Shown: positions 1 through 64,000 of the stretch, in pieces
Layout of the letters: every line of letters begins with the position of its first letter
Numbering within the stretch: the stretch's first letter is position 1
DNA from: a virus
Virus record (IMG/VR): IMGVR_UViG_3300029959_000812
Span: 1-64,000 of that record
Direction: 5' to 3' (one strand)
DNA length: 64,000 nucleotides
Notes under the pieces: model-generated
What the model was told of the DNA's origin: nothing
The model's input: the letters and a program-made list of their open reading frames with translations, nothing else
Database searches by the model: none
Translations under genes and position numbers: made by a program

Positions 1-106
1 AGGTGACTAATGGGAATCTACCAGGCATATAGCCAGTGCAATCGTCTATCTTAATATCATAATCATATTCAGCGCCCCATGAAAAGGGGCAATCGATACA
101 TCTCAT
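1..106 (-). CDS. Cys-rich small protein, 5' part only (runs off the window edge); paralog of 62486..62689
   Basis: ATG at 106..104 follows a GAGGGATGA SD-like motif. The first ~35 codons (MRCIDCPFSWGAEYDYDIKIDDCTGYMPGRFP) are DNA-identical to 62584..62689. Confidence 0.6.
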   Translation of the reverse strand, partial: MRCIDCPFSWGAEYDYDIKIDDCTGYMPGRFPLVT

Positions 107-127
107 CGCTTTTCATCCCTCTCTATT
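1..127. repeat. Direct repeat copy 1 (identical to 62584..62710); left end truncated by the window
   Basis: Base-by-base comparison shows identity over 127 nt, then divergence (a vs c at 128/62711). Confidence 0.9.
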
Positions 128-413
128 ATTTAGGTATCAAGTTAAGTTCTTTGTAAAGAGGGCAATACTGGTTGCGCTTTCCGAAGTATACGCCGATTAA
201 TAAGATAGTAATATACAGCGGTATATTCAGTAGAGCTGCCGGATAGTGCATCTCATCATCGAGTTGTGTTACCGCTAACAATTTTCCTGGCGGCTCGTTG
301 TACAATATCCAATAGTGGTTTATCGTGCCCAGGATTGATAGCGGGACAAAGATAATCCCAAAGCCAATCATCAGAGCACATGCAACTCCTAATGCCTTCT
401 TTATCACGTTCAT
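126..413 (-). CDS. Small membrane protein (2-3 TM)
   Basis: 95-aa ORF with long hydrophobic stretches and GAGATGA upstream of the ATG. Confidence 0.6.
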   Translation of the reverse strand: MNVIKKALGVACALMIGFGIIFVPLSILGTINHYWILYNEPPGKLLAVTQLDDEMHYPAALLNIPLYITILLIGVYFGKRNQYCPLYKELNLIPK

Positions 414-432
414 GTTTCATCTCAATTAATTG

Positions 433-591
433 TTAATGTGTCATTGCAATAGCTTGTGCATGTGTTAGACTATCAAGTATTTTATTTAGATATTTACGAT
501 CTTCAACAGACACGCAAATTTTTGAAATATAGTCGCATTTACGTTCAATTTCTTTAATCATTTCTTCTCTTGTCATTGGTGGAATTTCCAT
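433..591 (-). CDS. Hypothetical 52-aa protein
   Basis: Manually translated (MEIPPMTREEMIKEIERKCDY...). GGAGATGA SD lies 5 nt upstream. It packs between neighbouring genes. Confidence 0.45.
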   Translation of the reverse strand: MEIPPMTREEMIKEIERKCDYISKICVSVEDRKYLNKILDSLTHAQAIAMTH

Positions 592-613
592 CTATAATCA
601 TCTCCGTCAATTA

Positions 614-859
614 TTAAGCAAGACCTTTAAGTTCCTTAACGGTCTCGTATTCCCTCATTTTAGTTGTAAGTTCTCCAATTTCCGACTCTAACTTATTTTT
701 CATTTCATAGTACCTGTGGACCTCGTTATTATAATCCTTAATACGCCGGTCGGCAATACGCTTCCAGATAAGGGTTACAATTAATGAGGCAAAGCCACAA
801 CCTACTATAAATCCGCTTCCCCACAAGGTTAATCGTTCCATCGTTCGCATCTCCATCAA
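614..859 (-). CDS. Single-TM protein with a coiled-coil tail
   Basis: 81-aa ORF with the hydrophobic helix LWGSGFIVGCGFASLIVTLIW followed by a charged helix. Confidence 0.6.
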   Translation of the reverse strand: MMEMRTMERLTLWGSGFIVGCGFASLIVTLIWKRIADRRIKDYNNEVHRYYEMKNKLESEIGELTTKMREYETVKELKGLA

Positions 860-862
860 TTG

Positions 863-1057
863 TTAATGTTGCCTCATAATGAATGGCTGGCATTTTCTTG
901 GTGCAAGTCTCATTTCATATGTTAGAAGTTTTTTACCTACCGGCGACTCATTAGGCTTGCCACATTTGTAGCCTTCTAAATGAACATGTACCAAGTTCTG
1001 ACAGTTTTTGCACCTGGTCCGGGTATCCGGCTCAAGATTGATTATTATTGTCGGCAT
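863..1057 (-). CDS. Small zinc-ribbon-like protein
   Basis: 64 aa with CKNC...C..C spacing. AATAGATGGGGATGA lies upstream of the ATG. Confidence 0.55.
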   Translation of the reverse strand: MPTIIINLEPDTRTRCKNCQNLVHVHLEGYKCGKPNESPVGKKLLTYEMRLAPRKCQPFIMRQH

Positions 1058-1070
1058 GATTCATCCCCAT

Positions 1071-1202
1071 CTATTCTTTAAATTCAAACTTATCTTGTAG
1101 TTTAAGCCCAGGATTGCACTCTTCAAATTCTTTTAAAGTCTCTTCGCTTCTAAAATTAGCGAAGAGGATCGTATTGGTGCTTTCAAATGTAGCATGTATC
1201 AT
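1071..1202 (-). CDS. Hypothetical 43-aa protein
   Basis: Manually translated (MIHATFESTNTILFANF...). AATAGATTGGGATGG junction motif lies upstream. Confidence 0.35.
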   Translation of the reverse strand: MIHATFESTNTILFANFRSEETLKEFEECNPGLKLQDKFEFKE

Positions 1203-1314
1203 CGTATTCCATCCCAATCTATTACTGTTTTAACCACTTATCTGCTGAACATTCTCTCAAGTCGCATTTTACAGACTTTTCGTAATTTATATACATGTAA
1301 GAGCGAAGATCGGT

Positions 1315-1449
1315 CTATATGTTCTTTTCACAGCGCCAATATTGATTGCCGCTACAATCTCTGCCAGCGTCCTTACAATGGATACACCAATAACAATTTT
1401 CGCGCACTGGGTTAAATGTTAAAGCTCTGATCAATCCTTTTATACTCAT
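1315..1449 (-). CDS. Cys-rich 44-aa protein
   Basis: Manually translated (…CYWCIHCKDAGRDCSGNQYWRC…). GATGGGATGA lies upstream. Confidence 0.35.
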   Translation of the reverse strand: MSIKGLIRALTFNPVRENCYWCIHCKDAGRDCSGNQYWRCEKNI

Positions 1450-1463
1450 GTCTTTTCATCCCA

Positions 1464-1643
1464 TCAGATTCGCTTCGTACATACCATATCGTTTAATTCG
1501 GTGTTCCTTGCCCAACTAATTGAACAGTAAGATCCAAAGTTACTTTCTATCTTAGCATGTTTGCATCTAACTTTTAATACCGGGCAAAGAGCGACCGATA
1601 TTAACAAGCCACAATGCGGACATGTTTTAGTTGCTTTTCCCAT
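1464..1643 (-). CDS. Cys-rich 59-aa protein
   Basis: Manually translated (MGKATKTCPHCGLL…). AGAGGT SD lies upstream. Confidence 0.45.
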   Translation of the reverse strand: MGKATKTCPHCGLLISVALCPVLKVRCKHAKIESNFGSYCSISWARNTELNDMVCTKRI

Positions 1644-1673
1644 AGTGTAAACCTCTTTATCGTATTAGATTAA

Positions 1674-1916
1674 TCATGCAGGTACTAATTCCTGATATTC
1701 TTTGCAGAGTATGCTGTCTATCAGCCTCTTTAAGTTCTTTACAGATTCCCTTTTGCCGGTCATCATGATATCCTGGTATTTAGCGGTCCCAACTCCGAAA
1801 AATAAACCATCGGATTCGACCCATATTTCAAAACCACGATAATTAATATCTAACATCATTCTCGCCATTGTGTCAGCCTCTTTATCGTTCCATATTCGCA
1901 CGTTAGACTTCTTCAT
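1674..1916 (-). CDS. Hypothetical 80-aa protein
   Basis: ORF track. Its start overlaps the stop of the upstream small ORF. Confidence 0.6.
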   Translation of the reverse strand: MKKSNVRIWNDKEADTMARMMLDINYRGFEIWVESDGLFFGVGTAKYQDIMMTGKRESVKNLKRLIDSILCKEYQELVPA

Positions 1917-2055
1917 CGCTAACCATTAATGTTTCAATCCCATCAATTGTTTTTAGAGCCTTGATGACTTTTTCTCTAATTTTGCTGACTTTAATTACAT
2001 CAGTATCATATGCGATCCTGATTGTGTCGATGTAAATTCCCATGTTCTTTGCCAT
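1903..2055 (-). CDS. Hypothetical 50-aa protein
   Basis: Manually translated (MAKNMGIYIDTIRIAYD…). GAGGAATAGAG lies upstream. The stop overlaps the next start. Confidence 0.35.
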   Translation of the reverse strand: MAKNMGIYIDTIRIAYDTDVIKVSKIREKVIKALKTIDGIETLMVSDEEV

Positions 2056-2087
2056 CTCTATTCCTCGAATCGTGTAATATTCGCACG

Positions 2088-2402
2088 TTATTGATCTTTT
2101 CCGTTTATCATACGGACAACGCCATCAATAAGTTGGTCTTCCTTTGATTTATGGATCAATACAATCGGCACAAACTTGTTACCGTTCTCAATGTTATTTA
2201 ATCCGAGATTGCCTAAGCTTTTTGTTTTCCATAAACCACCATCAATAGCGACCGGGACGCGATACAGATCGGTTTTTTGCGAAGGAGCATATACCATACC
2301 ATGTATCCCAGGACACATTAGGACTCCTTTATATCCGTCATTCTTTGCCGCTTCTAACCACTTGATTATTTCATCAATTGAATATACGAACGTTTCAGTC
2401 AT
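2088..2402 (-). CDS. Hypothetical 104-aa protein
   Basis: ORF track. GAGGGATAGAA lies upstream of the ATG. Confidence 0.65.
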   Translation of the reverse strand: MTETFVYSIDEIIKWLEAAKNDGYKGVLMCPGIHGMVYAPSQKTDLYRVPVAIDGGLWKTKSLGNLGLNNIENGNKFVPIVLIHKSKEDQLIDGVVRMINGKDQ

Positions 2403-2429
2403 TTCTATCCCTCGAATTACCTTAGATTA

Positions 2430-2651
2430 CTACGTTGTAACTTTATTTGCTCGCGCTTCGATTTTATCGCACCACTCTATGACAGCTTCTTCTGCCGCGC
2501 TCTTACGCATCCCGCGTTTCTGACAGGAAGCTAAAGAGACACATTTTCTAAAGCGTTCATCGACTTCTTTGCTAATTGTAATTGTTGCATTTGTCATAAT
2601 TACTCTATTTACTACATTAAGAGTAATTGATATTATAGTTTTCGGTCTCAA
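2430..2651 (-). CDS. Ribbon-helix-helix-like DNA-binding protein (true start possibly ATG at 2597)
   Basis: TITISKEVDERFRK…AAEEAVIEW fits a beta-strand plus two-helix RHH pattern. It is divergent from the serine recombinase gene. Confidence 0.5.
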   Translation of the reverse strand: MRPKTIISITLNVVNRVIMTNATITISKEVDERFRKCVSLASCQKRGMRKSAAEEAVIEWCDKIEARANKVTT

Positions 2652-2720
2652 TTAGTGTACTTAATGATAGGCTGACAATATGACAAGGTATTAATATCAA
2701 GAAAACAACTATTTGAGAGG

Positions 2721-3320
2721 ATGACGGAAAATCTCTTCATTTACTACCGAGTGAGCACGAAGGACCAGGCCGATAAAGGCACCGAAGAGAATCAAGAGAA
2801 AAGCATCAAAGATTTTTTAAAAGAGAAAGACATTAAGATCGTCGAAGAATTTAAAGACCTTGGAATAAGTGGAGCTTCTAACGAGAGGCCTGGCTTTAAT
2901 GCCATGATAGGCCGCATAGATGAAGTCGATGGAATAGCTGTTTATGATCCCGACCGATTATCAAGAGAATATGAGGCCGGATTAAAACTCATGTTCGAGC
3001 TGAAACATAAAGGCAAAAAACTATATTGCTCTCGTACCGGAACAATTACAGACTTTTCAAGCGATGACGATCAGCTTATTCATACTATTAAGACCTGGGT
3101 AAGCGCACAGGAACGTAAGAAGATTAAGGCCCGTCAGGCTGACGGCATTGCTCGTTATATCAAAAATAATGAAAGATGGGGACCAAAACGTAAAGAGATC
3201 AATTGGAAAAAATTTGATGAATATATTGAACACGAAGTATCAATAGCTGCAATTGCCAGGATATTTGAGATAAGCGAAGCTACAATGTGGCGGAGAATAA
3301 AGGAGCGTAATAAAAAGTGA
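2721..3320 (+). CDS. Serine recombinase (resolvase/invertase family) with a C-terminal HTH
   Basis: Catalytic motif IYYRVSTKDQ at the N-terminus, DRLSRE, and C-terminal IAAIARIFEISEATMWRRI. Confidence 0.9.
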   Translation: MTENLFIYYRVSTKDQADKGTEENQEKSIKDFLKEKDIKIVEEFKDLGISGASNERPGFNAMIGRIDEVDGIAVYDPDRLSREYEAGLKLMFELKHKGKKLYCSRTGTITDFSSDDDQLIHTIKTWVSAQERKKIKARQADGIARYIKNNERWGPKRKEINWKKFDEYIEHEVSIAAIARIFEISEATMWRRIKERNKK

Positions 3321-4156
3321 CCGAACAATACATCTATTTCATCCATAATAAAGATCGCGGCCTAATTAAGATTGGGATATCTTATGCTTTAGAAAGAAGA
3401 TTAAACAATCTAAAGCTTATGGAGCATACCGATAATTTAGAAGTACTATTATTACTTCGAGGATTTCCAACGAATACCGAAGCAAAATTACATAATATGT
3501 TTGCAGACCTTCGGGTTCGTGATGAATGGTTCAAAGCAGATGATAGATTAATGGACTTTATTAATCGGGCCAGGCAAGACGGCGAGATTATTGATTTTGG
3601 CAAATCAATGCGGCTTTTCTGCGAGATTGAAGAATCGATAGATAAATTATTTCACAACACCGAATGTAGAAAATACAAAGAGGTTTATACTAAAGCACCA
3701 AAGGATTACCTATCAATAGAAGAAATGGATAAGCTTTTTGAAATAACTAAGATTTACAAAGACTGGTATGAAGAACTTTTGTTTATTTACCATACTGGCT
3801 CAACGGTAAGCGAAATGGTGAATATAACAAAAAATAATATAGATATTGAAACCGGCACAATTCATTTTACGGGTTATAAAGTAAAAGACAGAGATATTCC
3901 AATAGATGAAGAGTTAAAGCCTTTATTGGTTGAAATGTTAAAACGACATGGTAATAAACTATTTGCCTATCGTGCTGCAACTTTCCAGAGTCATTTTAGA
4001 CAATTATCAGCTATAGCCGATCTTGGAAGAGAGATTACCCCAATGACGATTAGATTTACTTATGGTAATAGACTTTTAAAAAAGTATTCTCCAAAAGAAG
4101 TACAGAGAATAATGGGTTATACTAATCTTAATTCCATATCTGATTTATTTGATTAG
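3317..4156 (+). CDS. T5orf172 (GIY-YIG-like) domain fused to a degenerate tyrosine-recombinase-like domain
   Basis: N-terminal YIYFIH…IKIGIS…RRLNNL…EAKLHNMF…DEWF. The C-terminus has integrase-like boxes in which expected catalytic residues are replaced (HTGSTVSEM, TPMTIRFTYG, IMGYTN, …DLFD). GTGA overlaps the recombinase stop. Confidence 0.7.
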   Translation: MTEQYIYFIHNKDRGLIKIGISYALERRLNNLKLMEHTDNLEVLLLLRGFPTNTEAKLHNMFADLRVRDEWFKADDRLMDFINRARQDGEIIDFGKSMRLFCEIEESIDKLFHNTECRKYKEVYTKAPKDYLSIEEMDKLFEITKIYKDWYEELLFIYHTGSTVSEMVNITKNNIDIETGTIHFTGYKVKDRDIPIDEELKPLLVEMLKRHGNKLFAYRAATFQSHFRQLSAIADLGREITPMTIRFTYGNRLLKKYSPKEVQRIMGYTNLNSISDLFD

Positions 4157-4348
4157 AGTTACAACGTCATCAATTTTAGAGATGAATTGTACCAACCGGA
4201 TAAGTTTGGCTTAGATACTACTTTTTAGAGAAAGAGCCAATTATTTATTATTATAATAATCAATTACTGTACACATATGTATTACATTGTAAGCGTTAAG
4301 TATATATGTGTATACTGTGTATAGATTAGTAATACAATATGTTGAAAT

Positions 4349-4546
4349 GTGATGAAGGTACATACAATGCTTGAGGCAATACCGTTGACAAAAGAATACA
4401 AACCAATCAGGACCGGCACAGATACCCATAAGCGCCTTGAGAAGTATGGCAAGGTATCTGACAGCTACGAAGACGCTATAATCCGGCTCATGGACTTTGT
4501 CGATAAGCATTGGGACGAATATCGTAAGAAGATGGAGGCAGATTAA
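4349..4546 (+). CDS. Small RHH/antitoxin-like DNA-binding protein
   Basis: IRTGTDTHKRLEKYGKVSDSYEDAIIRLMDF resembles the archaeal RHH pattern TIRVSxETxxRLxxLKxxGESxDDVIRRLL. Confidence 0.5.
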   Translation: MMKVHTMLEAIPLTKEYKPIRTGTDTHKRLEKYGKVSDSYEDAIIRLMDFVDKHWDEYRKKMEAD

Positions 4547-4776
4547 TGTCTGACGATTACGATGATGCAATAAAAGATTTTAAAATTGCTAAAGTAGAAT
4601 TAGCGGGAGCTTGGCATAGATTACTAATTAGTTTATTGTCATTAATATTTAATTTAAGCGGCATTGTTATTTTACTTTATGGGCTATTCGCTCAAAATTT
4701 GTATATTGAAATTGTTGGGGGATTAATTTGTATATTGTCATATATAGATTATAAATTTAAACAATTAGAGGGCTGA
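4546..4776 (+). CDS. Small membrane protein (2 TM)
   Basis: ORF track. ATGA-type overlap with the upstream stop. Hydrophobic helices. Confidence 0.55.
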   Translation: MSDDYDDAIKDFKIAKVELAGAWHRLLISLLSLIFNLSGIVILLYGLFAQNLYIEIVGGLICILSYIDYKFKQLEG

Positions 4777-4780
4777 TAAA

Positions 4781-5029
4781 ATGTTTAAAGAATTAAAAGT
4801 AGATTATTGGGTATTAATAGCTATAGTATTTTCAACTTCCCTCGGTTTAATCTTTGGTATTCCTATTGGGGTATATGCTGAAAAATATGATATGCCTGCT
4901 TTAAGCAATAATGGTTTGAATATAGCTATGATTATGCTACTTAGTAGTATTGGTATGTTGATTATAATTTATTTAAAAGAAAAATTCGGCTTATTTAAAA
5001 ACGATACATACGACGATAAGACAAATTAA
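4781..5029 (+). CDS. Small membrane protein (2 TM)
   Basis: ORF track. Two long hydrophobic segments. Confidence 0.6.
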   Translation: MFKELKVDYWVLIAIVFSTSLGLIFGIPIGVYAEKYDMPALSNNGLNIAMIMLLSSIGMLIIIYLKEKFGLFKNDTYDDKTN

Positions 5030-5036
5030 AAACGTC

Positions 5037-5061
5037 GGGGCAGCTTCGGGAGAGCTGCCCC
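5037..5061 (+). terminator. Hairpin GGGGCAGCT-TCGGGAG-AGCTGCCCC immediately after the 4781..5029 stop
   Basis: Perfect 9-bp stem read directly from the sequence. No long T-tract follows. Confidence 0.35.
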
Positions 5062-5083
5062 ATAAAACTAATAGGTGATTTAA

Positions 5084-5290
5084 ATGGCATGTGAACTTAG
5101 CAAAATTCCAAAAAAGCAAAGAGAATTCTTTGATATGACAAAATGTCCTGATTGTGGACGAATACAGTCAAACAAAAAAGCTGGGGATTATTGTGATAAT
5201 CCAGATTGCGAAAGCGAAGTAGAGATATGTTGTCATAAAGGAAGTCCTAAAGACGGAATGCTAATGTGGTCTAATCCAAATTGGAGCTAA
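5084..5290 (+). CDS. Zinc-ribbon protein
   Basis: CPDCG…C..PDC…CC motifs. AGGTGA SD lies upstream. Confidence 0.6.
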   Translation: MACELSKIPKKQREFFDMTKCPDCGRIQSNKKAGDYCDNPDCESEVEICCHKGSPKDGMLMWSNPNWS

Positions 5291-5476
5291 ATCACAGAGA
5301 TGTTAACTATAAAACTAAACTATTGCGGTCATAAGCCAGTAATGGCCTATGATGGTGGATAATCTCAGGTCCATCACCTCCAAAGTCCAGCTCCACGGAT
5401 TGACGCGCGATTTAGGGGAAGCCCCTGGACTTCTAATAATACAATGTGAATAATCTAAAAATGAGTTGGTGAAATA

Positions 5477-5770
5477 ATGTCTGAAAATAATTCTAAATCA
5501 AATGTATCGTTTTGGAATAAACCTATAAAAAACATATATCTTAAATGGGTTACTCGCCACTGCGTAGAATTTATATTTTGGGCTATGGGTATAATTATAG
5601 TACTTTCTGTAGCAACGGCTATGGGGAAATCGACTAATACTATCGATTTTAGCAATGAACAAATTTTCGACTTCCTAGGATTAGCTTTAGGATTGATCTG
5701 TATTGCTACAGCGTTTATTCTTGGTAAACAGAATGAAATTCTATCTGAGATTGACATGATAAAGCATTAA
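5477..5770 (+). CDS. Membrane protein (2 TM)
   Basis: ORF track. Hydrophobic helices. GGTGA lies upstream. Confidence 0.55.
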   Translation: MSENNSKSNVSFWNKPIKNIYLKWVTRHCVEFIFWAMGIIIVLSVATAMGKSTNTIDFSNEQIFDFLGLALGLICIATAFILGKQNEILSEIDMIKH

Positions 5771-5794
5771 CGTAAGCATCCGAGAGAATAAACC

Positions 5795-6358
5795 ATGAGC
5801 ATTAACATGAACTATAAATGGGCAATGGCAGACAGCAACACGTTTGACATAGGGCCAATTAGAAAACTTATAGAACGTGAAATGCTCACGGATGAACTAT
5901 GGATAGATCCGTTTGCCAATAAAAACAAGCTGGCAAAAATAACGAACGACATCAACCCGAAGTATGATACAACTTATCATATGGATGCTTTGGACTTTCT
6001 AAAGACATTCAAGGATAACAGTGTATCCGGGGTTTTATACGATCCGCCATACAGCGAACGCCAGATAAACGAATGCTATGAAAGTTTTGGCCTCGATAAG
6101 CATGTTACAAATAGCGGTTACTGGTCGGAACTCCGGGACGAAATATCCCGGATTATCGCTCCCGCAGGTAAATGTATTAGCTGCGGGTGGAATAGCGTTG
6201 GTGTAGGCAGCAACAGGGGATTTAAGAAAACAAACCTTCTGCTTGTTTGTCATGGTGGAATGCACTACGACACAATCGTAACGGTCGAGGTTAAAGTAAA
6301 TGGGTCGTTACTTGATTTGTGTTTTGAAGATGATAATGTAGCTACGGAGTTAATCTAA
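5795..6358 (+). CDS. DNA N6-adenine/N4-cytosine methyltransferase (small phage-type)
   Basis: Motif IV GVLYDPPYS. Size and layout resemble small viral amino-methyltransferases. Confidence 0.7.
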   Translation: MSINMNYKWAMADSNTFDIGPIRKLIEREMLTDELWIDPFANKNKLAKITNDINPKYDTTYHMDALDFLKTFKDNSVSGVLYDPPYSERQINECYESFGLDKHVTNSGYWSELRDEISRIIAPAGKCISCGWNSVGVGSNRGFKKTNLLLVCHGGMHYDTIVTVEVKVNGSLLDLCFEDDNVATELI

Positions 6359-6372
6359 CCGGATGTGGCGAA

Positions 6373-6561
6373 ATGTTGAGTAAAAGATACCAAATAGATT
6401 TTACTTGTATTGAGAAAACAAACGGAGATTTTAATAAATTCTCCAAAGAATTGGTTAAAGCAGCAAAACGGTTAGGAAAAAAACACGGTGTATCAGTCGC
6501 TTATGGCGAGGACTCGTTTATGGTTGATGAAAACAATATTCCGATTACCCGTGCGTATTGA
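6373..6561 (+). CDS. Hypothetical 62-aa protein
   Basis: ORF track only. Confidence 0.45.
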   Translation: MLSKRYQIDFTCIEKTNGDFNKFSKELVKAAKRLGKKHGVSVAYGEDSFMVDENNIPITRAY

Positions 6562-6717
6562 TGCGCTTAGTTAGTAATATAACAGTATTAGAGGAATAAC
6601 ATGCGGACATATAAATTATTATTCTTAAAAGAACGCGCTAGATAGAATTTGCCGAAATTGCGGGTTAAAAGAACGTTATAATTCCGATTGAATCATCCAA
6701 AGGAATGGTGAGCGTAG

Positions 6718-6864
6718 ATGTGTAGGGGTTGTTTGTTCTGGTTCACAGACAAGATAGAAGGTCATACTCAATGTGTACGGGACTTATTTAAAGAATCAAG
6801 CCGCGTCTACTCTTGTGATCAATATGATTTGTATTATGTTAGAGAGATGAAAATGTATCGTTAG
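6718..6864 (+). CDS. Cys-containing 48-aa protein
   Basis: Manually translated (MCRGCLFWFTDKIEGHTQC…). GGTGA SD lies upstream. Confidence 0.3.
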   Translation: MCRGCLFWFTDKIEGHTQCVRDLFKESSRVYSCDQYDLYYVREMKMYR

Positions 6865-6880
6865 AATCTGGAGAGATACG

Positions 6881-7096
6881 ATGGAAATGAATATAGTATA
6901 TGCTGATGACGACGCGAAAAAACAAAAACTGGTAGACTATGTGAAAGAGCATCCTGGAGTGCCTGCTTACCAGATATTAAAAGATTTGTGTCTATGTAAC
7001 AGGGTTTATCATTATCTTTTAAAAGACCTGTTAAGTTCTGGACAAATTACGCTTGTAAAAGGTCAGCGCGGAGCATTATATCATTATTGTAATTAG
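6881..7096 (+). CDS. Winged-helix DNA-binding protein
   Basis: 71 aa. YQILKDL…VYHYLLKDLLSSGQITLVKG fits a wHTH. Confidence 0.55.
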   Translation: MEMNIVYADDDAKKQKLVDYVKEHPGVPAYQILKDLCLCNRVYHYLLKDLLSSGQITLVKGQRGALYHYCN

Positions 7097-7117
7097 GCTA
7101 TATGGAGATATTTATAA

Positions 7118-7459
7118 ATGGATTTTAAAAAAACTCTTGGCATGATGAAGCAGCAGTATAATCGTGGCAGTAGTTGGATAGGTATACTGTTGTCTTTTGG
7201 TATTATAACGGCTAACATTAAATTGTTTGAGGGTTTTATAATGCCTATAATTCCTTCTGGCATTCCTTTTCAGTGGACTTATCCGTTTGCTATTATGTTG
7301 TATGTTTTTGGTTGTTATATTATTGGTATTATCGATGAGCATTGGGGTATTTGGGGCCATGAGAATAATTATGTTTGGGCTAAGTCGGTTTCTCCGATGA
7401 GCCGTGAGATGTTCGATGATATTAAAGACATCAAGGAGATGGTGAAAAATGGTCGGTAG
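7118..7459 (+). CDS. Membrane protein (3 TM)
   Basis: ORF track. Hydrophobic profile. Confidence 0.6.
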   Translation: MDFKKTLGMMKQQYNRGSSWIGILLSFGIITANIKLFEGFIMPIIPSGIPFQWTYPFAIMLYVFGCYIIGIIDEHWGIWGHENNYVWAKSVSPMSREMFDDIKDIKEMVKNGR

Positions 7460-8090
7460 CGTGTATCCTGGCGGGTATATGCGTATGCATAATACCATTA
7501 AAAAATATGAGGGCACTAATTATCTTAACAGTTTTGTTCCGACAAAAAAATGGATAAGGGAAGAGTTGCCTGCGGACTCGTTGGTCCTAGATTATGGTTG
7601 CGGTAACGGCAGTCTCGGAGATACGGGAGAGTTGCTTGTACAATCGTTTGGTTGTTCTCCGAAGTTTTTGAATATTATGGGATTTGACGATTTTGACAAG
7701 TCAAACCCGAAGGCGGTTTATCATGATCAGAGTGAGGTTCACGGGGTTTTTAATTATGTTGTTGCTTCAAACTTGATTGAGCATTATCAGCCTCTTGAAG
7801 TTCGAGAGCTTTTAAACTGGTTTTACACTCACACAACTCACGGACTTTATATTATTATTCCGAATAGCAGTAACCCGTTTTTAAACTTTTGGTGTGATAG
7901 CACTCATGTTCGTCCGTATGATATTCCAGAGTTGTATTATTGGGCGGAGCAGGCCGGGTTTACGGTGAAAAAGGTTGTGCGTAGTGGCTTGCCTAATATT
8001 CGTTGGTATAGCCTATTTTTTAGGCTGGTCTTTGGCAAGTTGTTGTGTTTTAGTCCGTTCGATGATTTTGTGGTAGTATGCAGCAGATAA
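7449..8090 (+). CDS. Class I SAM-dependent methyltransferase
   Basis: Motif I VLDYGCGNGS. Overlaps both neighbours, consistent with an operon. Confidence 0.75.
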   Translation: MVGSVYPGGYMRMHNTIKKYEGTNYLNSFVPTKKWIREELPADSLVLDYGCGNGSLGDTGELLVQSFGCSPKFLNIMGFDDFDKSNPKAVYHDQSEVHGVFNYVVASNLIEHYQPLEVRELLNWFYTHTTHGLYIIIPNSSNPFLNFWCDSTHVRPYDIPELYYWAEQAGFTVKKVVRSGLPNIRWYSLFFRLVFGKLLCFSPFDDFVVVCSR

Positions 8091-9016
8091 GTTTTATGAC
8101 CTGGTTTCCAGGGTATGAGCCGGTCCATGTGGCTAAAGACGTTGGAATGATCCCCCGGCTATTAACCGAAAAATACGGGGTGTCGTCAAAAGTAGTGGAC
8201 GATTCAATTATAGAATTGGCTTTTCGTTTTCTTAGCGGCGAACGCTATGACGTGTTCCAGGTCTACCATTACACTTATCGGTCGCTGCTAGGCGGATTAT
8301 TATACCGTATTTTTAATCATAATGGCAAGCTATATATGAAGCTCGATACTGATTGTGTTGACACGGATAACCTGTTAAGCGTTTCCAGACTTTTATTTAA
8401 GTTGTCTCATTATAATATAGTGTCCGGTGAGCACGAATATATCAGGACGTTCAAAGGCCAGAACGTCTTATTTCTACCAGGATTCGTAGATGTTCCCGCG
8501 CTCGTATCTGTCAAGGAAGACTTGATCATCCATGCGGGCAGGCTTGGCATACCGGAAAAAGACAGCATCAGGGCTTTACAATTGTTCGATGGTCTACGTA
8601 AACGTTATCCGTCGTGGCGGCTGGTTTTGGCCGGATGCATGACCCCGGAATTTCGTAAGCACCTAGAATTATATTACCCGGATAGTATGGGCGGAAGCCT
8701 TTACGTATTAGGGACGATGGGCCGGGAATACCTGTTTGAGTGGATGGCCCGGTCGAAGATCGTGTTGTCTACTAACCGGTCGGAGAGCTTTGGCTATGCG
8801 GTCGTTGAGGCTATGAGTCTTGGTTGTGTCCCGGTGACTACAGATCTGCCTGCGTACCGTGAGCATACTGATAATGGTCGTTATGGGTTTTTGGATTTGG
8901 ACCTTGAAAAAGCTATAAACATGGACTTGTCGGCTATGGCGGTCGATGGCAGCCGGTATGTTCGTGGACGGTATAGCCCCAATAACATTGAGAGATTGTG
9001 GGAGTTGATACGATGA
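8078..9016 (+). CDS. Glycosyltransferase (GT-B, GT1/GT4-like)
   Basis: E-x7-E motif ESFGYAVVEAMSLGCVPVTTD. Confidence 0.8.
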   Translation: MQQISFMTWFPGYEPVHVAKDVGMIPRLLTEKYGVSSKVVDDSIIELAFRFLSGERYDVFQVYHYTYRSLLGGLLYRIFNHNGKLYMKLDTDCVDTDNLLSVSRLLFKLSHYNIVSGEHEYIRTFKGQNVLFLPGFVDVPALVSVKEDLIIHAGRLGIPEKDSIRALQLFDGLRKRYPSWRLVLAGCMTPEFRKHLELYYPDSMGGSLYVLGTMGREYLFEWMARSKIVLSTNRSESFGYAVVEAMSLGCVPVTTDLPAYREHTDNGRYGFLDLDLEKAINMDLSAMAVDGSRYVRGRYSPNNIERLWELIR

Positions 9017-10272
9017 CCCGCGTATTGCTCGTTAACCCCTCTGGCACGGAGCAGGACGGATTTACCAACCCGCCATTGAACCTCTTGTATCTTGCAGGAA
9101 CGCTGTTAAAACACGGGATAGAAGTCCGGGTATTAGATGCTTGTATTGACAAAGCCGACAGCGTAGAACGCATTATACGAAGCTGGAAACCGGCTATTAT
9201 AGGCGTTTCTTGTCTCACGCCGAGGCGTCACTATGCCTACGATGTGTGCAGACTCGCAAAAAAAATAGATCCTAAAATACGGACAGTGATCGGCGGAGCA
9301 CACGCCACAATCATGCACCAACAAATAGCGGAAAACTACCCGTTTATCGATCATATCGTCAGGGGCGAAGGCGAAAACATCTTTCTTGATATCGCAACTG
9401 GAAAAGAAACCCGGCGTGTACCGCCAATGCAATACGTTGACGACCTCGACGAGATACCGTTTCCAGCGTGGCATCTCATAGACCTTTCAAAGTATCCGGC
9501 AATAGGCAACGGCGTATATAACGGAGTGGACTTATCAAAGCATCCGCGTATTAGCGTTATTTTTTCGCGGGGCTGTGTCGGACGGTGTTCATTCTGTTCT
9601 ACCTGGTGGGTATGGCGTGGTTACCGGCACAGGTCTGCTGTGAATATGGCTGACGAGATGCAACAGTTGTACGATATAGGAGTTAGACATTTTGCGTTTG
9701 CTGATGATTCGCTCACAGTAGATAAACAGGCTACGATGGAGTTATGCGGCGAAATAATACGCCGTGGCTTAAAGATCGCTTTTCATGTGACTACGAGGAC
9801 GGACGCGGTAGACTTAGAATTACTCTTGAAACTCAAACGTGCCGGTTGCTACGAGATAGCGTATGGCATAGAGACCGGTTCGCAAAACCTGTTAGCAGCT
9901 ATGGGAAAAGAAAACGATATCAACACAAACCTAAAGGCTATTTGGCTTACCAGACAGGCGGGTATACAGTCAACTGCGCTGCTCATCGTGGGTGGCATGG
10001 GCGAAACCTGGGATACGATAAGAGAAACTAGACAGTTCATAAAACAGGCACGGCCAGATAGTATAGGTGCTGTAGGCGGATTATGGGTGCTACCAGGCAC
10101 AGAGGTATACCGGCAATGCAAAACTAAAGGATTTATATCAGACGATTATTGGCTTGGTGAACAGCCTTTTATGGTTTACACATTTGAGCACTCGATAAAA
10201 GAGATCAATCGTATGCTGCAATACGTGAACAGAAAAAGCCCTGTAGAACGGATATTAAAATATTTTGTTTAA
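8998..10272 (+). CDS. B12-binding radical SAM enzyme
   Basis: N-terminal B12-binding-like fold (VLLVNP…IIGVSCLT…) and the CxxxCxxC cluster SRGCVGRCSFCSTWW. Confidence 0.9.
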   Translation: MGVDTMTRVLLVNPSGTEQDGFTNPPLNLLYLAGTLLKHGIEVRVLDACIDKADSVERIIRSWKPAIIGVSCLTPRRHYAYDVCRLAKKIDPKIRTVIGGAHATIMHQQIAENYPFIDHIVRGEGENIFLDIATGKETRRVPPMQYVDDLDEIPFPAWHLIDLSKYPAIGNGVYNGVDLSKHPRISVIFSRGCVGRCSFCSTWWVWRGYRHRSAVNMADEMQQLYDIGVRHFAFADDSLTVDKQATMELCGEIIRRGLKIAFHVTTRTDAVDLELLLKLKRAGCYEIAYGIETGSQNLLAAMGKENDINTNLKAIWLTRQAGIQSTALLIVGGMGETWDTIRETRQFIKQARPDSIGAVGGLWVLPGTEVYRQCKTKGFISDDYWLGEQPFMVYTFEHSIKEINRMLQYVNRKSPVERILKYFV

Positions 10273-10280
10273 GGTTTAAG

Positions 10281-10919
10281 GTGATAAAAATGATTACTGA
10301 CCAGTTTGACAAGTATCACGAATGGTATTACCAAAACGTGACTGAAAAAGTAAAATATTTGGGGATACAGACACTAAAAAACGTGTCCGACCTCTGGAAC
10401 TACCAGGAGATACTACACCAGCTAAAACCCGCAGTCATAATCGAGTTTGGCTCTTACCAGGGCGGAAGCATTCTGTATCTTAAGGACATGGCAAAACAAT
10501 CATATGCGCTTACCGTGGACATAAACCATGTTCCAGACCGGAACAAACGCGAAGACATAGAATACATGGTAGCCGATAGCACCAGTAACAAAGTAACTAA
10601 CAAGATCTATGATATCCGTAAAAACCATCCTGGCACAGCATTCTTTATTCTTGATAGCTGCCACGAAAAACGGCATGTACTCAACGAACTGATCGGCATA
10701 CGCCAAGTAACAAAACCCGGCGATTACATAATCGTAGAAGACACCAACATAAACGGGCACCCGGTCAATCTGGCACACGGACCAGGGCCCTACGAGGCAT
10801 TACAAGAGTACATGTTAATGTACCCCGGCGATTACCACAGGGACATTGACCGAGAACAAAAATTCGGATTCACATTCGCAGCATACCTGATCAGACTATC
10901 CGAGGGCACCAATGGATAA
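10281..10919 (+). CDS. CmcI/cephalosporin-hydroxylase-family methyltransferase (sugar O-methyltransferase-like)
   Basis: KPAVIIEFGSYQGGS…ILDSCHEKRHVLNEL…GDYIIVEDTNINGHPV…GPGPYEAL matches my memory of the CmcI family. Confidence 0.75.
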   Translation: MIKMITDQFDKYHEWYYQNVTEKVKYLGIQTLKNVSDLWNYQEILHQLKPAVIIEFGSYQGGSILYLKDMAKQSYALTVDINHVPDRNKREDIEYMVADSTSNKVTNKIYDIRKNHPGTAFFILDSCHEKRHVLNELIGIRQVTKPGDYIIVEDTNINGHPVNLAHGPGPYEALQEYMLMYPGDYHRDIDREQKFGFTFAAYLIRLSEGTNG

Positions 10920-11007
10920 GATCGTAGTAAACGAACGCGACCTGATAATCGGCTTTATCATGGGCTATCTGGTCGCAGTATTTGCATATTATCTAAACGG
11001 ATATTAG
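10912..11007 (+). CDS. 31-aa single-TM mini-protein (paralog of 11488..11586)
   Basis: Manually translated MDKIVVNERDLIIGFIMGYLVAVFAYYLNGY. Shares ERDLxIGFIxGxxVAxxAxxLNG with the second copy. Confidence 0.3.
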   Translation: MDKIVVNERDLIIGFIMGYLVAVFAYYLNGY

Positions 11008-11018
11008 GAGTAAAGTAT

Positions 11019-11186
11019 ATGGTTGATTGTAACACGCGGATAGGCGATTTGTCGCCAATAGGCATAATGGAATTGCTAATAAAGTCTGGCTATGATCCTA
11101 ACATGATCTTAGGATTTTATGAGCAGGCTCTTAAGAACGTGATGGCGGAAGAGAAGGTTGTAAAGCATCTTAAATCATCCAGGTGA
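11019..11186 (+). CDS. Hypothetical 55-aa protein ending in TGA, in frame with the next ORF
   Basis: Manually translated (MVDCNTRIGDLSPIGIMELL…). Confidence 0.4.
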   Translation: MVDCNTRIGDLSPIGIMELLIKSGYDPNMILGFYEQALKNVMAEEKVVKHLKSSR

Positions 11187-11273
11187 AAGGTTACGAAGAT
11201 AACAATAAAACATTTTAAAACATTTTTTAAAATAATAGCGGTTTATAATATCTGGTGCGGATTAGCTTGTCTT

Positions 11274-11465
11274 GTGTTTTTAATTGCATTTCCATTAATA
11301 GCTAAACAGGATCTAAGTGAATTCGGAATGCTCGGAGAATTATATAAATTAATTGCTAATATGCTTTTGATTAATTATCCGTTATCTTGTATTTGTTTGG
11401 GATGGGTAACTTACAAAAATTTGTTATCAGGAATTACGGGGTTAATGTCTATTAAAGCAATTTAG
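11274..11465 (+). CDS. Membrane protein; true N-terminus unclear (frame is open from 11187)
   Basis: The ORF track's GTG start falls inside a predicted TM helix. The frame is open back to the TGA at 11184-11186. Confidence 0.4.
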   Translation: MFLIAFPLIAKQDLSEFGMLGELYKLIANMLLINYPLSCICLGWVTYKNLLSGITGLMSIKAI

Positions 11466-11487
11466 TTAAAATATTAGAGGTGAAAAG

Positions 11488-11586
11488 ATGGGGAAAATAA
11501 CTGTGAGCGAGCGCGATTTGATGATTGGCTTTATATTAGGGTTTGCTGTCGCGTTTTTAGCATTTTCTTTAAATGGGTGTTGGTGA
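11488..11586 (+). CDS. 32-aa single-TM mini-protein (paralog of 10912..11007)
   Basis: MGKITVSERDLMIGFILGFAVAFLAFSLNGCW. AGAGGTGA SD lies upstream. Confidence 0.35.
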   Translation: MGKITVSERDLMIGFILGFAVAFLAFSLNGCW

Positions 11587-11748
11587 TCTTATGGAAAGTC
11601 TTGAAATGACATTGGTATTAATTTTGGTCGGATTAATAATATCGTGTTCGTCTATGTTTTGGGTTTTGGAAAATCTTGATTAAGCGTTGGAAGTGGTATT
11701 ATATTTGATAAGCTTAAGGAATTTGATGGCAAATATTTAGTTTATTAT

Positions 11749-13137
11749 TTGGCGGCGGCTTCGTTTCTTTTTACAATTTTATTGATGTATCGAAGTCCGA
11801 TAACCGGGGATACTGCGGGAGTCGGTATTAGTGCGTTGGCATTGAGTGTTGACCCGTTTTTACATAATCTTTGTTATCCGATCACCGACCCGTATATTTT
11901 AGATTTGTCTATCGGGATTCCTTTGCAGCTCATCAGCGGTTTTAACCCATTGGTTTTAAAGCTCACCGGTTATTTGTTTTTCCTGTTCCTCATCATTGTA
12001 CTCTCATATCTCGTATATTGGGCCACGAATGATAAGCTTAAATCAGTTGTTTTACCGGTATTAGTTGTCTGTCTTGGGGCGCACACTCAAATCTTTTTAA
12101 TGTTGCCTTTATTCCACTTTTTGACGATTAGCATAAGCTTATTGTATTTGGCGTACTTCTATGATCTAAACAGGCCGTTTAAAAGCATATTTTTGCCATT
12201 GTTGTTTAGTTTTGTCGTAGCTTATAGCGACCTTGTATTCTTAGCGTTTTTCTTGATCCCATATACCGTTTGGATAGTATATACCTGGAAAACCAGAAAC
12301 AATAATGCTAAACCTATAATGGTGCTTGCAGGATTTTATTTTTTGGCAGCCTTATCGTATGTGGTAAAGCTTGTAATCGGCGGCTATTCGTTAAAAAGCA
12401 ATGTTTTAAACCCGATATCAACATATCCTGATAATATTCAAAACATTTTGGGAAACCTACTAGGCAATCTGATAATGCTGTATAGTGCAAGGCCAAATAT
12501 TATCAGCGGCATTTTATTTGTAGTTTGGGCGCTTGCCGTTATTTATCTATTGTCAAGGCTTGATTACAAGATATTCAAGAATGGCAAGCCTAATTATATC
12601 GTTGTGTCTATGCTTGTCGTGTGCTTTTGCGTTGTAGCCGGGTTTTTGGTATTTGAGACTTTGACCTATGGGCGATTCATTATTTTTATAACGATCTCGC
12701 TCCTGGTACTCGCCTGCATAGCGTTTCCAAAAATAGATTTAAAGATACGCGGGGCATTAATATTGATATTATCAGTATCGTTGATCTTTAATATCGGATA
12801 TATGATAAACGTCGAAGACATAAACAAACATCATTACGAGCTTATAAATGTATTAAAAGAAAACAACTTATCATATGGATTTGCCGACTTCGAGGATGCG
12901 GGACCAATAACATATCTGTCATCAGGCAAGATCATAGTTGTTAATTGTAATAACAAGCCAGATACAGTCGAAAGGCTTCCGTGGCTCACAGAAAATAAAT
13001 GGTATCGGGCTAATGCAAGCGGGTTTATTTTGCAATACAAAAACGATAGTCAACCGTTTTTTGAGTTGTATCGGCCAACAAATACTATATCTGTTGGCGA
13101 ATACCAGATACAAGTGTATGATAATTTGCCGATATAA
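11749..13137 (+). CDS. Polytopic membrane protein (>=10 TM) with a C-terminal soluble domain; possible GT-C-type glycosyl/oligosaccharyl transferase or polymerase
   Basis: 462-aa ORF with a non-ATG start and a hydrophobic profile, located at the end of the glycan-modification operon. The function is inferred from context only. Confidence 0.6.
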   Translation: MAAASFLFTILLMYRSPITGDTAGVGISALALSVDPFLHNLCYPITDPYILDLSIGIPLQLISGFNPLVLKLTGYLFFLFLIIVLSYLVYWATNDKLKSVVLPVLVVCLGAHTQIFLMLPLFHFLTISISLLYLAYFYDLNRPFKSIFLPLLFSFVVAYSDLVFLAFFLIPYTVWIVYTWKTRNNNAKPIMVLAGFYFLAALSYVVKLVIGGYSLKSNVLNPISTYPDNIQNILGNLLGNLIMLYSARPNIISGILFVVWALAVIYLLSRLDYKIFKNGKPNYIVVSMLVVCFCVVAGFLVFETLTYGRFIIFITISLLVLACIAFPKIDLKIRGALILILSVSLIFNIGYMINVEDINKHHYELINVLKENNLSYGFADFEDAGPITYLSSGKIIVVNCNNKPDTVERLPWLTENKWYRANASGFILQYKNDSQPFFELYRPTNTISVGEYQIQVYDNLPI

Positions 13138-13142
13138 CTTTT

Positions 13143-13427
13143 TTAGAATAATCCTTTAAGTCGTTTTAATGCGCTCGACACATTGCCGTTTTTAGTTCTT
13201 CCGCGCCCACTTTTAGCTTTGTGATTTTTAGCGCCAAGGTGGAACTTAGATTTTGGTTTGCCAGCATACTTTTTTCGCTGTGCTTGTAACATGGCCCGCT
13301 CGCCTTCGCGCATAGTTAGGCCGTGTTCCTTTACTTCCCATCCCCACGATTCTTTTGATTCGTGCCGGAGATCCGCAGCGGTTAAACGGCCTGACTTTTC
13401 ACGCTCCCAATGTGAATCCCGCTTCAT
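13143..13427 (-). CDS. Highly basic 94-aa protein
   Basis: ORF track. Lys/Arg-rich C-terminal half (KKYAGKPKSKFHLGAKNHKAKSGRGRTKNG). Confidence 0.5.
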   Translation of the reverse strand: MKRDSHWEREKSGRLTAADLRHESKESWGWEVKEHGLTMREGERAMLQAQRKKYAGKPKSKFHLGAKNHKAKSGRGRTKNGNVSSALKRLKGLF

Positions 13428-13454
13428 AAAAGGTTACTATCTAACCTATTGTAT

Positions 13455-13634
13455 TTAAGAGTATTGTAATCCTTCAGGCGATGTTAGCCCGATCATCAAA
13501 GTCCAGAATATCCACAATGAGATTACTACTGGAAAGGCAGATTGTCCCATTATTCCGCTGATACCTGCTAAAACAAATATTGCTATGGATCCTAAAGTTG
13601 TTAATATAATACATTGAATATCGCTATTACTCAT
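13455..13634 (-). CDS. 59-aa two-TM membrane protein
   Basis: Manually translated (MSNSDIQCIILTTLGSIAIFVLAGISGIMG…). Lies downstream of conserved 47-nt element copy A. Confidence 0.45.
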   Translation of the reverse strand: MSNSDIQCIILTTLGSIAIFVLAGISGIMGQSAFPVVISLWIFWTLMIGLTSPEGLQYS

Positions 13635-13742
13635 GACTTAAGACCCCAAATAGTTCTAAATCTCGTTTTGGCCTACAATCAATTTTCTCTTAATGTCTAA
13701 TAGTACTCCTATTGTCAACTTACATGTAGCGCCACCTGCCCC

Positions 13743-13789
13743 CTGGATGAGTTGATTTGGAAATTACACTTTATTCATTTAAGCGGGCA
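13743..13789 (-). promoter_or_regulatory. Conserved 47-nt element, copy A (promoter-like; TTTAAATGAATAAAG on the minus strand)
   Basis: Near-identical to 39971..40017 and related to 39480..39526. Flanked by an 11-bp inverted repeat, GCCACCTGCCC (13731-13741) / GGGCAGGTGGC (13785-13795). Confidence 0.5.
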
Positions 13790-13823
13790 GGTGGCAAACT
13801 TACTTTACTTACCTTTATTATAT

Positions 13824-14810
13824 CTATACGTTATTTGTTTTTCTAATTTCTCCAACATACTGCTTACTAGTTCCTAAATCTCTTGCTATCTGTGCGTTAT
13901 ACACCTTTTCGCCTCTCTCTTTATACTCCATTACTTTATCTATGATTCTATGTTCAAGAGTACCGGAGGTAGTATAGGTATTTTGTTCTTTAGCAGACTC
14001 GTCGTCCATACGTCTAAGTTTCTCTGCCTCATCATCTCTAAGCGTGTCAACATACGCCCCCAGGTCGTTAGAAGGTGGGAAGCACAGTATATTACTTAGC
14101 ACTATGTGATTGTTGTTTTCTATAAGTTTAATACGCGGATACTTGATCTCATCAGTAATCCCGTCCTTATATACTCCGCGCAGGTCGCCGATTCTCACGC
14201 CTTTGTTATCACCAAATAAGTTATCGTATCTGGTGTCGTCTTTCATCTTGATAACATAGTTAAAGTTCCTGCGTTCTCTGATGTCAATAAGGCTACCTTC
14301 AACAGTAGTACCTATAATGACAGCTCTTAGATTACGTATTGTGATCCAGACATGACTTGTCTTAATATTCTTCTTTGTCTGATGCTCTCTCGCATCAGAT
14401 GAAATACTCATATCGTCAAGCAAGACAACGCAGCTTTTAGGACGTTTAGCATTAAGACACTTCAAAGTCTTTTCAGAACTAATAGAAGCAATATCACGCT
14501 CCCAATCAAAAATATCATATAGGCTTCTGGTGCGCTGCGCTTCGTGTATCGCATACATTACGCCTTCTGCAAGTCCTGTCGCCGCCTTTGTTTTACCATG
14601 TCCCTTATTACCTACAAAGAGGACAGCAGCATCTTTATTTTTCAATCCGGTAACTCTTTCGGCAAGATGTTTAGCAAGATTAAAAGGGGTAGGGCATAAG
14701 TATTCTATATGAAAAAGGTCTTTTTCAAATACGCTTTCAGGTTCAGGGACGTATCCTGGCAGCGGGTTATATTGGATGTACTCAAAGGGAGATTCTTCAA
14801 TACTCATCAT
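13824..14810 (-). CDS. P-loop NTPase with a C-terminal HTH (candidate virion-assembly/packaging ATPase)
   Basis: Walker A GNKGHGKT, Walker B VVLLDDM, C-terminal ARDLGTSKQYVGEIRK. Confidence 0.7.
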   Translation of the reverse strand: MMSIEESPFEYIQYNPLPGYVPEPESVFEKDLFHIEYLCPTPFNLAKHLAERVTGLKNKDAAVLFVGNKGHGKTKAATGLAEGVMYAIHEAQRTRSLYDIFDWERDIASISSEKTLKCLNAKRPKSCVVLLDDMSISSDAREHQTKKNIKTSHVWITIRNLRAVIIGTTVEGSLIDIRERRNFNYVIKMKDDTRYDNLFGDNKGVRIGDLRGVYKDGITDEIKYPRIKLIENNNHIVLSNILCFPPSNDLGAYVDTLRDDEAEKLRRMDDESAKEQNTYTTSGTLEHRIIDKVMEYKERGEKVYNAQIARDLGTSKQYVGEIRKTNNV

Positions 14811-15262
14811 TACTGTTCAACCTCTTCAAGCTCCGGCTGTAAGCACTCTACCTTTACGCAAGGCGGTATCCATGTCACTGCTGTTTTACATAAAAACCCG
14901 TCGCCGCTTGTCTTTTTATTATATAGTTCGAGAGCTTCAAATGCAAGACGATCCCACATAATATTTCGTGCCGCCTCATCCCTGGTGAACTTTCCGCCTG
15001 TCGTATCAGTAGTCATCTCGTCCTGTGCTTCATCATAATATTTTTGCTTGTTCTTCTTGATGAAGATGTGGGCAGCTTTTCCGAGACAAGCGCCTATAAT
15101 ACTTCTTGCTTGCATTTCAAAAGCCGCATTATCAGCACTTTCCCCGGCAAGATTATTAGAAAGGTTTTGATACATCTGATAAATGGTCTGCGGCCACGTA
15201 GAGCCACTATTAGGAAGCCAGCCCGCGCCAGTAGAAAGGATACTTCTTTGCAAATCAACCAT
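14810..15262 (-). CDS. Hypothetical 150-aa protein
   Basis: ORF track. Stop/start coupling with the ATPase gene. Confidence 0.6.
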   Translation of the reverse strand: MVDLQRSILSTGAGWLPNSGSTWPQTIYQMYQNLSNNLAGESADNAAFEMQARSIIGACLGKAAHIFIKKNKQKYYDEAQDEMTTDTTGGKFTRDEAARNIMWDRLAFEALELYNKKTSGDGFLCKTAVTWIPPCVKVECLQPELEEVEQ

Positions 15263-15275
15263 AATATCACCAAAC

Positions 15276-15686
15276 CTATTTTAAAATACCGGAGAACAAT
15301 AACAGGCGGTCGTGTTCACTATAAAGTCTCAAAGCCTCTTGTTGTGCTTCGGCAACCTGATCTATACCTTTGCCGACTTTAAGATTCTCATATTTCAAAC
15401 CTATAAAAGTTTTAAGTTTAACGATATGCTCTTGAAGCTTCTCGTTTTCGGTCTTAGCTTTTTTATCCCCGTCAGCAACCGGTTTTTCTGTTTTCGGTAT
15501 TTTGATGTTAAGATAATTATCTGACAGTCCAGCAAGTTCGCTGCATTTCATCTGACATCTATGCATAAGGTCCGGGCTATAGGGGCTAAAAGCAAACTCG
15601 TTTGCCGCATCATTAAATTCTTTTAGTTTAAAATAGATGTCGTCAGCCCTGTTTGTAATGGGCTTTTCTAATTGTCCCTGAAACAA
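15276..15686 (-). CDS. Hypothetical coiled-coil protein
   Basis: ORF track. Charged heptad-like sequence. Confidence 0.6.
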   Translation of the reverse strand: MFQGQLEKPITNRADDIYFKLKEFNDAANEFAFSPYSPDLMHRCQMKCSELAGLSDNYLNIKIPKTEKPVADGDKKAKTENEKLQEHIVKLKTFIGLKYENLKVGKGIDQVAEAQQEALRLYSEHDRLLLFSGILK

Positions 15687-15689
15687 GGC

Positions 15690-15974
15690 TTACCACCTGG
15701 AACGTTTAGACTTGCCACCGCCAAGAGATAACAATTTAGAATAGTTGCCAACGGCGACAAAACCCGCTCCTGCAAATGCAAGGATACTAAAAATGCCGAG
15801 GAATCCGCCGACGCCCATACTAAGCGCATAAGTCATTTGCAAACCCGCTATTTTCATGCCATCGCCGCTCTGTTCTGCGGTGCTCATTGTGCCGACCCAT
15901 AAGATCGTTGCAATGCCAAACATCAAACCGAGTATGATATAAATTGCTATTCCGCCACTTTTATTTTTGGTCAT
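15690..15974 (-). CDS. Small hydrophobic protein (94 aa, two hydrophobic Gly/Ala-rich segments) with a basic C-tail; capsid/envelope candidate
   Basis: Hydrophobic helices, ending in GGGKSKRSRW. Confidence 0.6.
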   Translation of the reverse strand: MTKNKSGGIAIYIILGLMFGIATILWVGTMSTAEQSGDGMKIAGLQMTYALSMGVGGFLGIFSILAFAGAGFVAVGNYSKLLSLGGGKSKRSRW

Positions 15975-16085
15975 AATAAGCCACTGCCGATTTTTGCTTT
16001 TTATTACAAAATTATATATACTCTAACTGCATATTAATCTTTTGTAGCACTTGCGGTTATACTGCAAGCATGACCCGGTTTAGGA

Positions 16086-16358
16086 GTGATAAATATGGGT
16101 TTTACTAGTCACGCGATCATAGAAGGCATTGTCTGTATGATTATCTTAGCGTTCGGGTCGTTCCTTGCGAACATCTACTTTAACGCACTGCCGGTCAACA
16201 ACTCTTCGCCGTTCTATTATGTGACGGTTGTGAGCCAGTATTGGCCCTACTTCCTGATCATCAGCATCGTAGCTCTGATTGCCTACGTGTCCTGGCCGAC
16301 TATTGCCAGCTTCATGTCCCTTTCGGGCGGCGCTCCGGGCGGCAAGCGGGGCCGCTAA
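16086..16358 (+). CDS. Small two-helix hydrophobic protein with a basic C-tail (90 aa); capsid/envelope candidate
   Basis: Hydrophobic helices, ending in GGAPGGKRGR. Divergent from 15690..15974. Confidence 0.55.
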   Translation: MINMGFTSHAIIEGIVCMIILAFGSFLANIYFNALPVNNSSPFYYVTVVSQYWPYFLIISIVALIAYVSWPTIASFMSLSGGAPGGKRGR

Positions 16359-16490
16359 TTCCAATTTCTTTTTAGGAATTGGGTATTAGCGTGTCGCTGA
16401 TGAAATGTGGTTGAACGGCACAGCATTGCGGGACGTGCTCTAGCGCTTTTACGGGCGCAAGTCCCGCATTATAACTTTTATTTGATCGTC

Positions 16491-17009
16491 ATGTCTAAGA
16501 ATTTTAGTCCGGGCCCGCCTGGAGAGACTCCCGCAGAACGGTGGCGCAGGCGAGAGTCGGAGAACAAGCGCCAGAAAACAGAAAGAGAAAACAAAGTAGA
16601 AACTAAGGATAATCGTCGTCCGGCATCATCGTCTAATAGTGGCGGCGGGTTTTTCTATAAGCTTGGTCGTGCTGTTACTAATGCGCGTCATCCTGTTAAG
16701 GCTTTGAAACATAATTATCGTGAGGGTGAGCGCGAAGGCATGTCCGGTAAGAAGAAGTCTGTTTCTGTTGGCAAGCCCCAAAAATCTCATGGTGATAAGA
16801 AGAAGTCTAAGAACGGCAAGGGCACTGGCAGTGGTACTGTTGTACATGTCCATGTAAACGGGACTGGTGGCAATGGTGGCAGCAACAAGAAAAAGCGTCG
16901 TAGCGCTGGCGGTGGCGGTGGCGGTGGTTCGCGTAGTGATGGGCCGAATACCGACGATTTTATGAGCTATTTTGAAAACGGTCCTGATGTAGGGGATTTT
17001 AGATTTTAA
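16491..17009 (+). CDS. Lys/Gly/Ser-rich basic protein (DNA-condensing candidate); paralogs at 17146..17391 and 39568..39963
   Basis: ATG at 16491 within track ORF 16407..17009. Contains KKKSKNGKG…KKKRRSAGGGGGGGS and the shared motifs FYxLGRA, TVVxVH and YFE. Confidence 0.6.
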   Translation: MSKNFSPGPPGETPAERWRRRESENKRQKTERENKVETKDNRRPASSSNSGGGFFYKLGRAVTNARHPVKALKHNYREGEREGMSGKKKSVSVGKPQKSHGDKKKSKNGKGTGSGTVVHVHVNGTGGNGGSNKKKRRSAGGGGGGGSRSDGPNTDDFMSYFENGPDVGDFRF

Positions 17010-17145
17010 ATATTTTTTTACTAGAACAATAAACTTATATATGATATTTGTTATACTATTCATGTAGTAATAGATTACTCTCTTATGGATTAGGGGGGAA
17101 GCAGCGTTTTGAAGTTCGTACCTCAAAGACACCCTAGAAAATCTA

Positions 17146-17391
17146 ATGGCCAGTTTAGGAAACGCAAGGGCAGTCATAGGAAGTAGTATGATGTCTAAAT
17201 TGTTTTTAAATATTGGCAGACGGTACGGATATGTTCTTCATCCGTTTGCCACTTTCAAAAAATATTTTTTGATTGGTTATAATGAAGGTTTGAATCAATC
17301 TAGATTAGAGTTAACTACAAAAGAAATGTTATTGGGCGGCTATGAAGAAGGTTCGCGTAATAACTTTTTTGGAGATGTTAAATTTGACTGA
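17146..17391 (+). CDS. Shorter paralog of the basic-protein family
   Basis: FLNIGRRYGYVLHP…GYNEG…NNFFGDVKFD aligns with the N- and C-terminal motifs of 16491..17009. Confidence 0.45.
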   Translation: MASLGNARAVIGSSMMSKLFLNIGRRYGYVLHPFATFKKYFLIGYNEGLNQSRLELTTKEMLLGGYEEGSRNNFFGDVKFD

Positions 17392-17701
17392 CCTTGTTCT
17401 TACAAGCGACCCTTTTAGTATGGTCATATTTCTTGCGTTAGGTCTTTTTATTACCGGGATAGCGTCAAGTGTTATTCGTGATGATATGAAATATATTTTT
17501 TATGCTATTTGTTTTGTTGGTAGCGGATTCTCTTTTCTATGGCTTGCTTACGAGACTGCTATAGAGGTGGTTGAAACGTCTAACGGGGTTAAATTGTTAT
17601 CTCCGGGGCTTGCCGCCGTATTTGCTATTGTTGGTCTTATGATCTTTGTCGGCACTGCTCTGATATTCTGGTGGAAGCTGAAACAGCCGTTTAACAATTA
17701 G
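17375..17701 (+). CDS. Membrane protein (3 TM)
   Basis: ATG at 17375 follows GGAG. The track ORF begins at 17342. Confidence 0.55.
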   Translation: MLNLTDLVLTSDPFSMVIFLALGLFITGIASSVIRDDMKYIFYAICFVGSGFSFLWLAYETAIEVVETSNGVKLLSPGLAAVFAIVGLMIFVGTALIFWWKLKQPFNN

Positions 17702-17709
17702 ATAGGTGA

Positions 17710-18297
17710 ATGATAGTGTCTGTAATGGGTAATTCGAGGCCGCCTAACAAGTTTAGCAAGGCCGAACAGCCCTATTGGGCTAATAAGGAAGACGTGACGG
17801 AAAACGATGCTACTAACGATTATCTTGCATTGGTCGAAGAGTGTAATTTTAGCCCCGCTACGGCAAGGTATTTCCGTACTGCAATTATCCGGGCGAGCGG
17901 TAACGAGTTGAAGCACAGCAATAGATCTCCTATCGAGTCGATGCAGGAAAAGTACGATTTTACCTTGTGGTTTTTATTTACCGGTAGGATCATGTTGCCA
18001 CGAGAAGAGCGCGAGCGGGCCGACTTTAACAATATCGGTTGGGGTATTGCGAAGATGTTTAGCGATAACCTTTCCGGTTGTACTAGGGATGAGCATGGGT
18101 TTAACCATTTCTTTATGAAATATGCCGAAGTGGTATTTAAACACGAGCTGGCCGATATCCATGATAGCCGTGTTGTTAAAGAGGCGCAGCAGGTCCAGGC
18201 TATGCAGCCGGGGACGCGGGGATTTAGTCTTAGAGATGTGCCTATAATCGGTAAGCGTATACCGGGCGGTAACGGTAATACTGGGCGGCAAAACTAA
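17710..18297 (+). CDS. Hypothetical 195-aa protein
   Basis: ORF track only. Confidence 0.6.
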   Translation: MIVSVMGNSRPPNKFSKAEQPYWANKEDVTENDATNDYLALVEECNFSPATARYFRTAIIRASGNELKHSNRSPIESMQEKYDFTLWFLFTGRIMLPREERERADFNNIGWGIAKMFSDNLSGCTRDEHGFNHFFMKYAEVVFKHELADIHDSRVVKEAQQVQAMQPGTRGFSLRDVPIIGKRIPGGNGNTGRQN

Positions 18298-18316
18298 AAA
18301 AGGAGCATGATAAAGT

Positions 18317-19171
18317 ATGGTCGATTTTGTGATGATGGGGATATTCGCGGTTATCCTCGTAATAGTATCAGTAGTGGTCTTTGTCATCGCCACACGCAGG
18401 GCAAAGGGTAATACGCCGGGCGCGGAGTCGTGGGCGGAAGCACAGGCGAATGATCTACCTATTGTTATCAATGCCGATATGGACGGTGCGGCATTCTTCG
18501 AGACTGCAAGCAAAGAACCTGGAGCGCCGATTTTCAACGAAAAAGATCCGTCTAAAATCATTGCGGACCGGGCAACTTATGATACCAGCCCGTTGCAGAC
18601 TCTTGAAAATCACCGATTCTTACTGAAGGCAAGCGCGAGCGCTAGCACTGAAACTGTCGGAGAAATGCAAGATACTTTGTTGGTTTGCGATGAAGTAAAA
18701 AAGAACCCTGAAACCTATCCGTTAATGTCAAGTCTAACCGACAGCGAAATATTAGGGTGCCTGCCCGGTGGTCATGATGACGAGACTCTAAGAAGCCTTA
18801 TGGGATTCCATTGCCGTGTCGAAAAGAAGTATTTTGACACTGTTCAAAACAAGATGATTGAACGAGATGTAAAGACCATCGAAGAAATGGAGTCTGCCAA
18901 AGTAGCCGAATATATGGCGGAGATCAAGCGGTTTAAACTTAACTGCAAATATATACCGCACCGTGACGGTTATGTCGATATTGCCAGGGCGGTTAATGCT
19001 ACGCAGATGCGGTTTGCCATAAACTTCCTGCAAGCACTTATAAACTATCTGGAAAGCTACTATTCAAAAATGCAACAGCCAATTGAAGACAAGTTCTGGA
19101 AAGGCGTAGCACTCGGCGTCATCGGCGGCGGTATAGCGGTATTCGTACTTGGCGGGTTCTTAAAAATATAA
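18317..19171 (+). CDS. Protein with N- and C-terminal TM anchors
   Basis: ORF track. Hydrophobic ends. Confidence 0.65.
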   Translation: MVDFVMMGIFAVILVIVSVVVFVIATRRAKGNTPGAESWAEAQANDLPIVINADMDGAAFFETASKEPGAPIFNEKDPSKIIADRATYDTSPLQTLENHRFLLKASASASTETVGEMQDTLLVCDEVKKNPETYPLMSSLTDSEILGCLPGGHDDETLRSLMGFHCRVEKKYFDTVQNKMIERDVKTIEEMESAKVAEYMAEIKRFKLNCKYIPHRDGYVDIARAVNATQMRFAINFLQALINYLESYYSKMQQPIEDKFWKGVALGVIGGGIAVFVLGGFLKI

Positions 19172-19180
19172 GGTGATCAT

Positions 19181-19729
19181 ATGAAAATTAATATAAATAA
19201 TTTATTTGGCAACAAAGTTATAATGCCAATTATTGATGTTATGTCTAATTCGGTATTTGCTTTGTGTTTAGTTATGCTATGTTTTGTTGGATTAAATTCT
19301 ATTTATAATTCATTTAATTTGACAAATACAAAGTTGTTAAGTTTTGTTGTTAGTAGTTTAACTAGTTGGCTTGTTTTTTTGATTACTTTGTCTTCGGGAC
19401 TATTTTTAACAACGCTTTTTGCGGGATTATTGAGTAAAAACAATCATATACATATTACGTCTAAATTATATGCTTCGTCTTTTTATTTAACATCAGTTGC
19501 AGCAGGGATATGTATTGTAGATTTATTATTTATAGTAATGTGCTATTATAATAATTTACAGTTTTGGGTATTAGGGCTAATAACGGCAATTTTTATATTA
19601 TACCAGACTGGAAAGAGGTTTTACTCAAATTTTGGCCGTGCCATATTGTATATTGGTAAAAAGTTTTATCGTAAGGCGCGGCGTGAATGGCATGGTAGTG
19701 GTGCAAGCGTTAGGAATGCAAACACTTAA
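19181..19729 (+). CDS. Polytopic membrane protein
   Basis: ORF track. 4-5 hydrophobic helices. Confidence 0.6.
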   Translation: MKININNLFGNKVIMPIIDVMSNSVFALCLVMLCFVGLNSIYNSFNLTNTKLLSFVVSSLTSWLVFLITLSSGLFLTTLFAGLLSKNNHIHITSKLYASSFYLTSVAAGICIVDLLFIVMCYYNNLQFWVLGLITAIFILYQTGKRFYSNFGRAILYIGKKFYRKARREWHGSGASVRNANT

Positions 19730-19772
19730 TATTGGTGAAGCACCATAATATTTTTTAGGATTGGATATATAA

Positions 19773-20315
19773 ATGCCGACATTTGACGCATATTTCCGGT
19801 GGCTCGCACACGTAATCGTAATAGCGTTATTATCTGCCGGATTGTATTTCGCCTATAATTTTGCAATTCAGCCGATGTTCAATGCTTTTGTTACCGGTAA
19901 TTTGGTGTTGAATAAAACTATTGTTGGTATGCAGATTAGCGGCGTTGCCATAATGGTTTTTGCAATCGTGGCCCTGTTTCTTGGAAGTGTCGGCGCTATC
20001 CTGGTTGCTAATGCCCGTGCGGAGGTTAACAGTCCGTTTATTGCGATCACGATGGCGGGGAGTATTGTTTGTTGTTTTACGATTTTGAACGCTATGATTA
20101 TGTACATGTTTCTTGCTGCGGTGGGCGACCCGTTGATTATAACTTATCTCACTGCTTTTCCGCTTCCGGTTGATGGCCCGTTGGCGTTTACTAGTACGGC
20201 GGTGACGTGGCTTAATAGTCTGGTGCATTATGCGGCGATCTTTAGCATCGTTTGGGGCTATTACAAGATGTTTGCGGCGAGCGTGAGGATTGAAAGCATT
20301 CAGTGGAGCTTATAA
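19773..20315 (+). CDS. Polytopic membrane protein
   Basis: ORF track. 5 hydrophobic helices. Confidence 0.65.
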   Translation: MPTFDAYFRWLAHVIVIALLSAGLYFAYNFAIQPMFNAFVTGNLVLNKTIVGMQISGVAIMVFAIVALFLGSVGAILVANARAEVNSPFIAITMAGSIVCCFTILNAMIMYMFLAAVGDPLIITYLTAFPLPVDGPLAFTSTAVTWLNSLVHYAAIFSIVWGYYKMFAASVRIESIQWSL

Positions 20316-20632
20316 TAATGGGACTTGTAACATATGTATCGATATTAACGATGTTTTTTATCTTAATTTTGTATGTTTTTTTCGCATATCTTTGTTCTTG
20401 TTCTATGGATGGCGTTTACCCGTTGGGGTGGAGCGGAGAAAAACTGTTCACGTTTTTAAACCGGCTAATCCCTGCATATATCGTAGTCACCGCTTTTATG
20501 GTTTTTGTATTGTTAATGCTTGGCGAATCGTCCATAATTATTAATGTTCTATGTTTTCCGTTAATCTTCGTATATTTATATAGGTGGAAATTGTATGGCG
20601 ATTTAAAACGGGCCGGGGTGCCGTTAAAGTGA
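20303..20632 (+). CDS. Membrane protein (3 TM)
   Basis: ORF track. Overlaps the upstream stop. Confidence 0.6.
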   Translation: MELIIMGLVTYVSILTMFFILILYVFFAYLCSCSMDGVYPLGWSGEKLFTFLNRLIPAYIVVTAFMVFVLLMLGESSIIINVLCFPLIFVYLYRWKLYGDLKRAGVPLK

Positions 20633-20753
20633 AAAGCTTAATATAAAGTAATTGCTATAATTGATTGTATAGTAATCGGTTTAGGAGTAATCGTTTACAG
20701 ATGATTTCAAAATATGATAATTCTGCATTAATAATATTGGGAGCGTGTAGATA

Positions 20754-23700
20754 ATGGCAATGGGTGAAAGTCCTAGCGGCGTAGTAATCTGGCAGGGCCA
20801 GGCAATGCCATTATCACAGTATAACGCATCGACCGGGCAGAATGTCGGCGGCGTAAACGTAGTAAGCGGAACGCCTGCCGGTACGACTTCGGGCAGTACA
20901 GTTGTTACGACTCCTAGGCCGTCGTCTATTGATATTAACGAAGTCAAATCCAGATATGCCGGCTCATACGGCGGAATAGCCGCGAACTATGCGACAGAAA
21001 GCGACCTATATATTGCTGCACGTCAATGGTACGGAGATTCGGTTAATGTGACCGGTAGCCTTCCACGGTCGATTGTAGGCGGCGGAAGCGGCAGAGTCGT
21101 TGATAATGCTCCCGGATTCAGCCAGGGCCAGATAACAAACGTTGTGGTCGGCCCCAATAATATTGGAGTATACTTTAATAGTCCAGGCGCGGATATTGGC
21201 AGCGGCGCGTCTTTTTCAAACTTATCACCAAACGATCAGCAGGCAGTAATAAACTATGCTGCCGCTAATAACATCAATATATATAATCGGTCAACTTATA
21301 CGCCGGTAAACCCGGTTTTTACTGTTAACGGTCCTGTCGTAGTTATTCCTGATGTTGGCGGCGACTCGTTTGAGGCTTCGAGGGCGTACCTGTCACAGTT
21401 TCCTAGTGGAACGCCTGTTAAGCTTGAAAACAGTCCTACAATCGCTTTTGTCTGGCAGGGCGGTTTGATTAACAGCGGCGGCAGATATTATACGGGCTAT
21501 GGGCCTGCTACTCCGGGTAATGTGCCGGGCGGTATCACTGGTACAATTACCGGAGTAGTTCAAGGACCAGCAGATACGTATAACGGGCCTGTAATGGTCG
21601 GCAATGAAGGGTATGGACAGGGTAATATTATGGCAGTACAGCCCACAGCACCGCAACAGATTACGGCAAACCCGTTCGGCGGACTCCCCGGAGCGGTCAC
21701 GGCTCAACAGATGAGCACCGGGCGCGGCGGAGCAGCTCCATTATCTAATTACGTTCCTACAAGCGTAACGGCACACCCGATGGACACTGGTTCTTACGGC
21801 AGTAGGGGTGTGGCTATGCTATCCGTGGTCCCGTATCTAGGATCTATCCAAAATGCTGCAACTGGATTTGCGGCTGGTGTCGGTTCGGCTATTGGGGGAT
21901 TATGGAATATTATCCCGACAAATCAAGACCAGATGATGAGAGATCAAGCCAATGCTGCAAACGCTGCACAGGGGGCGGCATGGGCGGCAAGTCCAGATTC
22001 TTTTAATCAATATTCACAAAACCGGAGTAAATACAACATGCCGGTAGATCCGGCTAGCCAGGGATACACTCCTGTTAAAGTCGATGTAAAAACTTGGAAT
22101 GAAGGCAACACCACCTATGAGCAATACCGGACCATCTATCTAAATCCTTCGAATAGCATGGGCGTGATCAGAGAAGTGCGGCCAGACGATCAAAAAATGT
22201 ATACTGTTGGCGGGTATAATGGCGGCGTAGTATCGTTTAGCGGGCCAATCGAAAGCGCAGCACTAGGATATTATAATTATCTTGGCGACGCGCAGCAAAT
22301 GGCAACACAAAAATTAGGCAATCTTGCAATTTTCCCTAACATCGTAATGGCTACCGCACAGAGCTTTGCAGCAGTGCCATTAATGACTAGTGCATTTGTG
22401 CAAGGCGCCCCGGTTATGCGGAGTCTACAGTTAGAGGTTAACCCGTCAGACGTTAAACAGTACAATACTGCTGATAGCATAATGCAAAGCGGTTTTGTCG
22501 GGGCCGTCACTCTTGGATTAGTAGCATATACTCCTACTTTAAAGCAGATGCAGGCCGATTTCCCTAATTTAAGGACGAGTCCGAATTATCAGACATTAAC
22601 CAGCAAAGCTTTTACTATAAACGAGTTTAGCACTTTAGGACAGGTGAAAACTGCTGTCGTAAATGCTAATGAGTTCAGCACATTAGGACAGGTGCGCGAC
22701 GTATCTATAAGTGCAGCATACCGTGTTAACAATGCTGCAATCGGTGTCGTACAAACTGTTGATACTGCTAAATCCGTGTTAAACCCGTTTGACAATCAGG
22801 GAAGCCAAATAAGATATAATAAAGCTTGGGATAGGTTTCAGACAAGCAGCGAAGGATGGAAGGAATATAACACAATATCGACGGCACAGCAAAAAATAGC
22901 TACCGAAGAATTGTTTACGGGAAGGCCGAATTTAGGCTATGAACGATGGATGAACGCGAATCCTGCAAGCGATAGTTATACGTTTGGCTATGCATTAAAG
23001 ACAGAAACGCCACCGGGCGGAACTATCGGGGCATATTCTTATGGTCCTGAAATGCCATTGTCCGGCCCCGGCATCGAGTCGATGCCTCCTAGTAAAGCGT
23101 GGATGTGGGTTCCTGAAAGATATCTGACCGAGTTTACAAACGAAAACAATCCTACCGTGGTCCGACAGGTTGTCCCGATGGGCTATGAAGATTTCTTACG
23201 GATCGGCTATGAGAACAAGATGCCTGTCGAATCCAGATTTATACCAAGATACGAACAATCTCCGACATATAAAGGGGCCTCACCCATTGATGATTACTGG
23301 GTGCGTATAGGTAGTAGACTTGATGATGCGTTTCCGGTAGAACCTGCTGTAAAACCCTACAGTTTTATCACAGACATTATAGATACTAATCGCAGGATGT
23401 TTTCGGATACTCGCGGCGAATCTACGGTAATTCCGGGCAGTTCATCATATTATCGTAATGTTCCAACAGCGTCAGAATTAGATCGTATCGGGTTCCAGGA
23501 TGAGATCGGGTTAGGTACAAGAAAATCGATGTTCAGCCCATCCGATGAGATCGACGATTTCACAAGACCTAGATACGGCCCAAAAAATATTTTTGACGAC
23601 GAATCAAGGGCAGTAAGAATAGGATATACCGATGCTGACGGATTCATATCAAAGGGATTGTACGGCGGAGTAGTAGGGTTTTTGTCGCAGGCAAACGGAT

Positions 23701-24119
23701 TGCCAAAATTAGCGGCTATAAACGATTATACACCATATTCCATGAATATGGATCTAACGCAAGCAGGCGATGAAGCGTTTAGCATATCCTACCCTATAGA
23801 TGCCACAGGTACAATTACAGATACCAATACAATACCGGATAATAGTGTAAATACGTATATTTACGAGCCATATGTTTCACGCCCGTTTAATAACCAAGAT
23901 CCAGAGCCCAGCAGGATTCCCCGCGATTTTGGTATTCCACCAGTATGGTCCCCGTCGATGGATAATTCCGCGTCAGCTCCGCGTACACCTGCAAGTTTTG
24001 ACGAGTTTGGCCAGGCATATGTTAACTTTGACTTCGACGACGGGTATAACTTTATGAATTCTGCAAAACAGCCTAGGCGCAAGTATAATACAAAAAAGGG
24101 TAAGGCGAAGAAGAGATGA
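20754..24119 (+). CDS. Large protein A1 (1121 aa), paralog of A2; virion/adhesin candidate
   Basis: The first ~345 aa and the last ~25 aa (FGQAYVNFDFDDGYNFM…KKGKAKKR) are shared with 27198..30413. The centre is unrelated. Confidence 0.85.
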   Translation: MAMGESPSGVVIWQGQAMPLSQYNASTGQNVGGVNVVSGTPAGTTSGSTVVTTPRPSSIDINEVKSRYAGSYGGIAANYATESDLYIAARQWYGDSVNVTGSLPRSIVGGGSGRVVDNAPGFSQGQITNVVVGPNNIGVYFNSPGADIGSGASFSNLSPNDQQAVINYAAANNINIYNRSTYTPVNPVFTVNGPVVVIPDVGGDSFEASRAYLSQFPSGTPVKLENSPTIAFVWQGGLINSGGRYYTGYGPATPGNVPGGITGTITGVVQGPADTYNGPVMVGNEGYGQGNIMAVQPTAPQQITANPFGGLPGAVTAQQMSTGRGGAAPLSNYVPTSVTAHPMDTGSYGSRGVAMLSVVPYLGSIQNAATGFAAGVGSAIGGLWNIIPTNQDQMMRDQANAANAAQGAAWAASPDSFNQYSQNRSKYNMPVDPASQGYTPVKVDVKTWNEGNTTYEQYRTIYLNPSNSMGVIREVRPDDQKMYTVGGYNGGVVSFSGPIESAALGYYNYLGDAQQMATQKLGNLAIFPNIVMATAQSFAAVPLMTSAFVQGAPVMRSLQLEVNPSDVKQYNTADSIMQSGFVGAVTLGLVAYTPTLKQMQADFPNLRTSPNYQTLTSKAFTINEFSTLGQVKTAVVNANEFSTLGQVRDVSISAAYRVNNAAIGVVQTVDTAKSVLNPFDNQGSQIRYNKAWDRFQTSSEGWKEYNTISTAQQKIATEELFTGRPNLGYERWMNANPASDSYTFGYALKTETPPGGTIGAYSYGPEMPLSGPGIESMPPSKAWMWVPERYLTEFTNENNPTVVRQVVPMGYEDFLRIGYENKMPVESRFIPRYEQSPTYKGASPIDDYWVRIGSRLDDAFPVEPAVKPYSFITDIIDTNRRMFSDTRGESTVIPGSSSYYRNVPTASELDRIGFQDEIGLGTRKSMFSPSDEIDDFTRPRYGPKNIFDDESRAVRIGYTDADGFISKGLYGGVVGFLSQANGLPKLAAINDYTPYSMNMDLTQAGDEAFSISYPIDATGTITDTNTIPDNSVNTYIYEPYVSRPFNNQDPEPSRIPRDFGIPPVWSPSMDNSASAPRTPASFDEFGQAYVNFDFDDGYNFMNSAKQPRRKYNTKKGKAKKR

Positions 24120-26782
24120 GCCATAAAAATTTTTATGTTAGCACTATTGTATTAGCCATATTATTTTTATTGTTATGTACCGTAACAACAAACGCGGCAT
24201 CCCCGGCGAATTATAGTCTTAGCCAATCGGCTTATGACGTTTATGATAATACTGGCAGTCTTTCGGTCTCTGTCACGGCGAGTATGACGGCTAATCCTGG
24301 TTATGAGGATGGGCTTACCGGTTGGGCGTTGTTTGGTTCAGGGGCTAGTGCTAGTTCCTCTGTTGTACATAGCGGCATTGGAAGCGCATATGTTGTAAGC
24401 ACTACGGGCAATTTTATTGGTGCGTCGCAGCGTGTTTTGGCTACGGGCGGCGAAACGTTAATGTTAGACGCTTATTGTTATCCGACAGCATATGTTGGTG
24501 CTAATAGCGTTTATGTTCAAATATATCAGTATAATGCTACTGGTGGCATAATTGGCACGTATACTATCGCCGCGCCTTCGACATTGAACCAGTGGCATGA
24601 GTTAACCGGGACATTTACAACAAATGCCAATACTGTAAATGTACTGGTTAGCATAATTACGTATGATGGCAGCATAGCATATTTTGACGATGTAAAACTA
24701 ATACCCGTCTCTTATACGGGCAGCGTAGACTATGCCACAGCAGACAGCACGGCTATGGCCGGGTATGATTATACTGCGACTAGTGGCACGTTGAGTTTTG
24801 CAGCGGGCGAAACAAGCAAGACTTTTAGCGTACCAATAATTTACGGTAATGCTTATCATGGTGATAGATTTTTTAGTGTTGCTTTATCCAGTCCTGTTAA
24901 TGGTACTCTTTCGAGTCCATCTACTGCATATGTTGATATTATAGATACTCATTCGCAAGCTCATGCAATACCTGCTGGGGGGTATTTGTATGCATATGTG
25001 ACCGATTATAATAGTAATATGGTAAGTGTTTTAGATCCGGCGAATAATAATCAAAAAATTACTGATATTAAGGTTAATAGCAATCCTATTAACGCTATTT
25101 TAAATCCTACCGGTACTATGTTAGCTATATCGTATAACAAATATAAATATGTTGATATTTATAGTACGATAGATTTTACTCTGATCAAGCAAATATTAAT
25201 AACTGACAGTACAGGGCCGTATGACGTTAGCATTGCTTTTAATGGCGACGGGACAAAACTATATGTTTCTAATGCTAATGATAATAAAGTCTCTATAATT
25301 GATGTTAACAGCGGCACTATTATAACAACCACAACCGCGATTACTAACCCCGAATCTATCATATATTACAAGACTTCTAACTATGTATTTATAGCTGACC
25401 GCCTTAACGATGTTGTCTATAAATTAGACCCCAATACCTTGAATATTATTGGTAGTGTTGGTAGTATAGACGGCCCTAGCGATCTTGCCATAGATTATAC
25501 AAATTCGAGATTATACGCTAGTGGTTATGGCGGCAAGATTTATAGGATGACTTTATCATCTACAAGTGTATTCGCGCTTACCCACACGTATAATTCAGGA
25601 TATTCGGCACCGCTGGACAAAATAGCGATCAACAACACCGGATATATTTTTGTTAGTCTCCAGGCGTCAGATAAGGTAACGGTACTTAACAGCGCAGGCA
25701 CTTCAAAGGGAAATTTTTCAATGCCATCCGACAGCGGTCCTTTTGGAATAGCCTACAACGTTTATAATGATTCGTTGTATGTTTGTGGCGCTTTCGATAA
25801 TACGATGTATATTTTAAATCCTGTAACTGGCGCGATTATCCAAAGCGGATATATCGGTAATGAACCTTATCGCGTAATCATAGGCACCCAAGCAACAAGG
25901 GCAGTACAGTTAACACAGTTTAAACTTACTACGCTTGGCTATCTCGGTCTCGATGGTGTCCCGGCAGCAGTATATCTTAATGGAAATCTGTTGTTCACCG
26001 GGGTAACTGATGGTAGCGGGGTATTTGCCTGTTATCTTAATCCGACTTCGACTTATCAGGTAGCTTTTAACAGTCCTGCTAATGGTGTTAATGCTTCGTA
26101 TACGATCACGCCGATAAACTTGTATTATCAGTTTGATCAGCCGTTCCTGGACGTTGTCGGCGGTCAGTTTTCTAATCTTTTAGGTCCGATTGTGACGCCT
26201 GACAGTTTTGGTAATCAGAGCCAGGTATACTATCCGCAGAGCGCCGATTATAATCAAGTTAGCAATACCGGGTACATCAACGGCACGTACATCGATTACA
26301 GCGGCGCTACTACCGCTTTATCTTTCAAACTGTACGGGAACAATTCGACCTTCGGCGGATCTCCAACACTGATCGAGACACAGACAGCCGGGGCCGGTGG
26401 GGACTATAACTTTACTGTACTCGATGCGGGCGGAAATAGCTATTATGTAGAGATCACCGCAACACAGAGCGACGGCAACACGAAAAAGTATTATCCGCAA
26501 GGTGTAGGATTCCCCGGACAAATAGTCTTAGCCGAAACAGGAATACCTTTGGTTTATTTGTTTTGGATAGGACTTTGTCCGCCGCTGTTCATCTTTGGGG
26601 CTGGGGCTGTCACACGTCGTGGATATTTAGGTCTAGTAGGGACGATATTTGCCGGTTTTATCGGATTTTATTGCGGTTGGTATCGCATATATATCCCCGA
26701 TCTGCTCTTCGGTTCTGCGTTTGTAGCATGTTTTTTGCTTTCGCTCGGTATGATAATCGTTGAGCACGAAAAATACAAATAA
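24116..26782 (+). CDS. Surface protein B1: signal peptide, CBM4_9-like domain, Calx-beta, YVTN-type beta-propeller, Ig-like region, C-terminal TM helices
   Basis: NPGYEDGLTGW…FDDVKL (CBM-like). DYATADSTAMAGYDYTATSGTLSFAAGETSKTF (Calx-beta). Repeated YVxxxxxNxVSVID-type blades. ATGA overlap with A1. Confidence 0.85.
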   Translation: MSHKNFYVSTIVLAILFLLLCTVTTNAASPANYSLSQSAYDVYDNTGSLSVSVTASMTANPGYEDGLTGWALFGSGASASSSVVHSGIGSAYVVSTTGNFIGASQRVLATGGETLMLDAYCYPTAYVGANSVYVQIYQYNATGGIIGTYTIAAPSTLNQWHELTGTFTTNANTVNVLVSIITYDGSIAYFDDVKLIPVSYTGSVDYATADSTAMAGYDYTATSGTLSFAAGETSKTFSVPIIYGNAYHGDRFFSVALSSPVNGTLSSPSTAYVDIIDTHSQAHAIPAGGYLYAYVTDYNSNMVSVLDPANNNQKITDIKVNSNPINAILNPTGTMLAISYNKYKYVDIYSTIDFTLIKQILITDSTGPYDVSIAFNGDGTKLYVSNANDNKVSIIDVNSGTIITTTTAITNPESIIYYKTSNYVFIADRLNDVVYKLDPNTLNIIGSVGSIDGPSDLAIDYTNSRLYASGYGGKIYRMTLSSTSVFALTHTYNSGYSAPLDKIAINNTGYIFVSLQASDKVTVLNSAGTSKGNFSMPSDSGPFGIAYNVYNDSLYVCGAFDNTMYILNPVTGAIIQSGYIGNEPYRVIIGTQATRAVQLTQFKLTTLGYLGLDGVPAAVYLNGNLLFTGVTDGSGVFACYLNPTSTYQVAFNSPANGVNASYTITPINLYYQFDQPFLDVVGGQFSNLLGPIVTPDSFGNQSQVYYPQSADYNQVSNTGYINGTYIDYSGATTALSFKLYGNNSTFGGSPTLIETQTAGAGGDYNFTVLDAGGNSYYVEITATQSDGNTKKYYPQGVGFPGQIVLAETGIPLVYLFWIGLCPPLFIFGAGAVTRRGYLGLVGTIFAGFIGFYCGWYRIYIPDLLFGSAFVACFLLSLGMIIVEHEKYK

Positions 26783-26830
26783 AAATTATAAAAAATACGT
26801 CATAAAATACATAAGAGAGTAAACCAAAAT

Positions 26831-26853
26831 GCCGGGGCCTAATCTTCCCCGGC
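26831..26853 (+). terminator. Hairpin GCCGGGG-N9-CCCCGGC downstream of B1
   Basis: 7-bp GC stem read directly from the sequence, in an AT-rich spacer. Confidence 0.3.
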
Positions 26854-26886
26854 TAATATTCATAAAATCAAACGGGGGCAATGTAA

Positions 26887-27198
26887 ATGTCTAAACTCTA
26901 TTGCGAAAAACACAGTATTAAATTAATGACGGCTGCCGGTTTTATTTCACTTTATCGGCCACCGTCGCAGCGTAGCAAATTAGGCGCGTATAAAAGTCTT
27001 GTCGCTCTATGTGCCGGTATTCCGAGGGCGGAAATTCAAAAATTGATAGATTACCCTGTCGAAAATAACAAAATTATTATCCCGGACGATATATTTATTA
27101 GTAAGTTTTTTAAGGAATACTCGCGTCGAACCGGGGTAAATTACGGCATGATCGACAATTCCGAGTTAACAATATCAGGATCAGGAGTGTGCGAATAA
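26887..27198 (+). CDS. Hypothetical 103-aa protein
   Basis: ORF track. TAATG overlap with the A2 start. Confidence 0.5.
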   Translation: MSKLYCEKHSIKLMTAAGFISLYRPPSQRSKLGAYKSLVALCAGIPRAEIQKLIDYPVENNKIIIPDDIFISKFFKEYSRRTGVNYGMIDNSELTISGSGVCE

Positions 27199-30100
27199 TG
27201 GCGATGGGCGACAGTCCTAGCGGCGTAGTAATCTGGCAGGGACAGGCAATGCCATTATCGCAGTATAACGCTTCTACAGGCCAGAATGTCGGCGGGGTAA
27301 ACGTTGTAACGGGCGCGCCTTCCGGTACGACTTCGGGCGGATCAGTTGTTACTACTTTTAGGCCGTCGTCTATTGATATTAACGAAGTCAGATCTCGTTA
27401 TGCCGGCTCATACGGCGGAATAGCTGCTAGCTATGCGACAGAAAGCGATTTGTACATGGCTGCACGGCAATGGTACGGTAACAGTGTAAACGTGACCGGT
27501 AGCCTTCCACAGTCGATTGTAGGCGGCGGAAGCGGCAGAGTCGTTGATAATGCCCCAGGGTTCAGCCAGGGCCAGATATCTAACGTCGTGGTCGGCCCTA
27601 ATAACATCGGAGTCTTCTTTAATAGTCCGGGCGCTGATATTGGCAGCGGCGCGTCTTTTTCAAACCTATCCGCAATGGACCAACAGGCAGTTATAAATTA
27701 TGCTGCCGCTAATAACATCAACATATATAACCGGTCCGCGTATACACCGGTAAATCCTGTTTTTACTGTTAACGGTCCTGTCGTCGTTATTCCTGATATT
27801 GGCGGGGATTCCTTTGAGGCTTCGAGGGCTTATCTATCACAATTTCCGAGCGGAACGCCTGTTAAGCTTGAAAACAGTCCCACGATTGCTTTTGTGTGGC
27901 AGGGCGGCATGATTAATAGCGCAGGTCAATACTATACGGGTTACGGTCCGGCTACTCCGGGCAATGTGCCAGGGGGCATTACGGGTACAATTACCGGGGT
28001 GGTGCAGGGACCGCCCGATACTTATAGCGGCCCCGTAATGGTCAGCAATGAAGGGTATGGACAGGGTAATATTATGGTCGTACAGCCGACAGCACCGCAA
28101 CAGATTACGGCAAACCCGTTCGGCGGACTCCCTGGAGCGGTCACGGCTCAACAGATGAGCACCGGACGCGGCGGAACAGCACCGTTATCTAATTACGTGC
28201 CTACAAGCGTAACGGCGCACCCGATGGACGCGGTATCTTATGGCGGCGGCGGTGTCGTGCCGTTTATGTCTGCCGGGTTTTCGTTGCCGAAATATACTGA
28301 TCAGACTATGACGGCATCTATGGCCGGTTGGCAGGGCGTACAAAACTCTGTTAACAAAGTGCCCTCAAACACGTATAATTGGGGCGGATATACTGCCGTT
28401 GATGTTATCGGGGCGCGTGGACTCGTAGACTTTGGGCAGGGCGTATCCTCATATTTTGAAACCGTCACTATGAGCGTTGAAAACGTTGTCGGAAGCGTCC
28501 CGTTTTTTGGCGGCCCCTTAAAAGCCGGAGTCGGCTTTGTAGGCTCTGGCATCGGCACCGTTGCGGGCGGTATCCCAACGTTGTTTGGCGTGGCAGCTCT
28601 CGGCGGCGAAGCACTAGGCGAACAGATACAGCAGCAATATGCGAAGGGCAACAATTTCCCCGTGTTTCGTGGCGCCGTCGATTGGATGACGGGGAATTAT
28701 AATGTCGTCGTAGGCAATTCCGGGCCGGGCGTCGTCGGGAGCATGGGGATCATGGCCGGGCGTCAGGCAGATAGGATCATGCAAGATCCCTGGAGCGGAT
28801 TTGGCGAGACTGCCGGTATGCTCGCGCCCGCCGTTATAGCTGGTGGCAAGTTTAGCGCAAAAATGGGCTGGACCGGTGGTCCCGGCAGCGCGGTTATTAG
28901 CAGGATAAGCGGGACTGCTGGCGATAGCATGTTAACCGGCGTTATGTCGCGGGGCATGTTCGACGATATTAAAATAAGCGTTAAAGCGGCGTATACAGAG
29001 TTTAGGAACCCGGAATACCGGGGCGTTGTAAGTGCCGGTGTTGACACTATCAAGACTGCGGACAATATCGGTTATCGAAACGTCGTAGCGCCCGACTATT
29101 CTTTATCGTCTAATATTCCGAAGGACATTTACCCGGTGCTTGATAATGTGCTTAATTCTGTGCCTAACGAGTTGAACCGGGCTTATGGTGGCATTACGCA
29201 ATCACAATTCAAGTATTTCGAGCCGCGCATTACTAGCGACCTTGATATTCTCGGTAGGAGTGCGCCGGACGTGGCTTTAAGGGCAGTCGAACAGCTTAAC
29301 TATAGGTTCCCCAGCGAAGCTTACGCGGATGGCACACAGGTATATTTCAGAGGTGCGAAAATCCTTGATATTCACGACGTTGTAAATCCGGGCGAAGGCG
29401 GCGGCATGACTTTCAAAGTATTGCCGACGATCAAGACGAGCCAGATCTACAGGGCGGGCGTAGACTATGCGACCGGGATAAGCAGCGAAGATTTGACCTA
29501 TGGCCTAATGCGAAAATCACAGGCGGTAATCGAGGATACGATCAACCCGGCGAAAAACTACAGATTAGGCAAAGACCTTTACGACTACGTATCATACAGC
29601 CGAGAACTATCTATGCAAGATAGTATTCTCGGAGATCGGCTTAACGTGAATGTCGATAAGATGTTAAGACAAAACTTTCCCTATGAGCTGGAATCGGGAG
29701 TTGTCACGACGAAAAGCGGGCTTGAAATCTACAAGATGATGCAAGAAAAATACGCTCCCACAAACATCCGGGAAGGCCCGTTAGACGTTTACGTATCAAG
29801 TACGCCTAAAAATAGTGGCGTAGTAACAATATTCGATAACGCTGGCGAAGCGGGCATTTTCTCACAATATGACGTATCACCGGGCACGAGCCGATATAGC
29901 TCGATGTATGAAAACATATTCGACAACAGCTATACTAATACGCCCAGGTCTTACAACGAACAGTCATATGAAAGCCCCTCGATTTTCGGAAGCTATTTGC
30001 CAAGAATAGAAATGCCGAGCTATGGCATATCACCGAATAATAACATATTTGAGCCTTCATATGGTTCGTCTTACGGCCCCTATGATCCGCCTTCGATACC

Positions 30101-30413
30101 GTCACCGATACCATATAGCCCGCCGTACAGCCCACCTTATAGCCCATCCATCGGGCCGTATGATCCGCCTTCGATACCGTCAGTAATACCATATAGCCCG
30201 CCTTATAGCCCGTATGAGCAGCCGTATGATAATTCAAAATATTATGACGGAAACGGAAGCGATAACGGATCATACAAACCAGATAGTATCGACTATGACT
30301 TTTTCGGCCAGGCATATGTTAACTTTGATTTCGACGACGGCTATAACTTCATGGGACCGCGCAGACAGACGCGCAAAAAGGGAAAAAGCAAGAAAGGAGG
30401 ACACAAGAAATGA
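27198..30413 (+). CDS. Large protein A2 (1071 aa from ATG 27198), paralog of A1
   Basis: Same conserved N-terminus, C-terminal motif and basic tail as A1. The start is chosen by homology with the A1 start context. Confidence 0.85.
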   Translation: MAMGDSPSGVVIWQGQAMPLSQYNASTGQNVGGVNVVTGAPSGTTSGGSVVTTFRPSSIDINEVRSRYAGSYGGIAASYATESDLYMAARQWYGNSVNVTGSLPQSIVGGGSGRVVDNAPGFSQGQISNVVVGPNNIGVFFNSPGADIGSGASFSNLSAMDQQAVINYAAANNINIYNRSAYTPVNPVFTVNGPVVVIPDIGGDSFEASRAYLSQFPSGTPVKLENSPTIAFVWQGGMINSAGQYYTGYGPATPGNVPGGITGTITGVVQGPPDTYSGPVMVSNEGYGQGNIMVVQPTAPQQITANPFGGLPGAVTAQQMSTGRGGTAPLSNYVPTSVTAHPMDAVSYGGGGVVPFMSAGFSLPKYTDQTMTASMAGWQGVQNSVNKVPSNTYNWGGYTAVDVIGARGLVDFGQGVSSYFETVTMSVENVVGSVPFFGGPLKAGVGFVGSGIGTVAGGIPTLFGVAALGGEALGEQIQQQYAKGNNFPVFRGAVDWMTGNYNVVVGNSGPGVVGSMGIMAGRQADRIMQDPWSGFGETAGMLAPAVIAGGKFSAKMGWTGGPGSAVISRISGTAGDSMLTGVMSRGMFDDIKISVKAAYTEFRNPEYRGVVSAGVDTIKTADNIGYRNVVAPDYSLSSNIPKDIYPVLDNVLNSVPNELNRAYGGITQSQFKYFEPRITSDLDILGRSAPDVALRAVEQLNYRFPSEAYADGTQVYFRGAKILDIHDVVNPGEGGGMTFKVLPTIKTSQIYRAGVDYATGISSEDLTYGLMRKSQAVIEDTINPAKNYRLGKDLYDYVSYSRELSMQDSILGDRLNVNVDKMLRQNFPYELESGVVTTKSGLEIYKMMQEKYAPTNIREGPLDVYVSSTPKNSGVVTIFDNAGEAGIFSQYDVSPGTSRYSSMYENIFDNSYTNTPRSYNEQSYESPSIFGSYLPRIEMPSYGISPNNNIFEPSYGSSYGPYDPPSIPSPIPYSPPYSPPYSPSIGPYDPPSIPSVIPYSPPYSPYEQPYDNSKYYDGNGSDNGSYKPDSIDYDFFGQAYVNFDFDDGYNFMGPRRQTRKKGKSKKGGHKK
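30081..30215 (+). repeat. 78-bp in-frame tandem duplication inside A2 (PYDPPSIPSxIPYSPPYSP)
   Basis: TATGATCCGCCTTCGATACCGTCA…ATACCATATAGCCCGCC occurs at 30081 and 30159. Confidence 0.8.
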
Positions 30414-30646
30414 ATTTTAATACATATTCGTGGGGAATGAACAGCAGACAGTACAGACAGGAACAGCAAGCACAGAACCAGAGGCAACAGGCAGAAAGAG
30501 CGAACGAGCAGCGCCGGGCTAATGCTGCCAGGGTAAAACAGCAAGCACACAGAGTACAGGCACGCCCGCCAGCTTTCAAATGGACAAGCGGAGTTAGCGG
30601 TTTCGAGGTCGGTAATATCCTTAGCAGGGTGAAAAGCTTTTTCTAA
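30410..30646 (+). CDS. Gln/Arg-rich 78-aa protein
   Basis: ORF track. ATGA overlap with the A2 stop. Confidence 0.5.
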   Translation: MNFNTYSWGMNSRQYRQEQQAQNQRQQAERANEQRRANAARVKQQAHRVQARPPAFKWTSGVSGFEVGNILSRVKSFF

Positions 30647-30798
30647 GGATACTATTTTTTTTATTTTCGGCATGTGCAATATTATGATTATCAAAATGTT
30701 TCGGAAACAAACAAAACGGTGTATACAAACCTAAACAAACATAGTGACCGGTTTGTCTTGGTCCCGGTCGCCTAATAATAATTTGGAGTTGATTGTTT

Positions 30799-31146
30799 AT
30801 GGAAGACGGGGAAAACTTTAGACGTTTTGAACGAAAAAAGGCGGATGTTAAAACACTTATTTTAGCTTGCCCTATTCCTGTTACTAAGAGAGAAAAACAA
30901 TTATATATTAACGCTATGGCTAGGTGTTGCGGTTTAACGTTAAATGAACTTTATATTTTACTTAAAGATACCGCTGTTATAGGTAACATCTCCGACGTGG
31001 ACCCGGCATTATTGAAAAAGTTTACCGAATTATACCAATACAAGCTGATGAACGACCGACCGCTTAATTGGCGTTTATCTAATTCGACAAAGCCAGTTAT
31101 AGCCACGTCTAGTCTTTTTTGTTGTTATCGGTGGTCTCTATGGTGA
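30799..31146 (+). CDS. Hypothetical 115-aa protein
   Basis: ATG at 30799 within the track ORF. Its 3' end overlaps the convergent AbrB-like gene. Confidence 0.4.
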   Translation: MEDGENFRRFERKKADVKTLILACPIPVTKREKQLYINAMARCCGLTLNELYILLKDTAVIGNISDVDPALLKKFTELYQYKLMNDRPLNWRLSNSTKPVIATSSLFCCYRWSLW

Positions 31147-31252
31147 CTTGTACCCAATCGCCGGGCTTTAATTTTAAATAGTCCACGATGTTTTTTGGTA
31201 CTGTGATCCGGTTTTTGTATTTGTTTATTTGAGCTTTGAAACTTTCTTTCAT
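31109..31252 (-). CDS. AbrB/SpoVT-type DNA-binding protein (47 aa)
   Basis: Manually translated MKESFKAQINKYKNRITVPKNIVDYLKLKPGDWVQVTIETTDNNKKD. The RITVPKxIxxxLxLKPGDxV core is typical of SpoVT-AbrB domains. Confidence 0.65.
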   Translation of the reverse strand: MKESFKAQINKYKNRITVPKNIVDYLKLKPGDWVQVTIETTDNNKKD

Positions 31253-31255
31253 TAT

Positions 31256-31320
31256 TGGTACTTTGTACCATAATTTATTTATAGCTTGCTATCCAATCGC
31301 TTATATGGTACAAAGTACCA
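31256..31320. promoter_or_regulatory. Divergent promoter region with two TGGTAC-N3-GTACCA palindromes
   Basis: TGGTACTTTGTACCA at 31256-31270 and TGGTACAAAGTACCA at 31306-31320 flank the AT-rich TATA-like TTTATTTATAG. Confidence 0.5.
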
Positions 31321-31336
31321 TAAGGAGGTAAATGAA

Positions 31337-31615
31337 ATGGAAGAAAATACCAGAACATTAACAGAGATCAGGTGTCCGTGTTGTGGCATAATGGTCCCGG
31401 TGGAAATCATACTACACGCAAGCCCATTAGACAAGTACATCGAGTACATAACCGATCAAAACAGTTACATAGATGAAACCGACGAGAAAAAGACATGGCC
31501 CGTGATCCACCTGGAGATGGAAGCCGACACGAAACGACTGATAGAAGATCAGGCGGTAGAAAAATACCATGACAAGCTCGTTAAAATCGGCATGGCCGAA
31601 CCATTAACCAATTAA
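31337..31615 (+). CDS. Hypothetical 92-aa protein with a CPCC motif
   Basis: ATG at 31337 lies 7 nt after AAGGAGGT. The track ORF starts at 31286 with a non-ATG codon. Confidence 0.55.
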   Translation: MEENTRTLTEIRCPCCGIMVPVEIILHASPLDKYIEYITDQNSYIDETDEKKTWPVIHLEMEADTKRLIEDQAVEKYHDKLVKIGMAEPLTN

Positions 31616-31774
31616 CTTTAACAAAAACGTCTTTTTCTAATTTTCATAGGGTTTCTATCCTGTGATTATCTACAGGCTTTCAAATTTGACCGTAGAGCGA
31701 CTTTTAAGGCATGGGTAATAGGAGAAGTACCCACAGACCTACAATTTAAATTTGTATTAAGTAGAATATTCAGT

Positions 31775-32106
31775 ATTTCATCCCTGCGCGCGCGGGCGTG
31801 AGGCTGTCAGCCAGGCAGATAAGCTTACCAGTGTAATTTCATCCCTGCGCGCGCGGGCGTGAGTAACGGCACTGTTAAGGTTACAGAGACATCGACATTT
31901 CATCCCTGCGCGCGCGGGCGTGAGGAAATCGGCTTGAAGCCGATCATCTAAACTAGAATTTCATCCCTGCGCGCGCGGGCGTGAGGTTTCCATTCGTAGG
32001 CTCTGGATTACGGGGGCTATTTCATCCCTGCGCGCGCGGGCGTGAGGGGAATCAAAGGGAACTAATTTCCCCTTGAAAGTAGTCTCCCTGCGCGCGCGGG
32101 CGCTAA
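31775..32106. CRISPR. Cas-less mini-CRISPR array: 5 perfect 28-nt repeats, 1 degenerate repeat, 5 spacers (33/33/33/33/32 nt)
   Basis: Repeat ATTTCATCCCTGCGCGCGCGGGCGTGAG at 31775, 31836, 31897, 31958 and 32019. Degenerate copy at 32079-32106. All spacers are unique. Confidence 0.9.
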
Positions 32107-32126
32107 TATGGTAAAAATGTTAGACT

Positions 32127-32930
32127 CTAATCATCATCGTAATAATGTCCAGGGCAATCTTTGATGTTTGCTCTCCCATCGCATAATGCTTGTATCATTT
32201 GTGTCTTGTCATGGTGCCATATGGGTATGCGAGTGCGGCAATTCTGGCACTCATCCGCGATGCCTTCAACTTTCGGCTGTTCCGGTTCGACGGGTTTCTT
32301 TTTAGATTTTGATTGTCTTTTCTTTTTGGGCTTCTCTATTTGCTCTTTGTTAGAGTCTAATTCGTCTATTTTGTCCCAAACGATTTTATTATTTTCATAA
32401 TGGACATTTGAGACAATCCCATCACGTCTAACCATAAATGAGCCGTCAGAGCTTTCAAACTCGATTTTATTATTCTTGTCGGCTTCGATTGCTTCCTTTA
32501 ATATCATAGTTCTCTTCTTAAGCCTAATATCATCAATTGCACAATATACGAGCCTATATACTGTGTCATCATGCGGGAAAGTCGTATCCATATCAAGAGG
32601 ATTATCGCACATGCCGGAAGCCATGACGTACATAGCATCTGTTGAAATATCCGCTGCGATCTGGTCAGCATCTATTTTTGCTATAAGTTCTTTTGACCGC
32701 TGTTCAGTGTATTTTATAAACTGTTCGCGCTTTTCCGTGTCGGTTAATTCGCGCCCATGTACGAGCGATGCTATGCGGTATTGTTTAAATTCGTCAACCT
32801 CTGCCTGGAGCCGTCTGTTTTCTATTGTAAGTCGTTCAACCTCTGCCTGGAGCTGTTGACTAAGCGGAAGTTCCCCGGCTCTTCGACGCTTCATATATTC
32901 TTTTTGATATGCTGTCTTATCGAATGACAT
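32127..32930 (-). CDS. Coiled-coil protein with a C-terminal Cys/His zinc-binding motif
   Basis: 267 aa with LQAEVERLTIENRRLQAEV repeats and CQNC…H..…C…C.GH at the C-terminus. The stop lies 21 nt from the CRISPR array. Confidence 0.7.
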   Translation of the reverse strand: MSFDKTAYQKEYMKRRRAGELPLSQQLQAEVERLTIENRRLQAEVDEFKQYRIASLVHGRELTDTEKREQFIKYTEQRSKELIAKIDADQIAADISTDAMYVMASGMCDNPLDMDTTFPHDDTVYRLVYCAIDDIRLKKRTMILKEAIEADKNNKIEFESSDGSFMVRRDGIVSNVHYENNKIVWDKIDELDSNKEQIEKPKKKRQSKSKKKPVEPEQPKVEGIADECQNCRTRIPIWHHDKTQMIQALCDGRANIKDCPGHYYDDD

Positions 32931-32992
32931 TAGAGTCTAACCTCATACTATTATGTTAGAGTCTAACTATAAATAGATTGTGAGAGTCTAAC
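32930..32992 (-). promoter_or_regulatory. Promoter/operator cluster: three TTAGAGTCTAAC boxes around a TATA-like CTATAAATAG
   Basis: Boxes at 32930-32941, 32956-32967 and 32982-32992. Further copies lie at 32350-32360 and, inverted, at 32120-32130. Confidence 0.5.
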
Positions 32993-33309
32993 GCGCACGG
33001 CGCGTTCATTCATTTTTATATTAATAATGAAGACGGCGTCTGCGTCTTAGAAAAGAGTATAAATAGGAAAACTACTTATTTTCACAGTTTTAAAAAGTAT
33101 CCTGTTTTGATTAATATATTACTTTATTGCATTTTACAAATCAGGGGTGCAAAACGTACCTATGGCATTAAAGGCTTGTTTTATGGCTACGTATGCCGAA
33201 AAGCACATAATTAGATACAAACGTGTAAATACTCGTTGTTCAGAATATACCCACTGAACAAGACCGTTTGTACATAATTTTTAAATAGTTATCAGTCGTT
33301 ATATCAATC

Positions 33310-34602
33310 ATGCCTAAGATCGATAGGACTGACCGGTTCCATAAAACGGCTGACCAGTGGGAAACGTACATTGAAACTAAATTTCAATCTGCATTGAAAA
33401 GCAATACTATCACAAAAGACGATTATACGCTTATTCGTGCCTTTATTGAAGCGAAAAAGGGTAAGAACACCGAGTATATGACGCTATATCATATCCTCAA
33501 TTTTATTGTACTATGGCGTACTTTTATGAAAGTACCTTACCGTAAAGCTATTTTAAATGACTTCTTATCGGCAAAAGTAGATATGGAAAATTCGACTAAC
33601 AAAACCGGTCAACCGCTTTATTCTAAAACCTATCAGAAAGTTATGGTTGTAACTGTAAAAGGGTTTTTCAGATGGGGCTTAAAAGAATCGAAAATAAAAA
33701 CGTTAAACAAATGGTCAAAAATTAGCGAAGCGCAAATCAGGGATGAGATTAAACCGGTTAAATGCAAGCTAAAAAGCAAAAAGGCCGACGACATCATGAA
33801 AGCCGATGAAATATCAAGGCTTATCGATGCTGCCGACAATTCGCGGGATAGATGCATGATGTCGCTTCAATACGAGTGCGCTTTAAGAGCTGTTGATCTT
33901 GGGCGGCTTCGATGGAGCGACATTACACAGATAAGCGAAAGAGAATCTTCAATAGTCGTTAATAGCAAGACAGATTACGAAAGGCACATATCCACTGTAC
34001 TATTTAACGGATACCTGAATACCTGGAAACGTGACGCTACAAACGCAAGCGATAAGAACGGGTTCGTATTTCTCACGTATGGGACGTGTCAACAGATAAC
34101 ACTTGATGTCGTGCGCGACGTGGTTAAGAACGCTGCAAAGCGGGCGGGCATTACTGACCGGCAAGCGACTCCGCACACGTTGAGACACAGCCGGATCACC
34201 TATTGGTTACAGCATGACGTATCTATCGCCAAAATATGCCTTATGGCATGGGGTGTCGAGTATTCGCCGATGATTAAGACGTATGCCCATTTAGGCAACG
34301 ATGAGACAGCAAAAGAACAGCGCAGGCTTGCAGGCATCAAAGAATCGGAGATCGTGCAGGTTGGCACAATCGAGCTTAAACTATGCCCGGTTTGCGGACT
34401 GAACAGCCCGCCCGGGAAAGGCTTTTGCGGCGGGTGCGGTTCACCGCTTACAGAGGCCGCTATAAACGCTCGCGAACAGGCTAAAAACGACGCTATAAAC
34501 TCTAAAAGCATTACTACGGCAGAAAAGTTTGTTAACGCTCTATTATCGAGCAATATATCAGAGGATAAGCTCTTAGCTCTTATCGAAGGGCTCAAAAAAT
34601 AG
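33310..34602 (+). CDS. Tyrosine recombinase/integrase with a C-terminal zinc ribbon
   Basis: ALRAVDLGRLRW (Arg I), HTLRHSRITYW (HxxR), KTYAHL (Tyr), then CPVCG…CGGCG. Confidence 0.9.
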   Translation: MPKIDRTDRFHKTADQWETYIETKFQSALKSNTITKDDYTLIRAFIEAKKGKNTEYMTLYHILNFIVLWRTFMKVPYRKAILNDFLSAKVDMENSTNKTGQPLYSKTYQKVMVVTVKGFFRWGLKESKIKTLNKWSKISEAQIRDEIKPVKCKLKSKKADDIMKADEISRLIDAADNSRDRCMMSLQYECALRAVDLGRLRWSDITQISERESSIVVNSKTDYERHISTVLFNGYLNTWKRDATNASDKNGFVFLTYGTCQQITLDVVRDVVKNAAKRAGITDRQATPHTLRHSRITYWLQHDVSIAKICLMAWGVEYSPMIKTYAHLGNDETAKEQRRLAGIKESEIVQVGTIELKLCPVCGLNSPPGKGFCGGCGSPLTEAAINAREQAKNDAINSKSITTAEKFVNALLSSNISEDKLLALIEGLKK

Positions 34603-34966
34603 TCCTATGGAATTTTTTTGCCTCTTTTTTAGAAAATAATATCGTACATGGAACTCATTTTTTATTATTTTCTTGATTTTATTCGGCATACAGCGCTTAC
34701 TACTTAACCGCAAGCTATATATTATAGCAATGACTTGTATAATATGCGAACGTTATACAAACCATTGTATAACCGCTGGAATAGGAGAGAAAAAGAAAAA
34801 TTGATTGAACAGGTGATTAATATATGATTCTGAACATGACAGCACACGCCCCCGGCGACGTGAATAAGTACCGGCTGACGTGTTCAGATACGCGCACTCG
34901 CCGGGTATAAGCGCAAAAATCTTTTCTGCAACTGTCGGCCCTTCACGATAACAGGACCGATAAAGT

Positions 34967-35155
34967 ATGACCTTAAGAGTTTGCCCAGTTTGTAACGGGC
35001 AGTTTGACGACGAGACCAAATATAGGACGTGCCAGGCATGCAGGCGGGCGTTTATCGCAGCCGGTCGCAGAGGCGGCACCAACACATTAACACGCCACGG
35101 CGTAGAACATTTTACCAAAATCGTAACTGATAGACACAACGGAGCTGGTAACTAA
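34967..35155 (+). CDS. Zinc-ribbon protein (62 aa)
   Basis: CPVCN…CQAC. First gene of a tightly overlapping plus-strand operon. Confidence 0.5.
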   Translation: MTLRVCPVCNGQFDDETKYRTCQACRRAFIAAGRRGGTNTLTRHGVEHFTKIVTDRHNGAGN

Positions 35156-35310
35156 TGCAGGCCGGCCCGATCAAAGTTTACTCGCAGGATGTTATTAACT
35201 CACTGCCATTAGTTCACCGGATAGCGTTGCACATGGAAGCGCAGGCAGGCCGGTGTAGAATTGTCGATACACAGGGACGCGACGTTGTAAAAGCGGGAGG
35301 CGTAAACTAA
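35155..35310 (+). CDS. Hypothetical 51-aa protein
   Basis: Manually translated (MQAGPIKVYSQDVINSL…). TAATG overlap upstream. The next start follows 1 nt after its stop. Confidence 0.4.
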   Translation: MQAGPIKVYSQDVINSLPLVHRIALHMEAQAGRCRIVDTQGRDVVKAGGVN

Positions 35311-35311
35311 T

Positions 35312-35599
35312 ATGTTTTTAGAAAAAACAAAAAATAGAAATTCGCGCCCCAAGGGGATCTACGAATCTAACGGCACTGCATTGTACGACGCGGGAGTAGA
35401 TAAGGCTTTCCCGTCGAGCTATCAGATTTACAACGCTTTACCCGAGGATTATTCGACAATATCCGAGAAAACCCTCGCTAACAAAACCGGTAAATCCCTG
35501 ATCTTCATCGAAGCGACATTAACTAGGCTATTGGAACAGAAAATGGCTTACGTGTATTGCGAGGGCGGGATCACGTTCGCAGCGAGGAGGCGGCATTAG
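35312..35599 (+). CDS. Winged-helix-like protein
   Basis: ISEKTLANKTGKSLIFIEATLTRLLEQKM. Confidence 0.5.
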   Translation: MFLEKTKNRNSRPKGIYESNGTALYDAGVDKAFPSSYQIYNALPEDYSTISEKTLANKTGKSLIFIEATLTRLLEQKMAYVYCEGGITFAARRRH

Positions 35600-35600
35600 T

Positions 35601-35816
35601 ATGCAGGACTTTTATAGAAATGCTGTCTGCTGTCAGATAAGAATGTCTCGCGGCACAACACGGACCATTATTGCCAAAACCCTCCGCATGAGCCTTAATC
35701 GGGTTGATCGTTACGTTGGTTATCTAAAATATTATAAGAAGATTACCGAGGACAAAGACGGGATACTTTATCCAGCGCCAGAAACGCGCCGGACCTGCGG
35801 AGGTCGGGCCGTATGA
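35601..35816 (+). CDS. HTH/winged-helix-like protein
   Basis: TRTIIAKTLRMSLNRVDRYVGYL. Confidence 0.5.
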   Translation: MQDFYRNAVCCQIRMSRGTTRTIIAKTLRMSLNRVDRYVGYLKYYKKITEDKDGILYPAPETRRTCGGRAV

Positions 35817-36775
35817 CCTCACCAGAACAGATGAACAATGCCGCTGTTAAGACTTTACACAATGGCATTAAACTATTTCCCGTCGAAGGCATCCATAACG
35901 GATACTGCACCTGTGGGCGAAAGGTTAACGAGTGCACACAGAAAAGCGGGAAGGTCCAGGCGGGAAAACATCCAATATTAAAACTTGGAAGCTGGACACG
36001 TCTTAGCACCAATAACCCGGAGAATTTACTTGCATATCTGTTTGAAGTGCCGGGCCGAAATCTTGCTTTCCATGCTGGAGCTAATAACGCAATTATAACA
36101 GACTTCGACGACGAGGAAGGGTGTAAAGCGTTTGAAAAACTATTTGCCGAACATCCCGAATGGTTCGATACTCCAGCAGAGAAAAGCGGCAAAGGCTATC
36201 ACGTATTGCACCGTCAGACCGTCGAACCAGTAGAGGCTTTTAACACAGTGTACGGCGAGGTTCGCACCGGCGACATGTATTGTGTTACTGCACCGAGCAA
36301 CCATTACAGCGGGGCAGAATATCGGGCACTCGAAGGCCATGCACTATATGAGAAGCCCCTATTAGAAATGCCGGGCGCATTTCTGGCTTATCTTAACAGT
36401 ATAAGGAAATCTAAGCCTGTTAACGTCGAACAGACAACGATAAAGCCGATAATTGGGAACAATCACGATAGGATATTTTCAAAGTATGATCTTCCGTCTT
36501 GGCTTGTCTCTCAATTGAAAAAAGGAAGTACCGCAAATGATAGAAGCGGGGCATTATTCCATGAAGCTTGTACTTTAATCGCCTATAGCGTGGATGACGC
36601 GGATATTTATTACCTGTTGGAATATTCGCCAAACAACAAATTCAACGGAAGACATGACGAACAGAAGCGCATAAACGCCACTATAAACGAGGCTAAATCG
36701 TCTGTAGGTAAGAAGAGACAGGATAGGATACAAGAGCGTAAAAGGGCTTTGTCGTCGCTCAAGGGGGCTTTCTAA
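35813..36775 (+). CDS. Archaeo-eukaryotic primase superfamily prim-pol
   Basis: AEP motif I IITDFDDEEG, motif II SGKGYHVLH, and an N-terminal LFPV…GKHP pattern like bifunctional prim-pol domains. Confidence 0.8.
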   Translation: MTSPEQMNNAAVKTLHNGIKLFPVEGIHNGYCTCGRKVNECTQKSGKVQAGKHPILKLGSWTRLSTNNPENLLAYLFEVPGRNLAFHAGANNAIITDFDDEEGCKAFEKLFAEHPEWFDTPAEKSGKGYHVLHRQTVEPVEAFNTVYGEVRTGDMYCVTAPSNHYSGAEYRALEGHALYEKPLLEMPGAFLAYLNSIRKSKPVNVEQTTIKPIIGNNHDRIFSKYDLPSWLVSQLKKGSTANDRSGALFHEACTLIAYSVDDADIYYLLEYSPNNKFNGRHDEQKRINATINEAKSSVGKKRQDRIQERKRALSSLKGAF

Positions 36776-38811
36776 TGGAAGCCTATGCAGTTGTACCCGA
36801 GAACATCCTCAAGCAAGGTCGAGATGATGACACGATCCGAAGCATGTACGAAAAAAAGTATAATGAAATATTGCCTGCCGACATGGATATTGAATCCATT
36901 ATCAAAAACGGTCACATGTCAAAGGATAATCTCATTAGCCTTATCAAAGATGCTAAGACATCGACATTGACAGCTATAAGTAATCTGTTAGCGGGCCGTA
37001 CTCCTGTCGATCTGGAAGAATATAGCGCGGACGAATTTAAAACATTCAAAAAATATATGGGCGTAAGAAAATGGCTTAACGGATACCTGGAAATCGCCAA
37101 AGAAACAGAAAAAAATGGCAACATGGCGGCCAATATGAGTAATGAAAAATTTAAACTCATATTTGCTGTCACGGAAAAGATGGGTAAAGACGTAGATGAT
37201 GCTGACAGTATTCCTGATGCCGCATACATTAGCGAACTTATGAATCAAGACGAATTTGTTATGGATACTGACAATGAATATTATGTAATTGTCAATGACA
37301 TAAAGGGTATACGGCGGATTATCAGCATTTACAGCGAGGACTACAAAGCGCAACTATGTAACAGGTTTGAAACTATATTCGGTAAGCCCTCCGGGGAATC
37401 CGCTATAAAAAACGCGATACGTGCCAGGAGAGCGAAGATAACAAAGAGAATTAACTTGTTCGTCCGTGTCGCTGGGGAATCGATGTATACGAAAGACGCG
37501 AAGGTATACTATGATTTGAAGGATGGCCGGGCGGTCCAAATTGTGCCCGACGAAAAAGGCGATGGCGTCAGCATTGTACCCAGGCCGTTAATCTTTAAAG
37601 ACTTCGGATGTATGGGCGAACAGATCGAACCGGATCTAACCGCAAAAATTGACGACATCAAAGAATTATACCGGATATTAGATATGCGTGTACTGCCGAC
37701 CGACGAAATAGAAACGGATAACAAAGGCAGGATATTAACCGACGAAAAGAGCATGGATAAACTGTTTGCTCGTAACGAGTATACGGACCGGGTAAAAAAT
37801 TTCTTGGTATGCTGGATGCACTATAACCTTATGCCATTCAATACCGATAAGCCCGGTCTCGAGATCGACGGGCCACCGGGCAGCGGCAAAACAAGTCTCG
37901 TAAAAAAGATTGTTGGACTTGTTGATCCTTTGAACAGCGAAGATTTAGCAGCTCTCGAAGAAAACCGCGAGAACCTGATACTTTCATTGTCACAGCGTCT
38001 TATACCGGCATTTGACAACGTGAGTTATCTTAGCAGGATGCAAAGCGACGTATTTTGCCAGGCGGCAACAGGTATTACTTTTCAGCGACGGGTAAGATTT
38101 ACAGATAACGATATGGCATTAAACACTATACGCCGGTCGTGTATTCTTAACGGTGTAGGCAACCCGTTATCCATGAATGATGTTGGAGAAAGATACGCTT
38201 CGATTAAGCTTAGACCATTAGGAGAAAACGAAGGGAAACCGCTTAACGAGATCTGGAGAGATTACAACGAAAAGAAGTCTTTGATACTTGGGGCTATGTT
38301 CAAAATCGTTAGCAGGACGTTGTATACTATCGCCGCCGAAAAGTTGACCACAAAGAAAGATCACCGGATGTTAGACTTTGTTAGAATTTGCCGGGTGGTC
38401 AGCGAGACAATAACGAAGAACAGCGCAGACGATTTCGAGAACATATACAACGAATTACAGGACGATCAAAGCTCGGAGATACTTGCCAATGATATTGTGG
38501 CTCAACTATTAATAAACCGTTACGAGCATCTTAAACCTGGAGAAAGCACAAAACAGATGAAGCTTACGGACCTAAAAACAGAGCTGATATTTCAGCATCT
38601 TGGTGAAATCGGCGCTAATGGAAAGCACATTGCTGATGAAGTTGAACGCGAATTAACTAATCTGTCTCCTAAAACGTTTGGCGATAGGTTAGCTATGAAT
38701 ATTAAAGACCTTCAAAAAATAGGCTATAAGGTGTCGTTGTTAAAGCCCAGGGCTAAAACCGGGCAATATTCGTCCCGTTGGGTATCAATCAAAAAGTTAG
38801 ACGTTAATTAA
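36775..38811 (+). CDS. SF3 (D5/P4-like) replicative helicase / NTPase
   Basis: Walker A EIDGPPGSGKTS, Walker B-like LIPAFDNV. Translationally coupled to the prim-pol. Confidence 0.8.
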   Translation: MEAYAVVPENILKQGRDDDTIRSMYEKKYNEILPADMDIESIIKNGHMSKDNLISLIKDAKTSTLTAISNLLAGRTPVDLEEYSADEFKTFKKYMGVRKWLNGYLEIAKETEKNGNMAANMSNEKFKLIFAVTEKMGKDVDDADSIPDAAYISELMNQDEFVMDTDNEYYVIVNDIKGIRRIISIYSEDYKAQLCNRFETIFGKPSGESAIKNAIRARRAKITKRINLFVRVAGESMYTKDAKVYYDLKDGRAVQIVPDEKGDGVSIVPRPLIFKDFGCMGEQIEPDLTAKIDDIKELYRILDMRVLPTDEIETDNKGRILTDEKSMDKLFARNEYTDRVKNFLVCWMHYNLMPFNTDKPGLEIDGPPGSGKTSLVKKIVGLVDPLNSEDLAALEENRENLILSLSQRLIPAFDNVSYLSRMQSDVFCQAATGITFQRRVRFTDNDMALNTIRRSCILNGVGNPLSMNDVGERYASIKLRPLGENEGKPLNEIWRDYNEKKSLILGAMFKIVSRTLYTIAAEKLTTKKDHRMLDFVRICRVVSETITKNSADDFENIYNELQDDQSSEILANDIVAQLLINRYEHLKPGESTKQMKLTDLKTELIFQHLGEIGANGKHIADEVERELTNLSPKTFGDRLAMNIKDLQKIGYKVSLLKPRAKTGQYSSRWVSIKKLDVN

Positions 38812-38833
38812 ACAGACTCTTTTTCTTTTTTTT

Positions 38834-39186
38834 GTTGTGGGTTTTTTGTGGATGATTCTTTTTTAATTTAGGCATATATTACTATATTTTTCTAATAGTA
38901 GTAGTTAATAAAATAATAATAGTTGTGGGTAAGTTGTGGGTAAGTTGTGGGTAATGAAATTAGAAAATACTATTTATATATGCCTAAATTAAAAAAAAAG
39001 TTGTGGGTATTGTGGGTTTTATTGTGGTATCGTTCCAAGGGGGTAAATACTATTTTTATTAGAATTAATTAGAATATTTTAAAAATGTTATACCCCTTCT
39101 AAAAGTCTTTGATTTTACCCACAAAATCCACAAACCCACAACTTTTAAGGCGAGGCTATTGGATTTATATTAAAAAACACCCACAA
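38834..39186. repeat. Iteron field (candidate replication origin): >=7 forward and 4 reverse copies of the TTGTGGGT core, a 3x11-nt tandem (38921-38953), and a 38-nt imperfect inverted repeat (38859-38896 / 38959-38996)
   Basis: Read directly from the sequence. Forward cores at 38834, 38922, 38933, 38944, 39000 and 39010 (plus partial copies). Reverse ACCCACAA cores at 39117, 39134 and 39179, with ATCCACAA at 39127. Confidence 0.6.
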
Positions 39187-39479
39187 TTATATTAATAAAC
39201 TAATTTATTAAATCATAATCGTATACAATAAATTATCTATCTTATATATACTAAAATCTATTTTTATATGTTATAATCAAATAGTGTTAACTCATTTTGT
39301 AAACTTTGTAAGTCATTATTAGTAGTGTTAAAGTATAGCACGGTCTAATAGTAGACTATTAGCCTGGAGATCCGGCAGCTCTCAAAATTTTTTCAAATTC
39401 GAGAAAGTGAGAAAAATTGATGTGTCTTATCAACATAATTAATCTAAAATGTAGAATAAACCTTTAAATTATATGTTCC

Positions 39480-39526
39480 CTGGATAAATTGATTTGGATT
39501 TTACACTCTGATTGATTATTGCGGAC
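39480..39526 (-). promoter_or_regulatory. Conserved 47-nt element, diverged copy C
   Basis: CTGGATAAATTGATTTGGATTTTACACTCTGATTGATTATTGCGGAC aligns with copies A and B. No ORF is obvious downstream. Confidence 0.3.
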
Positions 39527-39567
39527 GAAATGCATATTGTTGTTGTCATTGTTATTTTCTATTGTAA

Positions 39568-39963
39568 TTAAAAAAAGCCGTTATTCCTTTCAAAGTAGTT
39601 TGTATATGTGTAATCTTGGTTTTTCTTTTCGCCGGATCTCTTTTTCTTATTGTGTATGTGCACGTTGACAACTGTTGCCCGGTTTGTGTCTCTTTCGTTT
39701 TTGGTCTTTTTGTTTTTTGGCTTGTGACTTGTCGGGGCCGGTTTGTTGACTCCCTGTATGCCTTCTCTGTATCCGTGCTGATAATTAGCTTTTACGTATT
39801 CGCCAGGTCTTTGCAGTACAGCCAGGGCGCGCCCTAGCTCGTAGAATATTGGCACAAGTAATCGATTGCTCGTTATAATATTAAATTTATCTGTTTTGCC
39901 CTGCAATCGATTTTCTGTAGCATCTTGGTATCTTTCTATCCTATGGCTTACTCGGTGCATCAT
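39568..39963 (-). CDS. Basic protein, paralog of 16491..17009
   Basis: Shared motifs FYELGRA, NYQHGYREG, TVVNVHIHNKKKRS and YFERNNGFF. Confidence 0.6.
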   Translation of the reverse strand: MMHRVSHRIERYQDATENRLQGKTDKFNIITSNRLLVPIFYELGRALAVLQRPGEYVKANYQHGYREGIQGVNKPAPTSHKPKNKKTKNERDTNRATVVNVHIHNKKKRSGEKKNQDYTYTNYFERNNGFF

Positions 39964-39970
39964 ATTGCGT

Positions 39971-40017
39971 CTGGCTGGGTTGATTTGGAAATTACACTTT
40001 ATTCATTTAAGGGGGCA
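39971..40017 (-). promoter_or_regulatory. Conserved 47-nt element, copy B, directly upstream of 39568..39963
   Basis: CTGGCTGGGTTGATTTGGAAATTACACTTTATTCATTTAAGGGGGCA differs from copy A at only a few positions. Confidence 0.5.
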
Positions 40018-40103
40018 TGTCAGCTTTCGCTCTCTCTCTCTCGCTCTAACACTATTCCTGCTAAATGAAAGAATAATTAAGAAGATAAATATAAAAAGAT
40101 TAA

Positions 40104-40670
40104 TTAAAATATAGATTCATCAAGTTCAGGGACATACATTCTCTGTATGTCTTCCTTAGTAAAGCTCTTAGGGATAGGCTCTACCTTGCAGGGAGTCATG
40201 ACAGGCAGGGCGACAGGCGCGCAGACAGGGATAGGCTCTGCCTTGCTAACTAGCAGCTCTCCATTAGTTCGTAACGCTAACCACTCATCAAGCATTAGGT
40301 TATCGTCGCTGTTCTCGTATTCTACATATAGGCTATAGTCTAATGTCAACACGTCGAAGTCGAGGGCGCAGGTTCGACAATGTAAACGTCGTTCTCCGGG
40401 CCGGTTCTTGTCTACTGCAAAATAAGTATTTAGTCCGTCACATTCTGGGCATTTGCGCGCGTTTTTCCCGTGGTTGTTAATGAAATAGTTTCGTTGATTG
40501 ATGAAGTCACATATTTTATCGAATCCGCCAGGATACTTTTCACAAAAACGCGTGTATCCTAACTTTTCAAAGCTTGCTAAAAGCTGTCCCTGTTCATCGT
40601 TTTCTATCTTCGGCATTTCAAGGTTTTTGAATAATAATACAAAACGTTCGCTCATGGTTTCACCTTTCAA
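40104..40670 (-). CDS. Zinc-ribbon protein (188 aa)
   Basis: CPECDG…HCRTC. GAAAGGTGA SD lies upstream. Confidence 0.65.
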   Translation of the reverse strand: MKGETMSERFVLLFKNLEMPKIENDEQGQLLASFEKLGYTRFCEKYPGGFDKICDFINQRNYFINNHGKNARKCPECDGLNTYFAVDKNRPGERRLHCRTCALDFDVLTLDYSLYVEYENSDDNLMLDEWLALRTNGELLVSKAEPIPVCAPVALPVMTPCKVEPIPKSFTKEDIQRMYVPELDESIF

Positions 40671-40862
40671 TTCTTGCGCGGTTTATTCCAATATCTGTTG
40701 CTGCACTTCGGGCAACTGACAGGAGGTTTTGACTGTCTAGGGAACCATTCGTGCCCACAGCGCAGACATCGGCGTTTTTTTATTTTAACCATATGCCTAA
40801 CTATCTATCGCTAACTATATATACCTACCGAACATATACGGTACTTAGCATATAAATAGAGT

Positions 40863-40905
40863 GCCGCATATGTGCGGGTTTCGACCTTCCCCGTACATAT
40901 GCGGC
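40863..40905 (+). other. 16-bp stem / 11-nt loop hairpin between a TATA-like box and the B2 operon
   Basis: GCCGCATATGTGCGGG-TTTCGACCTTC-CCCGTACATATGCGGC, with one G-T pair. Confidence 0.6.
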
Positions 40906-40928
40906 GGATAATATAAAGGTGAAAATCC

Positions 40929-41213
40929 ATGCCCCCGCGATTTACCGAGACCATTAAAATGCTGCCCGTGCTTCTACGTAAGCCGAAATATCAAAAAATG
41001 GCGCTAGAATATTCTATCGTAACGACTTTTTCAACCGGTTTGATCTGTATCTGTATCACGGGTTTTCAGCCGGTGAGCCGTCAGCCGGAGCTTTTCGGCA
41101 GATGTTTACCGTTTATTTTCCTTGGCGCGGTCCTCTCGCTCATATACTTTGTAATGTTTTTGATGGAAGGCCGGCCGGGCATTGGATTCCTTCGCAGGGG
41201 TGAAACGAAATGA
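40929..41213 (+). CDS. Small membrane protein (2 TM)
   Basis: AGGTGA SD lies upstream. ATGA overlap with the B2 start. Confidence 0.5.
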   Translation: MPPRFTETIKMLPVLLRKPKYQKMALEYSIVTTFSTGLICICITGFQPVSRQPELFGRCLPFIFLGAVLSLIYFVMFLMEGRPGIGFLRRGETK

Positions 41214-43894
41214 AAACAAAATTTTTTGTTATACTCGCAATCGTAGCATTAGCCTTGATAGCAGGCACAGCGAGCGCGACGACTCCGGCAAATTATAGTC
41301 TTAGCGCTTCGACGTATGACGTTTATGATAATGCTGGTAGTCTTTCGGTGTCTGTCACGGCGAGTATGACGGCTAATCCTGGTTATGAGGATGGGCTTAC
41401 CGGTTGGGCGTTGTTTGGTTCAGGGGCTAGTGCTAGTTCCTCTGTTGTACATAGCGGCATTGGAAGCGCATATGTTGTAAGCACTACGGGCAATTTTATT
41501 GGTGCGTCGCAGCGTGTTTTGGCTACGGGCGGCGAAACGTTAATGTTAGACGCTTATTGTTATCCGACAGCATATGTTGGAGCTAATAGCGTTTATGTCC
41601 AAATATATCAGTATAATGCTACTGGTGGCATAATCGGCACGTATACTATCGCCGCGCCTTCGACATTGAACCAGTGGCATGAACTAACCGGGACATTTAC
41701 AACAAATGCCAATACTGTAAACGTACTGGTTAGCATAATTACGTATGATGGCAGCATAGCATATTTTGACGATGTAAAACTAATACCCGTCTCTTATACG
41801 GGCAGCGTAGACTATGCCACCGCAGACGGAACCGCGACGGCAGGATACGATTATACCGCGACTAGTGGCACGTTGAGTTTCGCAGCGGGCGAAACAAGCA
41901 ACACGTTTACAGTGCCGATTATTAACAGGGACGCATATTATGGAAGTCGAAGTTTTAACGTTGCCCTTTCAAGTCCGGTTAACGGTAATGTGACGAGTCC
42001 GAGCAGCGCCACGGTTATGATAGCCGATACGCATAGTTCGATTAGTCCTATAAGTACCGGATACCGGTATTTGTATGTTAGTAATTGGGATAGCAGCAGT
42101 ATCACCGTGATCGACCCTAACCTACCCGCTAAAGTGGGTACGATATTGACAAGGGCTAAACCTTTAGATGTTGTTGTAAACCCGGCTGGCACGCTTTTAT
42201 ATGTTACGTATAGTCAAGCTACGCCTAGCGGTACATATGTTGATGTGTTTAATACGATTGATTATAGTAATGTTGCCAGCATACTTGTAAGTTCAAATCC
42301 GACTAGCCAATATTGCAGTATAACAATAAATGATGTTGGCACCCGCGTCTATGTTGGGTTGTATATTGATAACAAGGTCGTGGCGATAGATACTATCAAT
42401 AACATTGTTATAGACGATGTGACAATACCATATCCTGATTATGGTCTCGGTTATTTTAACGGCTACTTGTATGTGACCAGTTATCAGGATTTTGATACTA
42501 ATAGCGGAACGGTCTGGAAAATTGATTCTAACACGCTGGATATTATTAATCACATTCCTAATGATACTGTAAATTATCCTCGCGACGCTGTCATAGATAG
42601 GGCTAATGGGGTGCTTGCGATTTTAAACAACAATGATACGATTACTAGTGTGCCACTTAGTACGTTTATTCCGACTGGTGTTGCAACTACGGCACCTATA
42701 ACCGGGCCATTTGGTATATCGTATAATAGCAGCGGGTATGTTTTCGCAGGGTTTCCGGCAAATCCGAGCATTATAGCTTACTTTAAATTTAACCAGACTA
42801 CTCAAAAGTATTCTTTTGTAGCTAATACTGAAACCGGGTTTACAGATATCAACGACGTATATTATGATATTTATAATAATACTTTGTGGGCTACAAAAAG
42901 AACTACTGGTGACGTATATATTTATGATGCAAACAATAAAACCACATTAGGCTATATCCATAGCGGTAATGGGGCATTACGTATTAGTGTAGGCACGCAG
43001 GCAACTAGGGCGGTACAGTTAACACAGTTTAAACTTACTACGCTTGGCTATCTTGGACTTGATAACGTTCCAACAGCAGTATACCTTAATGGCTATTTGA
43101 TGTTCACAGGAGTAACAGACGGTAACGGCGTATTTGCGTGTTACCTGAATCCAACATCGACGTACCAGGTAGCATTTAACAGTCCTGCAAACGGCGTCAA
43201 CGCAACGTATACGATTACACCGACAAATTCGTATTATGGTTTTGATCAGCCGTTCCTGGACGTTATCGGCGGTCAGTTCTCTAATCTTTTAGGTCCGATT
43301 GTGACGCCTGACAGTTTTGGTAATCAGAGTCAGGTATCATATCAGCAGAGTGCAGACTTCGATCAGGTTAGCAATACCGGGTACATCAACGGATCGTATG
43401 TTGATTATAGCGGCGCTACTACCGCGTTATCGTTTAAACTGTACGGGAACAATTCGACCTTTGGCGGAACTCCGACGCTGATCGAGACACAGACAGCCGG
43501 GGCCGGTGGGAACTATAACTTTACTGTACTCGATGCGGGCGGAAATAGTTATTATGTAGAAATTACTGCAACGCAGAGCGACGCGAGCACTAAAAAATAT
43601 TATCCGCAGGGCGTCGGGTTTCCGGGACAAATTGTATTAGCAGAGACCGGTATAAGGCTTGATTGGCTGTTCTATATTGGAATGGCTATCCCATTGTTTA
43701 TTTGGGGTGCTGGCGTAGTTACAAGGCGTGGATATATGGGGTTTATTGGCACTGTTGCTGCTGGAATCATCGGTGGATATTGTTGCTGGTATCGTGTGTT
43801 TATCCCTGATTTGTTATTTTGGTCGGCGTTTGCGGCTTGTATGATTCTTTCTATTGGAGTGATTATTGTTGATGCGGAAAAATGGGGTAGGTAA
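41210..43894 (+). CDS. Surface protein B2, paralog of B1 (CBM-like, Calx-beta, divergent beta-propeller, Ig-like region, TM anchors)
   Basis: The N-terminal ~200 aa are almost DNA-identical to B1. The C-terminal ~300 aa are highly similar. The central ~330 aa are diverged. Confidence 0.85.
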   Translation: MKTKFFVILAIVALALIAGTASATTPANYSLSASTYDVYDNAGSLSVSVTASMTANPGYEDGLTGWALFGSGASASSSVVHSGIGSAYVVSTTGNFIGASQRVLATGGETLMLDAYCYPTAYVGANSVYVQIYQYNATGGIIGTYTIAAPSTLNQWHELTGTFTTNANTVNVLVSIITYDGSIAYFDDVKLIPVSYTGSVDYATADGTATAGYDYTATSGTLSFAAGETSNTFTVPIINRDAYYGSRSFNVALSSPVNGNVTSPSSATVMIADTHSSISPISTGYRYLYVSNWDSSSITVIDPNLPAKVGTILTRAKPLDVVVNPAGTLLYVTYSQATPSGTYVDVFNTIDYSNVASILVSSNPTSQYCSITINDVGTRVYVGLYIDNKVVAIDTINNIVIDDVTIPYPDYGLGYFNGYLYVTSYQDFDTNSGTVWKIDSNTLDIINHIPNDTVNYPRDAVIDRANGVLAILNNNDTITSVPLSTFIPTGVATTAPITGPFGISYNSSGYVFAGFPANPSIIAYFKFNQTTQKYSFVANTETGFTDINDVYYDIYNNTLWATKRTTGDVYIYDANNKTTLGYIHSGNGALRISVGTQATRAVQLTQFKLTTLGYLGLDNVPTAVYLNGYLMFTGVTDGNGVFACYLNPTSTYQVAFNSPANGVNATYTITPTNSYYGFDQPFLDVIGGQFSNLLGPIVTPDSFGNQSQVSYQQSADFDQVSNTGYINGSYVDYSGATTALSFKLYGNNSTFGGTPTLIETQTAGAGGNYNFTVLDAGGNSYYVEITATQSDASTKKYYPQGVGFPGQIVLAETGIRLDWLFYIGMAIPLFIWGAGVVTRRGYMGFIGTVAAGIIGGYCCWYRVFIPDLLFWSAFAACMILSIGVIIVDAEKWGR

Positions 43895-44077
43895 AATATG
43901 GTTTATCGAATTATTAAAAATTAATAGAAACCCCATTACACGTATTGTATAACAGCATTTTTATATATTATAACTTTTTGTGTTTACCATAGGGTACGCA
44001 CTCTATAAAACATATTATGAAAAAATAAATATAAAATTTTTATTGATGATGGCATTTTGACAAAAATAATAATCGTA

Positions 44078-45046
44078 TTAGGTAGACAAATACCCATCAC
44101 TATTAATATCTTTTGCAATTATCGGTTTAATTGTCTGACTATACAAAGTGGACCCATCACTTTTATCTCGAAGTTCTATAACGATGTTCAAGCACCCAGT
44201 AGGAATTGGCGCACCATTGAAATCTTTCACATACCATTTCTTATAGAAATCGTTTGATTGTCCTGGATATAATGAAAGATATTGGTCCGTAATAACAATG
44301 TTCTCCATATGTACGAGCTGCCCTAAAACATATATCGACGCATTGATTGCAACCGCTATATCTCCCTGGAATGGCTTGTCGCCAGTATTTGTAAATCTGA
44401 AATACCCGTCATAGTATTTTCCGAGTACAATAGCTTCTTTGTTAAAATCGTATGGCGTAACGTCATCGTTATGCAAAATTTCAAGATTGATAGACGGAGC
44501 TTTTACGATCTGTTTTTGTTTCCATAACTCATACAGTTTAATACGTTCCGCTTCGCCTTGCCCGTTCATCTCTTCCTTAAACTTACCAGGACTATGCATC
44601 CAGACATGTGGTGAACTATCATTATATCTGTTCGGAACCCACGGGTACATGTCTGCAAGCGCAGTATAATCGACAAACGAATTACCGGTAAGATTAATCT
44701 TATAATCGTTCGGAGTCTGATTATTAAGCCCGTTGTTGGCTATGCCCTGTAATACCTGATAACTCGTATCATCAACTGGCGCTGGCGTTGCTGTCGGTGT
44801 CGGCGTTGGCGTCGGCGTCGGAGGAACAGGCGTTATTTGTAAAGTCGGCCACGGAGTAACGATAGGTGCTTGCGCCTTTTCGCCACCATCGCTAATAACG
44901 GCCAAGACAAATAAAACACCTATCGCGGCGACAGCTACAGCTACAAGTACAAATATACTATATTTGCCTTTTTGCTTAGAGACGTTTGGCCGAACCGGTC
45001 GGCCACGTCTCGCGTTTTTATTCCTATTACCTGTGCCTGTGATCAT
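44078..45046 (-). CDS. N-terminally anchored protein with a Pro/Thr linker
   Basis: TM helix, then PVPPTPTPTPTPTATPAPV, then a globular domain. Confidence 0.7.
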   Translation of the reverse strand: MITGTGNRNKNARRGRPVRPNVSKQKGKYSIFVLVAVAVAAIGVLFVLAVISDGGEKAQAPIVTPWPTLQITPVPPTPTPTPTPTATPAPVDDTSYQVLQGIANNGLNNQTPNDYKINLTGNSFVDYTALADMYPWVPNRYNDSSPHVWMHSPGKFKEEMNGQGEAERIKLYELWKQKQIVKAPSINLEILHNDDVTPYDFNKEAIVLGKYYDGYFRFTNTGDKPFQGDIAVAINASIYVLGQLVHMENIVITDQYLSLYPGQSNDFYKKWYVKDFNGAPIPTGCLNIVIELRDKSDGSTLYSQTIKPIIAKDINSDGYLST

Positions 45047-45330
45047 GTTTTCGACTTTTCTTTTTCTTCGCCATTACCATTAGAAAGACGCTTCTGGTAA
45101 TACTGGTATAAAAGCGCAGTGTCTTTCGTACTAATAAGAGATTTTAAAAGATTCTGACTATACATCAAAGCCTGTTCCATATCCCTATCCATTGTTACTT
45201 CACGATACTTATTACCCCTGGCCTTGCTCTTTTTCACATCGTCAAGCATATCTTCATATGCAGTCCTTAGATCTTCCATTTCTTTACTAACAATATCTAT
45301 TTCTTTTTCCATTTCTTCAATGCTAATCAT
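45043..45330 (-). CDS. Hypothetical coiled-coil protein
   Basis: ORF track. Overlapping stop/start on both sides. Confidence 0.6.
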   Translation of the reverse strand: MISIEEMEKEIDIVSKEMEDLRTAYEDMLDDVKKSKARGNKYREVTMDRDMEQALMYSQNLLKSLISTKDTALLYQYYQKRLSNGNGEEKEKSKT

Positions 45331-45653
45331 ATAAAAACTACCTTCTCGACAATTTTCTTATACTTTTCTATCGTCTGGTCAACTTCTATCTCCTGTTGCC
45401 TGGTCATTACGCCACCATATTTATGGTACACATGACCTCTTGCCCCGTCTAATATTTTGAGACAATTACGACGCGGAGATAACGACCAGTCGCCGGATCT
45501 AACCCTTTTATACGTGGCTATGCCGGCGATGATTAGGATCATCAATACAAGCCCCAAAAAACCGAAAAGGCTTACCATCACCATTGTTAATATAAACTGT
45601 ATAATTACTATTGCTACTGCTCGCCAAAACCTTTTTTCTTGTATAAACGACAT
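45327..45653 (-). CDS. Membrane protein (2 TM)
   Basis: ORF track. Confidence 0.6.
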   Translation of the reverse strand: MSFIQEKRFWRAVAIVIIQFILTMVMVSLFGFLGLVLMILIIAGIATYKRVRSGDWSLSPRRNCLKILDGARGHVYHKYGGVMTRQQEIEVDQTIEKYKKIVEKVVFI

Positions 45654-45844
45654 TAAAGTGCCGCCTCGTCATCAAACATTTTATGCAGTTTTCTAATAGC
45701 TCGTTCGGCGTCACGCTCCGATAAGATAGCAAACTTTTCGTGCCCGTCAAAAAATACGGGGTTCGAGTAAAACGTAGGGCGTTCAGCCCTCATCTTTTTA
45801 AGATTACCGCTTTTAACCTTACACTTCGTCATAAATACCATCAT
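45653..45844 (-). CDS. Hypothetical 63-aa protein
   Basis: ORF track. Coupled to the downstream gene. Confidence 0.5.
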   Translation of the reverse strand: MMVFMTKCKVKSGNLKKMRAERPTFYSNPVFFDGHEKFAILSERDAERAIRKLHKMFDDEAAL

Positions 45845-45879
45845 CTCTTACATATATGCCTAAAAAATAGTAAATCGCA

Positions 45880-46248
45880 TTACTGCGACCACCACGGGGA
45901 TATTCCTTTCCAAAGAAGCAGCATATCGGCAAACGTCGCCAACGCGCACAGGCTATTAATCATCAGTGCCCATACCATTGGTATTCCTAAGTTAACCAAA
46001 GGAATAGTAACCAACAGTGTACCTATAATCACGCCGCCGACAAAAAACGCTACTTTTTGGATAATATTAAAAAACCCTGTCTGCCCAGTCTGATCATTAC
46101 TGCTAATCGATTGCACACTAACCATATTGCTAACAGCGCCTTGCGAAAGACTGGCAGTAGCCGCAGTATTAACATTTGGCAATATACCCGTCATGCTAAA
46201 CACGTTTGTCAACAAACAAAAAATGGCGCATAGCGCCGCTATAATCAT
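45880..46248 (-). CDS. Membrane protein (start moved to ATG 46248)
   Basis: The ATG lies 5 nt after the giant gene's stop and follows GTGAG. The track start at 46293 would overlap the giant ORF. Confidence 0.55.
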   Translation of the reverse strand: MIIAALCAIFCLLTNVFSMTGILPNVNTAATASLSQGAVSNMVSVQSISSNDQTGQTGFFNIIQKVAFFVGGVIIGTLLVTIPLVNLGIPMVWALMINSLCALATFADMLLLWKGISPWWSQ

Positions 46249-46253
46249 TGATC

Positions 46254-49200
46254 TCACTTTACAGGCCCCCTCACAACAGCTAAGACAATACACGACAGAT
46301 TAAATATTATCAGGGTAACAATCGTCGGGATAAACCCAATAGGGATCATTACCCATATTACCGCGCTGCCAAACATCATTGCGGGCAAAATGATAAGGAA
46401 CGGGCTGTTACCCTGGCCAAACAATATTATAGCCGCAAGCGTGCCGATAACCAATAATATCCAAAGGTTTCCAAACCCATAATACGTATACGGTCGGCCC
46501 ACATCATACAATAGCTTGGAAGCATCAATATCACCAAGTTCCGTGCCAAGCGTATCATTAACAAGGTTCATAATCGTATTATCTGCCATCGGCGCTAAAG
46601 TAACGTTCCCTATGCCACCAGTGATATTATACAATTGATCAGAATTATCTTTTATATATATATAGCTTGCTTTTGTCATCGAATCGCTACCACCGGAATT
46701 AGACAATGTTAAAGTAACGTCAAAATGCCCGGTACTAATATAGACGTGTGTCGGGTTTGGCTCTGTGCTCGCAGTCCCATCGCCAAAGTTCCAATAGTAC
46801 TGCGTGATTAATCCTGTTGTAATACTCGAAAACGCTATGTTCGCTGGCGCTGTCGAACTGGTTGGCGTCGCAGTGAAGTCGGTGATCTCCGGGGCTGGTA
46901 TTGGTGTGGGCGCTGGTGTAGGTGTTGGTGTTGGGACCGCATTTACTGTTATGTACCCGGCCCGTTCAATTGTTGAAATCCCGTCTATCTCGTTGTATGC
47001 CGTAAGTGTAACATTGTATGTGCCCGGCGTACTGTATATGTGTTCCGGGCTTTGTTCTGTGCTATTCTCGCTGTTGTCGCCAAAGTCCCATTGCCACGAT
47101 ATTGGTCTGCCAATTGTACCATCTGTAAATTGGATTGTTAAAGGATTGTTGCCGCTGGTCTTGTCAGCGGTAAAGCTCGCGGATATAACCGGGTCGGTCG
47201 TGTGCTCTTCAAATGTAAAGTTCTTTATTACTACTTCTGAAGTGTAATACGAAACGTTTCCCGGTGGGTAAACGTGCGATCCGAGACTAACATCTTGTGC
47301 TACCTTGTAGAATATCCAGCTCCACATATGGTTAGGTACTGGGATGTTTGAGTTGTTAGTAATGTATGTTACGTTGTATGGCGTGTTTGGTCCTTCAAAA
47401 GTAAATGCTACATAGTCTGGTGTCCAGTATATTTTTTCGGTCATATTTTCTGTGGACGGTAAACTCGTAGCGTTCCAGTTTAATGTTCCACTCCATCCGC
47501 CTGGTCCGTATGCTCCTAAGAACACGTTTTTGTTTGCGTAGTATTCTTCAAATCCCCATTGGGTGTTTTCTATGTTAATAGCAGCGGTTCCGCTTTCATA
47601 TAAGAACGTGGCCAAATCTGCCGATGGTAGGCTATCAAATATTTCGATGGTGTCTGTTTGAAGATTAAAAGAATAGACGCCATAACCATTATAAGCGCCA
47701 TCTACCGGGTCTATCCGTATTTTTGGGAAATGCCATACGCTATCTGAATATACCATGTTTAAATGCAGGTATCCGTTATCGTCAACATGTAATGTGTTAT
47801 GCCAAGTGTCGGCGTAGTCAGTATTATTGTTTATGATATACCTGGAGTATATCGTCCAGTTGTAGTTTGACCATCTTATTTTTGTTGGGGCAATAGTTAC
47901 ATTACAACTGTTGTTTGTCCCTATTGTAGCGTTGACCGTGTTGGAAAGTTCTACGTAAAAGTATTTCTCTCCGTTAAGCGCCGTATCATTGTGTAAGGCT
48001 ATGTTGATCGTTTTGCTGGTTTCTCCGGGCGCAAATGTTAATGTGCCACTAGCTGGTTCAAAGTCGATATACGCCAATCCGGTTCCGTTTATGGTCTGAT
48101 AGTCCACGCTTGTTGATATTATTTTTTCGTTGTCGAGATTAACTGTGAGCGTAACGTTAACGCCTTCTGCCTCTGTGGTGGTCTGGTTTATTTGTGAAAA
48201 CTGTATGGTGCCGTTATCTCTCCACAGTTCGTTTTCGTAGTTTGATAAGACTTCGCTTTCATTCAATAGGTTTCCGCTATAGATCCTGACCAAGCTAATA
48301 TTACCGTTAAGGTTCCATCCGGTTTTTGCCATTTTGCCGATTATTAACGTGTTCACATTTGCGGGCGTGTCAATCGTGCCGGGGTTGCCATTGGCTAGCT
48401 GCCCGTTAATATAGATGTTGATGTTTGCGCTATTTGTCCCGTCAAGATCGGTATAGACCACATGGTATCTTTCACGGTTATTGATCGTCGGAGATAAACG
48501 ATATGTCTCTATAGACGAACGTGCTATAAACTTAGAATTATTTGCGATTTGTAACGCCTGGTAATTGGCAGTAGACGTAGAATTGTTAAGACATATAAGG
48601 CCATTATATGATGCTACATTATCTACATCCACGATCATTTCTATGCTCAACGGATACTCGATGGTAAAGTCTGTTTTTTGTATATAGTCATCAATAGCAA
48701 AATGTCGGTAATATGCGCCGCTAGGAAGCTCAAATAAAGTGGAACCGTAGTTTGTCGCATTATTACCATTACCGCTAAGATCTACTATGGTATCCGCATC
48801 GTCCTGACTCCAATCATAATAGACTTCAAGACCTTCGGTAACATACCCTGCATCGACTTCTTGTACAGTTATCATGTCATTCTTGACCGATGAATTACTT
48901 AGAGTATCATTGCTCACCGTGAGCATTACCGAATAGGTTCCAGCACTCGCATATTCGTGGACCGGGTTCTGCTCCGTGCTATTAGCGGTCTCATCGCCAA
49001 AGTCCCACTGGTAGCCGGTAACGTTGCCGGTGGATAGGTCGGTAAAACCCACGGTTAACGGCGCAGTGCCGCTAGTAACATTGGCCTCGAAGTCTGCAAC
49101 TGGTAATCCTGGTTCGTTAATATATTGTTCTGAATAGCCAATACCACGATCAGTATTATTGTTTCCAGAATAATATAATATATATTTGGTCTCGGTGACG

Positions 49201-51329
49201 ACGAGGGACGATTTATATAGTTCAGCGTCCCAATATCCTGGCCTTCCGACAAAAATCGGATTATTCGCTCCCATCGTAAAGTTTGTTCCATCCTGACTCC
49301 ACAATACCCATAGCATTTGACCATCGATTGTATATATGGTGGTATAATGCAAACCATTCAGCGGATTAATTTTTACTTCACTATGCCATTGGTCATAACC
49401 GTCTGGTAATGTGATGTTGCAATATCCAAAACTGTTATCCCCATTATAACCTCTCGGATAAAACGTGCCGTTTAGCCCAGTAGTACTCACGTATCTGCAT
49501 AGCAGCCCCCCTGTCATCCAATGACCGTATAAGATGTGCTCGCCGGTCGTATTGTTATACTCTATACTTGGGCTTCTTGTCCAACGATTATATGCCATAG
49601 TAAGGTTCATGGGTGAGCTAATAGTTAGGTTGGGCGATACAAGATACACAATAGTTTTTACATCATCAGGCGTGGCTTCTGCGCTTGCCCAACTATATCC
49701 TACTATTAATGTACCGTTTGGATATAACATCAGAAAAGGATCACGGTTAAATCCTACAGACGGCTTATCAACAAATGGGGTAGGAATTTCATCCATCTGA
49801 TACCAATCAAGGCCATTATGCGAAAATACCAGACACGGATTTTCATGAGCATCAGCATATTCTATAGTACTGTTCTTTGGGTATGGAGTAAATATCTTTA
49901 TAAATTCCCAACCGTTCCACGTGGTGTTCGTTTGATTGTATCCTTCGACGAGTGGCACGTACAGGGTATAGTCGTGAAGCATGTCGTTTGTGCCGTCATA
50001 GGTCGTAATGTTCAACGGGGCCGATGCGTGTGTAAAATTCTGCATGTATGGCACCCACGCAGGCGTTTCTACTGGTTCTGGCGCTGGCTCTGACACGGTT
50101 ATATAGTCTATCTTCTGCTCTACATCCGAGCCGTCAGCGTTTGTAACGGTAAGAGTGATCGTATAGCTACCAGTCGTATTATACTGGTGCGTGGGGTTTT
50201 GGCTGGTACTATTACCTTCTGCGCCTCCGAAGTTCCATGCCCATGAGGTAGGGGTATTGGTGGAAAGGTCTGTGAATGTTACTGTATCGTTTTCGATTAT
50301 CGTCGTGTCGTCTGCGCTAAAATCGGCTACCGGCGGAATTGGAGTATCTTCTGATACCACTGTCCAGTTATATCCGGTTGGTGTGTTAGGTGTCGTATTT
50401 CTGATTAGTATCCAATCGGCATATACTTGGCTTCCCTCCGTGGTCGATATCCAATATCGTACTAAAAAAGTGTCATTAGTAGGAATATTAGTGCTTGATG
50501 TCACCATGTTTGTATCGTTGAGTGTGTAAACAATGCTACTAGGATTACGCTGAATATCAAGCGTTCGCCATGTATTCTCAGTGTATCCGGCTATACTCGG
50601 ACTTGTAATCGTTCCTCCAGCCCGGTTATTATAATTTCCTGCCAGTGAACTGGTGCCAGATGAAAAATCAGCATATATATAATAAGTGGTGGTTGCATAC
50701 ATTCCAAAACGTTCTGTGTAGCTGGTAGAATCGTAGTGTGTAGCTTTGATTGATGTCCTTACAGAGATGTTCAGGCCAAATGCGTTTTTTGAACGCAGGT
50801 CTGGATCGCTGGCAATCCTTGTACAGTTTAGCAAACCATCGGCAACAGACGCATAGTTGCCAAAGTTGGTCCATTTATTAGTTGTGTCTAGGGTCGTAAA
50901 ATCATCATATAATAATGGAAATGTGGTCGTACCATTACTATACGATTGGCCGTCAGCATCGCCAATATATAAGTTGATGTAGTCCTGTGTTGTGGCATTG
51001 GCTGGAGTGTTGGCCTTATACCAAAAGTCGATACAAGAACTGTTTTGAGACTCTACCCAGTAACTAACATTTGTTCCGCCGCTGCTGGTAATAAAAATAT
51101 TGTCCAGCGTAGCGCCTTCAATAAACAACGTATCAGTGGTGTTAGTGCCCGATGTGTTAAAAATCTTGACATGGTACTGGTATCCTGTTATTGCGCCGTC
51201 ATCAGTGCCGTTGTACCAGTGGATAAAGTGCATACTATAATTATCAGTAATTGCCGCACCTGCTATTTGCGATATGCAGACCAGGATCAATAAAGACAAT
51301 ATGGCGAGCAGCGGGTATTTTATTTTCAT
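46254..51329 (-). CDS. Giant surface protein (1691 aa): signal peptide, concanavalin/LamG-like domains, 4 PKD domains, Calx-beta, Pro/Thr linker, C-terminal TM helices
   Basis: PKD signatures (e.g. WQWDFGDNSENSTEQSPEHIYSTPGTYNVTLTAYN). LamG-like INIYINGQLANG…ISLVRIYSG. Calx-beta VDYQTINGTGLAYIDFEPASGTLTFAPGETSKTI. Dozens of N-x-S/T sequons. Confidence 0.9.
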   Translation of the reverse strand: MKIKYPLLAILSLLILVCISQIAGAAITDNYSMHFIHWYNGTDDGAITGYQYHVKIFNTSGTNTTDTLFIEGATLDNIFITSSGGTNVSYWVESQNSSCIDFWYKANTPANATTQDYINLYIGDADGQSYSNGTTTFPLLYDDFTTLDTTNKWTNFGNYASVADGLLNCTRIASDPDLRSKNAFGLNISVRTSIKATHYDSTSYTERFGMYATTTYYIYADFSSGTSSLAGNYNNRAGGTITSPSIAGYTENTWRTLDIQRNPSSIVYTLNDTNMVTSSTNIPTNDTFLVRYWISTTEGSQVYADWILIRNTTPNTPTGYNWTVVSEDTPIPPVADFSADDTTIIENDTVTFTDLSTNTPTSWAWNFGGAEGNSTSQNPTHQYNTTGSYTITLTVTNADGSDVEQKIDYITVSEPAPEPVETPAWVPYMQNFTHASAPLNITTYDGTNDMLHDYTLYVPLVEGYNQTNTTWNGWEFIKIFTPYPKNSTIEYADAHENPCLVFSHNGLDWYQMDEIPTPFVDKPSVGFNRDPFLMLYPNGTLIVGYSWASAEATPDDVKTIVYLVSPNLTISSPMNLTMAYNRWTRSPSIEYNNTTGEHILYGHWMTGGLLCRYVSTTGLNGTFYPRGYNGDNSFGYCNITLPDGYDQWHSEVKINPLNGLHYTTIYTIDGQMLWVLWSQDGTNFTMGANNPIFVGRPGYWDAELYKSSLVVTETKYILYYSGNNNTDRGIGYSEQYINEPGLPVADFEANVTSGTAPLTVGFTDLSTGNVTGYQWDFGDETANSTEQNPVHEYASAGTYSVMLTVSNDTLSNSSVKNDMITVQEVDAGYVTEGLEVYYDWSQDDADTIVDLSGNGNNATNYGSTLFELPSGAYYRHFAIDDYIQKTDFTIEYPLSIEMIVDVDNVASYNGLICLNNSTSTANYQALQIANNSKFIARSSIETYRLSPTINNRERYHVVYTDLDGTNSANINIYINGQLANGNPGTIDTPANVNTLIIGKMAKTGWNLNGNISLVRIYSGNLLNESEVLSNYENELWRDNGTIQFSQINQTTTEAEGVNVTLTVNLDNEKIISTSVDYQTINGTGLAYIDFEPASGTLTFAPGETSKTINIALHNDTALNGEKYFYVELSNTVNATIGTNNSCNVTIAPTKIRWSNYNWTIYSRYIINNNTDYADTWHNTLHVDDNGYLHLNMVYSDSVWHFPKIRIDPVDGAYNGYGVYSFNLQTDTIEIFDSLPSADLATFLYESGTAAINIENTQWGFEEYYANKNVFLGAYGPGGWSGTLNWNATSLPSTENMTEKIYWTPDYVAFTFEGPNTPYNVTYITNNSNIPVPNHMWSWIFYKVAQDVSLGSHVYPPGNVSYYTSEVVIKNFTFEEHTTDPVISASFTADKTSGNNPLTIQFTDGTIGRPISWQWDFGDNSENSTEQSPEHIYSTPGTYNVTLTAYNEIDGISTIERAGYITVNAVPTPTPTPAPTPIPAPEITDFTATPTSSTAPANIAFSSITTGLITQYYWNFGDGTASTEPNPTHVYISTGHFDVTLTLSNSGGSDSMTKASYIYIKDNSDQLYNITGGIGNVTLAPMADNTIMNLVNDTLGTELGDIDASKLLYDVGRPYTYYGFGNLWILLVIGTLAAIILFGQGNSPFLIILPAMMFGSAVIWVMIPIGFIPTIVTLIIFNLSCIVLAVVRGPVK

Positions 51330-51757
51330 ACCGTGTCCTCCTGGTGATTGTGGTTTACCCCATAATCGACGTTCTCATGGAAAGGCGGGCCGTATTCTAC
51401 AATGGTTTGTCCGTCATATGTTATCGATATTTTTTTTACGGTTGATAACTGAACATTAGAAAGATAGTCCCCGTTCGTGTCTGGTAATGCTATCATAGTC
51501 TTCCCATCATTGAAAGTAATAATGGCTTTATAGTGGCTATCAGGAGTGTTATTGTAAAGCATGGTGCCCGTTATATTGGCGGTATCAACATGACTCGATA
51601 AAAGCACATACGCTGCGCATAGTCCTAGAATCACAACGAAGAGTGCTACCGCTAGAATATTTATAGTTTTAAATCGAGACACTAATACTGCCCCCTTTGC
51701 CCGCAAGGTATTTGGTGGTAAAAGACTGGGGGCGACTGGTACTCGCCCCGAGTCCAC
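51326..51757 (-). CDS. N-terminally anchored protein
   Basis: ORF track. TM helix ILAVALFVVILGLCAAYVLL. Its stop overlaps the giant gene's start. Confidence 0.6.
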   Translation of the reverse strand: MDSGRVPVAPSLLPPNTLRAKGAVLVSRFKTINILAVALFVVILGLCAAYVLLSSHVDTANITGTMLYNNTPDSHYKAIITFNDGKTMIALPDTNGDYLSNVQLSTVKKISITYDGQTIVEYGPPFHENVDYGVNHNHQEDTV

Positions 51758-52006
51758 TTAGCCGATATAAGATCATAAATATAATCAAATAATAGTAAGC
51801 GCTTAGAATATAAAACTTTATCCTTTAACATATAAATAAATGTTGAATACATACCATAAATTAACAATATATGTACCATAACGTAAAAAGACCAATCAAT
51901 CCAACAGAAATAAACAAAATAGCCAAAACAAAAATGACATCATTATAATTTTGTTTAACAGTTTTCACGATTATCACGCCAATATTATTCGATTACTACG
52001 ATAACA

Positions 52007-52225
52007 CTATATCCACGAATTGCAACCGTCGCATTTTTTGTTATTAACTTCCTTTATTGTCAAATGCCTGTGGCAACAACCGCAAAATAGAGTGCTCATA
52101 TCTGTTTTTCTTGCTTTTATTTCTATTCCTTGAACGATGTCGTTTCCTTTTTCGTCTTTCGTTATTTTAAATCCTTTAACCGTCAATAATTCTTTAAATT
52201 CGTCTTCCGTTAATGGTCTAATCAT
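52007..52225 (-). CDS. Hypothetical 72-aa protein with a C-terminal Cys cluster
   Basis: ATG at 52225 follows AAAGGTGA. Contains CGCCH…CDGC. Confidence 0.5.
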   Translation of the reverse strand: MIRPLTEDEFKELLTVKGFKITKDEKGNDIVQGIEIKARKTDMSTLFCGCCHRHLTIKEVNNKKCDGCNSWI

Positions 52226-52235
52226 ATTATCACCT

Positions 52236-52382
52236 TTAAAACCTCGGCTTATAATCAGGACAATGACCCGCACATTTAAACGTGCCAAGTCGCTGTAATG
52301 CTTCGGTCATACACTTATGATACTTTACACAGTGAGGCCGCGTAACGACCTCGTAGATTTGGATTCCGTTCATAGATTGCAT
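52236..52382 (-). CDS. Cys/His-rich 48-aa protein
   Basis: ATG at 52382 follows GAGGT. The track ORF extends to 52424. Confidence 0.4.
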   Translation of the reverse strand: MQSMNGIQIYEVVTRPHCVKYHKCMTEALQRLGTFKCAGHCPDYKPRF

Positions 52383-52482
52383 AATGATACCTCGATGATT
52401 GTTAAGGGTCGTTGCGGGTAACAACGACCCAAAGCGAAAATTTTTGCGGTAGGTATTTTGTGTTATTTGAGTAGTCTTGTCA

Positions 52483-52812
52483 CTAATATTTTAATATCTT
52501 AGTGTCCGTGGTTCTCACGGATAAATGCGTTTCTGTACCAGAGCTAACCGTTTTTGTTTTTATGATATTGAATTTTTTAGCAGAGATATATCCCAATATG
52601 AATATGCTGATTGTATTCCAGATTATTAGTGGTAAGTCGGATATCATAATGCCGTAGATAAGCCAGACGATTGTTCCGGCCATAAGTATTAGTATCCATA
52701 GGCGTGAAAGGTCGCCGGTTGACCCTGAACGATGTATTTTGTAGGCTTGTGGTATTTGTGAGCCTGTCGTTAACATCCCCGCTATTAAGCCTATAATTTG
52801 AATTTCTATCAT
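52483..52812 (-). CDS. SemiSWEET / PQ-loop sugar transporter homolog
   Basis: 3 TM helices. IGLIAGMLTTGSQIPQAYKI…DLSRLWILILMAGTIVWLIYGIMISDLPLIIWN closely mirrors bacterial SemiSWEET sequences, including the PQ motif. Confidence 0.8.
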   Translation of the reverse strand: MIEIQIIGLIAGMLTTGSQIPQAYKIHRSGSTGDLSRLWILILMAGTIVWLIYGIMISDLPLIIWNTISIFILGYISAKKFNIIKTKTVSSGTETHLSVRTTDTKILKY

Positions 52813-53177
52813 AGTATCTCTATACTAGTAAGTGTATTTGCCTGGCCGACAGCTTTTACTAAGATGTCAAAGGCTTCACGATCATTTTCTACCAGTCCAT
52901 CTATTTCTAATATTTTGATGCCAGAATGAAATAGTATTGCAAGATCCATTATCTTAGCAAGACGCCTATCTTGAATTCCATTAAGCATTAGCCGGGCATT
53001 TTTTTCTTCGTCATGAAGCTGATCTTGTTCCCGGTGATTGCTGGCATTATTCATATCGATATTTAATTTACGGAAATATGCGCTCGCATCTTCTTTGAAG
53101 CTTGATGGTAATGGCGCAAGCTTTTTATTATCGCGCTCATTTTGCAAGAGTTGTGATAGAGATTCAAGGCTTATCAT
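52809..53177 (-). CDS. Alpha-helical protein resembling the A-domain of archaeal GINS (Gins51/Sld5-like); tentative
   Basis: LSQLLQNER…LAPLPSSF…YFRKL…EEKNARLMLNGIQDRRLAKIMDLA follows the GINS A-domain pattern as I remember it. Not verified. Confidence 0.4.
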   Translation of the reverse strand: MISLESLSQLLQNERDNKKLAPLPSSFKEDASAYFRKLNIDMNNASNHREQDQLHDEEKNARLMLNGIQDRRLAKIMDLAILFHSGIKILEIDGLVENDREAFDILVKAVGQANTLTSIEIL

Positions 53178-53362
53178 GCCGATGCCTCTGTTTTACATCC
53201 AATTATAATTGTTCTAACTGTGGTTTGATTTCTACCGATTTCCTTTGCGATTTGGCCAATGAATGCGTCTTCTTTCCAGCGACGTTTAATGTAGGTCTTC
53301 TCTTCGGCAGTTAATGGTATACCTTTACCTTTATTACCATATTTTGAAGGACACTGAGACAT
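53174..53362 (-). CDS. HTH DNA-binding protein (62 aa)
   Basis: IGQIAKEIGRNQTTVRTII. Confidence 0.55.
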   Translation of the reverse strand: MSQCPSKYGNKGKGIPLTAEEKTYIKRRWKEDAFIGQIAKEIGRNQTTVRTIIIGCKTEASA

Positions 53363-53377
53363 ATTGTTAATTCACCT

Positions 53378-53491
53378 TCATGCTATCCAGGTATTTTCGC
53401 AATTAAGACAAAAATAAATGTTCGCGTCTTGATCAATATCATAAAGTTTTTCAATTGGTTCGTTGCTATGGCAATTAGGACATGTTGGCAT
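53378..53491 (-). CDS. Zinc-ribbon mini-protein (37 aa)
   Basis: Manually translated MPTCPNCHSNEPIEKLYDIDQDANIYFCLNCENTWIA. Confidence 0.35.
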   Translation of the reverse strand: MPTCPNCHSNEPIEKLYDIDQDANIYFCLNCENTWIA

Positions 53492-53861
53492 ATATTTCAC
53501 TCTCTTCGTCTTTTATGATTTTTGAACGGTCATTTTCTATTTGCTCGATTCTTTTTGCGTTAAAATATTGTTCTGGCGTCAATTTAGCCATACGAGCCTG
53601 ATATACGAGTTCTTTATATGCTTGATATTCTTCTGTCTCTATGTATGTTTTAAAGATATTATTGGCCATTTGTTGACACGAATAAACTGTTAATCCGCTT
53701 TCGGGAGCTACATAAAATCGTATATGACTATTTAAGATCTTGAATAGCTTTTTTTGTGTCAGTCTTCCTCTCTGAAAATCTTCGGTGAAGATGTGTTTGC
53801 GTATGAATTTGCCTATCATTATTCTGGCTTTTGTTTCTCCGCTTATCTGTACTTGTTCCAT
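53475..53861 (-). CDS. Hypothetical 128-aa protein
   Basis: ORF track. Confidence 0.6.
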   Translation of the reverse strand: MEQVQISGETKARIMIGKFIRKHIFTEDFQRGRLTQKKLFKILNSHIRFYVAPESGLTVYSCQQMANNIFKTYIETEEYQAYKELVYQARMAKLTPEQYFNAKRIEQIENDRSKIIKDEESEIYANMS

Positions 53862-53862
53862 A

Positions 53863-54366
53863 TTATACGCCTTCGATTTTGTTTATTGCCGATTCGATTT
53901 TTATTAGTCTTATATTACCTGGATTATCTGGAAATTGGGTGAGAGCAGATTCTTTAAAAAGCTCCATTACATCTCTTAAAAGTAGATTGTTTTTATTTGC
54001 GATTGATGAAGCATATTCGATTATGTTGTCGCTCATGCGGTGGCGATCTATTCTTAGTACATACTGATCGATCTCTTTCTTAATCGAGTCTGTAATCTTT
54101 TCTTTTACTGATTCTGGCTGTATTAATTGTTCTTCTTTGATTTTAAGTAGGTATTGTTCTAGAACATCTATATTTTTTCTTTTTAATTCTACCTCTATTA
54201 ATGCTGAATCGATGGCTTTTGAATACAGCCACATTTTCATAGCGTCTACATGAGCATCGTTTATTGTCATATGAAGTTTTTTTGCCAGCTCGTTAAATTT
54301 GTTATCAAGTATTGGGTCACATCTAAATCCTACCCGTATTCGTTGATGGTCTGCTTCATCAATCAT
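53863..54366 (-). CDS. RHH-domain protein with a helical C-terminal extension
   Basis: IRVGFRCDPILDNKFNELAKKLHMTINDAHVDAMKMWL fits an RHH fold. Confidence 0.55.
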   Translation of the reverse strand: MIDEADHQRIRVGFRCDPILDNKFNELAKKLHMTINDAHVDAMKMWLYSKAIDSALIEVELKRKNIDVLEQYLLKIKEEQLIQPESVKEKITDSIKKEIDQYVLRIDRHRMSDNIIEYASSIANKNNLLLRDVMELFKESALTQFPDNPGNIRLIKIESAINKIEGV

Positions 54367-54432
54367 ATTATTACCCCCATTTCATATGGAACTTTTTGTT
54401 TTGGGGATTTCATTATAAGATTATTCTTTATG

Positions 54433-54657
54433 GTGCTAGCACCATATGTGCTAGCACTATATACTGCGTCTAGTCTCTCTCTCTCACTAGAAAAAAAATA
54501 AGAGTTTATTCTATTATTTTCTATCCTACTTGTGTTAATATATATTAAATTTTGACACATTATAGATAATAAGTGATAAATTATAATAAGTGTTTGAAAG
54601 AAAATAAATAGTTTATTTGCTAGCACATGTGCTAGCACTTGTGCTATATTATAGCAC
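54433..54657. promoter_or_regulatory. Two clusters of GTGCTAGCAC palindromes upstream of the RHH gene
   Basis: GTGCTAGCAC at 54433, 54448 and 54629. TTGCTAGCAC at 54617. GTGCTATATTATAGCAC at 54641-54657. Confidence 0.5.
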
Positions 54658-54679
54658 GGTTTTATTATATTTTTGGCGA

Positions 54680-54853
54680 TCATACCTTTAACAACTCCTG
54701 TGTAAAAACCGGACGTGTTGGAGAAACCAATTTTGCACAATCAGGATGATAATGACCGCTTGCTCCTGTAAACGAATCCTTAATGGTTACGACACGACCT
54801 TTACTAATAAACCGTCCACAACCGTCACAATGATATCTTATAACAACAGACAT
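54680..54853 (-). CDS. Cys/His 57-aa protein
   Basis: Manually translated MSVVIRYHCDGCGRFISKG…HYHPDC…. Strong GAGGTGAT SD upstream. Confidence 0.5.
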   Translation of the reverse strand: MSVVIRYHCDGCGRFISKGRVVTIKDSFTGASGHYHPDCAKLVSPTRPVFTQELLKV

Positions 54854-55095
54854 TATATCACCTCGATAGGGAGGAGGAGGCAGCCGGGAGGTAAGGCGGC
54901 TGCCTCTTCGTTTTTACACATGGTGCTGTTTGTTTCGTTTTTAGTGGAGGTGTTTCGTATGGAGGTACTGTCTGGAACGGATGTCACAGCGTTTTTATAA
55001 TCGGTAGATTCTAGTTTGTCAGCGAGTCCGTTAAAGCCGTTTGCTCTTAGGTCTTTTATGAATTTATTATGATGTTCTCTGCAACTTCCTGTCAT
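54853..55095 (-). CDS. Hypothetical 80-aa protein
   Basis: ORF track. The 3' part contains a 10-bp GC hairpin (54877-54906), so its extent is uncertain. Confidence 0.4.
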   Translation of the reverse strand: MTGSCREHHNKFIKDLRANGFNGLADKLESTDYKNAVTSVPDSTSIRNTSTKNETNSTMCKNEEAAALPPGCLLLPIEVI

Positions 55096-55217
55096 AGTTA
55101 TACCTCTAACGCATGGTTTATGCAGAAAGCAAGAGAAAGTTATTTATGCCAAAAACGTCTAAAATTAATTGGGTAATTAGTTTAGGCGTAATTGGCAGAG
55201 TAATCTTTCTCTGCTGA

Positions 55218-55409
55218 TTAATCTGCTACTGCAATGCCCGGATTTGAGAGTTCCGGGCATTTGCAATTGTATTCTATCTTTTTTAATATTCTTCGCATAG
55301 TATCGGTTTTTGTTTCTCCAGGTAGCTTGTGTTTATAGAATTCTTTAGCTACAGTTTCTTCTACTTCTATGTCTTCATATTTCGTTTTTCGATTTTTGTT
55401 TGATACCAT
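55218..55409 (-). CDS. Hypothetical 63-aa protein
   Basis: ORF track. Confidence 0.5.
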   Translation of the reverse strand: MVSNKNRKTKYEDIEVEETVAKEFYKHKLPGETKTDTMRRILKKIEYNCKCPELSNPGIAVAD

Positions 55410-55746
55410 GCTTTTACCTCATTTTATCGTTTTTTATTTTATAGTTTGAGACTTTTTCGTTTAATACCCATATGTACGGACACCTATTTATAGTTTTTTG
55501 TGAACATTTTAAAAACCTTAAAAAACTTTTAAAACATATTTTTAGCCGGATGTAAAATATGAGGGAATGTGTGGGTAATTAGTTGGTAATTTATAACACC
55601 CGGCTAAGATATGTTATACCCCACTTGGCACCGCATATCAAACGCTTATATAGTTTTATAACTTAATAAAGTTTTTTATAGCTTTTAAAAATATCGAATA
55701 AAATAATAATTACAAATACAAAAAAGTTTATAACATTATCAATAAT

Positions 55747-56184
55747 TTAAGAATCTTTTAAATCAGGGTATTTTTCTTTTAAAGCCGTAACAATATACGT
55801 AGCCGCATGAGTTCTAACAGGGATCTCCTTTTCTTTAGCTTCCTCTTCAAGTTTAACAATATACTTATGTTCCAAATTAATACTAAACTGTTCTTTTTTC
55901 ATATCTCCTTTCCTAGGTCGTCCCCGTTTTCCATCAACCTTAACGTTTTTGTTATCGCTTACAACTTTAAAAACCTTATCACCATTATCAGCCGAATATA
56001 AAGTCTTTTTAACGTTTTTAATATCTTTTTTATACTTATAATACGTGTCTTTACTTATATCATAATCTTCGCAAGCTTGTTCAATACTAACATAACCTTT
56101 AGAAACTTTTAAATTATCCACTATCTCAATAATATTACGTTTTTCATCATCTGTTTTTGCTATAGCCTTGGTCATGTTAATCAC
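55747..56184 (-). CDS. HTH protein with an AT-hook-like GRPRKG motif
   Basis: YVSIEQACEDYDISKDTYYKYKK (HTH) and GKRGRPRKG. Confidence 0.6.
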   Translation of the reverse strand: MINMTKAIAKTDDEKRNIIEIVDNLKVSKGYVSIEQACEDYDISKDTYYKYKKDIKNVKKTLYSADNGDKVFKVVSDNKNVKVDGKRGRPRKGDMKKEQFSINLEHKYIVKLEEEAKEKEIPVRTHAATYIVTALKEKYPDLKDS

Positions 56185-56362
56185 ATTTATGAATACCGAT
56201 TAAACCTTTTAAAACGTTATTCTAAATTACGTAATATAAACTATATAAAATAGATGCCCTACCTGTTCATACAAAACTATTCGCAATCAAGATACATAAC
56301 CAACAATTCGCACACGAAGCACACGATAAGTATATAACCGTCTTGTTATAATAATAATTATT

Positions 56363-56704
56363 ATGGTAGATAAGCGACGTTTAAAACAATACGACGATTG
56401 GCTATCTAAAAAGAGCAAAGAAGTTACCAAGTCGCCAGTATTTTTAAACGTCAACGGCCATTTTAAAGACAAGACGGAAGCAGCTCGATTAACAAAATTT
56501 AGCCGACCGACAGAATACGAGATCCAATTTAAAGAATCTTATTATCAGCGGAACCAAAATGATCCTCGTAAAATAAAATCCGTTATGTCTCACGAACTGG
56601 CTCATGTCCACCATCCTAACAACCACGGACCGGCGTTCCAGAAAGAAGCCCGGAGTCTTGGGGCCGGTCGTTATAGTGTGGCCAGGGGAAAGGCGAAGCG
56701 TTAA
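56363..56704 (+). CDS. SprT/YgjP(DUF45)-like zinc metallohydrolase
   Basis: HELAHVHHPNNHGPAF (HExxH followed by NH…F). Confidence 0.65.
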   Translation: MVDKRRLKQYDDWLSKKSKEVTKSPVFLNVNGHFKDKTEAARLTKFSRPTEYEIQFKESYYQRNQNDPRKIKSVMSHELAHVHHPNNHGPAFQKEARSLGAGRYSVARGKAKR

Positions 56705-56711
56705 CCATCGG

Positions 56712-56987
56712 TTAAGATAAATCAAGAAGAGATAGATCCGGCATAACGTTATACCTCTTACTTTCTTCAATCGCAGTCATACATTTATCATATAGCATAT
56801 CAAATTCGTCCATAGGACTTTTAAAATCTGTTACCTGAACAAAACTATCCCAAATAGAAATAGCGTACATTTCGCTTAAAATTTGATAGTCTCGATATAA
56901 ACCTCTCCAAAACATATCCATAACATTATTAACAGTCATTTGAATTACTGATTTTGTAAAAGGCGATAGTTCTATCATTCTGTTCAT
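56712..56987 (-). CDS. Hypothetical 91-aa protein
   Basis: ORF track. Confidence 0.55.
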   Translation of the reverse strand: MNRMIELSPFTKSVIQMTVNNVMDMFWRGLYRDYQILSEMYAISIWDSFVQVTDFKSPMDEFDMLYDKCMTAIEESKRYNVMPDLSLLDLS

Positions 56988-57147
56988 CTCACGATATTAA
57001 TCTTTTAAGAGTCTCGCCAGCTTTCATACATTTGTTGGTATTTAGCTGCTGCCATACCGTATCCAAATAACACTCCAAATATGAGTGCTCCTAATGCAAT
57101 CCAAGGCCATGCGATTATCATATTTTATCCCTTGTATCTTATGATAT

Positions 57148-57330
57148 TCATTCGTTAAACCTATTTACCATGAAGATTACATCTCCAAGTTCTTTTCCAG
57201 TTATATAATTACGTTTGCCACCATGTTCAAATTTGAATAACTGTAGATCTTTGATCATTTGTTCCAGGTTAAACGTTTCATTATCATAGCAGCCGAAGCC
57301 ACCCAATTTCGGGCGAATTGGAAATTCCAT
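57148..57330 (-). CDS. Hypothetical 60-aa protein
   Basis: ORF track. GAGGAATAGAT junction motif upstream. Confidence 0.5.
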   Translation of the reverse strand: MEFPIRPKLGGFGCYDNETFNLEQMIKDLQLFKFEHGGKRNYITGKELGDVIFMVNRFNE

Positions 57331-57504
57331 ATCTATTCCTCGTTTATCTTATCAGATTAGTTAACGATACCAATAACCATCCATAAACGATTTGCGCTTT
57401 TGCGATTCTGGTCTTTTTAGTATTTTACGTTTATTTTTTTTTAAATGGATGTCCATAATCGGGTTTTGGTATTTGGTCCATAATATCACTATCTTCACAG
57501 ATTA

Positions 57505-57732
57505 TTAACCAAAGTACATTTTCAGACCAAGACAAATTATAAATAATCCAAATAAAACCGCGAAGATGATTTTAACTTTTTTATCTGTTTCTTCCATAGC
57601 TTGTGCTTGTGCTCTTAATAATCTTGTTTTTCTATCTGGATCATCCCAAAAATCTTTCATATACTTTTCTAATTCCGGGTCGTTGTTGTCCATATATATC
57701 ACGTCTATCTTTGCAGAATATTTAAAAAACAC
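57505..57732 (-). CDS. C-terminally anchored small protein
   Basis: ORF track. TM helix at the C-terminus. Confidence 0.5.
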   Translation of the reverse strand: MFFKYSAKIDVIYMDNNDPELEKYMKDFWDDPDRKTRLLRAQAQAMEETDKKVKIIFAVLFGLFIICLGLKMYFG

Positions 57733-57979
57733 CTATCACAGGTAAGCGCCTTCTAGCCCATCTTCGGTATAAATAAGCGAACACAAGAAGCCCCATTCCG
57801 ACAATTAGGCCAATAGTGGATAATTGTACCAATACGACATTTGATATTCCGGTGCCAATCATGCCAGCCATAAAACCTATGCTCGCTAATAAGCCGCCAA
57901 GTATTATAGAGCCAAAATATATTATGCCAGTAATTCTTGAGCAGCTATTTATTTTTCCATTCATGTCTATCAAGTCCAT
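57722..57979 (-). CDS. Membrane protein (3 TM)
   Basis: ORF track. Confidence 0.55.
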   Translation of the reverse strand: MDLIDMNGKINSCSRITGIIYFGSIILGGLLASIGFMAGMIGTGISNVVLVQLSTIGLIVGMGLLVFAYLYRRWARRRLPVIGVF

Positions 57980-58205
57980 CTTTGTATATTCTTAATTTTG
58001 TTATGTATCTGTTAAGATTTGTCGCTTAACCACCATTTTACGATCTTATTTAGCGTTTATTAAACAAACAAGCCCTATTATTATAGACCATATATCATTA
58101 CTAATTAATCCAAATATAACTAAAATGATACCAATTATACCAGAACCTAATTTTATAATTGGTAACCAATCTTCTAAAGTCATTTGTTCACCCGTCGTAA
58201 TTCTG

Positions 58206-58505
58206 TCATTTTACGATCTCTTCTCTTTCTGAATAGCCATCACAGAAAGACATGGAGGTTTTTAACGATACAGGAAATGCATCGGTAAATTCCTCATCTA
58301 ATCCCTGTATTTCGTCCTCGTTGAGAAACAGACAATTCGTCTGACTCGTTTTAGAGAAATTCGAGCAATTGCCGCAAACGATTATTTTTATTGGCGTAAA
58401 GCCCTCACAATAACACGTTTCCTCTGCGCCCGTTTTATCGCCGTCGATTTTACAGCCGTCGATATATCCCGGCTTTTGATTCTGACAATTATCACATAAT
58501 GCCAT
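58206..58505 (-). CDS. Cys-rich protein (99 aa)
   Basis: CDNC…C…CYCEGF…CGNC. Confidence 0.55.
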   Translation of the reverse strand: MALCDNCQNQKPGYIDGCKIDGDKTGAEETCYCEGFTPIKIIVCGNCSNFSKTSQTNCLFLNEDEIQGLDEEFTDAFPVSLKTSMSFCDGYSEREEIVK

Positions 58506-58531
58506 GATTTATTTCTCCTGTCGCAAAATCC

Positions 58532-58738
58532 CTATTTTCCGATATAAGTAAAAGCTAATCTACAAAATGCTGTTGCATCCATATGTTTTAGTTTCTTATA
58601 TCCAAGAGTGCCTTTCGGACAAAGATTATTTTTGGTATAGCCTATATTAGGATCATATATTGTCGGTGGGTTTTTGCATTCATTAATACATACATAACAT
58701 TGATCAAATATTTGTCTCATTCCGTCACCATCGTTCAA
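58532..58738 (-). CDS. Cys-rich protein (68 aa)
   Basis: ORF track. CYVCINEC…C…C. Confidence 0.5.
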   Translation of the reverse strand: MNDGDGMRQIFDQCYVCINECKNPPTIYDPNIGYTKNNLCPKGTLGYKKLKHMDATAFCRLAFTYIGK

Positions 58739-58741
58739 TAT

Positions 58742-58909
58742 TCACTTTTTAATCACTCTATCTAAATGTTCTATTAAGCTTGAAAGGGTTGTAAATCTGT
58801 GGGGAGTCCCCATATCATCAATCCACAAATCGAGCATTTCGCCTGACATCTCGTCAAAAAATACTCTGATGTCTACTCCTTTATAATTTATTAAATGATC
58901 GCAACTCAT
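58742..58909 (-). CDS. Hypothetical 55-aa protein
   Basis: Manually translated (MSCDHLINYKGVDIRVFFDEM…). Overlaps the upstream stop. Confidence 0.35.
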   Translation of the reverse strand: MSCDHLINYKGVDIRVFFDEMSGEMLDLWIDDMGTPHRFTTLSSLIEHLDRVIKK

Positions 58910-59196
58910 TCTTTAACCTCGATTACCTTAACCTTCTTGCCAGCCCATTCTTTAGGCATATTTATTTGGGCCTTGTTGCCTGACCATTTAACTTCACGTT
59001 CAATACTGTTTATCGGCTCTTGTTTGTCATCTTGCTTATCGATAAGCCGGTCCATATGCTTTACCGCGTCACTCGGGAATACTCTAAGATACCCTACGGT
59101 GGTCTCTGCGATCTGGTCCTGGTATTTTTTTATGATAGCAAGCGCCTCTGGATCGAGGCGCACGGGAGGAAGTTGTTTTACTGCCATGATAATCAC
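58906..59196 (-). CDS. Protein with a C-terminal AbrB/DUF2080-like swapped-hairpin domain
   Basis: GNKAQINMPKEWAGKKVKVIEV matches the archaeal GNSxxVxVPKEWIGKxVxV pattern. Confidence 0.6.
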   Translation of the reverse strand: MIIMAVKQLPPVRLDPEALAIIKKYQDQIAETTVGYLRVFPSDAVKHMDRLIDKQDDKQEPINSIEREVKWSGNKAQINMPKEWAGKKVKVIEVKE

Positions 59197-59203
59197 TTAA
59201 AAA

Positions 59204-59362
59204 TTATTCAATTCCGGTCCACATGATGGGGACCATAGTTACGCTGTGCCGTCCATCCGCTAAAATTTGTACATCAAATACCGAAAATCTTATCCCACGG
59301 TGAATATCATCAAAGACGATATCGCCAACTTCTAAATTTTCTAAATCGCTTCTTGATTTCAT
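59204..59362 (-). CDS. Hypothetical 52-aa protein
   Basis: Manually translated (MKSRSDLENLEVGDIVFDD…). Lies downstream of palindromic promoter-like DNA. Confidence 0.3.
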   Translation of the reverse strand: MKSRSDLENLEVGDIVFDDIHRGIRFSVFDVQILADGRHSVTMVPIMWTGIE

Positions 59363-59378
59363 AATTGTACCTCTGATA

Positions 59379-59428
59379 AGTTACTATGTAACTAATGGTA
59401 TATATAGTTACCGTGTAACATAGTAACT
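59379..59428. promoter_or_regulatory. GTTAC/GTAAC palindromes around a TATATA box
   Basis: AGTTACTATGTAACT at 59379-59393 and AGTTACCGTGTAACATAGTAACT at 59406-59428 flank GGTATATATAG. Confidence 0.35.
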
Positions 59429-59819
59429 ATAATAGAAAAAGAGCTAAGGTTAGAATCGTTCAGAATGCTTTAGCAAACACATTCACGGTCCTGTTCACCA
59501 TTCACTAATACATGATGGTCAACCCAACTGTACTGAGATTTTAAATCTGTACACTTACCCCATTTTCTAAACTCTTCGTGCTGTACAAAATGAATACATT
59601 TATTGCATTTATCGCTCATACATTCACCATTTGTCAGGATACTTTAGGTACCATATGCTATTAATTTATAGAAACAGGCTATACAAACAGGGTCGCCAGT
59701 CTCATACGGATCTCCATCAGCCGAGCCGCCACAATTAAAACATTTAGGCTTATTTTTTTCTTTGTACTTTTTTGAATACGAACCAGAGGTTATCTTCATA
59801 TCGTCACCATTTGTCTATA

Positions 59820-60092
59820 TTAATCGAGTTCTTCGGCAACCTGGTTAAGCCAGATACCGCAAATATCTAAAGGTATATCTTTGCTCTTAGATCCACCAGC
59901 TATCCGGCAAAGCTTTTCTATGTTCCTTTCGAGCTTCGGCAGATACTTGTAATGGTCCACGGGGATGCCGTTAGGATATAGGATTTTAAGAATCGCCTCT
60001 ATCTTTGGGTATCCGTCGCCATACTCTTGATTTTTTTGTATGACTAAATCCCTTATGCGTTCGCTGGCATCTACGATCTTGTTTTCTTGCAT
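59820..60092 (-). CDS. Possible MazG-like/DUF1599-like all-alpha NTP pyrophosphohydrolase-fold protein
   Basis: The IQKNQEYGDGYP…K…R pattern resembles KNxDYG motifs. Weak call. Confidence 0.35.
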   Translation of the reverse strand: MQENKIVDASERIRDLVIQKNQEYGDGYPKIEAILKILYPNGIPVDHYKYLPKLERNIEKLCRIAGGSKSKDIPLDICGIWLNQVAEELD

Positions 60093-60120
60093 ATTCCACC
60101 TATCGTAAACGATGAATAGA

Positions 60121-60321
60121 TTAGATCAGGTCCATCATACATTCGTGAACTTCTTCGGGCAGATGAACCGCCAAAGCCCAGGATAGTGCGTCAATTTTGC
60201 CTTTGATATTATAGAGTTCTACCCTGTCGGTAGGATCTGCTTTATATTTCTCAACAAACTCTTTGCAAAGTTCATTCAGTCTGTTCTTAATGTTCTCTTC
60301 TTTTACCATTACCATGTTCAT
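60121..60321 (-). CDS. Hypothetical 66-aa protein
   Basis: ORF track. Confidence 0.5.
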   Translation of the reverse strand: MNMVMVKEENIKNRLNELCKEFVEKYKADPTDRVELYNIKGKIDALSWALAVHLPEEVHECMMDLI

Positions 60322-60476
60322 CGCATCCTATTACTTGATTAGCGCATTAATGAATCTGCGCCAATCTATTGTTCTCCATTGCTCCCAACAAAGCATACCA
60401 GCAACGAACCATAAAACCCCGTATGCCAACATTCCAACATCTTGCCATATGTCCATAATTCATCCGTCCCTATTAT

Positions 60477-60779
60477 TCAAACAACATATTCAACATTCTT
60501 TAGTCCAATAAAATAAATTGCGCCAAAGCACATAGCTATTGTAAATGCAAATAGTGAAGCTACTCCCAATATTGATGAATTATCAATACCGCTTGAATTA
60601 AACAAATAATATTCTATTAATAATAAAAAACTAATAATTGAAAAAATCAATCCAGCAAATGCTAATATGCAAAATCCAGCAGCTACTTCGCCAATATCAA
60701 TATTATTATTAGTTAAAGTTTTTTTAATGAATGATTTCATATCGTTCGCATCCTTCCATATTATTTGATTAATTCCCAT
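60477..60779 (-). CDS. Membrane protein (3 TM)
   Basis: ORF track. Confidence 0.55.
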   Translation of the reverse strand: MGINQIIWKDANDMKSFIKKTLTNNNIDIGEVAAGFCILAFAGLIFSIISFLLLIEYYLFNSSGIDNSSILGVASLFAFTIAMCFGAIYFIGLKNVEYVV

Positions 60780-61155
60780 TCATTAAATTTGTAGATATTG
60801 CCGAATAATTCATAGAACCATTCGGGTAATATACTGGCCACATTGTTGGATATGTATTGAGGGTATTACCCCACGCTGAACCATTATCGAAAAGAATATA
60901 CTCAACATAAAACCGACCGCTATTATCTGTCGTATCTTCCCGATTTATAATTATATTGACATGGGTACCGTCGATATATCCGCTTGCTTGCATAACTCCC
61001 TTGTCTACTGCAAAGATTTTCGTAATATTATAACTATGATTTAAGCCTATACTTGCATTTACGGCAGTAGGAATATCGCTATAGGTGTCAATACAACCAA
61101 ATGTAAAAAACACTATTAAAACAATTCCTATTAAGATAATATTCTTCATCATCAT
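60769..61155 (-). CDS. Secreted/lipoprotein-like protein
   Basis: N-terminal signal-like helix ending in FTFGC. Confidence 0.55.
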   Translation of the reverse strand: MMMKNIILIGIVLIVFFTFGCIDTYSDIPTAVNASIGLNHSYNITKIFAVDKGVMQASGYIDGTHVNIIINREDTTDNSGRFYVEYILFDNGSAWGNTLNTYPTMWPVYYPNGSMNYSAISTNLMNGN

Positions 61156-61168
61156 TCATCCTTCAATA

Positions 61169-61405
61169 TTATTCGTTTGCAGCTTTAGTGATAAATAACA
61201 CATCGCTACCAAGAAACTCTCTTTCCTCTAAGTAGCCTACAGCTTTTAACCGGTCAATCGCGTTACGCAGATCATAAGGCAATAATCCAGCTTTTTCATA
61301 GAGTCTTGATATGGCCAAAAACTTCTCTTTCCTCATGATAGAAATAACTGCCCTATCGTGAGGATTTTTAAGATTCGGATTTAACATATCACTTACGTAT
61401 TTCAC
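61169..61405 (-). CDS. Winged-helix-like protein
   Basis: ISRLYEKAGLLPYDLRNAIDRLKAVGYLEERE. Confidence 0.5.
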   Translation of the reverse strand: MKYVSDMLNPNLKNPHDRAVISIMRKEKFLAISRLYEKAGLLPYDLRNAIDRLKAVGYLEEREFLGSDVLFITKAANE

Positions 61406-61573
61406 TTATTCACCTTCTTAACTTGACAGTATCCTTTGTTCGTTTTTCGCGTGTCGCGCTTTACCTTTGCCTGGTACTTTTTAAGCTTCTGCCAGTGCTG
61501 CGCCGCGTCCATGATCTCGTCTGGTATTGGCACGGACGCGCCGCAGTCGGGACAGGCGGTATGATTTTCCAAT

Positions 61574-61975
61574 TTACCCACCTATATACATAATCTCTGT
61601 ACTGTCTGGTAATTTAACGTATACTGGAAACGGGAATTGTGAACGTTTAAAAGAAATCCTTGGTGAAGTATCGCCATGCCATACAGCTTCGTCAGAGAAT
61701 AATGGAATGCCAATTAATGTAGCTTCGATGACTTTAGCGCCTTTTGTTCGCTCTATATACCTTGCGTGAGTGATTAAGTCGTCGATATATGGATCATCGT
61801 CATGGTCAACGATAAATCGACCGTCTTCTAATTTATACATCTGTTTTGCACCCTTATGACATGGACAATTTGAGCTTCCGCCATTATTATCACAGTCTAC
61901 CCGCCAGAACTTAAATATACTATCATTCTTAGGGTTGGGGTATAGTTTTCCCAGGTTACATAAACTACATAACAT
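61574..61975 (-). CDS. Hypothetical 133-aa protein with an N-terminal Cys cluster
   Basis: ORF track. Confidence 0.6.
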   Translation of the reverse strand: MLCSLCNLGKLYPNPKNDSIFKFWRVDCDNNGGSSNCPCHKGAKQMYKLEDGRFIVDHDDDPYIDDLITHARYIERTKGAKVIEATLIGIPLFSDEAVWHGDTSPRISFKRSQFPFPVYVKLPDSTEIMYIGG

Positions 61976-62234
61976 TATTTTACCTCAATAACTAATAGGT
62001 TACTAACCTATATATAACTTGTGGTTACTAACCTAAAGATTAAAACTAAATAGAAAAAGTTATTAGCGGCGTATCCTTACCTATTATTCAAGCACCCACA
62101 TTAACAATGTTATTTTGTCGTGGATTATGTGTATTGACGCCAGCTCATTATTATTATAAGCTTCTAATTTCTTATTGCTTAATTCGTCGATCTTCTCTCT
62201 GATTTCTTTCTCACTCTTCATAGCGCATCCCGAC

Positions 62235-62474
62235 CTATTCTTTGATTGTATTCTTATGGTAATTGACTCCTAACCAGAAAGCGACAACTAACGTCATCCA
62301 GCCGATGCCGATACCGAAACCTACTACATGCCAATCTGTTCCTGCAAAATCGAGCATCTTATATCCAGGTATCGTTACAACTGATAAGCCAGCAACAAAT
62401 AGGCCAGCTCCAAATATCATTAACGAATAACTAAAATTTTTTGTATTATAAAATATCTTGTTTATCATATGCAT
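62235..62474 (-). CDS. Membrane protein (2-3 TM)
   Basis: ORF track. Confidence 0.55.
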   Translation of the reverse strand: MHMINKIFYNTKNFSYSLMIFGAGLFVAGLSVVTIPGYKMLDFAGTDWHVVGFGIGIGWMTLVVAFWLGVNYHKNTIKE

Positions 62475-62485
62475 CCCGTTCTATT

Positions 62486-62689
62486 CTAACTGTTGATCAA
62501 TTTCATGGCCATATCTTCAAGTACGGTGCATTTGCCATCTTCTTTAGCCCATAACCCTTTATGGGTAGGCTTCTGTCGGCAATAGGTGACTAATGGGAAT
62601 CTACCAGGCATATAGCCAGTGCAATCGTCTATCTTAATATCATAATCATATTCAGCGCCCCATGAAAAGGGGCAATCGATACATCTCAT
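62486..62689 (-). CDS. Cys-rich 67-aa protein (full-length copy of the gene truncated at 1..106)
   Basis: ORF track. CIDC…C…C…C. Confidence 0.6.
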   Translation of the reverse strand: MRCIDCPFSWGAEYDYDIKIDDCTGYMPGRFPLVTYCRQKPTHKGLWAKEDGKCTVLEDMAMKLINS

Positions 62690-62710
62690 CGCTTTTCATC
62701 CCTCTCTATT
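62584..62710. repeat. Direct repeat copy 2 (identical to 1..127)
   Basis: See 1..127. Confidence 0.9.
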
Positions 62711-63166
62711 CTAGTCGTTCATCTCTCTGTACGAAGCAGCAAGCGCATAAAGTACCTGGCTGTGTTTGTAACCACAGCTTGCGATATAGTCAGTAAGTTC
62801 TCGAAGGCTACATTTACCGACTTCTTTATGATCAATTGCTTCGATTGTTTTTGCCGTGATTTCTCGCTTCATCGTGTGTATCTCCGTCTATTACTTGTTT
62901 AATACGTCTCTAATTCTCCATAGGCCGATAGATATTGCTGCTAATTCTATTACAATTGCAACTCCCATTAGATCGCTCATAATTTATCCCCATCTATTCG
63001 CGTGTTAAACGTTTAGTTTTTAATGCTTCAACAACCTGCTCATAACTTATTATGCCGAAATAGATTAAAGTTCCACTTACCCCTAAACCTATTCCTAAAA
63101 ATATTCCTAATAGGAATATGCCCATTTCAATTAATGCTCGTTCCATAGTTCATCCCATCAGATACT

Positions 63167-63355
63167 TTACGTAAACACAATATGCGCGAATACATTAACC
63201 ACAAATCCGCCGGTCATCATTAAGAAACTTATAATATATCCGATTAGACCAAAGTTCATGTAAATGGTAAGCAGAAATAATAAGCCACCAAAAAACATAG
63301 CTCCAAATGATGCAGCCTTTATTGCATCTAGTACTTTACTCGGTACAAAGTTCAT
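63167..63355 (-). CDS. Membrane protein (2 TM)
   Basis: ORF track. Confidence 0.55.
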   Translation of the reverse strand: MNFVPSKVLDAIKAASFGAMFFGGLLFLLTIYMNFGLIGYIISFLMMTGGFVVNVFAHIVFT

Positions 63356-63383
63356 TTCTATCCCTCAAATCGTATCATATTCT

Positions 63384-63761
63384 TTACATAGTGTCTTTTA
63401 GTAGTTCATCCATTTTACAGGATACATAGCCTTCTGTGAACGATTTAAAATCAAAATCCATATACTTAATGAAAGCTTTACGCCACTTATCGGCAATGGA
63501 CTGTCGAGTTTTATCAATGGCATAAGACAAATTAACTTTAACAATCCGTTCAGGAACATAGCCGTCGCCTTTATTATACTTAGCTTTATAAAGGGTACAA
63601 TAACGTATGTACTCCCCATAGAACTGAATCATTTCAAGGTCCAATAGATTGCAATCAAATGCGTTCCATACGAAAGAATATTTAGAATTTCGCCAGCTCA
63701 TCTTTTCGAGAATCCCGCCGACTTGCTTTATAATTTCTTCATCGTCTTTTACCATTTCCAT
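63384..63761 (-). CDS. Hypothetical 125-aa protein
   Basis: ORF track. GAGGAATGGAA lies upstream. Confidence 0.6.
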   Translation of the reverse strand: MEMVKDDEEIIKQVGGILEKMSWRNSKYSFVWNAFDCNLLDLEMIQFYGEYIRYCTLYKAKYNKGDGYVPERIVKVNLSYAIDKTRQSIADKWRKAFIKYMDFDFKSFTEGYVSCKMDELLKDTM

Positions 63762-64000
63762 TCCTCGTTTATCGTAAACGATGAATAGATTAAATGATCA
63801 CCGGCTCTATGTGAATATATCCAAGTAGGTACAATACAACGATAACAACGATAGCAAGCGCCATAAGTACAGTTGTTATTATTAAAAATATTTTTCTTTC
63901 CATTTCAAATGTTGAACAGAAATTAGGATCTTCCATGATTCATCGCATCCTATTCTTCGCGTAATGGTATAAACGGGATTACAATTAGCTGATATGGCAA

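Follow-up and report, generated by a model that had tools for sequence, protein, structure and literature searches.

Two mosaic copies of a propeller-bearing surface-protein gene in a circular, virus-like and probably archaeal element

Background

How two genes of a single element come to share almost identical ends around a strongly diverged core is the question raised by the locus described here. Both genes, hereafter B1 and B2, lie in a 64,000-nt stretch of the viral record IMGVR_UViG_3300029959_000812 (the window), which belongs to a circular, virus-like and probably archaeal, element. A first-pass annotation made from the letters of the window had read the pair as the outcome of cassette exchange or gene conversion, maintaining the anchoring parts of candidate receptor-binding proteins while diversifying a ligand-binding core. 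Here we delimit the conserved and diverged blocks of the two genes, weigh how their mosaic arose, and consider the replicon history and the function to which it may be related.

Results and discussion

Two co-resident copies with sharply bounded blocks

B1 and B2 are two co-resident copies of one membrane-anchored surface-protein gene (Table 1), and both are under purifying selection (dN/dS at most 0.14 in the conserved blocks). B1 scored 63 bits against the TIGR02276 YVTN repeat (cut-off 27.85), and the structure prediction proposed for the central domain yielded an AF2 model with a propeller of 7 blades and 28 strands at a pLDDT of about 90. The YVTN propeller of the Methanosarcina mazei S-layer protein (PDB 1L0Q) matched both centres, with E = 2.5e-17 for B1 and E = 8e-14 for B2.

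Table 1. Coordinates of the features discussed, in window positions
Feature	Position	Strand	Description
Serine recombinase/invertase	2721-3320		
Glycan-modification gene cluster	7449-10919		
AAA+ ATPase	13824..14810	-	C-terminal HTH; phrog_5484; homologous to His1 ORF16 and SSV1 B251
Small membrane-protein genes	16086..20632	+	Order conserved in L001, L003 and L004
A1	20754..24119	+	1121 aa; no known domain; K/R-rich C-terminal tail
B1 gene	24116..26782	+	888 aa; ORF intact; signal peptide, CBM_4_9 (aa 59-180), Calx-beta (aa 202-278), 7-bladed YVTN propeller (~aa 290-606), two beta-sandwich domains (~aa 607-675 and 708-792), three TM helices (aa 812-886)
N block	B1 24203..24918 vs B2 41285-42000	+	716 nt, 91.9% identity, ungapped
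Perfect tract, copy 1	24269..24498	+	230 nt, identical to 41351-41580
Segment between perfect repeats	24499..41350	.	17,082-bp unit with one repeat copy
B1 diverged centre	24966..25880	+	End of Calx-beta and propeller blades
C block	B1 25881..26545 vs B2 42990-43654	+	665 nt, 85.6% identity, ungapped
B1 TM-anchor region	26546..26782	+	~62% nt and 64% aa identity to B2 43655-43894
A2	27189..30413	+	1074 aa; mosaic pair with A1
Tyrosine integrase	33310..34602	+	430 aa; Phage_integrase, E = 1.5e-18
Replication module	35813..38811	+	Prim-Pol, then SF3-helicase protein
Prim-Pol	35813-36775	+	
678-aa protein	36775-38811	+	C-terminal half a VirE/D5-like SF3 helicase
Origin-like region	38834..39022	.	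GTTGTGGGTA iterons between 41-nt inverted-repeat arms; AT-rich
B2 gene	41210..43894	+	894 aa; ORF intact; architecture as B1: CBM_4_9 (aa 55-176), Calx-beta (aa 198-274), YVTN propeller centre, stalk, three TM helices
Perfect tract, copy 2	41351..41580	+	230 nt
B2 diverged centre	42050..42989	+	YVTN propeller; start coordinate approximate

Comparison of the two genes by blastn returned exactly two blocks, collinear and ungapped, on either side of a centre for which no match was obtained between the copies, i.e. the sharp alternation of conserved and variable parts that had been described, and not a uniform divergence. The N block, near-identical as announced, spans aa 30-268 and includes the CBM_4_9 match together with most of the Calx-beta domain, of which the first-pass annotation had recognised only the start; its near-perfect core (24269-24738) holds 6 mismatches in 470 nt. 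The C block encodes the last propeller strand and the two-domain stalk. The claim of a highly similar C-terminal ~900 nt therefore applies to the 665 nt of this block and fails for the last ~240 nt, which encode the TM helices. The centres (~950 nt, about aa 285-589), rightly reported as diverged at the protein level, share 25-31% amino-acid identity.

The recombination test suggested for this pair was positive: a MaxChi-type scan located breakpoints near 24280, 24819, 25881 and 26500 with chi-square values of 33-52, all above the maximum of 22.4 reached across 1000 site permutations. The longest perfect run (230 nt) likewise compares with at most 39 nt in whole-gene permutations and at most 113 nt in permutations of the N block.

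Age strata and phylogenetic incongruence

Synonymous divergence differs more than tenfold between the blocks, from dS 0.064 (dN 0) in the N core to dS 0.735 (dN 0.046) in the C block, and is saturated in the TM region (dN 0.32) and in the centre. For the latter, dS is about 2.4, dN 0.84 and dN/dS 0.35, a dS estimate that is unreliable at such a dN, saturation resting also on the ~51% codon identity at conserved residues. Neighbour-joining bootstraps grouped B1 and B2 as sisters at 100% for both the C-domain and the TM region and at 5% for the propeller, whose tree is poorly resolved (B1+P0121 at 52%), rejects the monophyly of B1 and B2, and names no donor. C-domain identity reaches 90% between the copies and 47% between either copy and P0121. 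As for the centres, that of B1 scored 159 bits with P0121, 157 with P0123 and only 115 with B2, and that of B2 scored 151 with P0121, 117 with P0138 and only 111 with B1; each propeller is at least as near to proteins of other elements (P0121 and P0123 among them) as to the other copy.

Because the dS strata, the significant breakpoints and the conflict between trees, which unite the copies as sisters for the C-domain and the TM region and separate them for the propeller, converge, recombination or gene conversion, and not divergence in place, is supported as the origin of the mosaic. The exchange initially proposed is retained on these grounds, short of non-homologous cassettes: both centres are YVTN propellers of a single fold that separated long ago. 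A recent duplicate whose propeller had evolved very fast in place, through diversifying selection or hypermutation (e.g. by a DGR) and without recombination, would agree with the quick evolution common in ligand-binding domains and with a dN/dS higher in the centre than in the flanks. We give this scenario minimal credence, since synonymous sites are saturated in the centre too but not in the flanks, the copies are not sisters in the propeller tree, the block edges at 24203 and 25881 are abrupt, and neither a reverse transcriptase (Pfam and PHROG scans run) nor a template/variable repeat pair (self-blastn of the window) was found.

A programmed swap of propeller cassettes by a serine recombinase/invertase or a tyrosine recombinase, as in Mu Gin, P1 Cin or shufflons, was also considered. 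The element encodes recombinases, and the two alternative variable parts with a common constant part recall invertible tail-fibre segments (Mu G/Gin, P1 C/Cin) and shufflons, which combine a constant part, alternative host-range variable parts and an element-encoded recombinase. By contrast with these systems, B1 and B2 are both complete genes in direct orientation, inverted repeats are none longer than chance, a search of the block junctions revealed no common site motif, and the conserved blocks are of unequal age, a misfit for a site-specific system; such switching is thus extremely improbable.

In this reading, the two propellers are old alleles, as distant as those of different elements in the family. 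Their flanks were homogenised afterwards, at least three times and at different dates, through homologous recombination or gene conversion. The oldest shared layer is the TM anchor, followed by the stalk block (dS about 0.7), and the youngest is the CBM core, with a dS of 0.06 and 230 perfect nt. The dS of the stalk block is similar to that of the N-terminal block of A1 and A2.

These two genes form a second mosaic pair of the same kind, absent from the earlier description. The first ~1050 nt of A2 are 87.4% identical to A1 (dS 0.55), the middles cannot be aligned, and conservation returns in the last ~25 aa. The stop codon of A1 overlaps the start of B1, and an A1-type gene is the upstream partner of B at every related locus, the A-then-B module of L001, L003 and L004 comprising one A and one B each.

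Circularity of the element and assembly of the repeat

The element is a 65.6-kb circle, contig L024 joining window position 64000 to position 1 via 1,639 nt. Contigs from MEGAHIT, SPAdes and an older JGI assembly are 100% identical to the window and end inside the 230-nt tract, stopping exactly k nt into the repeat (k = 141 for MEGAHIT, 127 for SPAdes, and 101, inferred from spacing, for the older JGI assembly), at 24409, 24369, 41491, 41451, 41440 and 41454. The older-JGI contig L020 runs through the whole tract and ends at its far edge (41351). Three of the four assemblies seen break at the repeat and only one provides a joined 65.8-kb contig; all four are probably re-assemblies of one sample. 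Depending on how their contigs are joined across the repeat, the element may exist as one integrated molecule or as two circles of 48.6 kb and 17.1 kb.

Such breaks, the unique joined contig and the probable single sample would suit an artefact in which B1 and B2 represent the alleles that two strains carry at a single locus, or in which the path through the repeat was mis-joined, the mosaic being unreal on one molecule. However, a 17,134-bp MEGAHIT contig spans repeat to repeat and connects the B1 centre to the B2 start, and a 48,684-bp contig, which corresponds to the element minus the 17-kb segment and whose first and last 127 nt are identical, connects the B2 centre with A1 and with the start of B1. 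Since both of these unambiguous contigs carry parts of both copies, the two propellers co-exist, each joined to a CBM block, under either pairing. A mis-join would swap only the pairing of signal peptide and propeller, and conserved ends around diverged centres hold whatever the pairing, which makes an artefact quite improbable.

One replicon or two

The perfect tracts of the N blocks are direct repeats with a spacing of 17,082 bp, and the integrase/primase-helicase segment that they enclose had previously been overlooked. The segment comprises the centre and the C-terminal part of B1, then g45, A2, a CRISPR-like array, the tyrosine integrase, the PrimPol, the SF3 helicase, the origin-like region, g58-g60 and the B2 start; it also carries a g35-like basic protein, and contains neither the ATPase nor the small membrane-protein genes. 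The array is mini-CRISPR-like, and the best model for the integrase is the archaeal XerA, although below the cut-off of that model. With its inverted-repeat arms (38856-38896 and 38959-38999), the origin-like region constitutes a putative replication origin, and the segment might, conjecturally, replicate autonomously.

As the repeat brackets a segment with a primase-helicase, an origin-like region and an integrase of its own, along with the mini-CRISPR-like array and another A gene, we infer the joining of two replicons. The latest exchange would be tied to their single-crossover joining, or potential resolution, across the youngest tract. One partner would be a virus-like genome of ~48.6 kb and the other a satellite or plasmid-like replicon of ~17.1 kb, both equipped with a propeller variant of their own. 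Plasmid-type primase-helicase replicons that carry an incomplete set of spindle-virus module genes are known, namely pSSVx, pSSVi and the haloarchaeal SRCEs (bioRxiv 10.1101/2025.02.15.638363), and pSSVi, like the 17-kb segment, possesses an integrase. Unlike these satellites, which carry the ATPase and/or MCP, the segment bears A2, a B copy and the g35-like basic protein, and is seen joined to the larger element via a 230-bp repeat inside the B gene.

Alternatively, a single 65.6-kb genome may have duplicated its A-B module, gene conversion keeping the ends alike with neither a second replicon nor a cointegrate, and the 17-kb interval would then be ordinary content whose primase-helicase replicates the whole element. 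The continuous circle formed by the source contig and the window, a composition of the segment that is not distinct from the rest of the element, a search for att-like sites that found none, and the finding of no other replicative polymerase or primase outside the segment all speak for this possibility. Against it, each relative has one A and one B, the segment holds a complete plasmid-type set (integrase, primase-helicase, iteron region), and the middles of the A genes, like the centres of the B genes, far predate their flanks, which implies that foreign alleles were imported in any case. We regard intragenomic duplication as a possible but rather doubtful history. The mosaic is the trace of DNA exchanged between the two gene copies and possibly, as in the two-replicon reading, between two mobile elements.

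Module context and putative function of the B proteins

The circular element also harbours a morphogenesis-like module, not mentioned in the first-pass annotation. The AAA+ ATPase, which anchors the conserved module at 13.8-26.8 kb, is homologous to His1 ORF16 and SSV1 B251 (hhalign probability 98.1%, E = 1.2e-13, 148 columns). The run of small membrane-protein genes includes g34 (90 aa, 2 TM, the most conserved of them), g37, g39 (TM at the N and C ends), g40, g41 and g42, and the B gene is the last gene of this membrane-protein-rich module. Gene order and TM topology parallel His1 ORF16-ORF28, and the module matches the morphogenetic module published as MCP, adhesin and AAA+ ATPase (bioRxiv 10.1101/2021.07.29.453957), no capsid-protein homology being found by hhalign (probability 1%).

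The position of the B genes in this His1-like module and their domain content suggest that B1 and B2 act as attachment or receptor-binding proteins, putatively located on the virion. Like His1 ORF27 (VP27) and ORF26 and the SSV1 end-filament protein VP4 (C792), B follows the small membrane-protein genes, on the strand opposite the B251/ORF16-type ATPase; like ORF27, in which the beta-sandwich domains match CarboxypepD_reg at E = 1.8e-16, it combines a signal peptide, beta-sandwich domains and a C-terminal anchor of several helices. It differs from VP27, VP26 and VP4 by its YVTN propeller, CBM and Calx-beta domains, shows no sequence similarity to them (hhalign probability below 2%), and belongs to a genome 3-4 times larger than in these spindle-shaped archaeal viruses. 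Mosaic tail fibres and spikes of tailed phages (e.g. Klebsiella phage RBPs; PMC8262889) also associate a constant attachment part with a variable specificity part, sharp homology breakpoints, several RBP genes per genome and homologous recombination between related elements. In B, by contrast, constant parts stand on both sides (N-terminal CBM, C-terminal stalk and anchor) of an internal variable part, three TM helices provide membrane anchoring, and the element is not a tailed phage.

The B proteins could instead be placed in the host envelope as cell-surface proteins, with roles in superinfection exclusion, cell-cell adhesion or S-layer remodelling and not in receptor binding by virions. In this direction point the closest solved relative of both centres, a cellular S-layer protein, the lack of similarity to known viral adhesins, the nearby glycan-modification gene cluster and the absence of a recognised capsid protein. 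We nevertheless find a host-envelope role unlikely, as B holds, in every relative, a fixed place immediately behind A at the end of the His1-like module, has a layout (signal peptide, beta-sandwich, multi-TM) analogous to that of His1 VP27, and displays the modular ectodomain variation typical of attachment proteins. As attachment proteins, B1 and B2 would present two different propeller specificities on a shared stalk and anchor, in keeping with a widened or alternative attachment range. The complete reading, in which propeller-gene copies recombined through exchange between two replicons and two specificities are displayed, is in our judgement rather probable.

The B family is undescribed and rare (27 matches in 1.84 billion protein representatives), and its organisation had also gone unnoticed. 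Its C-terminal stalk and three TM helices are constant while the ectodomains vary, consisting of a propeller alone or with DUF2341, PKD, Calx-beta or CBM, so the initial idea of a kept anchor and a diversified ligand-binding core survives in spirit. The M. mazei protein, with its tandem of YVTN propeller and PKD, shares with B the 7-bladed fold and an archaeal surface context; it differs in having no stalk or three-TM anchor, the similarity being confined to the propeller repeats.

Mosaic structure of the twin B genes

The pairwise comparison suggested in the first-pass annotation, carried out here by aligning the window with itself, resolved B1 and B2, the twin genes for membrane-anchored surface proteins, into two ungapped and collinear blocks around an unmatched centre (see table). 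The N block covered 716 nt at 91.9% identity and the C block, which encodes the stalk, 665 nt at 85.6%; no DNA match was found between these blocks in the self-comparison, and the proteins encoded by the two centres were 25–31% identical. Base-by-base comparison revealed a tract of 230 nt of perfect identity inside the N block, the longest perfect run being at most 39 nt in the permuted gene, and only 6 of the 470 nt of 24269–24738 were mismatched with their B2 counterpart. The block edges at 24203 (left) and 25881 were sharp, the right side of the N block fading over ~170 nt. A MaxChi-type scan returned chi-square values of 33–52 near 24280, 24819, 25881 and 26500, above the permutation maximum of 22.4 (n = 1000). 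The near-identical N-terminal block and the central ~1 kb diverged at the protein level, both announced from the raw sequence, were thus recovered, whereas the highly similar C-terminus of ~900 nt was overstated: it holds for the 665 nt of the C block, but the last ~240 nt, encoding the TM-helix end, retained ~62% DNA and 64% protein identity.

Features of the element, contigs of other assemblies mapped on the window, and divergence between the blocks of B1 and B2 (dS and dN by the Nei–Gojobori method)
Feature	Window position	Strand	Details
Second perfect direct repeat	1–127; 62472–62710		239 nt
Recombinase genes	2721–4156		Serine recombinase/invertase (199 aa), followed at once by tyrosine recombinase with T5orf172/MUG113 (GIY-YIG-like) N-terminal domain
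Glycan-modification cluster	7449–10919		Methyltransferase, GT4 glycosyltransferase, B12-binding radical SAM enzyme, rhamnosyl O-methyltransferase (CmcI family, E = 2.4e-45)
g35	16407–17009		Main module
A1	20754–24119		1121 aa, immediately upstream of B1
B1	24116–26782	+	888 aa, ORF intact
A2	27189–30413		Partner of A1
B2	41210–43894	+	894 aa, ORF intact
N block of B1; B2	24203–24918; 41285–42000
Perfect 230-nt tract	24269–24498; 41351–41580
C block of B1; B2	25881–26545; 42990–43654		dS 0.735; dN 0.046
N core			dS 0.064; dN 0
N left flank			dS 0.38; dN 0.094
N right flank			dS 1.1; dN 0.148
Centre			dS ~2.4 (saturated); dN 0.84
TM region			dS saturated; dN 0.32
B1 centre and C-terminus, g45, A2			Left part of the 17-kb segment
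CRISPR-like array	31774–32106		Five identical 28-nt units (ATTTCATCCCTGCGCGCGCGGGCGTGAG) and a degenerate sixth, 61-nt period
Tyrosine integrase	33310–34602		In the 17-kb segment
Prim-Pol	35813–36775		E = 1.7e-13
678-aa protein			After Prim-Pol; C-terminal half a VirE/D5-type helicase; matches include a Methanothrix harundinacea plasmid
Origin-like region	38834–39022		AT-rich, just past the helicase gene
g58	39568–39963	-	Then g59 (TTG-start ORF), g60 and the B2 start
Homologues downstream of B2	44078–51757	-
g66	45880–46293	-	63% identity to membrane protein of L001
PKD/Calx-beta/DUF2341 protein	46254–51329	-	1691 aa
122-aa protein	52809–53177	-
MEGAHIT contig	-13 to 24409
MEGAHIT contig	24358 to 41491
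Older JGI contig	27 to 24369
Older JGI contig	24398 to 41451
Contigs reaching B2 from the right	End at 41440; 41454; 41351		MEGAHIT; SPAdes; older JGI (L020)

Architecture and family of the B proteins

Pfam searches found CBM_4_9 (aa 59–180) and Calx-beta (aa 202–278) domains in both B copies, and both centres matched the YVTN propeller of the Methanosarcina mazei S-layer (1L0Q; E = 2.5e-17 for B1 and 8e-14 for B2). B1, the copy run against NCBIfam, also scored above the curated YVTN repeat model TIGR02276 (63 bits, cut-off 27.85). The structural prediction of the centres called for at first reading was obtained as an AlphaFold model (AF2) of B1, built from a 17-sequence family alignment, in which a confident propeller of seven four-stranded blades (28 strands in aa 291–606, pLDDT ~90) spans aa ~290–606 and precedes a pair of beta-sandwich domains and the three TM helices; seven blades are predicted for B2 by alignment only. 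Because both centres match 1L0Q, B1 passes TIGR02276 and its model is seven-bladed, the two centres are one far-diverged fold and not unrelated cassettes. A fold search of the stalk model against the PDB related its sandwiches to generic Ig/FN3/macroglobulin domains. Its match to the SSV19 tail chain 7xdi_E (probability 0.92, TM about 0.2) was too weak to be retained, and the full B1 model compared with viral structures returned generic propellers.

The B family was defined here by an exhaustive HMMER profile search with the C-terminal 288 aa, which gathered 27 proteins at E <= 0.001 and 16 at E <= 1e-10 among 1.84e9 representatives. Its mark, which B1 and B2 fit, is a C-terminal two-sandwich domain of ~205 aa with three TM helices, ending in E-[RK]-E-[RK]-Y-x. 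Against an index of 5.8 billion proteins, full-length B1 retrieved a majority of Calx-beta matches, the full-length ones being B1 and B2 alone, and the C-terminal 288 aa retrieved zero matches, the query protein itself not being returned either. The exact B1 protein had no entry in the contig index, and tblastn of B1 against the phage collection hit the Calx-beta of Erwinia phages only. The B family is described here as rare and new, its constant stalk and three-helix anchor carrying ectodomains that vary.

Recombination and age of the blocks

The dS values differed between blocks (see table), which dates the blocks to widely separate periods, a spread not expected from protein-level selection by itself. 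The B1 propeller scored 159 bits against P0121 and 157 against P0123, two other B-family proteins, but 115 against B2, and the B2 propeller 151 bits against P0121 and 117 against P0138, another member of the family, but 111 against B1. The stalk domains of B1 and B2 were 90% identical, with 47% identity to P0121. Neighbour-joining bootstraps joined B1 and B2 in 100% of cases for the stalk and 100% for the TM region, vs 5% for the propeller, whose tree was otherwise star-like, so that no donor can be named. Together, dS layers, per-domain scores and domain trees support repeated exchange of the ends of B1 and B2 by homologous recombination around old propeller alleles. At least three layers of exchange can be distinguished, with old propellers and young flanks. 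Cassette exchange or gene conversion, the source first put forward for this mosaic, agrees with the dS layers and with the opposed bootstrap values, and we consider it very probable that recombination produced the mosaic.

Divergence of the propeller in place was ruled out by the dS strata and the domain trees. These also ruled out a diversity-generating retroelement, together with the lack of any reverse transcriptase match in Pfam and PHROG scans of ~55 ORFs, which took in part of the small ORFs; the differences between the centres are not adenine-limited and reach ~70% amino-acid divergence. Switching of the Gin/Cin or shufflon type was likewise ruled out, both B genes being complete, in direct orientation and without inverted repeats or sites: no inverted repeat was found above chance, the best long-range pairs covering 20–36 nt at 71–86%.

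The neighbouring A1 and A2 genes form a second mosaic pair of the same kind. Their first ~1050 nt are 87.4% identical (dS 0.55, dN 0.047), their middle parts are unalignable, and the final ~25 aa (FGQAYVNFDFDDGYNFM) are conserved and followed by a K/R-rich tail. The A proteins of the related loci are patchworks, each sharing different parts with the others, which indicates that A is modular across the family. No match to Pfam, PHROGs or NCBIfam was obtained for A1, A2 or the small proteins of the module.

Repeat geometry and circular map of the element

Contigs of other assemblies, recovered through exact copies of window proteins, were all 100% identical to the window (see table), these several assemblies being probably of one sample and hence not biological replicates. 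Except for the end at 41351, all contig ends fell exactly k nt into the 230-nt tract or into the second perfect repeat at the window start (k = 141 for MEGAHIT and 127 for SPAdes, the older JGI ends fitting k = 101), and L020, the contig ending at 41351, spans the whole tract. Three other assemblers thus confirm the 230-nt repeat, and their assemblies do not settle which entry is paired with which exit.

Locus L024, taken from a 48,684-bp SPAdes contig, links window positions 64000 and 1 through 1,639 nt, making the element circular, with 65,639 bp in the arrangement of the window, a length reached when the 127-nt overlap is removed from the source contig of 65,766 bp. Subtracting the 17,082-bp stretch between the B repeats from the circle leaves what the 48,684-bp contig covers, and this contig opens and closes with one identical 127-nt sequence. 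Paired the other way, the pieces would close into two circles of 48,557 and 17,082 bp, each carrying a single hybrid B gene that departs from B1 and B2 in nothing but the signal peptide and some 20 residues after it. The 17.1-kb contigs start and end in the repeat, which fits a circle and equally fits an unresolved repeat. An assembly artefact could alter only which signal peptide precedes which propeller; every unambiguous contig already holds parts of both B copies. The youngest exchange tract is also the direct repeat that bounds a replicon-like segment.

The copies of the second perfect repeat are 3,056 nt apart on the circle, among small minus-strand genes, copy 1 running 112 nt to the left of the window start as seen in L024; assemblies break here too. 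Nearby, a 150-nt stretch of L024 (6524–6673) matches the window (61414–61563) at 95%.

Gene content of the 17-kb segment

The gene set between the two 230-nt repeats resembles that of an integrative plasmid with a few borrowed virus-module genes, namely A2, a B copy and g58, without ATPase or MCP-like gene. A 748-nt piece of this segment was also detected in the sibling sample ERZ27247097. In the origin-like region, a 41-nt inverted repeat (38856–38896 / 38959–38999) encloses or adjoins four or more GTTGTGGGTA iterons. The g58 of the segment and the g35 of the main module are very basic, K/R/G-rich paralogues (37% identity), and a 47-nt intergenic sequence occurs in both places at 93.6% (13743–13789 vs 39971–40017); the gene pair and the common stretch may be further traces of a common ancestry of segment and main module. 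The CRISPR-like array has five unique spacers of 32–33 nt, which matched neither the window nor the fetched loci. No cas gene was recognised in the window, the array had no Rfam match, and the 20-nt core of its repeat gave single chance matches only in GTDB representative genomes.

Precedents exist in pSSVx, pSSVi and the haloarchaeal SRCEs, which carry an ATPase and/or a capsid gene (10.1101/2025.02.15.638363). The segment resembles them in its plasmid-type primase-helicase replication set with adjoining iterons and inverted repeat, but differs in having A/B-type genes in place of the ATPase and/or MCP. Three results do not help a two-replicon reading: the tetranucleotide composition of the segment was not distinct, no att-like repeats were found around the putative 10.8-kb insertion between A2 and B2, and no common motif was found at the block junctions. 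That this segment is or was a separate replicon we regard as somewhat less likely than not.

Affinities with spindle-shaped viruses

The related loci L001, L003 and L004 contain one A and one B gene each, in a common order: an ATPase and three to four small genes on one strand, a divergent run of small membrane-protein genes, then A (~930–980 aa) and B, followed by a ~120-aa membrane protein and a PKD/DUF2341 protein. A profile of the four ATPases of the window and these loci matched His1 ORF16 and SSV1 B251 with 98.1% probability (hhalign, E = 1.2e-13, 148 columns), and the window ATPase, a B251/His1 ORF16-type AAA+ protein without TM domain, matched phrog_5484 (E = 1.6e-8). The layout and TM topology of the main module (13.8–26.8 kb) and of the three loci parallel His1 ORF16–ORF28, a likeness of layout and not homology. 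The major capsid proteins (MCPs) of spindle-shaped viruses are ~80 aa long with two hydrophobic helices (VP1/VP3 of SSV1, VP21 of His1); g34 (90 aa) and g33 (94 aa), with two TM helices and a basic tail, resemble them in size, topology and position, but hhalign against VP21, VP1 and VP3 gave no signal (probability about 1%). Both the ATPase match and the His1-like layout fit the published morphogenetic module of spindle-shaped viruses, composed of MCP, adhesin, AAA+ ATPase and a block of unknown genes (10.1101/2021.07.29.453957). A relationship of the element to these viruses is supported at the level of ATPase and module layout, any such particle being putative. Scans of IMG/VR, of JGI metagenome contigs and, with the g39 family, of GTDB genomes gave neither a relative nor a host match; the element belongs to a new, His1/SSV-like group absent from IMG/VR and GTDB representative genomes.

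The term adhesin for B draws on its position and domain content. B had no sequence similarity to His1 ORF26/27 or SSV1 C792 by hhalign, and His1 ORF27, with a signal peptide, a beta-sandwich and a multi-TM anchor, is analogous to it in layout. We give about even chances to B being the attachment protein of a particle, its location at the cell surface rather than in the virion being a serious rival.

Proposed history and significance

In a plausible history, either two elements of common descent or a pair of A-B modules would have diverged to dS ~0.6, and modular exchange would have supplied their variable parts (A middle and B propeller) from different lineages. The CBM region would have been made alike afterwards by homologous exchange, and the CBM tract may have mediated, or may still mediate, the single-crossover joining and resolution of ~48.6-kb and ~17.1-kb circles. 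With a shared CBM, stalk and anchor, the element would display two propellers of different specificity, as is to be expected of alternative attachment proteins.

A bolder and rather unlikely possibility is that the window captures two elements fused into a cointegrate, a spindle-virus-like genome of ~48.6 kb and an integrase/primase-helicase satellite of ~17.1 kb, with homologous recombination within the adhesin gene they share as the joining event. Entire propeller cassettes would pass between helper and satellite as the cointegrate forms and resolves at the 230-bp CBM repeat and through earlier crossing-over in the stalk block; the adhesin gene would then act as docking site of the satellite and as a route for trading attachment specificities. 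If so, archaeal satellites would have a previously undescribed mode of association with a helper, and this satellite would be the first to bring its own attachment proteins and not capsid or ATPase genes. Very few archaeal virus satellites are known, and a separate replicon would by itself extend them by another type, one physically linked to its helper through recombination within an adhesin gene.

In phages, attachment genes of mosaic build that keep their anchoring parts are already known; new here are the B protein family, its setting in the new His1/SSV-like group, and the fact that the youngest exchange tract marks the ends of a plasmid-like segment. To our knowledge, attachment proteins of archaeal viruses are almost unknown beyond a few hyperthermophile and halophile models, and the B family sits in a conserved module tied by its ATPase to spindle-shaped viruses, in elements of ordinary metagenomes. 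The twin genes offer a clean natural case of domain-level exchange with dated layers, showing what is traded (propeller) and what is kept (CBM, stalk and anchor) and suggesting chimeras for binding experiments. Since a perfect 230-nt repeat breaks most assemblies, such elements will usually be recovered as fragments and their paired genes missed.

Other features of the element

Downstream of B2, the homologues of the ~120-aa membrane protein and of the PKD/DUF2341 protein lie on the opposite strand and in reversed order relative to the compared regions past B in L001 (12120–12949), L003 (11881–14390) and L004 (12838–14831), which indicates a probable rearrangement. The 122-aa protein beyond them has a sub-threshold match to the GINS Sld5 helical bundle (E = 0.0022, 18.6 bits vs a cut-off of 22.3) that, if real, would hint at an archaeal-type replication factor. 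A T5orf172 gene, like that fused to the tyrosine recombinase of the element, is also present at the edge of L001. Finally, the glycan-modification cluster, whose GT4 gene has a counterpart in His1, may modify the surface proteins at their many N-x-S/T sites.

Follow-up and report, generated by a model that had tools for sequence, protein, structure and literature searches.

A Prim-Pol/helicase module between duplicated gene pairs as a probable maintenance backbone of a 65,639-bp archaeal circular element

The window analysed here is a stretch of 64,000 bases out of a 65,639-bp circle. The circle is closed by a contig (L008) that runs at 100% identity from window positions 58360-64000 through 1,639 further nucleotides into window positions 1-13320, and its length equals the sum of a 48.7-kb and a 17.1-kb contig. 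The window contains two related pairs of plus-strand genes. A1 (20754-24119, 1121 aa) has no known domain, and no homologue other than A1 itself was found among 5.8 billion proteins. Its stop codon overlaps the start of B1 (24116-26782, 888 aa) in an ATGA; B1 encodes a signal peptide, CBM_4_9 and Calx-beta domains and a beta-propeller-like region. The paralogue A2 (27189-30413) is almost identical to A1 over the N-terminal ~350 aa and diverged in the remainder. At the DNA level the two genes share 86.7% identity across a 5'-terminal stretch of 1,072 nt and 92% across a short stretch of 51 nt close to the 3' end. B2 (41210-43894, 894 aa) shares 64% amino acid identity with B1 and has its own signal peptide. 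The original prediction had pointed to the overlap of A1 with B1 and to the separation of A2 from B2, and both were found at the expected coordinates, with 10,797 nt lying between the end of A2 at 30413 and the start of B2 at 41210. Each of these two genes instead overlaps a small ORF: the A2 stop codon overlaps the start of a Q/R-rich ORF of 78 aa (30410-30646), and the stop codon of a 94-aa membrane ORF (40929-41213, plus strand) overlaps the B2 start, again in an ATGA. A1, B1, A2 and B2 are all intact, with no disrupted gene.

The block between A2 and B2 carries, at 31.1-39.5 kb, a repressor-like gene, a mini-CRISPR, a tyrosine integrase, a Prim-Pol, a helicase and an iteron origin. At its left end lies a 47-aa AbrB/MazE-like ORF (31109-31252, minus strand). 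This gene had been described as an AbrB-like repressor with palindromic operators; the palindromes are present, as GGTAC-N3-GTACC at 31257-31269 and 31306-31318 adjoining the ORF, but the AbrB match itself is below the Pfam threshold (E 0.016). A homologue (E 1.8e-6) is located within L007, an 11.8-kb element in a tRNA-Gln gene (JGI 3300048656, Ga0504918_0000924). The neighbouring zinc-ribbon ORF (CPCCG; 31286-31615, plus strand) has its homologue (E 4e-6) near the right end of L011, a 7.9-kb element in a tRNA-Arg gene of the Methanobacteriota MAG OH_CDB_39 (JAEZKS010000140.1). The mini-CRISPR (31775-32107, plus strand) has a 28-nt repeat (ATTTCATCCCTGCGCGCGCGGGCGTGAG) in five identical copies plus a degenerate terminal copy, and its five spacers are each 33 nt long; the repeat folds better on the plus strand. 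No copy of this repeat turned up in the genome, metagenome and viral collections, Rfam gave no CRISPR-DR match, and the ~60 larger ORFs scanned in the circle gave no cas-family match. Spacer 1 matches the circle itself at 52821-52853 (minus strand), in frame inside a GINS-like ORF (52809-53177, minus strand), at 27 of 33 positions, compared with 22-23 of 33 at best for shuffled spacers; the other four of the five spacers gave no detectable match. To the right of the array, a 267-aa coiled-coil protein with a Cys/His tail (32127-32930, minus strand) is flanked by five copies of TTAGAGTCTAA.

The predicted tyrosine integrase (33310-34602, plus strand) was confirmed by PF00589 at 67.6 bits (cut-off 27.1 bits). 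It is XerA-like, with a C-terminal zinc ribbon, and the solved structure nearest to it is that of an archaeal XerA/XerC-like protein; the catalytic residues R...HxLRH...Y are present by alignment, as R193, an HTLRHS motif and Y325. A search for short att-like direct repeats at the borders of the block had been proposed. A comparison of 30300-33320 against 38800-41300 gave direct repeats of 11-13 nt at the longest, mostly AT-rich, and the region upstream of the integrase (32900-33330) has no repeat above 13 nt anywhere in the circle; for comparison, the att repeats of the relatives measure 16 nt (L007) and 52 nt (L011). There are no tRNA genes in the circle and no T-arm-like fragments near the integrase, and an attP would be recognisable only with a host genome. 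Neither an attP nor, from the genome, metagenome and viral collections, a host was identified. On its upstream side the window integrase remains linked to the zinc-ribbon and AbrB-like genes, which L007 and L011 have at the opposite end. Circularisation of the relatives would bring these far-end homologues (AbrB-like in L007, zinc-ribbon in L011) directly upstream of att and the integrase, matching their placement in the window. The backbone of the window is in an unbroken, episomal gene arrangement.

Four small plus-strand ORFs (62, 51, 95 and 71 aa; 34967-35816) lie between the integrase and the Prim-Pol gene, including two previously labelled wHTH for which no family match was found. The AEP Prim-Pol (35813-36775, plus strand) matches PF09250 at 51.8 bits, above the cut-off of 22.8 bits. 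It is followed by a P-loop replicative helicase/NTPase (36775-38811, plus strand), which the original prediction had called an SF3 helicase. This protein is 76% identical to the L007 protein and has conserved Walker A (GPPGSGKT) and PAFDN motifs. By sequence the helicase has no match in Pfam, NCBIfam or PDB, and its AF2 model is poor (pLDDT 47); its relatives number 17,961, including many fusions with Prim-Pol, Toprim or PolA and a single protein annotated as 'VirE family'. The origin-like region (38812-39260) consists of six TTGTGGGT iterons on the plus strand followed by three on the minus strand, with an AT-rich core and a 41-nt inverted repeat. All nine copies of TTGTGGGT in the window fall within 38835-39186, against 1.6 expected by chance, and the circle has no iteron cluster elsewhere. 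The 3.4-kb cassette of Prim-Pol, helicase and origin is the unit most closely shared with a relative, and its left edge is sharp, the L007 homology setting in no more than about 10 nt from the Prim-Pol ATG. At the DNA level the origin shares ~85% identity with that of L007, above the 72.6% for the whole shared stretch, and most L007 iterons carry the same G-to-A change, from TTGTGGGT to TTGTGGAT.

To the right of the origin, a 131-aa basic protein (39568-39963, minus strand) is, as proposed, a paralogue (E 2e-12) of one encoded outside the block at 16407-17009, and a 188-aa zinc-ribbon ORF follows at 40104-40670 (minus strand). A 59-aa zinc-ribbon gene of L007 has two homologues in the circle, at 61.4 kb (61402-61581, minus strand) and 64.9 kb (64871-65050), which keep the same relative orientation. 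The distinct composition that would set the block apart was not observed: among 132 equal-sized segments it takes rank 68 for tetranucleotide distance, its GC content is 41.3% compared with 40.6% for the circle, and its RSCU correlation of 0.75 lies within the 0.70-0.90 of other blocks. GC3 is somewhat higher in the block genes, at 46% versus 41.5%. Elsewhere the circle encodes a second recombination pair, a resolvase and a second tyrosine recombinase at 2721-4156, as well as a DnaA-like AAA+ ATPase (13824-14810) and the GINS-like gene. With these additional recombinases, the ATPase and the GINS-like gene, a second maintenance system may exist outside the block. No relatives of A, B, the AAA ATPase or a 462-aa ORF were found in any collection searched, nor was any relative of the whole large element.

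The original prediction had favoured, in its title, a mobile element nested between A2 and B2, and had named a native replicon around which the A/B duplication arose as the alternative. The absence of att-like repeats, the average composition, the gene families and spacer that span the borders and the location of the sole iteron origin inside the block leave nested insertion by the block's own integrase unsupported, and the unbroken circular order at the integrase likewise speaks against it. The native-replicon alternative fits better and is favoured over insertion by the block's own integrase. What did hold up is that such a gene set can be autonomous, since the same kind exists as the L007 and L011 elements with att repeats. 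Our preferred reading, which the evidence supports by a modest balance, is that the 65,639-bp circle is an archaeal extrachromosomal element, virus or plasmid, and that 31.1-39.5 kb is its own maintenance backbone. The other known members of the backbone's family are small elements of 8-12 kb that insert at the 3' ends of tRNA genes, and the flanking A/B genes are dispersed paralogues inside the cargo. The closest competing account is an old, fixed fusion in which a larger virus-like element recombined, away from attP, with a small integrative plasmid of the L007 or L011 kind; the two would now replicate as one circle, with a block that has lost its separate mobility. Backbone relatives that are all small, self-contained and cargo-free are equally predicted by such a fusion, and the recombinases, DnaA-like AAA+ ATPase and GINS-like gene of its own in the remainder of the circle, the modestly higher GC3 of the block genes and the cassette exchange, showing recombination between replicon backbones, are all in line with it. 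We nevertheless hold fusion to be unlikely, as no junction scars or repeats are seen, the tetranucleotide composition of the block is average, paralogues and a family-specific small gene occur on both sides of the supposed junction, and the circle has no second origin-like iteron cluster.

Two further alternatives involve the B genes. These had been thought to provide near-identical flanks of ~0.6-0.9 kb that could mediate excision of a ~17-kb circle. Near-identity extends over only 470 nt (24269-24738; 6 mismatches, 98.7% identity), within which an exact direct repeat of 230 nt (24269-24498 and 41351-41580) recurs 17,082 nt apart. As wholes, B1 and B2 align at 91% identity in a stretch of 734 nt and at 79.5% in one of 894 nt. 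An exact 230-nt run inside a 470-nt tract that has much more diverged sequence around it is a signature of recent recombination or gene conversion, making B1/B2 recombination physically plausible and the tract a plausible candidate substrate. A reversible cointegrate would resolve there into a 17.1-kb circle with A2, the CRISPR, the integrase and the replicon, and a 48.6-kb circle. This possibility, which is consistent with the repeat and its diverged flanks and would keep the whole replicon on the 17.1-kb product, gains from the JGI 3300027373 assembly, in which an exact repeat of 239 nt at another place in the circle was resolved but the 230-nt B repeat was not. It appears quite improbable, however, because the 48.6-kb product would be without the sole recognisable origin and because at every k the 17-kb contigs are exactly the edges that such a repeat would produce in the assembly graph, which say nothing about connectivity. 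Contigs of 17 kb in other assemblies were accordingly rejected as evidence of excision, being only graph edges bounded by the 230-nt repeat. The exact repeat explains why three other assemblies break at the B tract, with contigs ending exactly there for k = 141, 127 and 101, so that the arcs are joined across it in one assembly only, the source assembly. Since one or two circles give the same assembly graph and the arcs are apart in the other three assemblies, separate 17.1- and 48.6-kb circles with one B gene each may also have been misjoined through the tract. Such a chimera is very doubtful, as ordinary read pairs can span a 230-nt repeat and the arcs are similar in composition. In addition, the paralogues at 39568-39963 and 16407-17009, the A1/A2 pair and the match of spacer 1 to the 52.8-kb gene are cross-links between the two arcs that argue for one history.

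With the block taken as the element's own backbone, the helicase and Prim-Pol would start replication at the iterons, and the integrase could insert the whole circle through a putative attP in the interval from the zinc-ribbon gene to that of the integrase. The mini-CRISPR may employ host Cas proteins against related competitors, and the Prim-Pol/helicase/origin cassette has probably been exchanged between elements through recombination.

The backbone of the window has the gene order and accessory genes of the L007 and L011 elements. The order in L007 is an integrase with a C-terminal zinc ribbon, four small ORFs, Prim-Pol (75% identical to that of the window), helicase (76%) and an iteron origin, and both L007 and the circle have the AbrB-like gene and the 59-aa zinc-ribbon gene. 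In contrast to the circle, L007 is integrated, with a 16-nt att located 58 nt upstream of the integrase gene and repeated at the tRNA-Gln 3' end, in a host whose GC content is about 60%. The element has its own tRNA-Arg and a HicA toxin and is without a CRISPR and without the A/B, PKD and glycosylation cargo of the circle, and its integrase is only 28% identical to that of the window. In L011 the series starts at att and likewise comprises integrase, Prim-Pol, helicase (34% identical) and iterons, here of 23 nt, together with the zinc-ribbon ORF homologue. L011 differs in being much smaller, in being integrated with 52-nt att repeats, in its shorter integrase without a zinc ribbon and in having no CRISPR. 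Every known backbone relative is smaller than the circle by a factor of 5-8 and has none of its cargo.

Small archaeal plasmids encoding Prim-Pol and helicase include the pRN1 family and the plasmid-virus hybrid pSSVx of Sulfolobus. Methanothrix harundinacea pH6Ac (NC_016637.1) is another small circular replicon of archaea in which Prim-Pol and P-loop helicase are combined, but it is very distant, with a helicase match of 25% identity, an apparent single fusion of 1124 aa and no annotated integrase. Virus-borne mini-CRISPR arrays of 1-2 spacers are found in the Sulfolobales viruses SPV1 and SPV2 (PMC6858448). These are, like the array of the circle, short cas-less arrays on a mobile element, and in the viruses one spacer matches the version of a carrier gene found in a relative, where mismatches to the own locus would prevent self-targeting (PMC6858448). 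Spacer 1 of the circle, with its mismatched fit to the circle's own GINS-like gene, may work in a similar way; the array of the circle differs in having five spacers, one of the five with a detectable match. A documented case of an element within an element is mini-Yucahu-i, of 2.6 kb, inside a 10.9-kb ICE of Atabeyarchaeia, for which integrated and circular forms were shown by reads (PMC11529989). Unlike mini-Yucahu-i, the window block is without att repeats, and its synteny is that of the non-integrated form.

The window belongs to a 65,639-bp circular molecule, since L008, a 48,684-nt contig of another assembly (JGI 3300027373), links window positions 58360–64000 through 1,639 more nt (L008 5642–7280) to window positions 1–13320. 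The 65,766-nt source contig gives the same length once a 127-nt overlap is removed, and four or more public datasets contain sequence 100% identical to the window (JGI 3300027373, JGI 3300001881, ENA ERZ27247094, and SRR6214011). The circle lacks tRNA and rRNA genes as well as a recognizable capsid gene. Its cargo includes a glycosylation cluster, a 1691-aa PKD/Calx-beta protein, a resolvase, a second tyrosine recombinase, a DnaA-like AAA+ ATPase, a GINS-like gene, and dozens of small orphan ORFs. The sugar-modification cluster (7118–10919) encodes a methyltransferase, a GT1 glycosyltransferase, a B12-binding radical SAM enzyme, and a CmcI-type O-methyltransferase. At 2721–4156, the ORF of the 199-aa serine resolvase runs into the beginning of a 279-aa ORF, whose product combines a GIY-YIG-like T5orf172/MUG113 domain with a tyrosine recombinase domain; the pair is located at a gene-orientation switch and at the cumulative GC skew minimum. 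The AAA+ ATPase (13824–14810, minus strand) has a C-terminal HTH, matches a PHROG annotated as a DnaA-like initiator (E 1.6e-8), and gave no match in NCBIfam and PDB searches. It may provide an additional replication or maintenance function, separate from the block of integrase, replication, and CRISPR genes at ~30.6–40.9 kb. Relatives of this ATPase and of a 462-aa ORF were absent from IMG/VR and phage GenBank records, and a megablast of the 30–42 kb region against phage records returned nothing. Public data hold almost no relatives of the 65.6-kb element.

The block is flanked by two pairs of large paralogues, A1/A2 and B1/B2, described in the original prediction as coupled in the first copy and far apart in the second. 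Both points agree with the ORF map, in which A1 (20754–24119, plus strand) and B1 (24116–26782, plus strand) share an ATGA overlap, and the end of A2 (27189–30413, plus strand) is separated by 10,797 nt from the start of B2 (41210–43894, plus strand). A2, which follows B1 and a 103-aa ORF, is ATGA-coupled to a 78-aa Q/R-rich ORF (30410–30646, plus strand), and B2 is ATGA-coupled to a 94-aa membrane ORF upstream. All four genes are intact, with no interrupted gene, B1 and B2 each carry their own signal peptide, these differing from one another, and homology across the A1–B1 junction does not break off sharply in copy 2. DNA similarity is restricted to parts of each gene, namely 20740–21811 versus 27184–28255 (86.7%) and 24006–24056 versus 30303–30353 (92%) in the A pair, and 24185–24918 versus 41267–42000 (91%) and 25881–26774 versus 42990–43883 (79.5%) in the B pair. 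The first ~350 residues of the A1 and A2 proteins are nearly the same and the remainder has diverged; a near-identical N-terminal part followed by a diverged remainder is seen in both pairs (20754–30413; 24116–26782 and 41210–43894). By analogy, this pattern resembles exchangeable receptor-binding or adhesin cassettes. At the C-terminus of the A proteins, a conserved FGQAYVNFDFDDGYNFM motif precedes a basic tail. Among 5.8 billion proteins A1 had no homologue besides itself, the A1/A2 alignment found no relatives in metagenome contigs, no relatives of B1 were found in IMG/VR, and the exact B1 and B2 proteins are absent from the records searched. Neither the similarity of the 94-aa ORF to the membrane ORF upstream of A1 nor that of the 103-aa ORF to o117 was significant.

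Within the block, family searches bore out the tyrosine integrase and the Prim-Pol, and the mini-CRISPR array and the basic-protein paralogue (39568–39963 versus 16407–17009) were confirmed. The predicted iteron origin was recovered as well, with all nine window copies of TTGTGGGT within 38835–39186, the first six on the plus strand and the next three on the minus strand. The SF3 helicase call stands in part: the helicase is supported by Walker motifs and by 17,961 relatives, of which many are fusions with Prim-Pol, Toprim, or PolA, but Pfam and PDB sequence searches were empty, and the SF3 label is therefore only putative. An AF2 model built from four sequences was of insufficient quality for a fold search. 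The AbrB-like match is weak, and the two predicted wHTH ORFs matched no family. Five copies of TTAGAGTCTAA, one of them inverted, occur at 32120–32993, where they flank the 267-aa gene that separates the CRISPR array from the integrase, with one copy inside the gene; they are probably an operator set.

A word-indexed search returned only three close helicase relatives, a helicase profile search gave no additional matches, and relatives of the helicase and the Prim-Pol were not found in IMG/VR. One relative, P0002, is 76% identical to the window helicase and is encoded by L007, a tRNA-Gln-integrated element within a 26-kb contig whose flanking sequence is archaeal chromosome (~60% GC). Its genes are ordered integrase, four small ORFs, Prim-Pol, helicase. 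Its att is the 16-nt repeat ATAGTCCCGACCGGAT, with one copy 58 nt before the integrase gene and another at the tRNA-Gln 3' end, and the two delimit an element of 11.8 kb. Within these boundaries the element also encodes a tRNA-Arg of its own and a HicA toxin (L007 16280–16353 and 17401–17688), and the host DNA immediately beyond attR (18022–19265) holds a ~460-nt unit repeated three times in tandem, the repeats encoding Cys-rich paralogues. A second element of 7.9 kb, L011 of the Methanobacteriota MAG OH_CDB_39, has a 52-nt att at tRNA-Arg, ~95 nt upstream of the integrase gene, which is followed by Prim-Pol, helicase (34% identical), and 23-nt iterons. In a third contig (P0004), integrase, Prim-Pol, and helicase lie beside cellular genes. 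Gene sets of the block type therefore exist as autonomous integrative elements, which supports the predicted self-contained nature of the block.

Nucleotide similarity to L007 is limited to window positions 35813–39192 (72.6%), with a sharp left edge within ~10 nt of the Prim-Pol ATG and a right edge that fades near 39200 (cassette region 35806–39200 versus L007 9030–12400). Identity between the window and L007 integrases is only 28%, and no similarity is detectable between their small ORFs. A 3.4-kb Prim-Pol/helicase/origin cassette may have been swapped between different backbones; such an exchange is the simplest reading of the comparison and makes a 10-kb nested element unnecessary. The cassette is a directly testable replicon, with a non-coding origin (~85% identical) conserved above the 72.6% of the whole cassette and most iterons differing by one shared base (TTGTGGGT, GGGT, in the window; TTGTGGAT, GGAT, in L007).

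The original prediction had raised the possibility that the block is a mobile element nested in a larger virus, the alternative being a native replicon. No repeats above chance that could serve as att were found at the block borders or upstream of the integrase, and a scan for tRNA T-arm fragments near the integrase found none. In L007 and L011 the att directly upstream of the integrase gene places the integrase at one end when integrated, and at the opposite end are an AbrB-like gene (L007 15610–15777) and a zinc-ribbon gene (L011 8249–8593), respectively. The window counterparts, AbrB-like (31109–31252) and zinc-ribbon (31286–31615), are still on the integrase side, with only the CRISPR array and the 267-aa gene between. 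This is the circular arrangement, indicating that the block was not brought in via its own attP. Its composition is ordinary, with a tetranucleotide distance ranked 68th of 132 (48th of 132 for the 17.1-kb arc), a GC content of 41.3% versus 40.6%, and codon usage whose similarity to the rest is low among the blocks, yet not below that of the 44–61 kb blocks. The block and its family are also linked to the rest of the circle, by the basic-protein paralogy and by two homologues of a 59-aa L007 zinc-ribbon gene, which lie at 61.4 and 64.9 kb and keep the same relative orientation. No other iteron clusters were found in the circle. Taken together, these observations argue against nesting, and the block lacks the evidence displayed by a documented nested archaeal element (PMC11529989). 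We lean toward the block being a native part of the 65.6-kb circle, namely the backbone of an archaeal element that has undergone replicon cassette exchange; that the circle is instead an old fusion, since fixed, is rather unlikely. What appeared to be an element within an element is thereby simplified to a large orphan archaeal element on a small tRNA-integrating plasmid backbone.

The remaining alternatives concern the B genes, which share an exact 230-nt direct repeat (24269–24498 and 41351–41580, 17,082 nt apart) inside 470 nt with six mismatches, and dense mismatches on either side. SNPs flank the exact repeat at 24251, 24256, and 24268 and at 24499, 24517, and 24553. This tract points to recent gene conversion or crossover. 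Through it the circle could be resolved into 17.1-kb replicon-bearing and 48.6-kb circles, and the reverse recombination could have produced a cointegrate. The predicted B1/B2-mediated excision is physically plausible given the repeat, but is not evidenced by the 17-kb contigs. Two of these from other assemblies, L001 and L002 (17,134 and 17,054 nt), run from B1 to B2 and a 48.7-kb contig runs from B2 to B1, and because of the 230-nt exact repeat their ends are precisely those expected of de Bruijn edges at k = 141, 101, and 127. The 17.1-kb contigs were accordingly rejected as an excised circle, being k-mer-bounded edges of the repeat, and are uninformative on excision. The assembly graph is the same for one circle or two, and the arcs are joined in the source assembly only; that this join is an assembly chimera is very unlikely. 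Another exact direct repeat, 239 nt long (window 62472–62710, and circle 65528–65639 plus window 1–127; copies 3,056 nt apart) encodes an identical 67-aa ORF, with a 59-aa zinc-ribbon ORF duplicated nearby (61402–61581 and 64871–65050, 85% identity), and some assemblies also break there. In JGI 3300027373 (L004/L008, Ga0209016_1000443) the 239-nt repeat was read through and the 230-nt repeat was not, and the stop at the B tract could be chance or mixed connectivity in that sample. A reversible cointegrate formed through the B tract is unlikely, and so is its satellite-like form, in which two partners would fuse and resolve via the 230-nt tract: a 17.1-kb self-replicating integrative plasmid with the CRISPR array and its own A and B surface-protein paralogues, and a 48.6-kb virus-like element without a recognizable origin. 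If true, this would be a helper/satellite-like pairing, the small partner providing replication, integration, and anti-competitor functions. The repeat that fragments assemblies could also let two circles fuse and resolve.

The mini-CRISPR of the native backbone favored here (31775–32107; repeat ATTTCATCCCTGCGCGCGCGGGCGTGAG, five spacers, no cas-family match among the larger ORFs scanned) is located in the variable region carrying the putative attP. The repeat had no match in genome, metagenome, and viral collections that would point to a host, and an Rfam scan of the array returned nothing. Spacer 1 matches the element's own ORF 52809–53177 (minus strand) in frame at 27 of 33 positions (52821–52853), compared with a best of 22–23 of 33 for shuffled spacers, and the differences amount to one synonymous and four amino-acid changes, mostly conservative. 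The matched ORF resembles GINS proteins (NCBIfam Gins23, E 1.2e-6; Pfam Sld5, E 0.002; neither match reaching the curated cut-off). The in-frame match therefore indicates that the spacer originated in a large element related to this one but diverged from it, which also speaks against a nested insertion, and it suggests such relatives as the targets of the array. The same pattern has been described for mini-arrays on viruses, in which differences at the carrier's own locus let it escape targeting (PMC6858448). These findings are not surprising in kind: the element joins known classes, the archaeal Prim-Pol/helicase integrative elements and the mini-CRISPR arrays of mobile elements, with orphan cargo attached.

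Follow-up and report, generated by a model that had tools for sequence, protein, structure and literature searches.

Short CRISPR arrays without cas genes have been reported on mobile elements, and a candidate of this kind was predicted at positions 31775-32106 of the 64,000-nt stretch of DNA analysed here (the window). The locus raises the question of whether this is a genuine CRISPR array that truly lacks cas genes and, if so, from which strand it would be read, where its spacers come from and what it could do for the element that carries it.

A CRISPR array on a circular element without cas genes

The five-spacer array at 31775-32106 is a genuine CRISPR array. A repeat search of the window identified five identical plus-strand copies of the 28-mer ATTTCATCCCTGCGCGCGCGGGCGTGAG, with start-to-start steps of 61, 61, 61 and 61 nt and a final step of 60 nt leading to a sixth copy, GTAGTCTCCCTGCGCGCGCGGGCGCTAA, that is identical to ATTTCATCCCTGCGCGCGCGGGCGTGAG in 20 of the 28 positions. 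In this terminal copy, the 17-nt palindromic core CCCTGCGCGCGCGGGCG is exact, and the changes are confined to 8 of the 11 flanking positions, affecting both flanks. The five spacers, of 33, 33, 33, 33 and 32 nt, are all unique. With up to three mismatches allowed, the 28-mer occurs exactly five times in the window and not once in 100 dinucleotide shuffles; the repeat and spacer layout of the original prediction is therefore confirmed, against a chance expectation of zero copies. Direct repeats that are near-identical, number at least three and measure 23-50 nt, separated by unique spacers of near-constant length, are generic properties of CRISPR arrays, and an origin of spacers in foreign or mobile DNA, the remaining property, is seen in spacer 1 (27/33 nt, in frame; see below). 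The dimensions of the array are those of type I-E, with a repeat in the 28-29-nt range, a G+C-rich stem-loop, spacers of 32-33 nt and a 61-nt unit. An Rfam search of the array returned no CRISPR-DR family match, and no occurrence of the repeat strings was found in the literature.

The regions on the two sides of the array differ in composition and coding content (Table 1). The last 150 nt of the left flank are 66% A+T, compared to 58% in the right flank. Within the putative leader on the left, a T5 run (31632-31636) follows the upstream gene, and a TATA-like box, TTTAAAT, is located at 31745-31751, with its end 24 nt before repeat 1. Similar boxes precede other genes of the element, and this one could be the promoter of the array. 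The 267-aa gene on the right encodes a protein with an N-terminal coiled coil and a C-terminal Cys/His cluster, for which no family was found in Pfam, PHROGs, NCBIfam or PADLOC; a T5 run on this gene's own strand (an A-run on the plus strand, 32113-32117) lies between its stop codon and the array. The neighbours named originally, this gene, the tyrosine integrase and the Prim-Pol/helicase pair, are all correct, and less than 7 kb separates the array from the Prim-Pol and helicase genes and an origin-like region. No convincing att-like direct repeats were detected around the integrase module, and scans for sigma-70 promoters and intrinsic terminators showed no enrichment and were uninformative on the domain of the host.

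Table 1. Coordinates of the array components, the flanking region and selected genes of the element (window positions)
Feature	Position	Strand	Details
Putative leader	31616-31774	+	159-160 bp, non-coding, A+T-rich
Five identical 28-nt repeats	31775-31802, 31836-31863, 31897-31924, 31958-31985, 32019-32046	+	repeat search
Spacers S1, S2, S3, S4	31803-31835, 31864-31896, 31925-31957, 31986-32018	+	
Spacer S5	32047-32078	+	32 nt
Degenerate terminal repeat	32079-32106	+	20/28 identical, 17-nt core intact
267-aa gene	32127-32930	-	convergent on the array; stop 20 nt from the degenerate repeat
Tyrosine integrase	33310-34602	+	Pfam Phage_integrase, E=1.5e-18; best NCBIfam match XerA_Arch, below cut-off
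Prim-Pol	35813-36775	+	Pfam Prim-Pol, E=1.7e-13
678-aa helicase-like protein	36775-38811	+	tblastn matches to phage helicase/primase genes
Gins23/Sld5-like gene, 122 aa	52809-53177	-	NCBIfam Gins23, E=1.2e-6 (28.5 bits vs cut-off 120); Pfam Sld5, E=0.0022; both below curated cut-offs

The carrier of the array is a closed circle of about 65,639 bp (~65.6 kb). A 48.7-kb contig from JGI 3300027373 runs from position 51574 to position 64000 of the window, continues through 1,639 extra bp and re-enters the window at positions 1-6336, with 100% identity. The longest contig that encodes the proteins of the element is 65,766 bp, that is, 64,000 + 1,639 + 127, which fits a terminal assembly overlap on a circle. 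The 1,639-bp gap contains four open reading frames (ORFs) of 43-130 aa, no copy of the repeat and no spacer match. We annotated the genes of the element with Pfam, PHROGs, NCBIfam and PADLOC, none of which yielded a match to a Cas family for any ORF tested; for the small ORFs, the precomputed Pfam column is empty. The circle is thus closed by 1,639 bp of tiny ORFs without a Cas match, which refutes the possibility, raised with the original prediction, that cas genes lie just outside the window and bears out its central claim of a Cas-less array on a mobile element.

The gene repertoire of the circle includes two tyrosine integrases and a serine resolvase, which are integration or resolution genes, and a set of replication-type genes encoding a Prim-Pol, a helicase-like protein, an initiator-type AAA+ protein and a Gins23/Sld5-like protein. 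In addition, the element encodes a SemiSWEET transporter, a small cluster of methyltransferase, glycosyltransferase and B12-radical-SAM genes, several very large proteins with PKD, Calx-beta and CBM domains, and many tiny ORFs. Sequence searches of the PDB with the 678-, 328-, 122- and 267-aa proteins produced nothing significant. The carrier is a circular extrachromosomal element, a plasmid or a virus, in which profile searches recognised no capsid, portal or terminase gene. The array region or its flanks are present at 100% identity in JGI 3300001881, JGI 3300027373, ENA ERZ27247094 and Logan SRR6214011. These four assemblies are identical and may share one source sample, and they are not treated as independent observations; turnover of spacers was not apparent among them.

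Polarity of the array

According to the original prediction, the orientation signals of the array contradict each other, with a type I-E-like layout of the repeat on the minus strand set against a leader-like left flank. To calibrate these signals, we used a two-copy degenerate pattern derived from this repeat; it picked out, in GTDB genomes, more than 120 bacterial arrays whose period is 61 nt, along with seven metagenome loci. All these calibrators, which belong to the I-E family, were read in the repeat orientation that corresponds to the plus strand of the present array. In this orientation, the more degenerate end repeat is on the left in 34 calibrators and on the right in 5, with 16 ties, so that 34 of the 39 informative arrays have their degenerate copy at the trailer; in the present array, it is on the right. 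A near-constant extra base beside the repeat, the PAM-derived base of E. coli-type I-E arrays, is found on the left in 57 of 64 calibrators and never on the right, whereas here the left base is variable and the right one is G in four of five cases (p=0.008). The more A+T-rich 150-nt flank is on the right in 35 of 43 calibrators, compared to the left, non-coding flank here. An antisense hairpin more stable by at least 4 kcal/mol was observed in none of 44 calibrators, whereas the plus-strand hairpin of this array is the more stable one by 4.4 kcal/mol (-11.3 vs -6.9 kcal/mol), G.U pairs on the plus strand becoming A.C on the minus strand. All four features are therefore reversed with respect to what is expected if the minus strand is the I-E sense, and all four favour plus-strand polarity.

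Similarity of the repeat to known I-E repeats, judged by simple alignment, does not discriminate between the strands. The Streptomyces-type I-E repeat is matched in 22 of 28 positions by the minus strand and in 19 by the plus strand, the E. coli I-E repeat is matched nearly equally (19 vs 18), and the experimentally oriented CRISPR4 repeat of S. thermophilus, GTTTTTCCCGCACACGCGGGGGTGATCC, is matched in 20 positions by the plus strand and in 16 by the minus strand. Folding of the whole array does not decide the strand either, with the repeats pairing with one another. The conflict is mostly resolved: repeat similarity is ambiguous, the four calibrated features favour the plus strand, and little of the contradiction is real. 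The part of the earlier argument that relied on the minus-strand I-E layout proved unreliable, as either orientation aligns about equally well, whereas the leader and degenerate-end signals point to the plus strand. The residual doubt comes from the nucleotides that follow the stem, which number 6-7 on the plus strand, one short of the usual 8-nt handle, and exactly 8, a neat tail, on the minus strand. On balance, we put the odds in favour of the plus strand at roughly three to one. Near-palindromic I-E-like repeats whose sequence does not settle the strand can in practice be oriented by considering together which side carries the degenerate terminal repeat, which side carries the constant base, how the flanks differ in composition and which strand forms the more stable hairpin.

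Origins of the spacers and relatives of the element

An ungapped scan of the element showed that spacer 1 matches positions 52821-52853 on the minus strand in 27 of 33 nt. The maximum in 1,000 shuffles was 24 of 33, and 6.5e-6 matches of this quality are expected over the window and the five spacers combined. The match is in frame, near the 3' end of the 122-aa Gins23-like gene, with six mismatches; spacer 1 encodes the peptide AVSQADKLTSV, and the gene of the element encodes AVGQANTLTSI. An in-frame match of 27/33 against a shuffle maximum of 24 indicates that spacer 1 was copied from a relative of the element, in which the Gins23-like gene has diverged from the carrier's version. In the plus-sense reading, the homologous site, on the strand identical to the spacer, is preceded by AAAA and has G as its first base, this site being a diverged homologue and not the actual target. 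The AlphaFold2 model of the Gins23-like protein is weak (pLDDT 73, pTM 0.40), and the Foldseek search with it was uninformative.

For spacer 4, a relationship was detectable at the peptide level only: the opposite-strand translation, APVIQSLRME, resembles APVMRSLQLE, encoded in frame in the 1121-aa gene at 22406-22438 on the minus strand. With a shuffle p of ~0.005 per peptide and ~20 peptides tested, homology of spacer 4 to this gene is suggestive only. The best peptide match of spacer 5 is in a paralogous 1074-aa protein, 34 alignment columns away from the spacer-4 match; at p ~0.3, it is not significant alone, and we regard it, too, as no more than suggestive.

Self-matching spacers, which the original prediction expected to change the interpretation of the locus, are not present: there is no perfect or near-perfect match to any spacer in the window or the 1.6-kb gap, the spacer-1 match being the closest. 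There was also no match to the spacers in the contig of one distant relative. No exact protospacers were detected, with zero matches in IMG/VR for 22-mers of spacers 2, 3 and 4, and a search with the whole array against PLSDB and INPHARED returned nothing significant.

The same rarity characterizes the proteins of the element. Queries with the Gins23-like and 1121-aa proteins found no close relatives of the element in IMG/VR. In an index of 5.8 billion proteins, the Gins23-like protein retrieved itself and a single homologue with 46% identity, the C-terminus of which does not encode spacer 1. An HMMER search of 1.84 billion representatives with the 1121-aa protein detected three distant homologues, none of them with the spacer-4 or spacer-5 peptide. 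With only three other clusters among these representatives, the large proteins of the element seem to come from a very poorly sampled lineage.

Searches for the repeat itself gave a similar picture. Exact 23-25-mers of the repeat had zero matches among GTDB species genomes, IMG/VR and JGI metagenome contigs, and PLSDB, INPHARED and the protein index likewise yielded no array built on it; such absence proves little. Arrays miscalled as genes were sought with a pseudo-ORF profile, built from the 41-aa translations that any array with this repeat would encode, which yielded no candidates in the 5.8-billion-protein index. Single-copy degenerate patterns produced only one-off chance matches in IMG/VR, with no arrays, and two-copy degenerate patterns retrieved many bacterial I-E arrays, the closest repeat differing at 7 of 28 positions.

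The methanogen-like gene repertoire that had been proposed for the element was not demonstrated. The archaeal signals are all sub-threshold, namely the Gins23 match and the two integrases, for both of which XerA_Arch is the best family at scores far below the cut-off, and they hint weakly at an archaeal host. The nearest homologues of the Prim-Pol and the helicase in a phage database, which is dominated by bacterial phages, come from bacterial phages, with ~25% identity. Type I-E systems are mainly bacterial and rare in archaea, and an archaeal host, if true, would make this array more unusual for the type. The repeat can be used as a probe: finding it in a cas-linked array from the source samples would reveal which host and which Cas system are involved.

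A proposed role in competition between elements

The reading that we favour, with a probability of about 0.6, is that this Cas-less array of type I-E design allows a ~65.6-kb circular element to use the Cas proteins of its host against competitor elements. A promoter of its own, in the A+T-rich leader on the left, would drive plus-strand transcription of the array; a Cas6e-like enzyme of the host would cut the pre-crRNA at the repeat hairpins; and the five resulting crRNAs would be loaded into the host Cascade. Related elements would be the source of the spacers, that of spacer 1 being a diverged version of the Gins23-like replication gene, and the infected cell would destroy incoming competitors. 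The carrier would be spared because its own homologous site has six mismatches. If the first G of each spacer is PAM-derived as in E. coli, this site would be flanked by AAG and its seed would be intact, and escape from self-targeting would then depend on the register. Given that the searches turned up neither a host array with this repeat nor an exact protospacer or a close relative, use by host Cas proteins is something that we infer, along with transcription, processing and the exclusion effect. The host Cas1-Cas2 may have assembled the array on the element itself, or recombination may have transferred it there from a host array; the latter route would result in the same anatomy and the same functional outcome.

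The anatomy of the locus, with its cas-free circle, promoter-like leader, intact repeats, full-length spacers, relative-derived spacer and mutated own site, fits a published class of Cas-less arrays with which mobile elements turn host Cas proteins against related elements, and whose defining feature is a repeat identical to that of a host array (PMC6858448, PMC11656645). Mini-CRISPR arrays were described in the Saccharolobus portogloboviruses SPV1 and SPV2 (Medvedeva et al. 2019; PMC6858448), where the carriers possess the orthologous locus with point mutations that prevent self-targeting (PMC6858448). The present array is similar to those of SPV1 and SPV2 in that it belongs to a circular element without cas genes, has a promoter-like leader and contains a relative-derived spacer, with the orthologous site of the carrier mutated. 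The SPV1 and SPV2 arrays differ in having one or two spacers, repeats and leaders that are demonstrably those of host arrays, and observed reciprocal targeting, whereas the array described here has five spacers and a type I-E design, and no host array, target or competitor was found for it; a mutated own site is seen for spacer 1 (6 mismatches), and a competitor target was not found in the searches made. Both the location on a virus or plasmid and the lack of cas genes are as in mini-arrays borne by mobile elements, but the published definition specifies 1-2 spacers (PMC6858448, PMC11656645), compared to five here; judging from its structure, the array would work like a mini-array but is longer than this definition allows.

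The original prediction was right that Cas-less mini-arrays are known from Sulfolobales viruses, but they are not confined to these: such arrays are also found in the Bathyarchaeia 'Chiyouviridae' and in Altiarchaeum viruses (PMC10541130, PMC8324899), and they have been reported for many phages (PMC11656645). The claim of novelty is not supported; the phenomenon was already described in 2019 and is seen here on an unusually obscure carrier. As in the Chiyouviridae and Altiarchaeum viruses, a short Cas-less array is located on an uncultivated metagenomic genome; the Chiyouvirus arrays contain three spacers each, and one of them has a repeat identical to that of the host, the same virus encoding a Cas2-like protein. 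In contrast, neither a host link nor a Cas-like protein was found for the element analysed here, and no capsid gene was recognised.

Among type I-E systems, CRISPR4 of S. thermophilus DGCC7710 combines a 28-nt repeat and 33-nt spacers with a 61-nt crRNA, a 7-nt 5' handle and AA upstream of the protospacers (PMC3890593, Table 1). On the plus reading, our array shares with it the 28-nt repeat, the 33-nt spacer, the 61-nt unit and 20 of 28 repeat positions, as well as a G+C-rich 5-bp stem with a tetraloop and an AA flank at the single informative site, which is a diverged homologue; it differs in that no cas3-cse1-cse2-cas7-cas5-cas6e-cas1-cas2 operon is adjacent and the hairpin is located 2 nt further 3' in the repeat. 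By analogy, single repeat units of phages and RNA anti-CRISPRs, or Racrs (PMC10651486, PMC11656645), could also be compared with this locus, being CRISPR repeats on mobile elements that lack cas genes and depend on host Cas. Racrs are solitary repeats, devoid of full-length acquired spacers, that poison Cas complexes, whereas this locus consists of five complete repeat-spacer units with acquired spacers of 32-33 nt.

The same function could in principle be served by crRNAs from the minus strand, with the repeat read as CTCACGCCCGCGCGCGCAGGGATGAAAT and transcription supplied by read-through from the 267-aa gene or by a promoter in its 3' end. The minus reading ends in GGGATGAA, like the more than 120 bacterial I-E arrays, gives the best alignment to the Streptomyces-type repeat and leaves a handle of canonical length after the stem. 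We nevertheless regard it as unlikely, given that all four calibrated architecture features oppose it, that the stem would include a C.A mismatch with the attendant loss of stability, that the 5' handle of the first crRNA would come from the degenerate repeat, and that the T5 run between the stop of the gene and the array is a likely archaeal termination signal, leaving ~10 nt for a promoter. Less probable still is a passive relic, a fragment of a host array gained by recombination and of no function for the element. Such a fragment would be compatible with the absence of spacer turnover among identical assemblies and with a terminal copy that retains only the palindromic core, as a recombination junction might; furthermore, host arrays naturally hold spacers against relatives of infecting elements, which would also explain spacer 1. 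But the five perfect repeats and full-length spacers show no sign of decay, the promoter-like box is at the expected distance, and the carrier itself is not targeted by any spacer, which suggests selection.

We consider it very improbable that the array is an RNA decoy against the host CRISPR system, the transcripts of which would titrate Cas6 or Cascade or, if the host sense is minus, pair in antisense with the repeats of host pre-crRNA. Inhibition of Cas proteins by repeat mimics is well established for phages (PMC10651486, PMC11656645), and the orientation in which the repeat resembles I-E repeats is the reverse of that indicated by the polarity signals of the array itself; yet the known Racrs are solitary, not sets of five canonical units with full-length spacers, and the present array includes at least one spacer taken from a relative of the element. 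In the antisense version, an inverted array with host crRNA sense on the minus strand (GGGATGAA end, 8-nt tail) and an element promoter on the plus strand would generate an RNA that pairs with every host pre-crRNA repeat. Its premise is weak, the similarity of the repeat being orientation-ambiguous, and we would give this version just as little credence; to our knowledge, an antisense RNA anti-CRISPR built from an inverted array has not been described so far. Finally, we rejected an ordinary chromosomal CRISPR locus with a cas operon just outside the window and the possibility that the repeats are not CRISPR but replication iterons or regulatory elements near the origin, each of which has almost no probability left. 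The proximity of the array to the Prim-Pol and helicase genes and the origin-like region would be in keeping with such explanations, but the window closes on itself without cas genes, and iterons do not show a 61-nt period with unique spacers of constant length, nor an in-frame spacer that comes from the homologue of a distant gene.

If competition by means of host Cas proteins is the right reading, CRISPR-mediated conflict between elements extends to an array of type I-E style and to a poorly sampled lineage of elements. The spacers would then be a record of the genes that are hit in rivals, among them one replication gene and, for two further spacers, perhaps the variable region of a large protein to which no function has been assigned.

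Repeats and gene junctions at the array and its spacer-1 site

Upstream of the leader of the CRISPR array, we detected a perfect 17-nt inverted repeat (TGGTACTTTGTACCATA / TATGGTACAAAGTACCA), which is centred between two divergent ORFs, one a 47-aa AbrB/SpoVT-like ORF and the other a 109-aa ORF that precedes the leader; this repeat is likely an operator. The 267-aa gene that adjoins the array is associated with a near-palindromic 11-mer, TTAGA(C/G)TCTAA. All five copies of this 11-mer in the 64 kb are at this gene, with three upstream, one within the gene and one across the stop codon, the last of these 14 nt from the degenerate terminal repeat of the array. Five copies were reached in none of 100 shuffles. 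A regulator specific to this locus may use the 11-mer as its operator.

Palindromes are also present within the array itself: spacers 3 and 5 contain ATCGGCTT-G-AAGCCGAT and AAGGGAA...TTCCCCTT, respectively, and both form hairpins on either strand in folds of the whole array.

The site homologous to spacer 1, in the Gins23-like gene, is located 9 nt upstream of the junction with a SemiSWEET-type transporter gene that overlaps the Gins23-like stop by 4 nt. The match of this transporter to NCBIfam SemiSWEET_2 (E=1e-19, 70.2 bits) falls slightly under the cut-off of 80.

Coordinates of the features discussed in this part (repeat arms separated by a slash)
Feature	Position	Strand
Serine resolvase gene	2721-3320	
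Nuclease-like/tyrosine recombinase fusion gene	3317-4156	
Modification gene cluster	7449-10919	
Large-protein family genes	20754-24119; 27189-30413	
Paralogous large genes	20754-26782 vs 27189-30413 and 41210-43894	
17-kb segment	24358-41491	
AbrB/SpoVT-like ORF	31109-31252	minus
17-nt inverted repeat	31256-31272 / 31304-31320	
Spacer 3	31925-31957	
Spacer 5	32047-32078	
11-mer copies	32120-32130, 32350-32360, 32930-32940, 32956-32966, 32981-32991	
Origin-like region	38856-39300	
41-nt inverted repeat	38856-38896 / 38959-38999	
Tandem repeats of the origin-like region	38921-38954	
SemiSWEET-type gene	52483-52812	
SemiSWEET-type plus Gins23-like genes	52483-53177	

Origin-like region, recombination and modification genes

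Directly downstream of the helicase-like gene lies an A+T-rich, origin-like region that includes a 41-nt inverted repeat with 85% complementary arms, three tandem copies of AGTTGTGGGTA, and additional A+T-rich direct repeats. The element also carries a second recombination module, which consists of two overlapping genes, one for a serine resolvase and the other for a T5orf172/MUG113 nuclease-like domain fused to a tyrosine recombinase. Cellular-type modification genes form a cluster that encodes a class I methyltransferase, a GT4 glycosyltransferase, a B12-binding radical SAM enzyme (the top NCBIfam match is BchE-like, far under the cut-off) and a rhamnosyl O-methyltransferase-like protein; this cluster may have a role in surface glycan modification.

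Paralogous large genes and the segment between them

The large genes of the element include two paralogous pairs. The 1121-aa and 1074-aa proteins share about 90% identity in the first 300 residues and about 20% beyond, and the genes for the 888-aa and 894-aa Calx-beta/CBM proteins are 85-96% identical in nucleotide sequence across the aligned stretches. The proteins of the large-protein family terminate in Pro/Tyr/Ser-rich repeats (PPYSPPYSP) and, after these, a tail that is short and strongly basic. This family is very rare, with just three further clusters among 1.84 billion representative proteins, and comparable basic tails are present in all three.

The array lies, together with the integrase and replication genes, on a 17-kb segment flanked by the 888-aa and 894-aa genes. 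In two assemblies, the segment is a separate contig, with breaks at the repeats of the 888-aa and 894-aa genes; it could be a smaller, co-integrated element, but a search for att sites gave no convincing ones.
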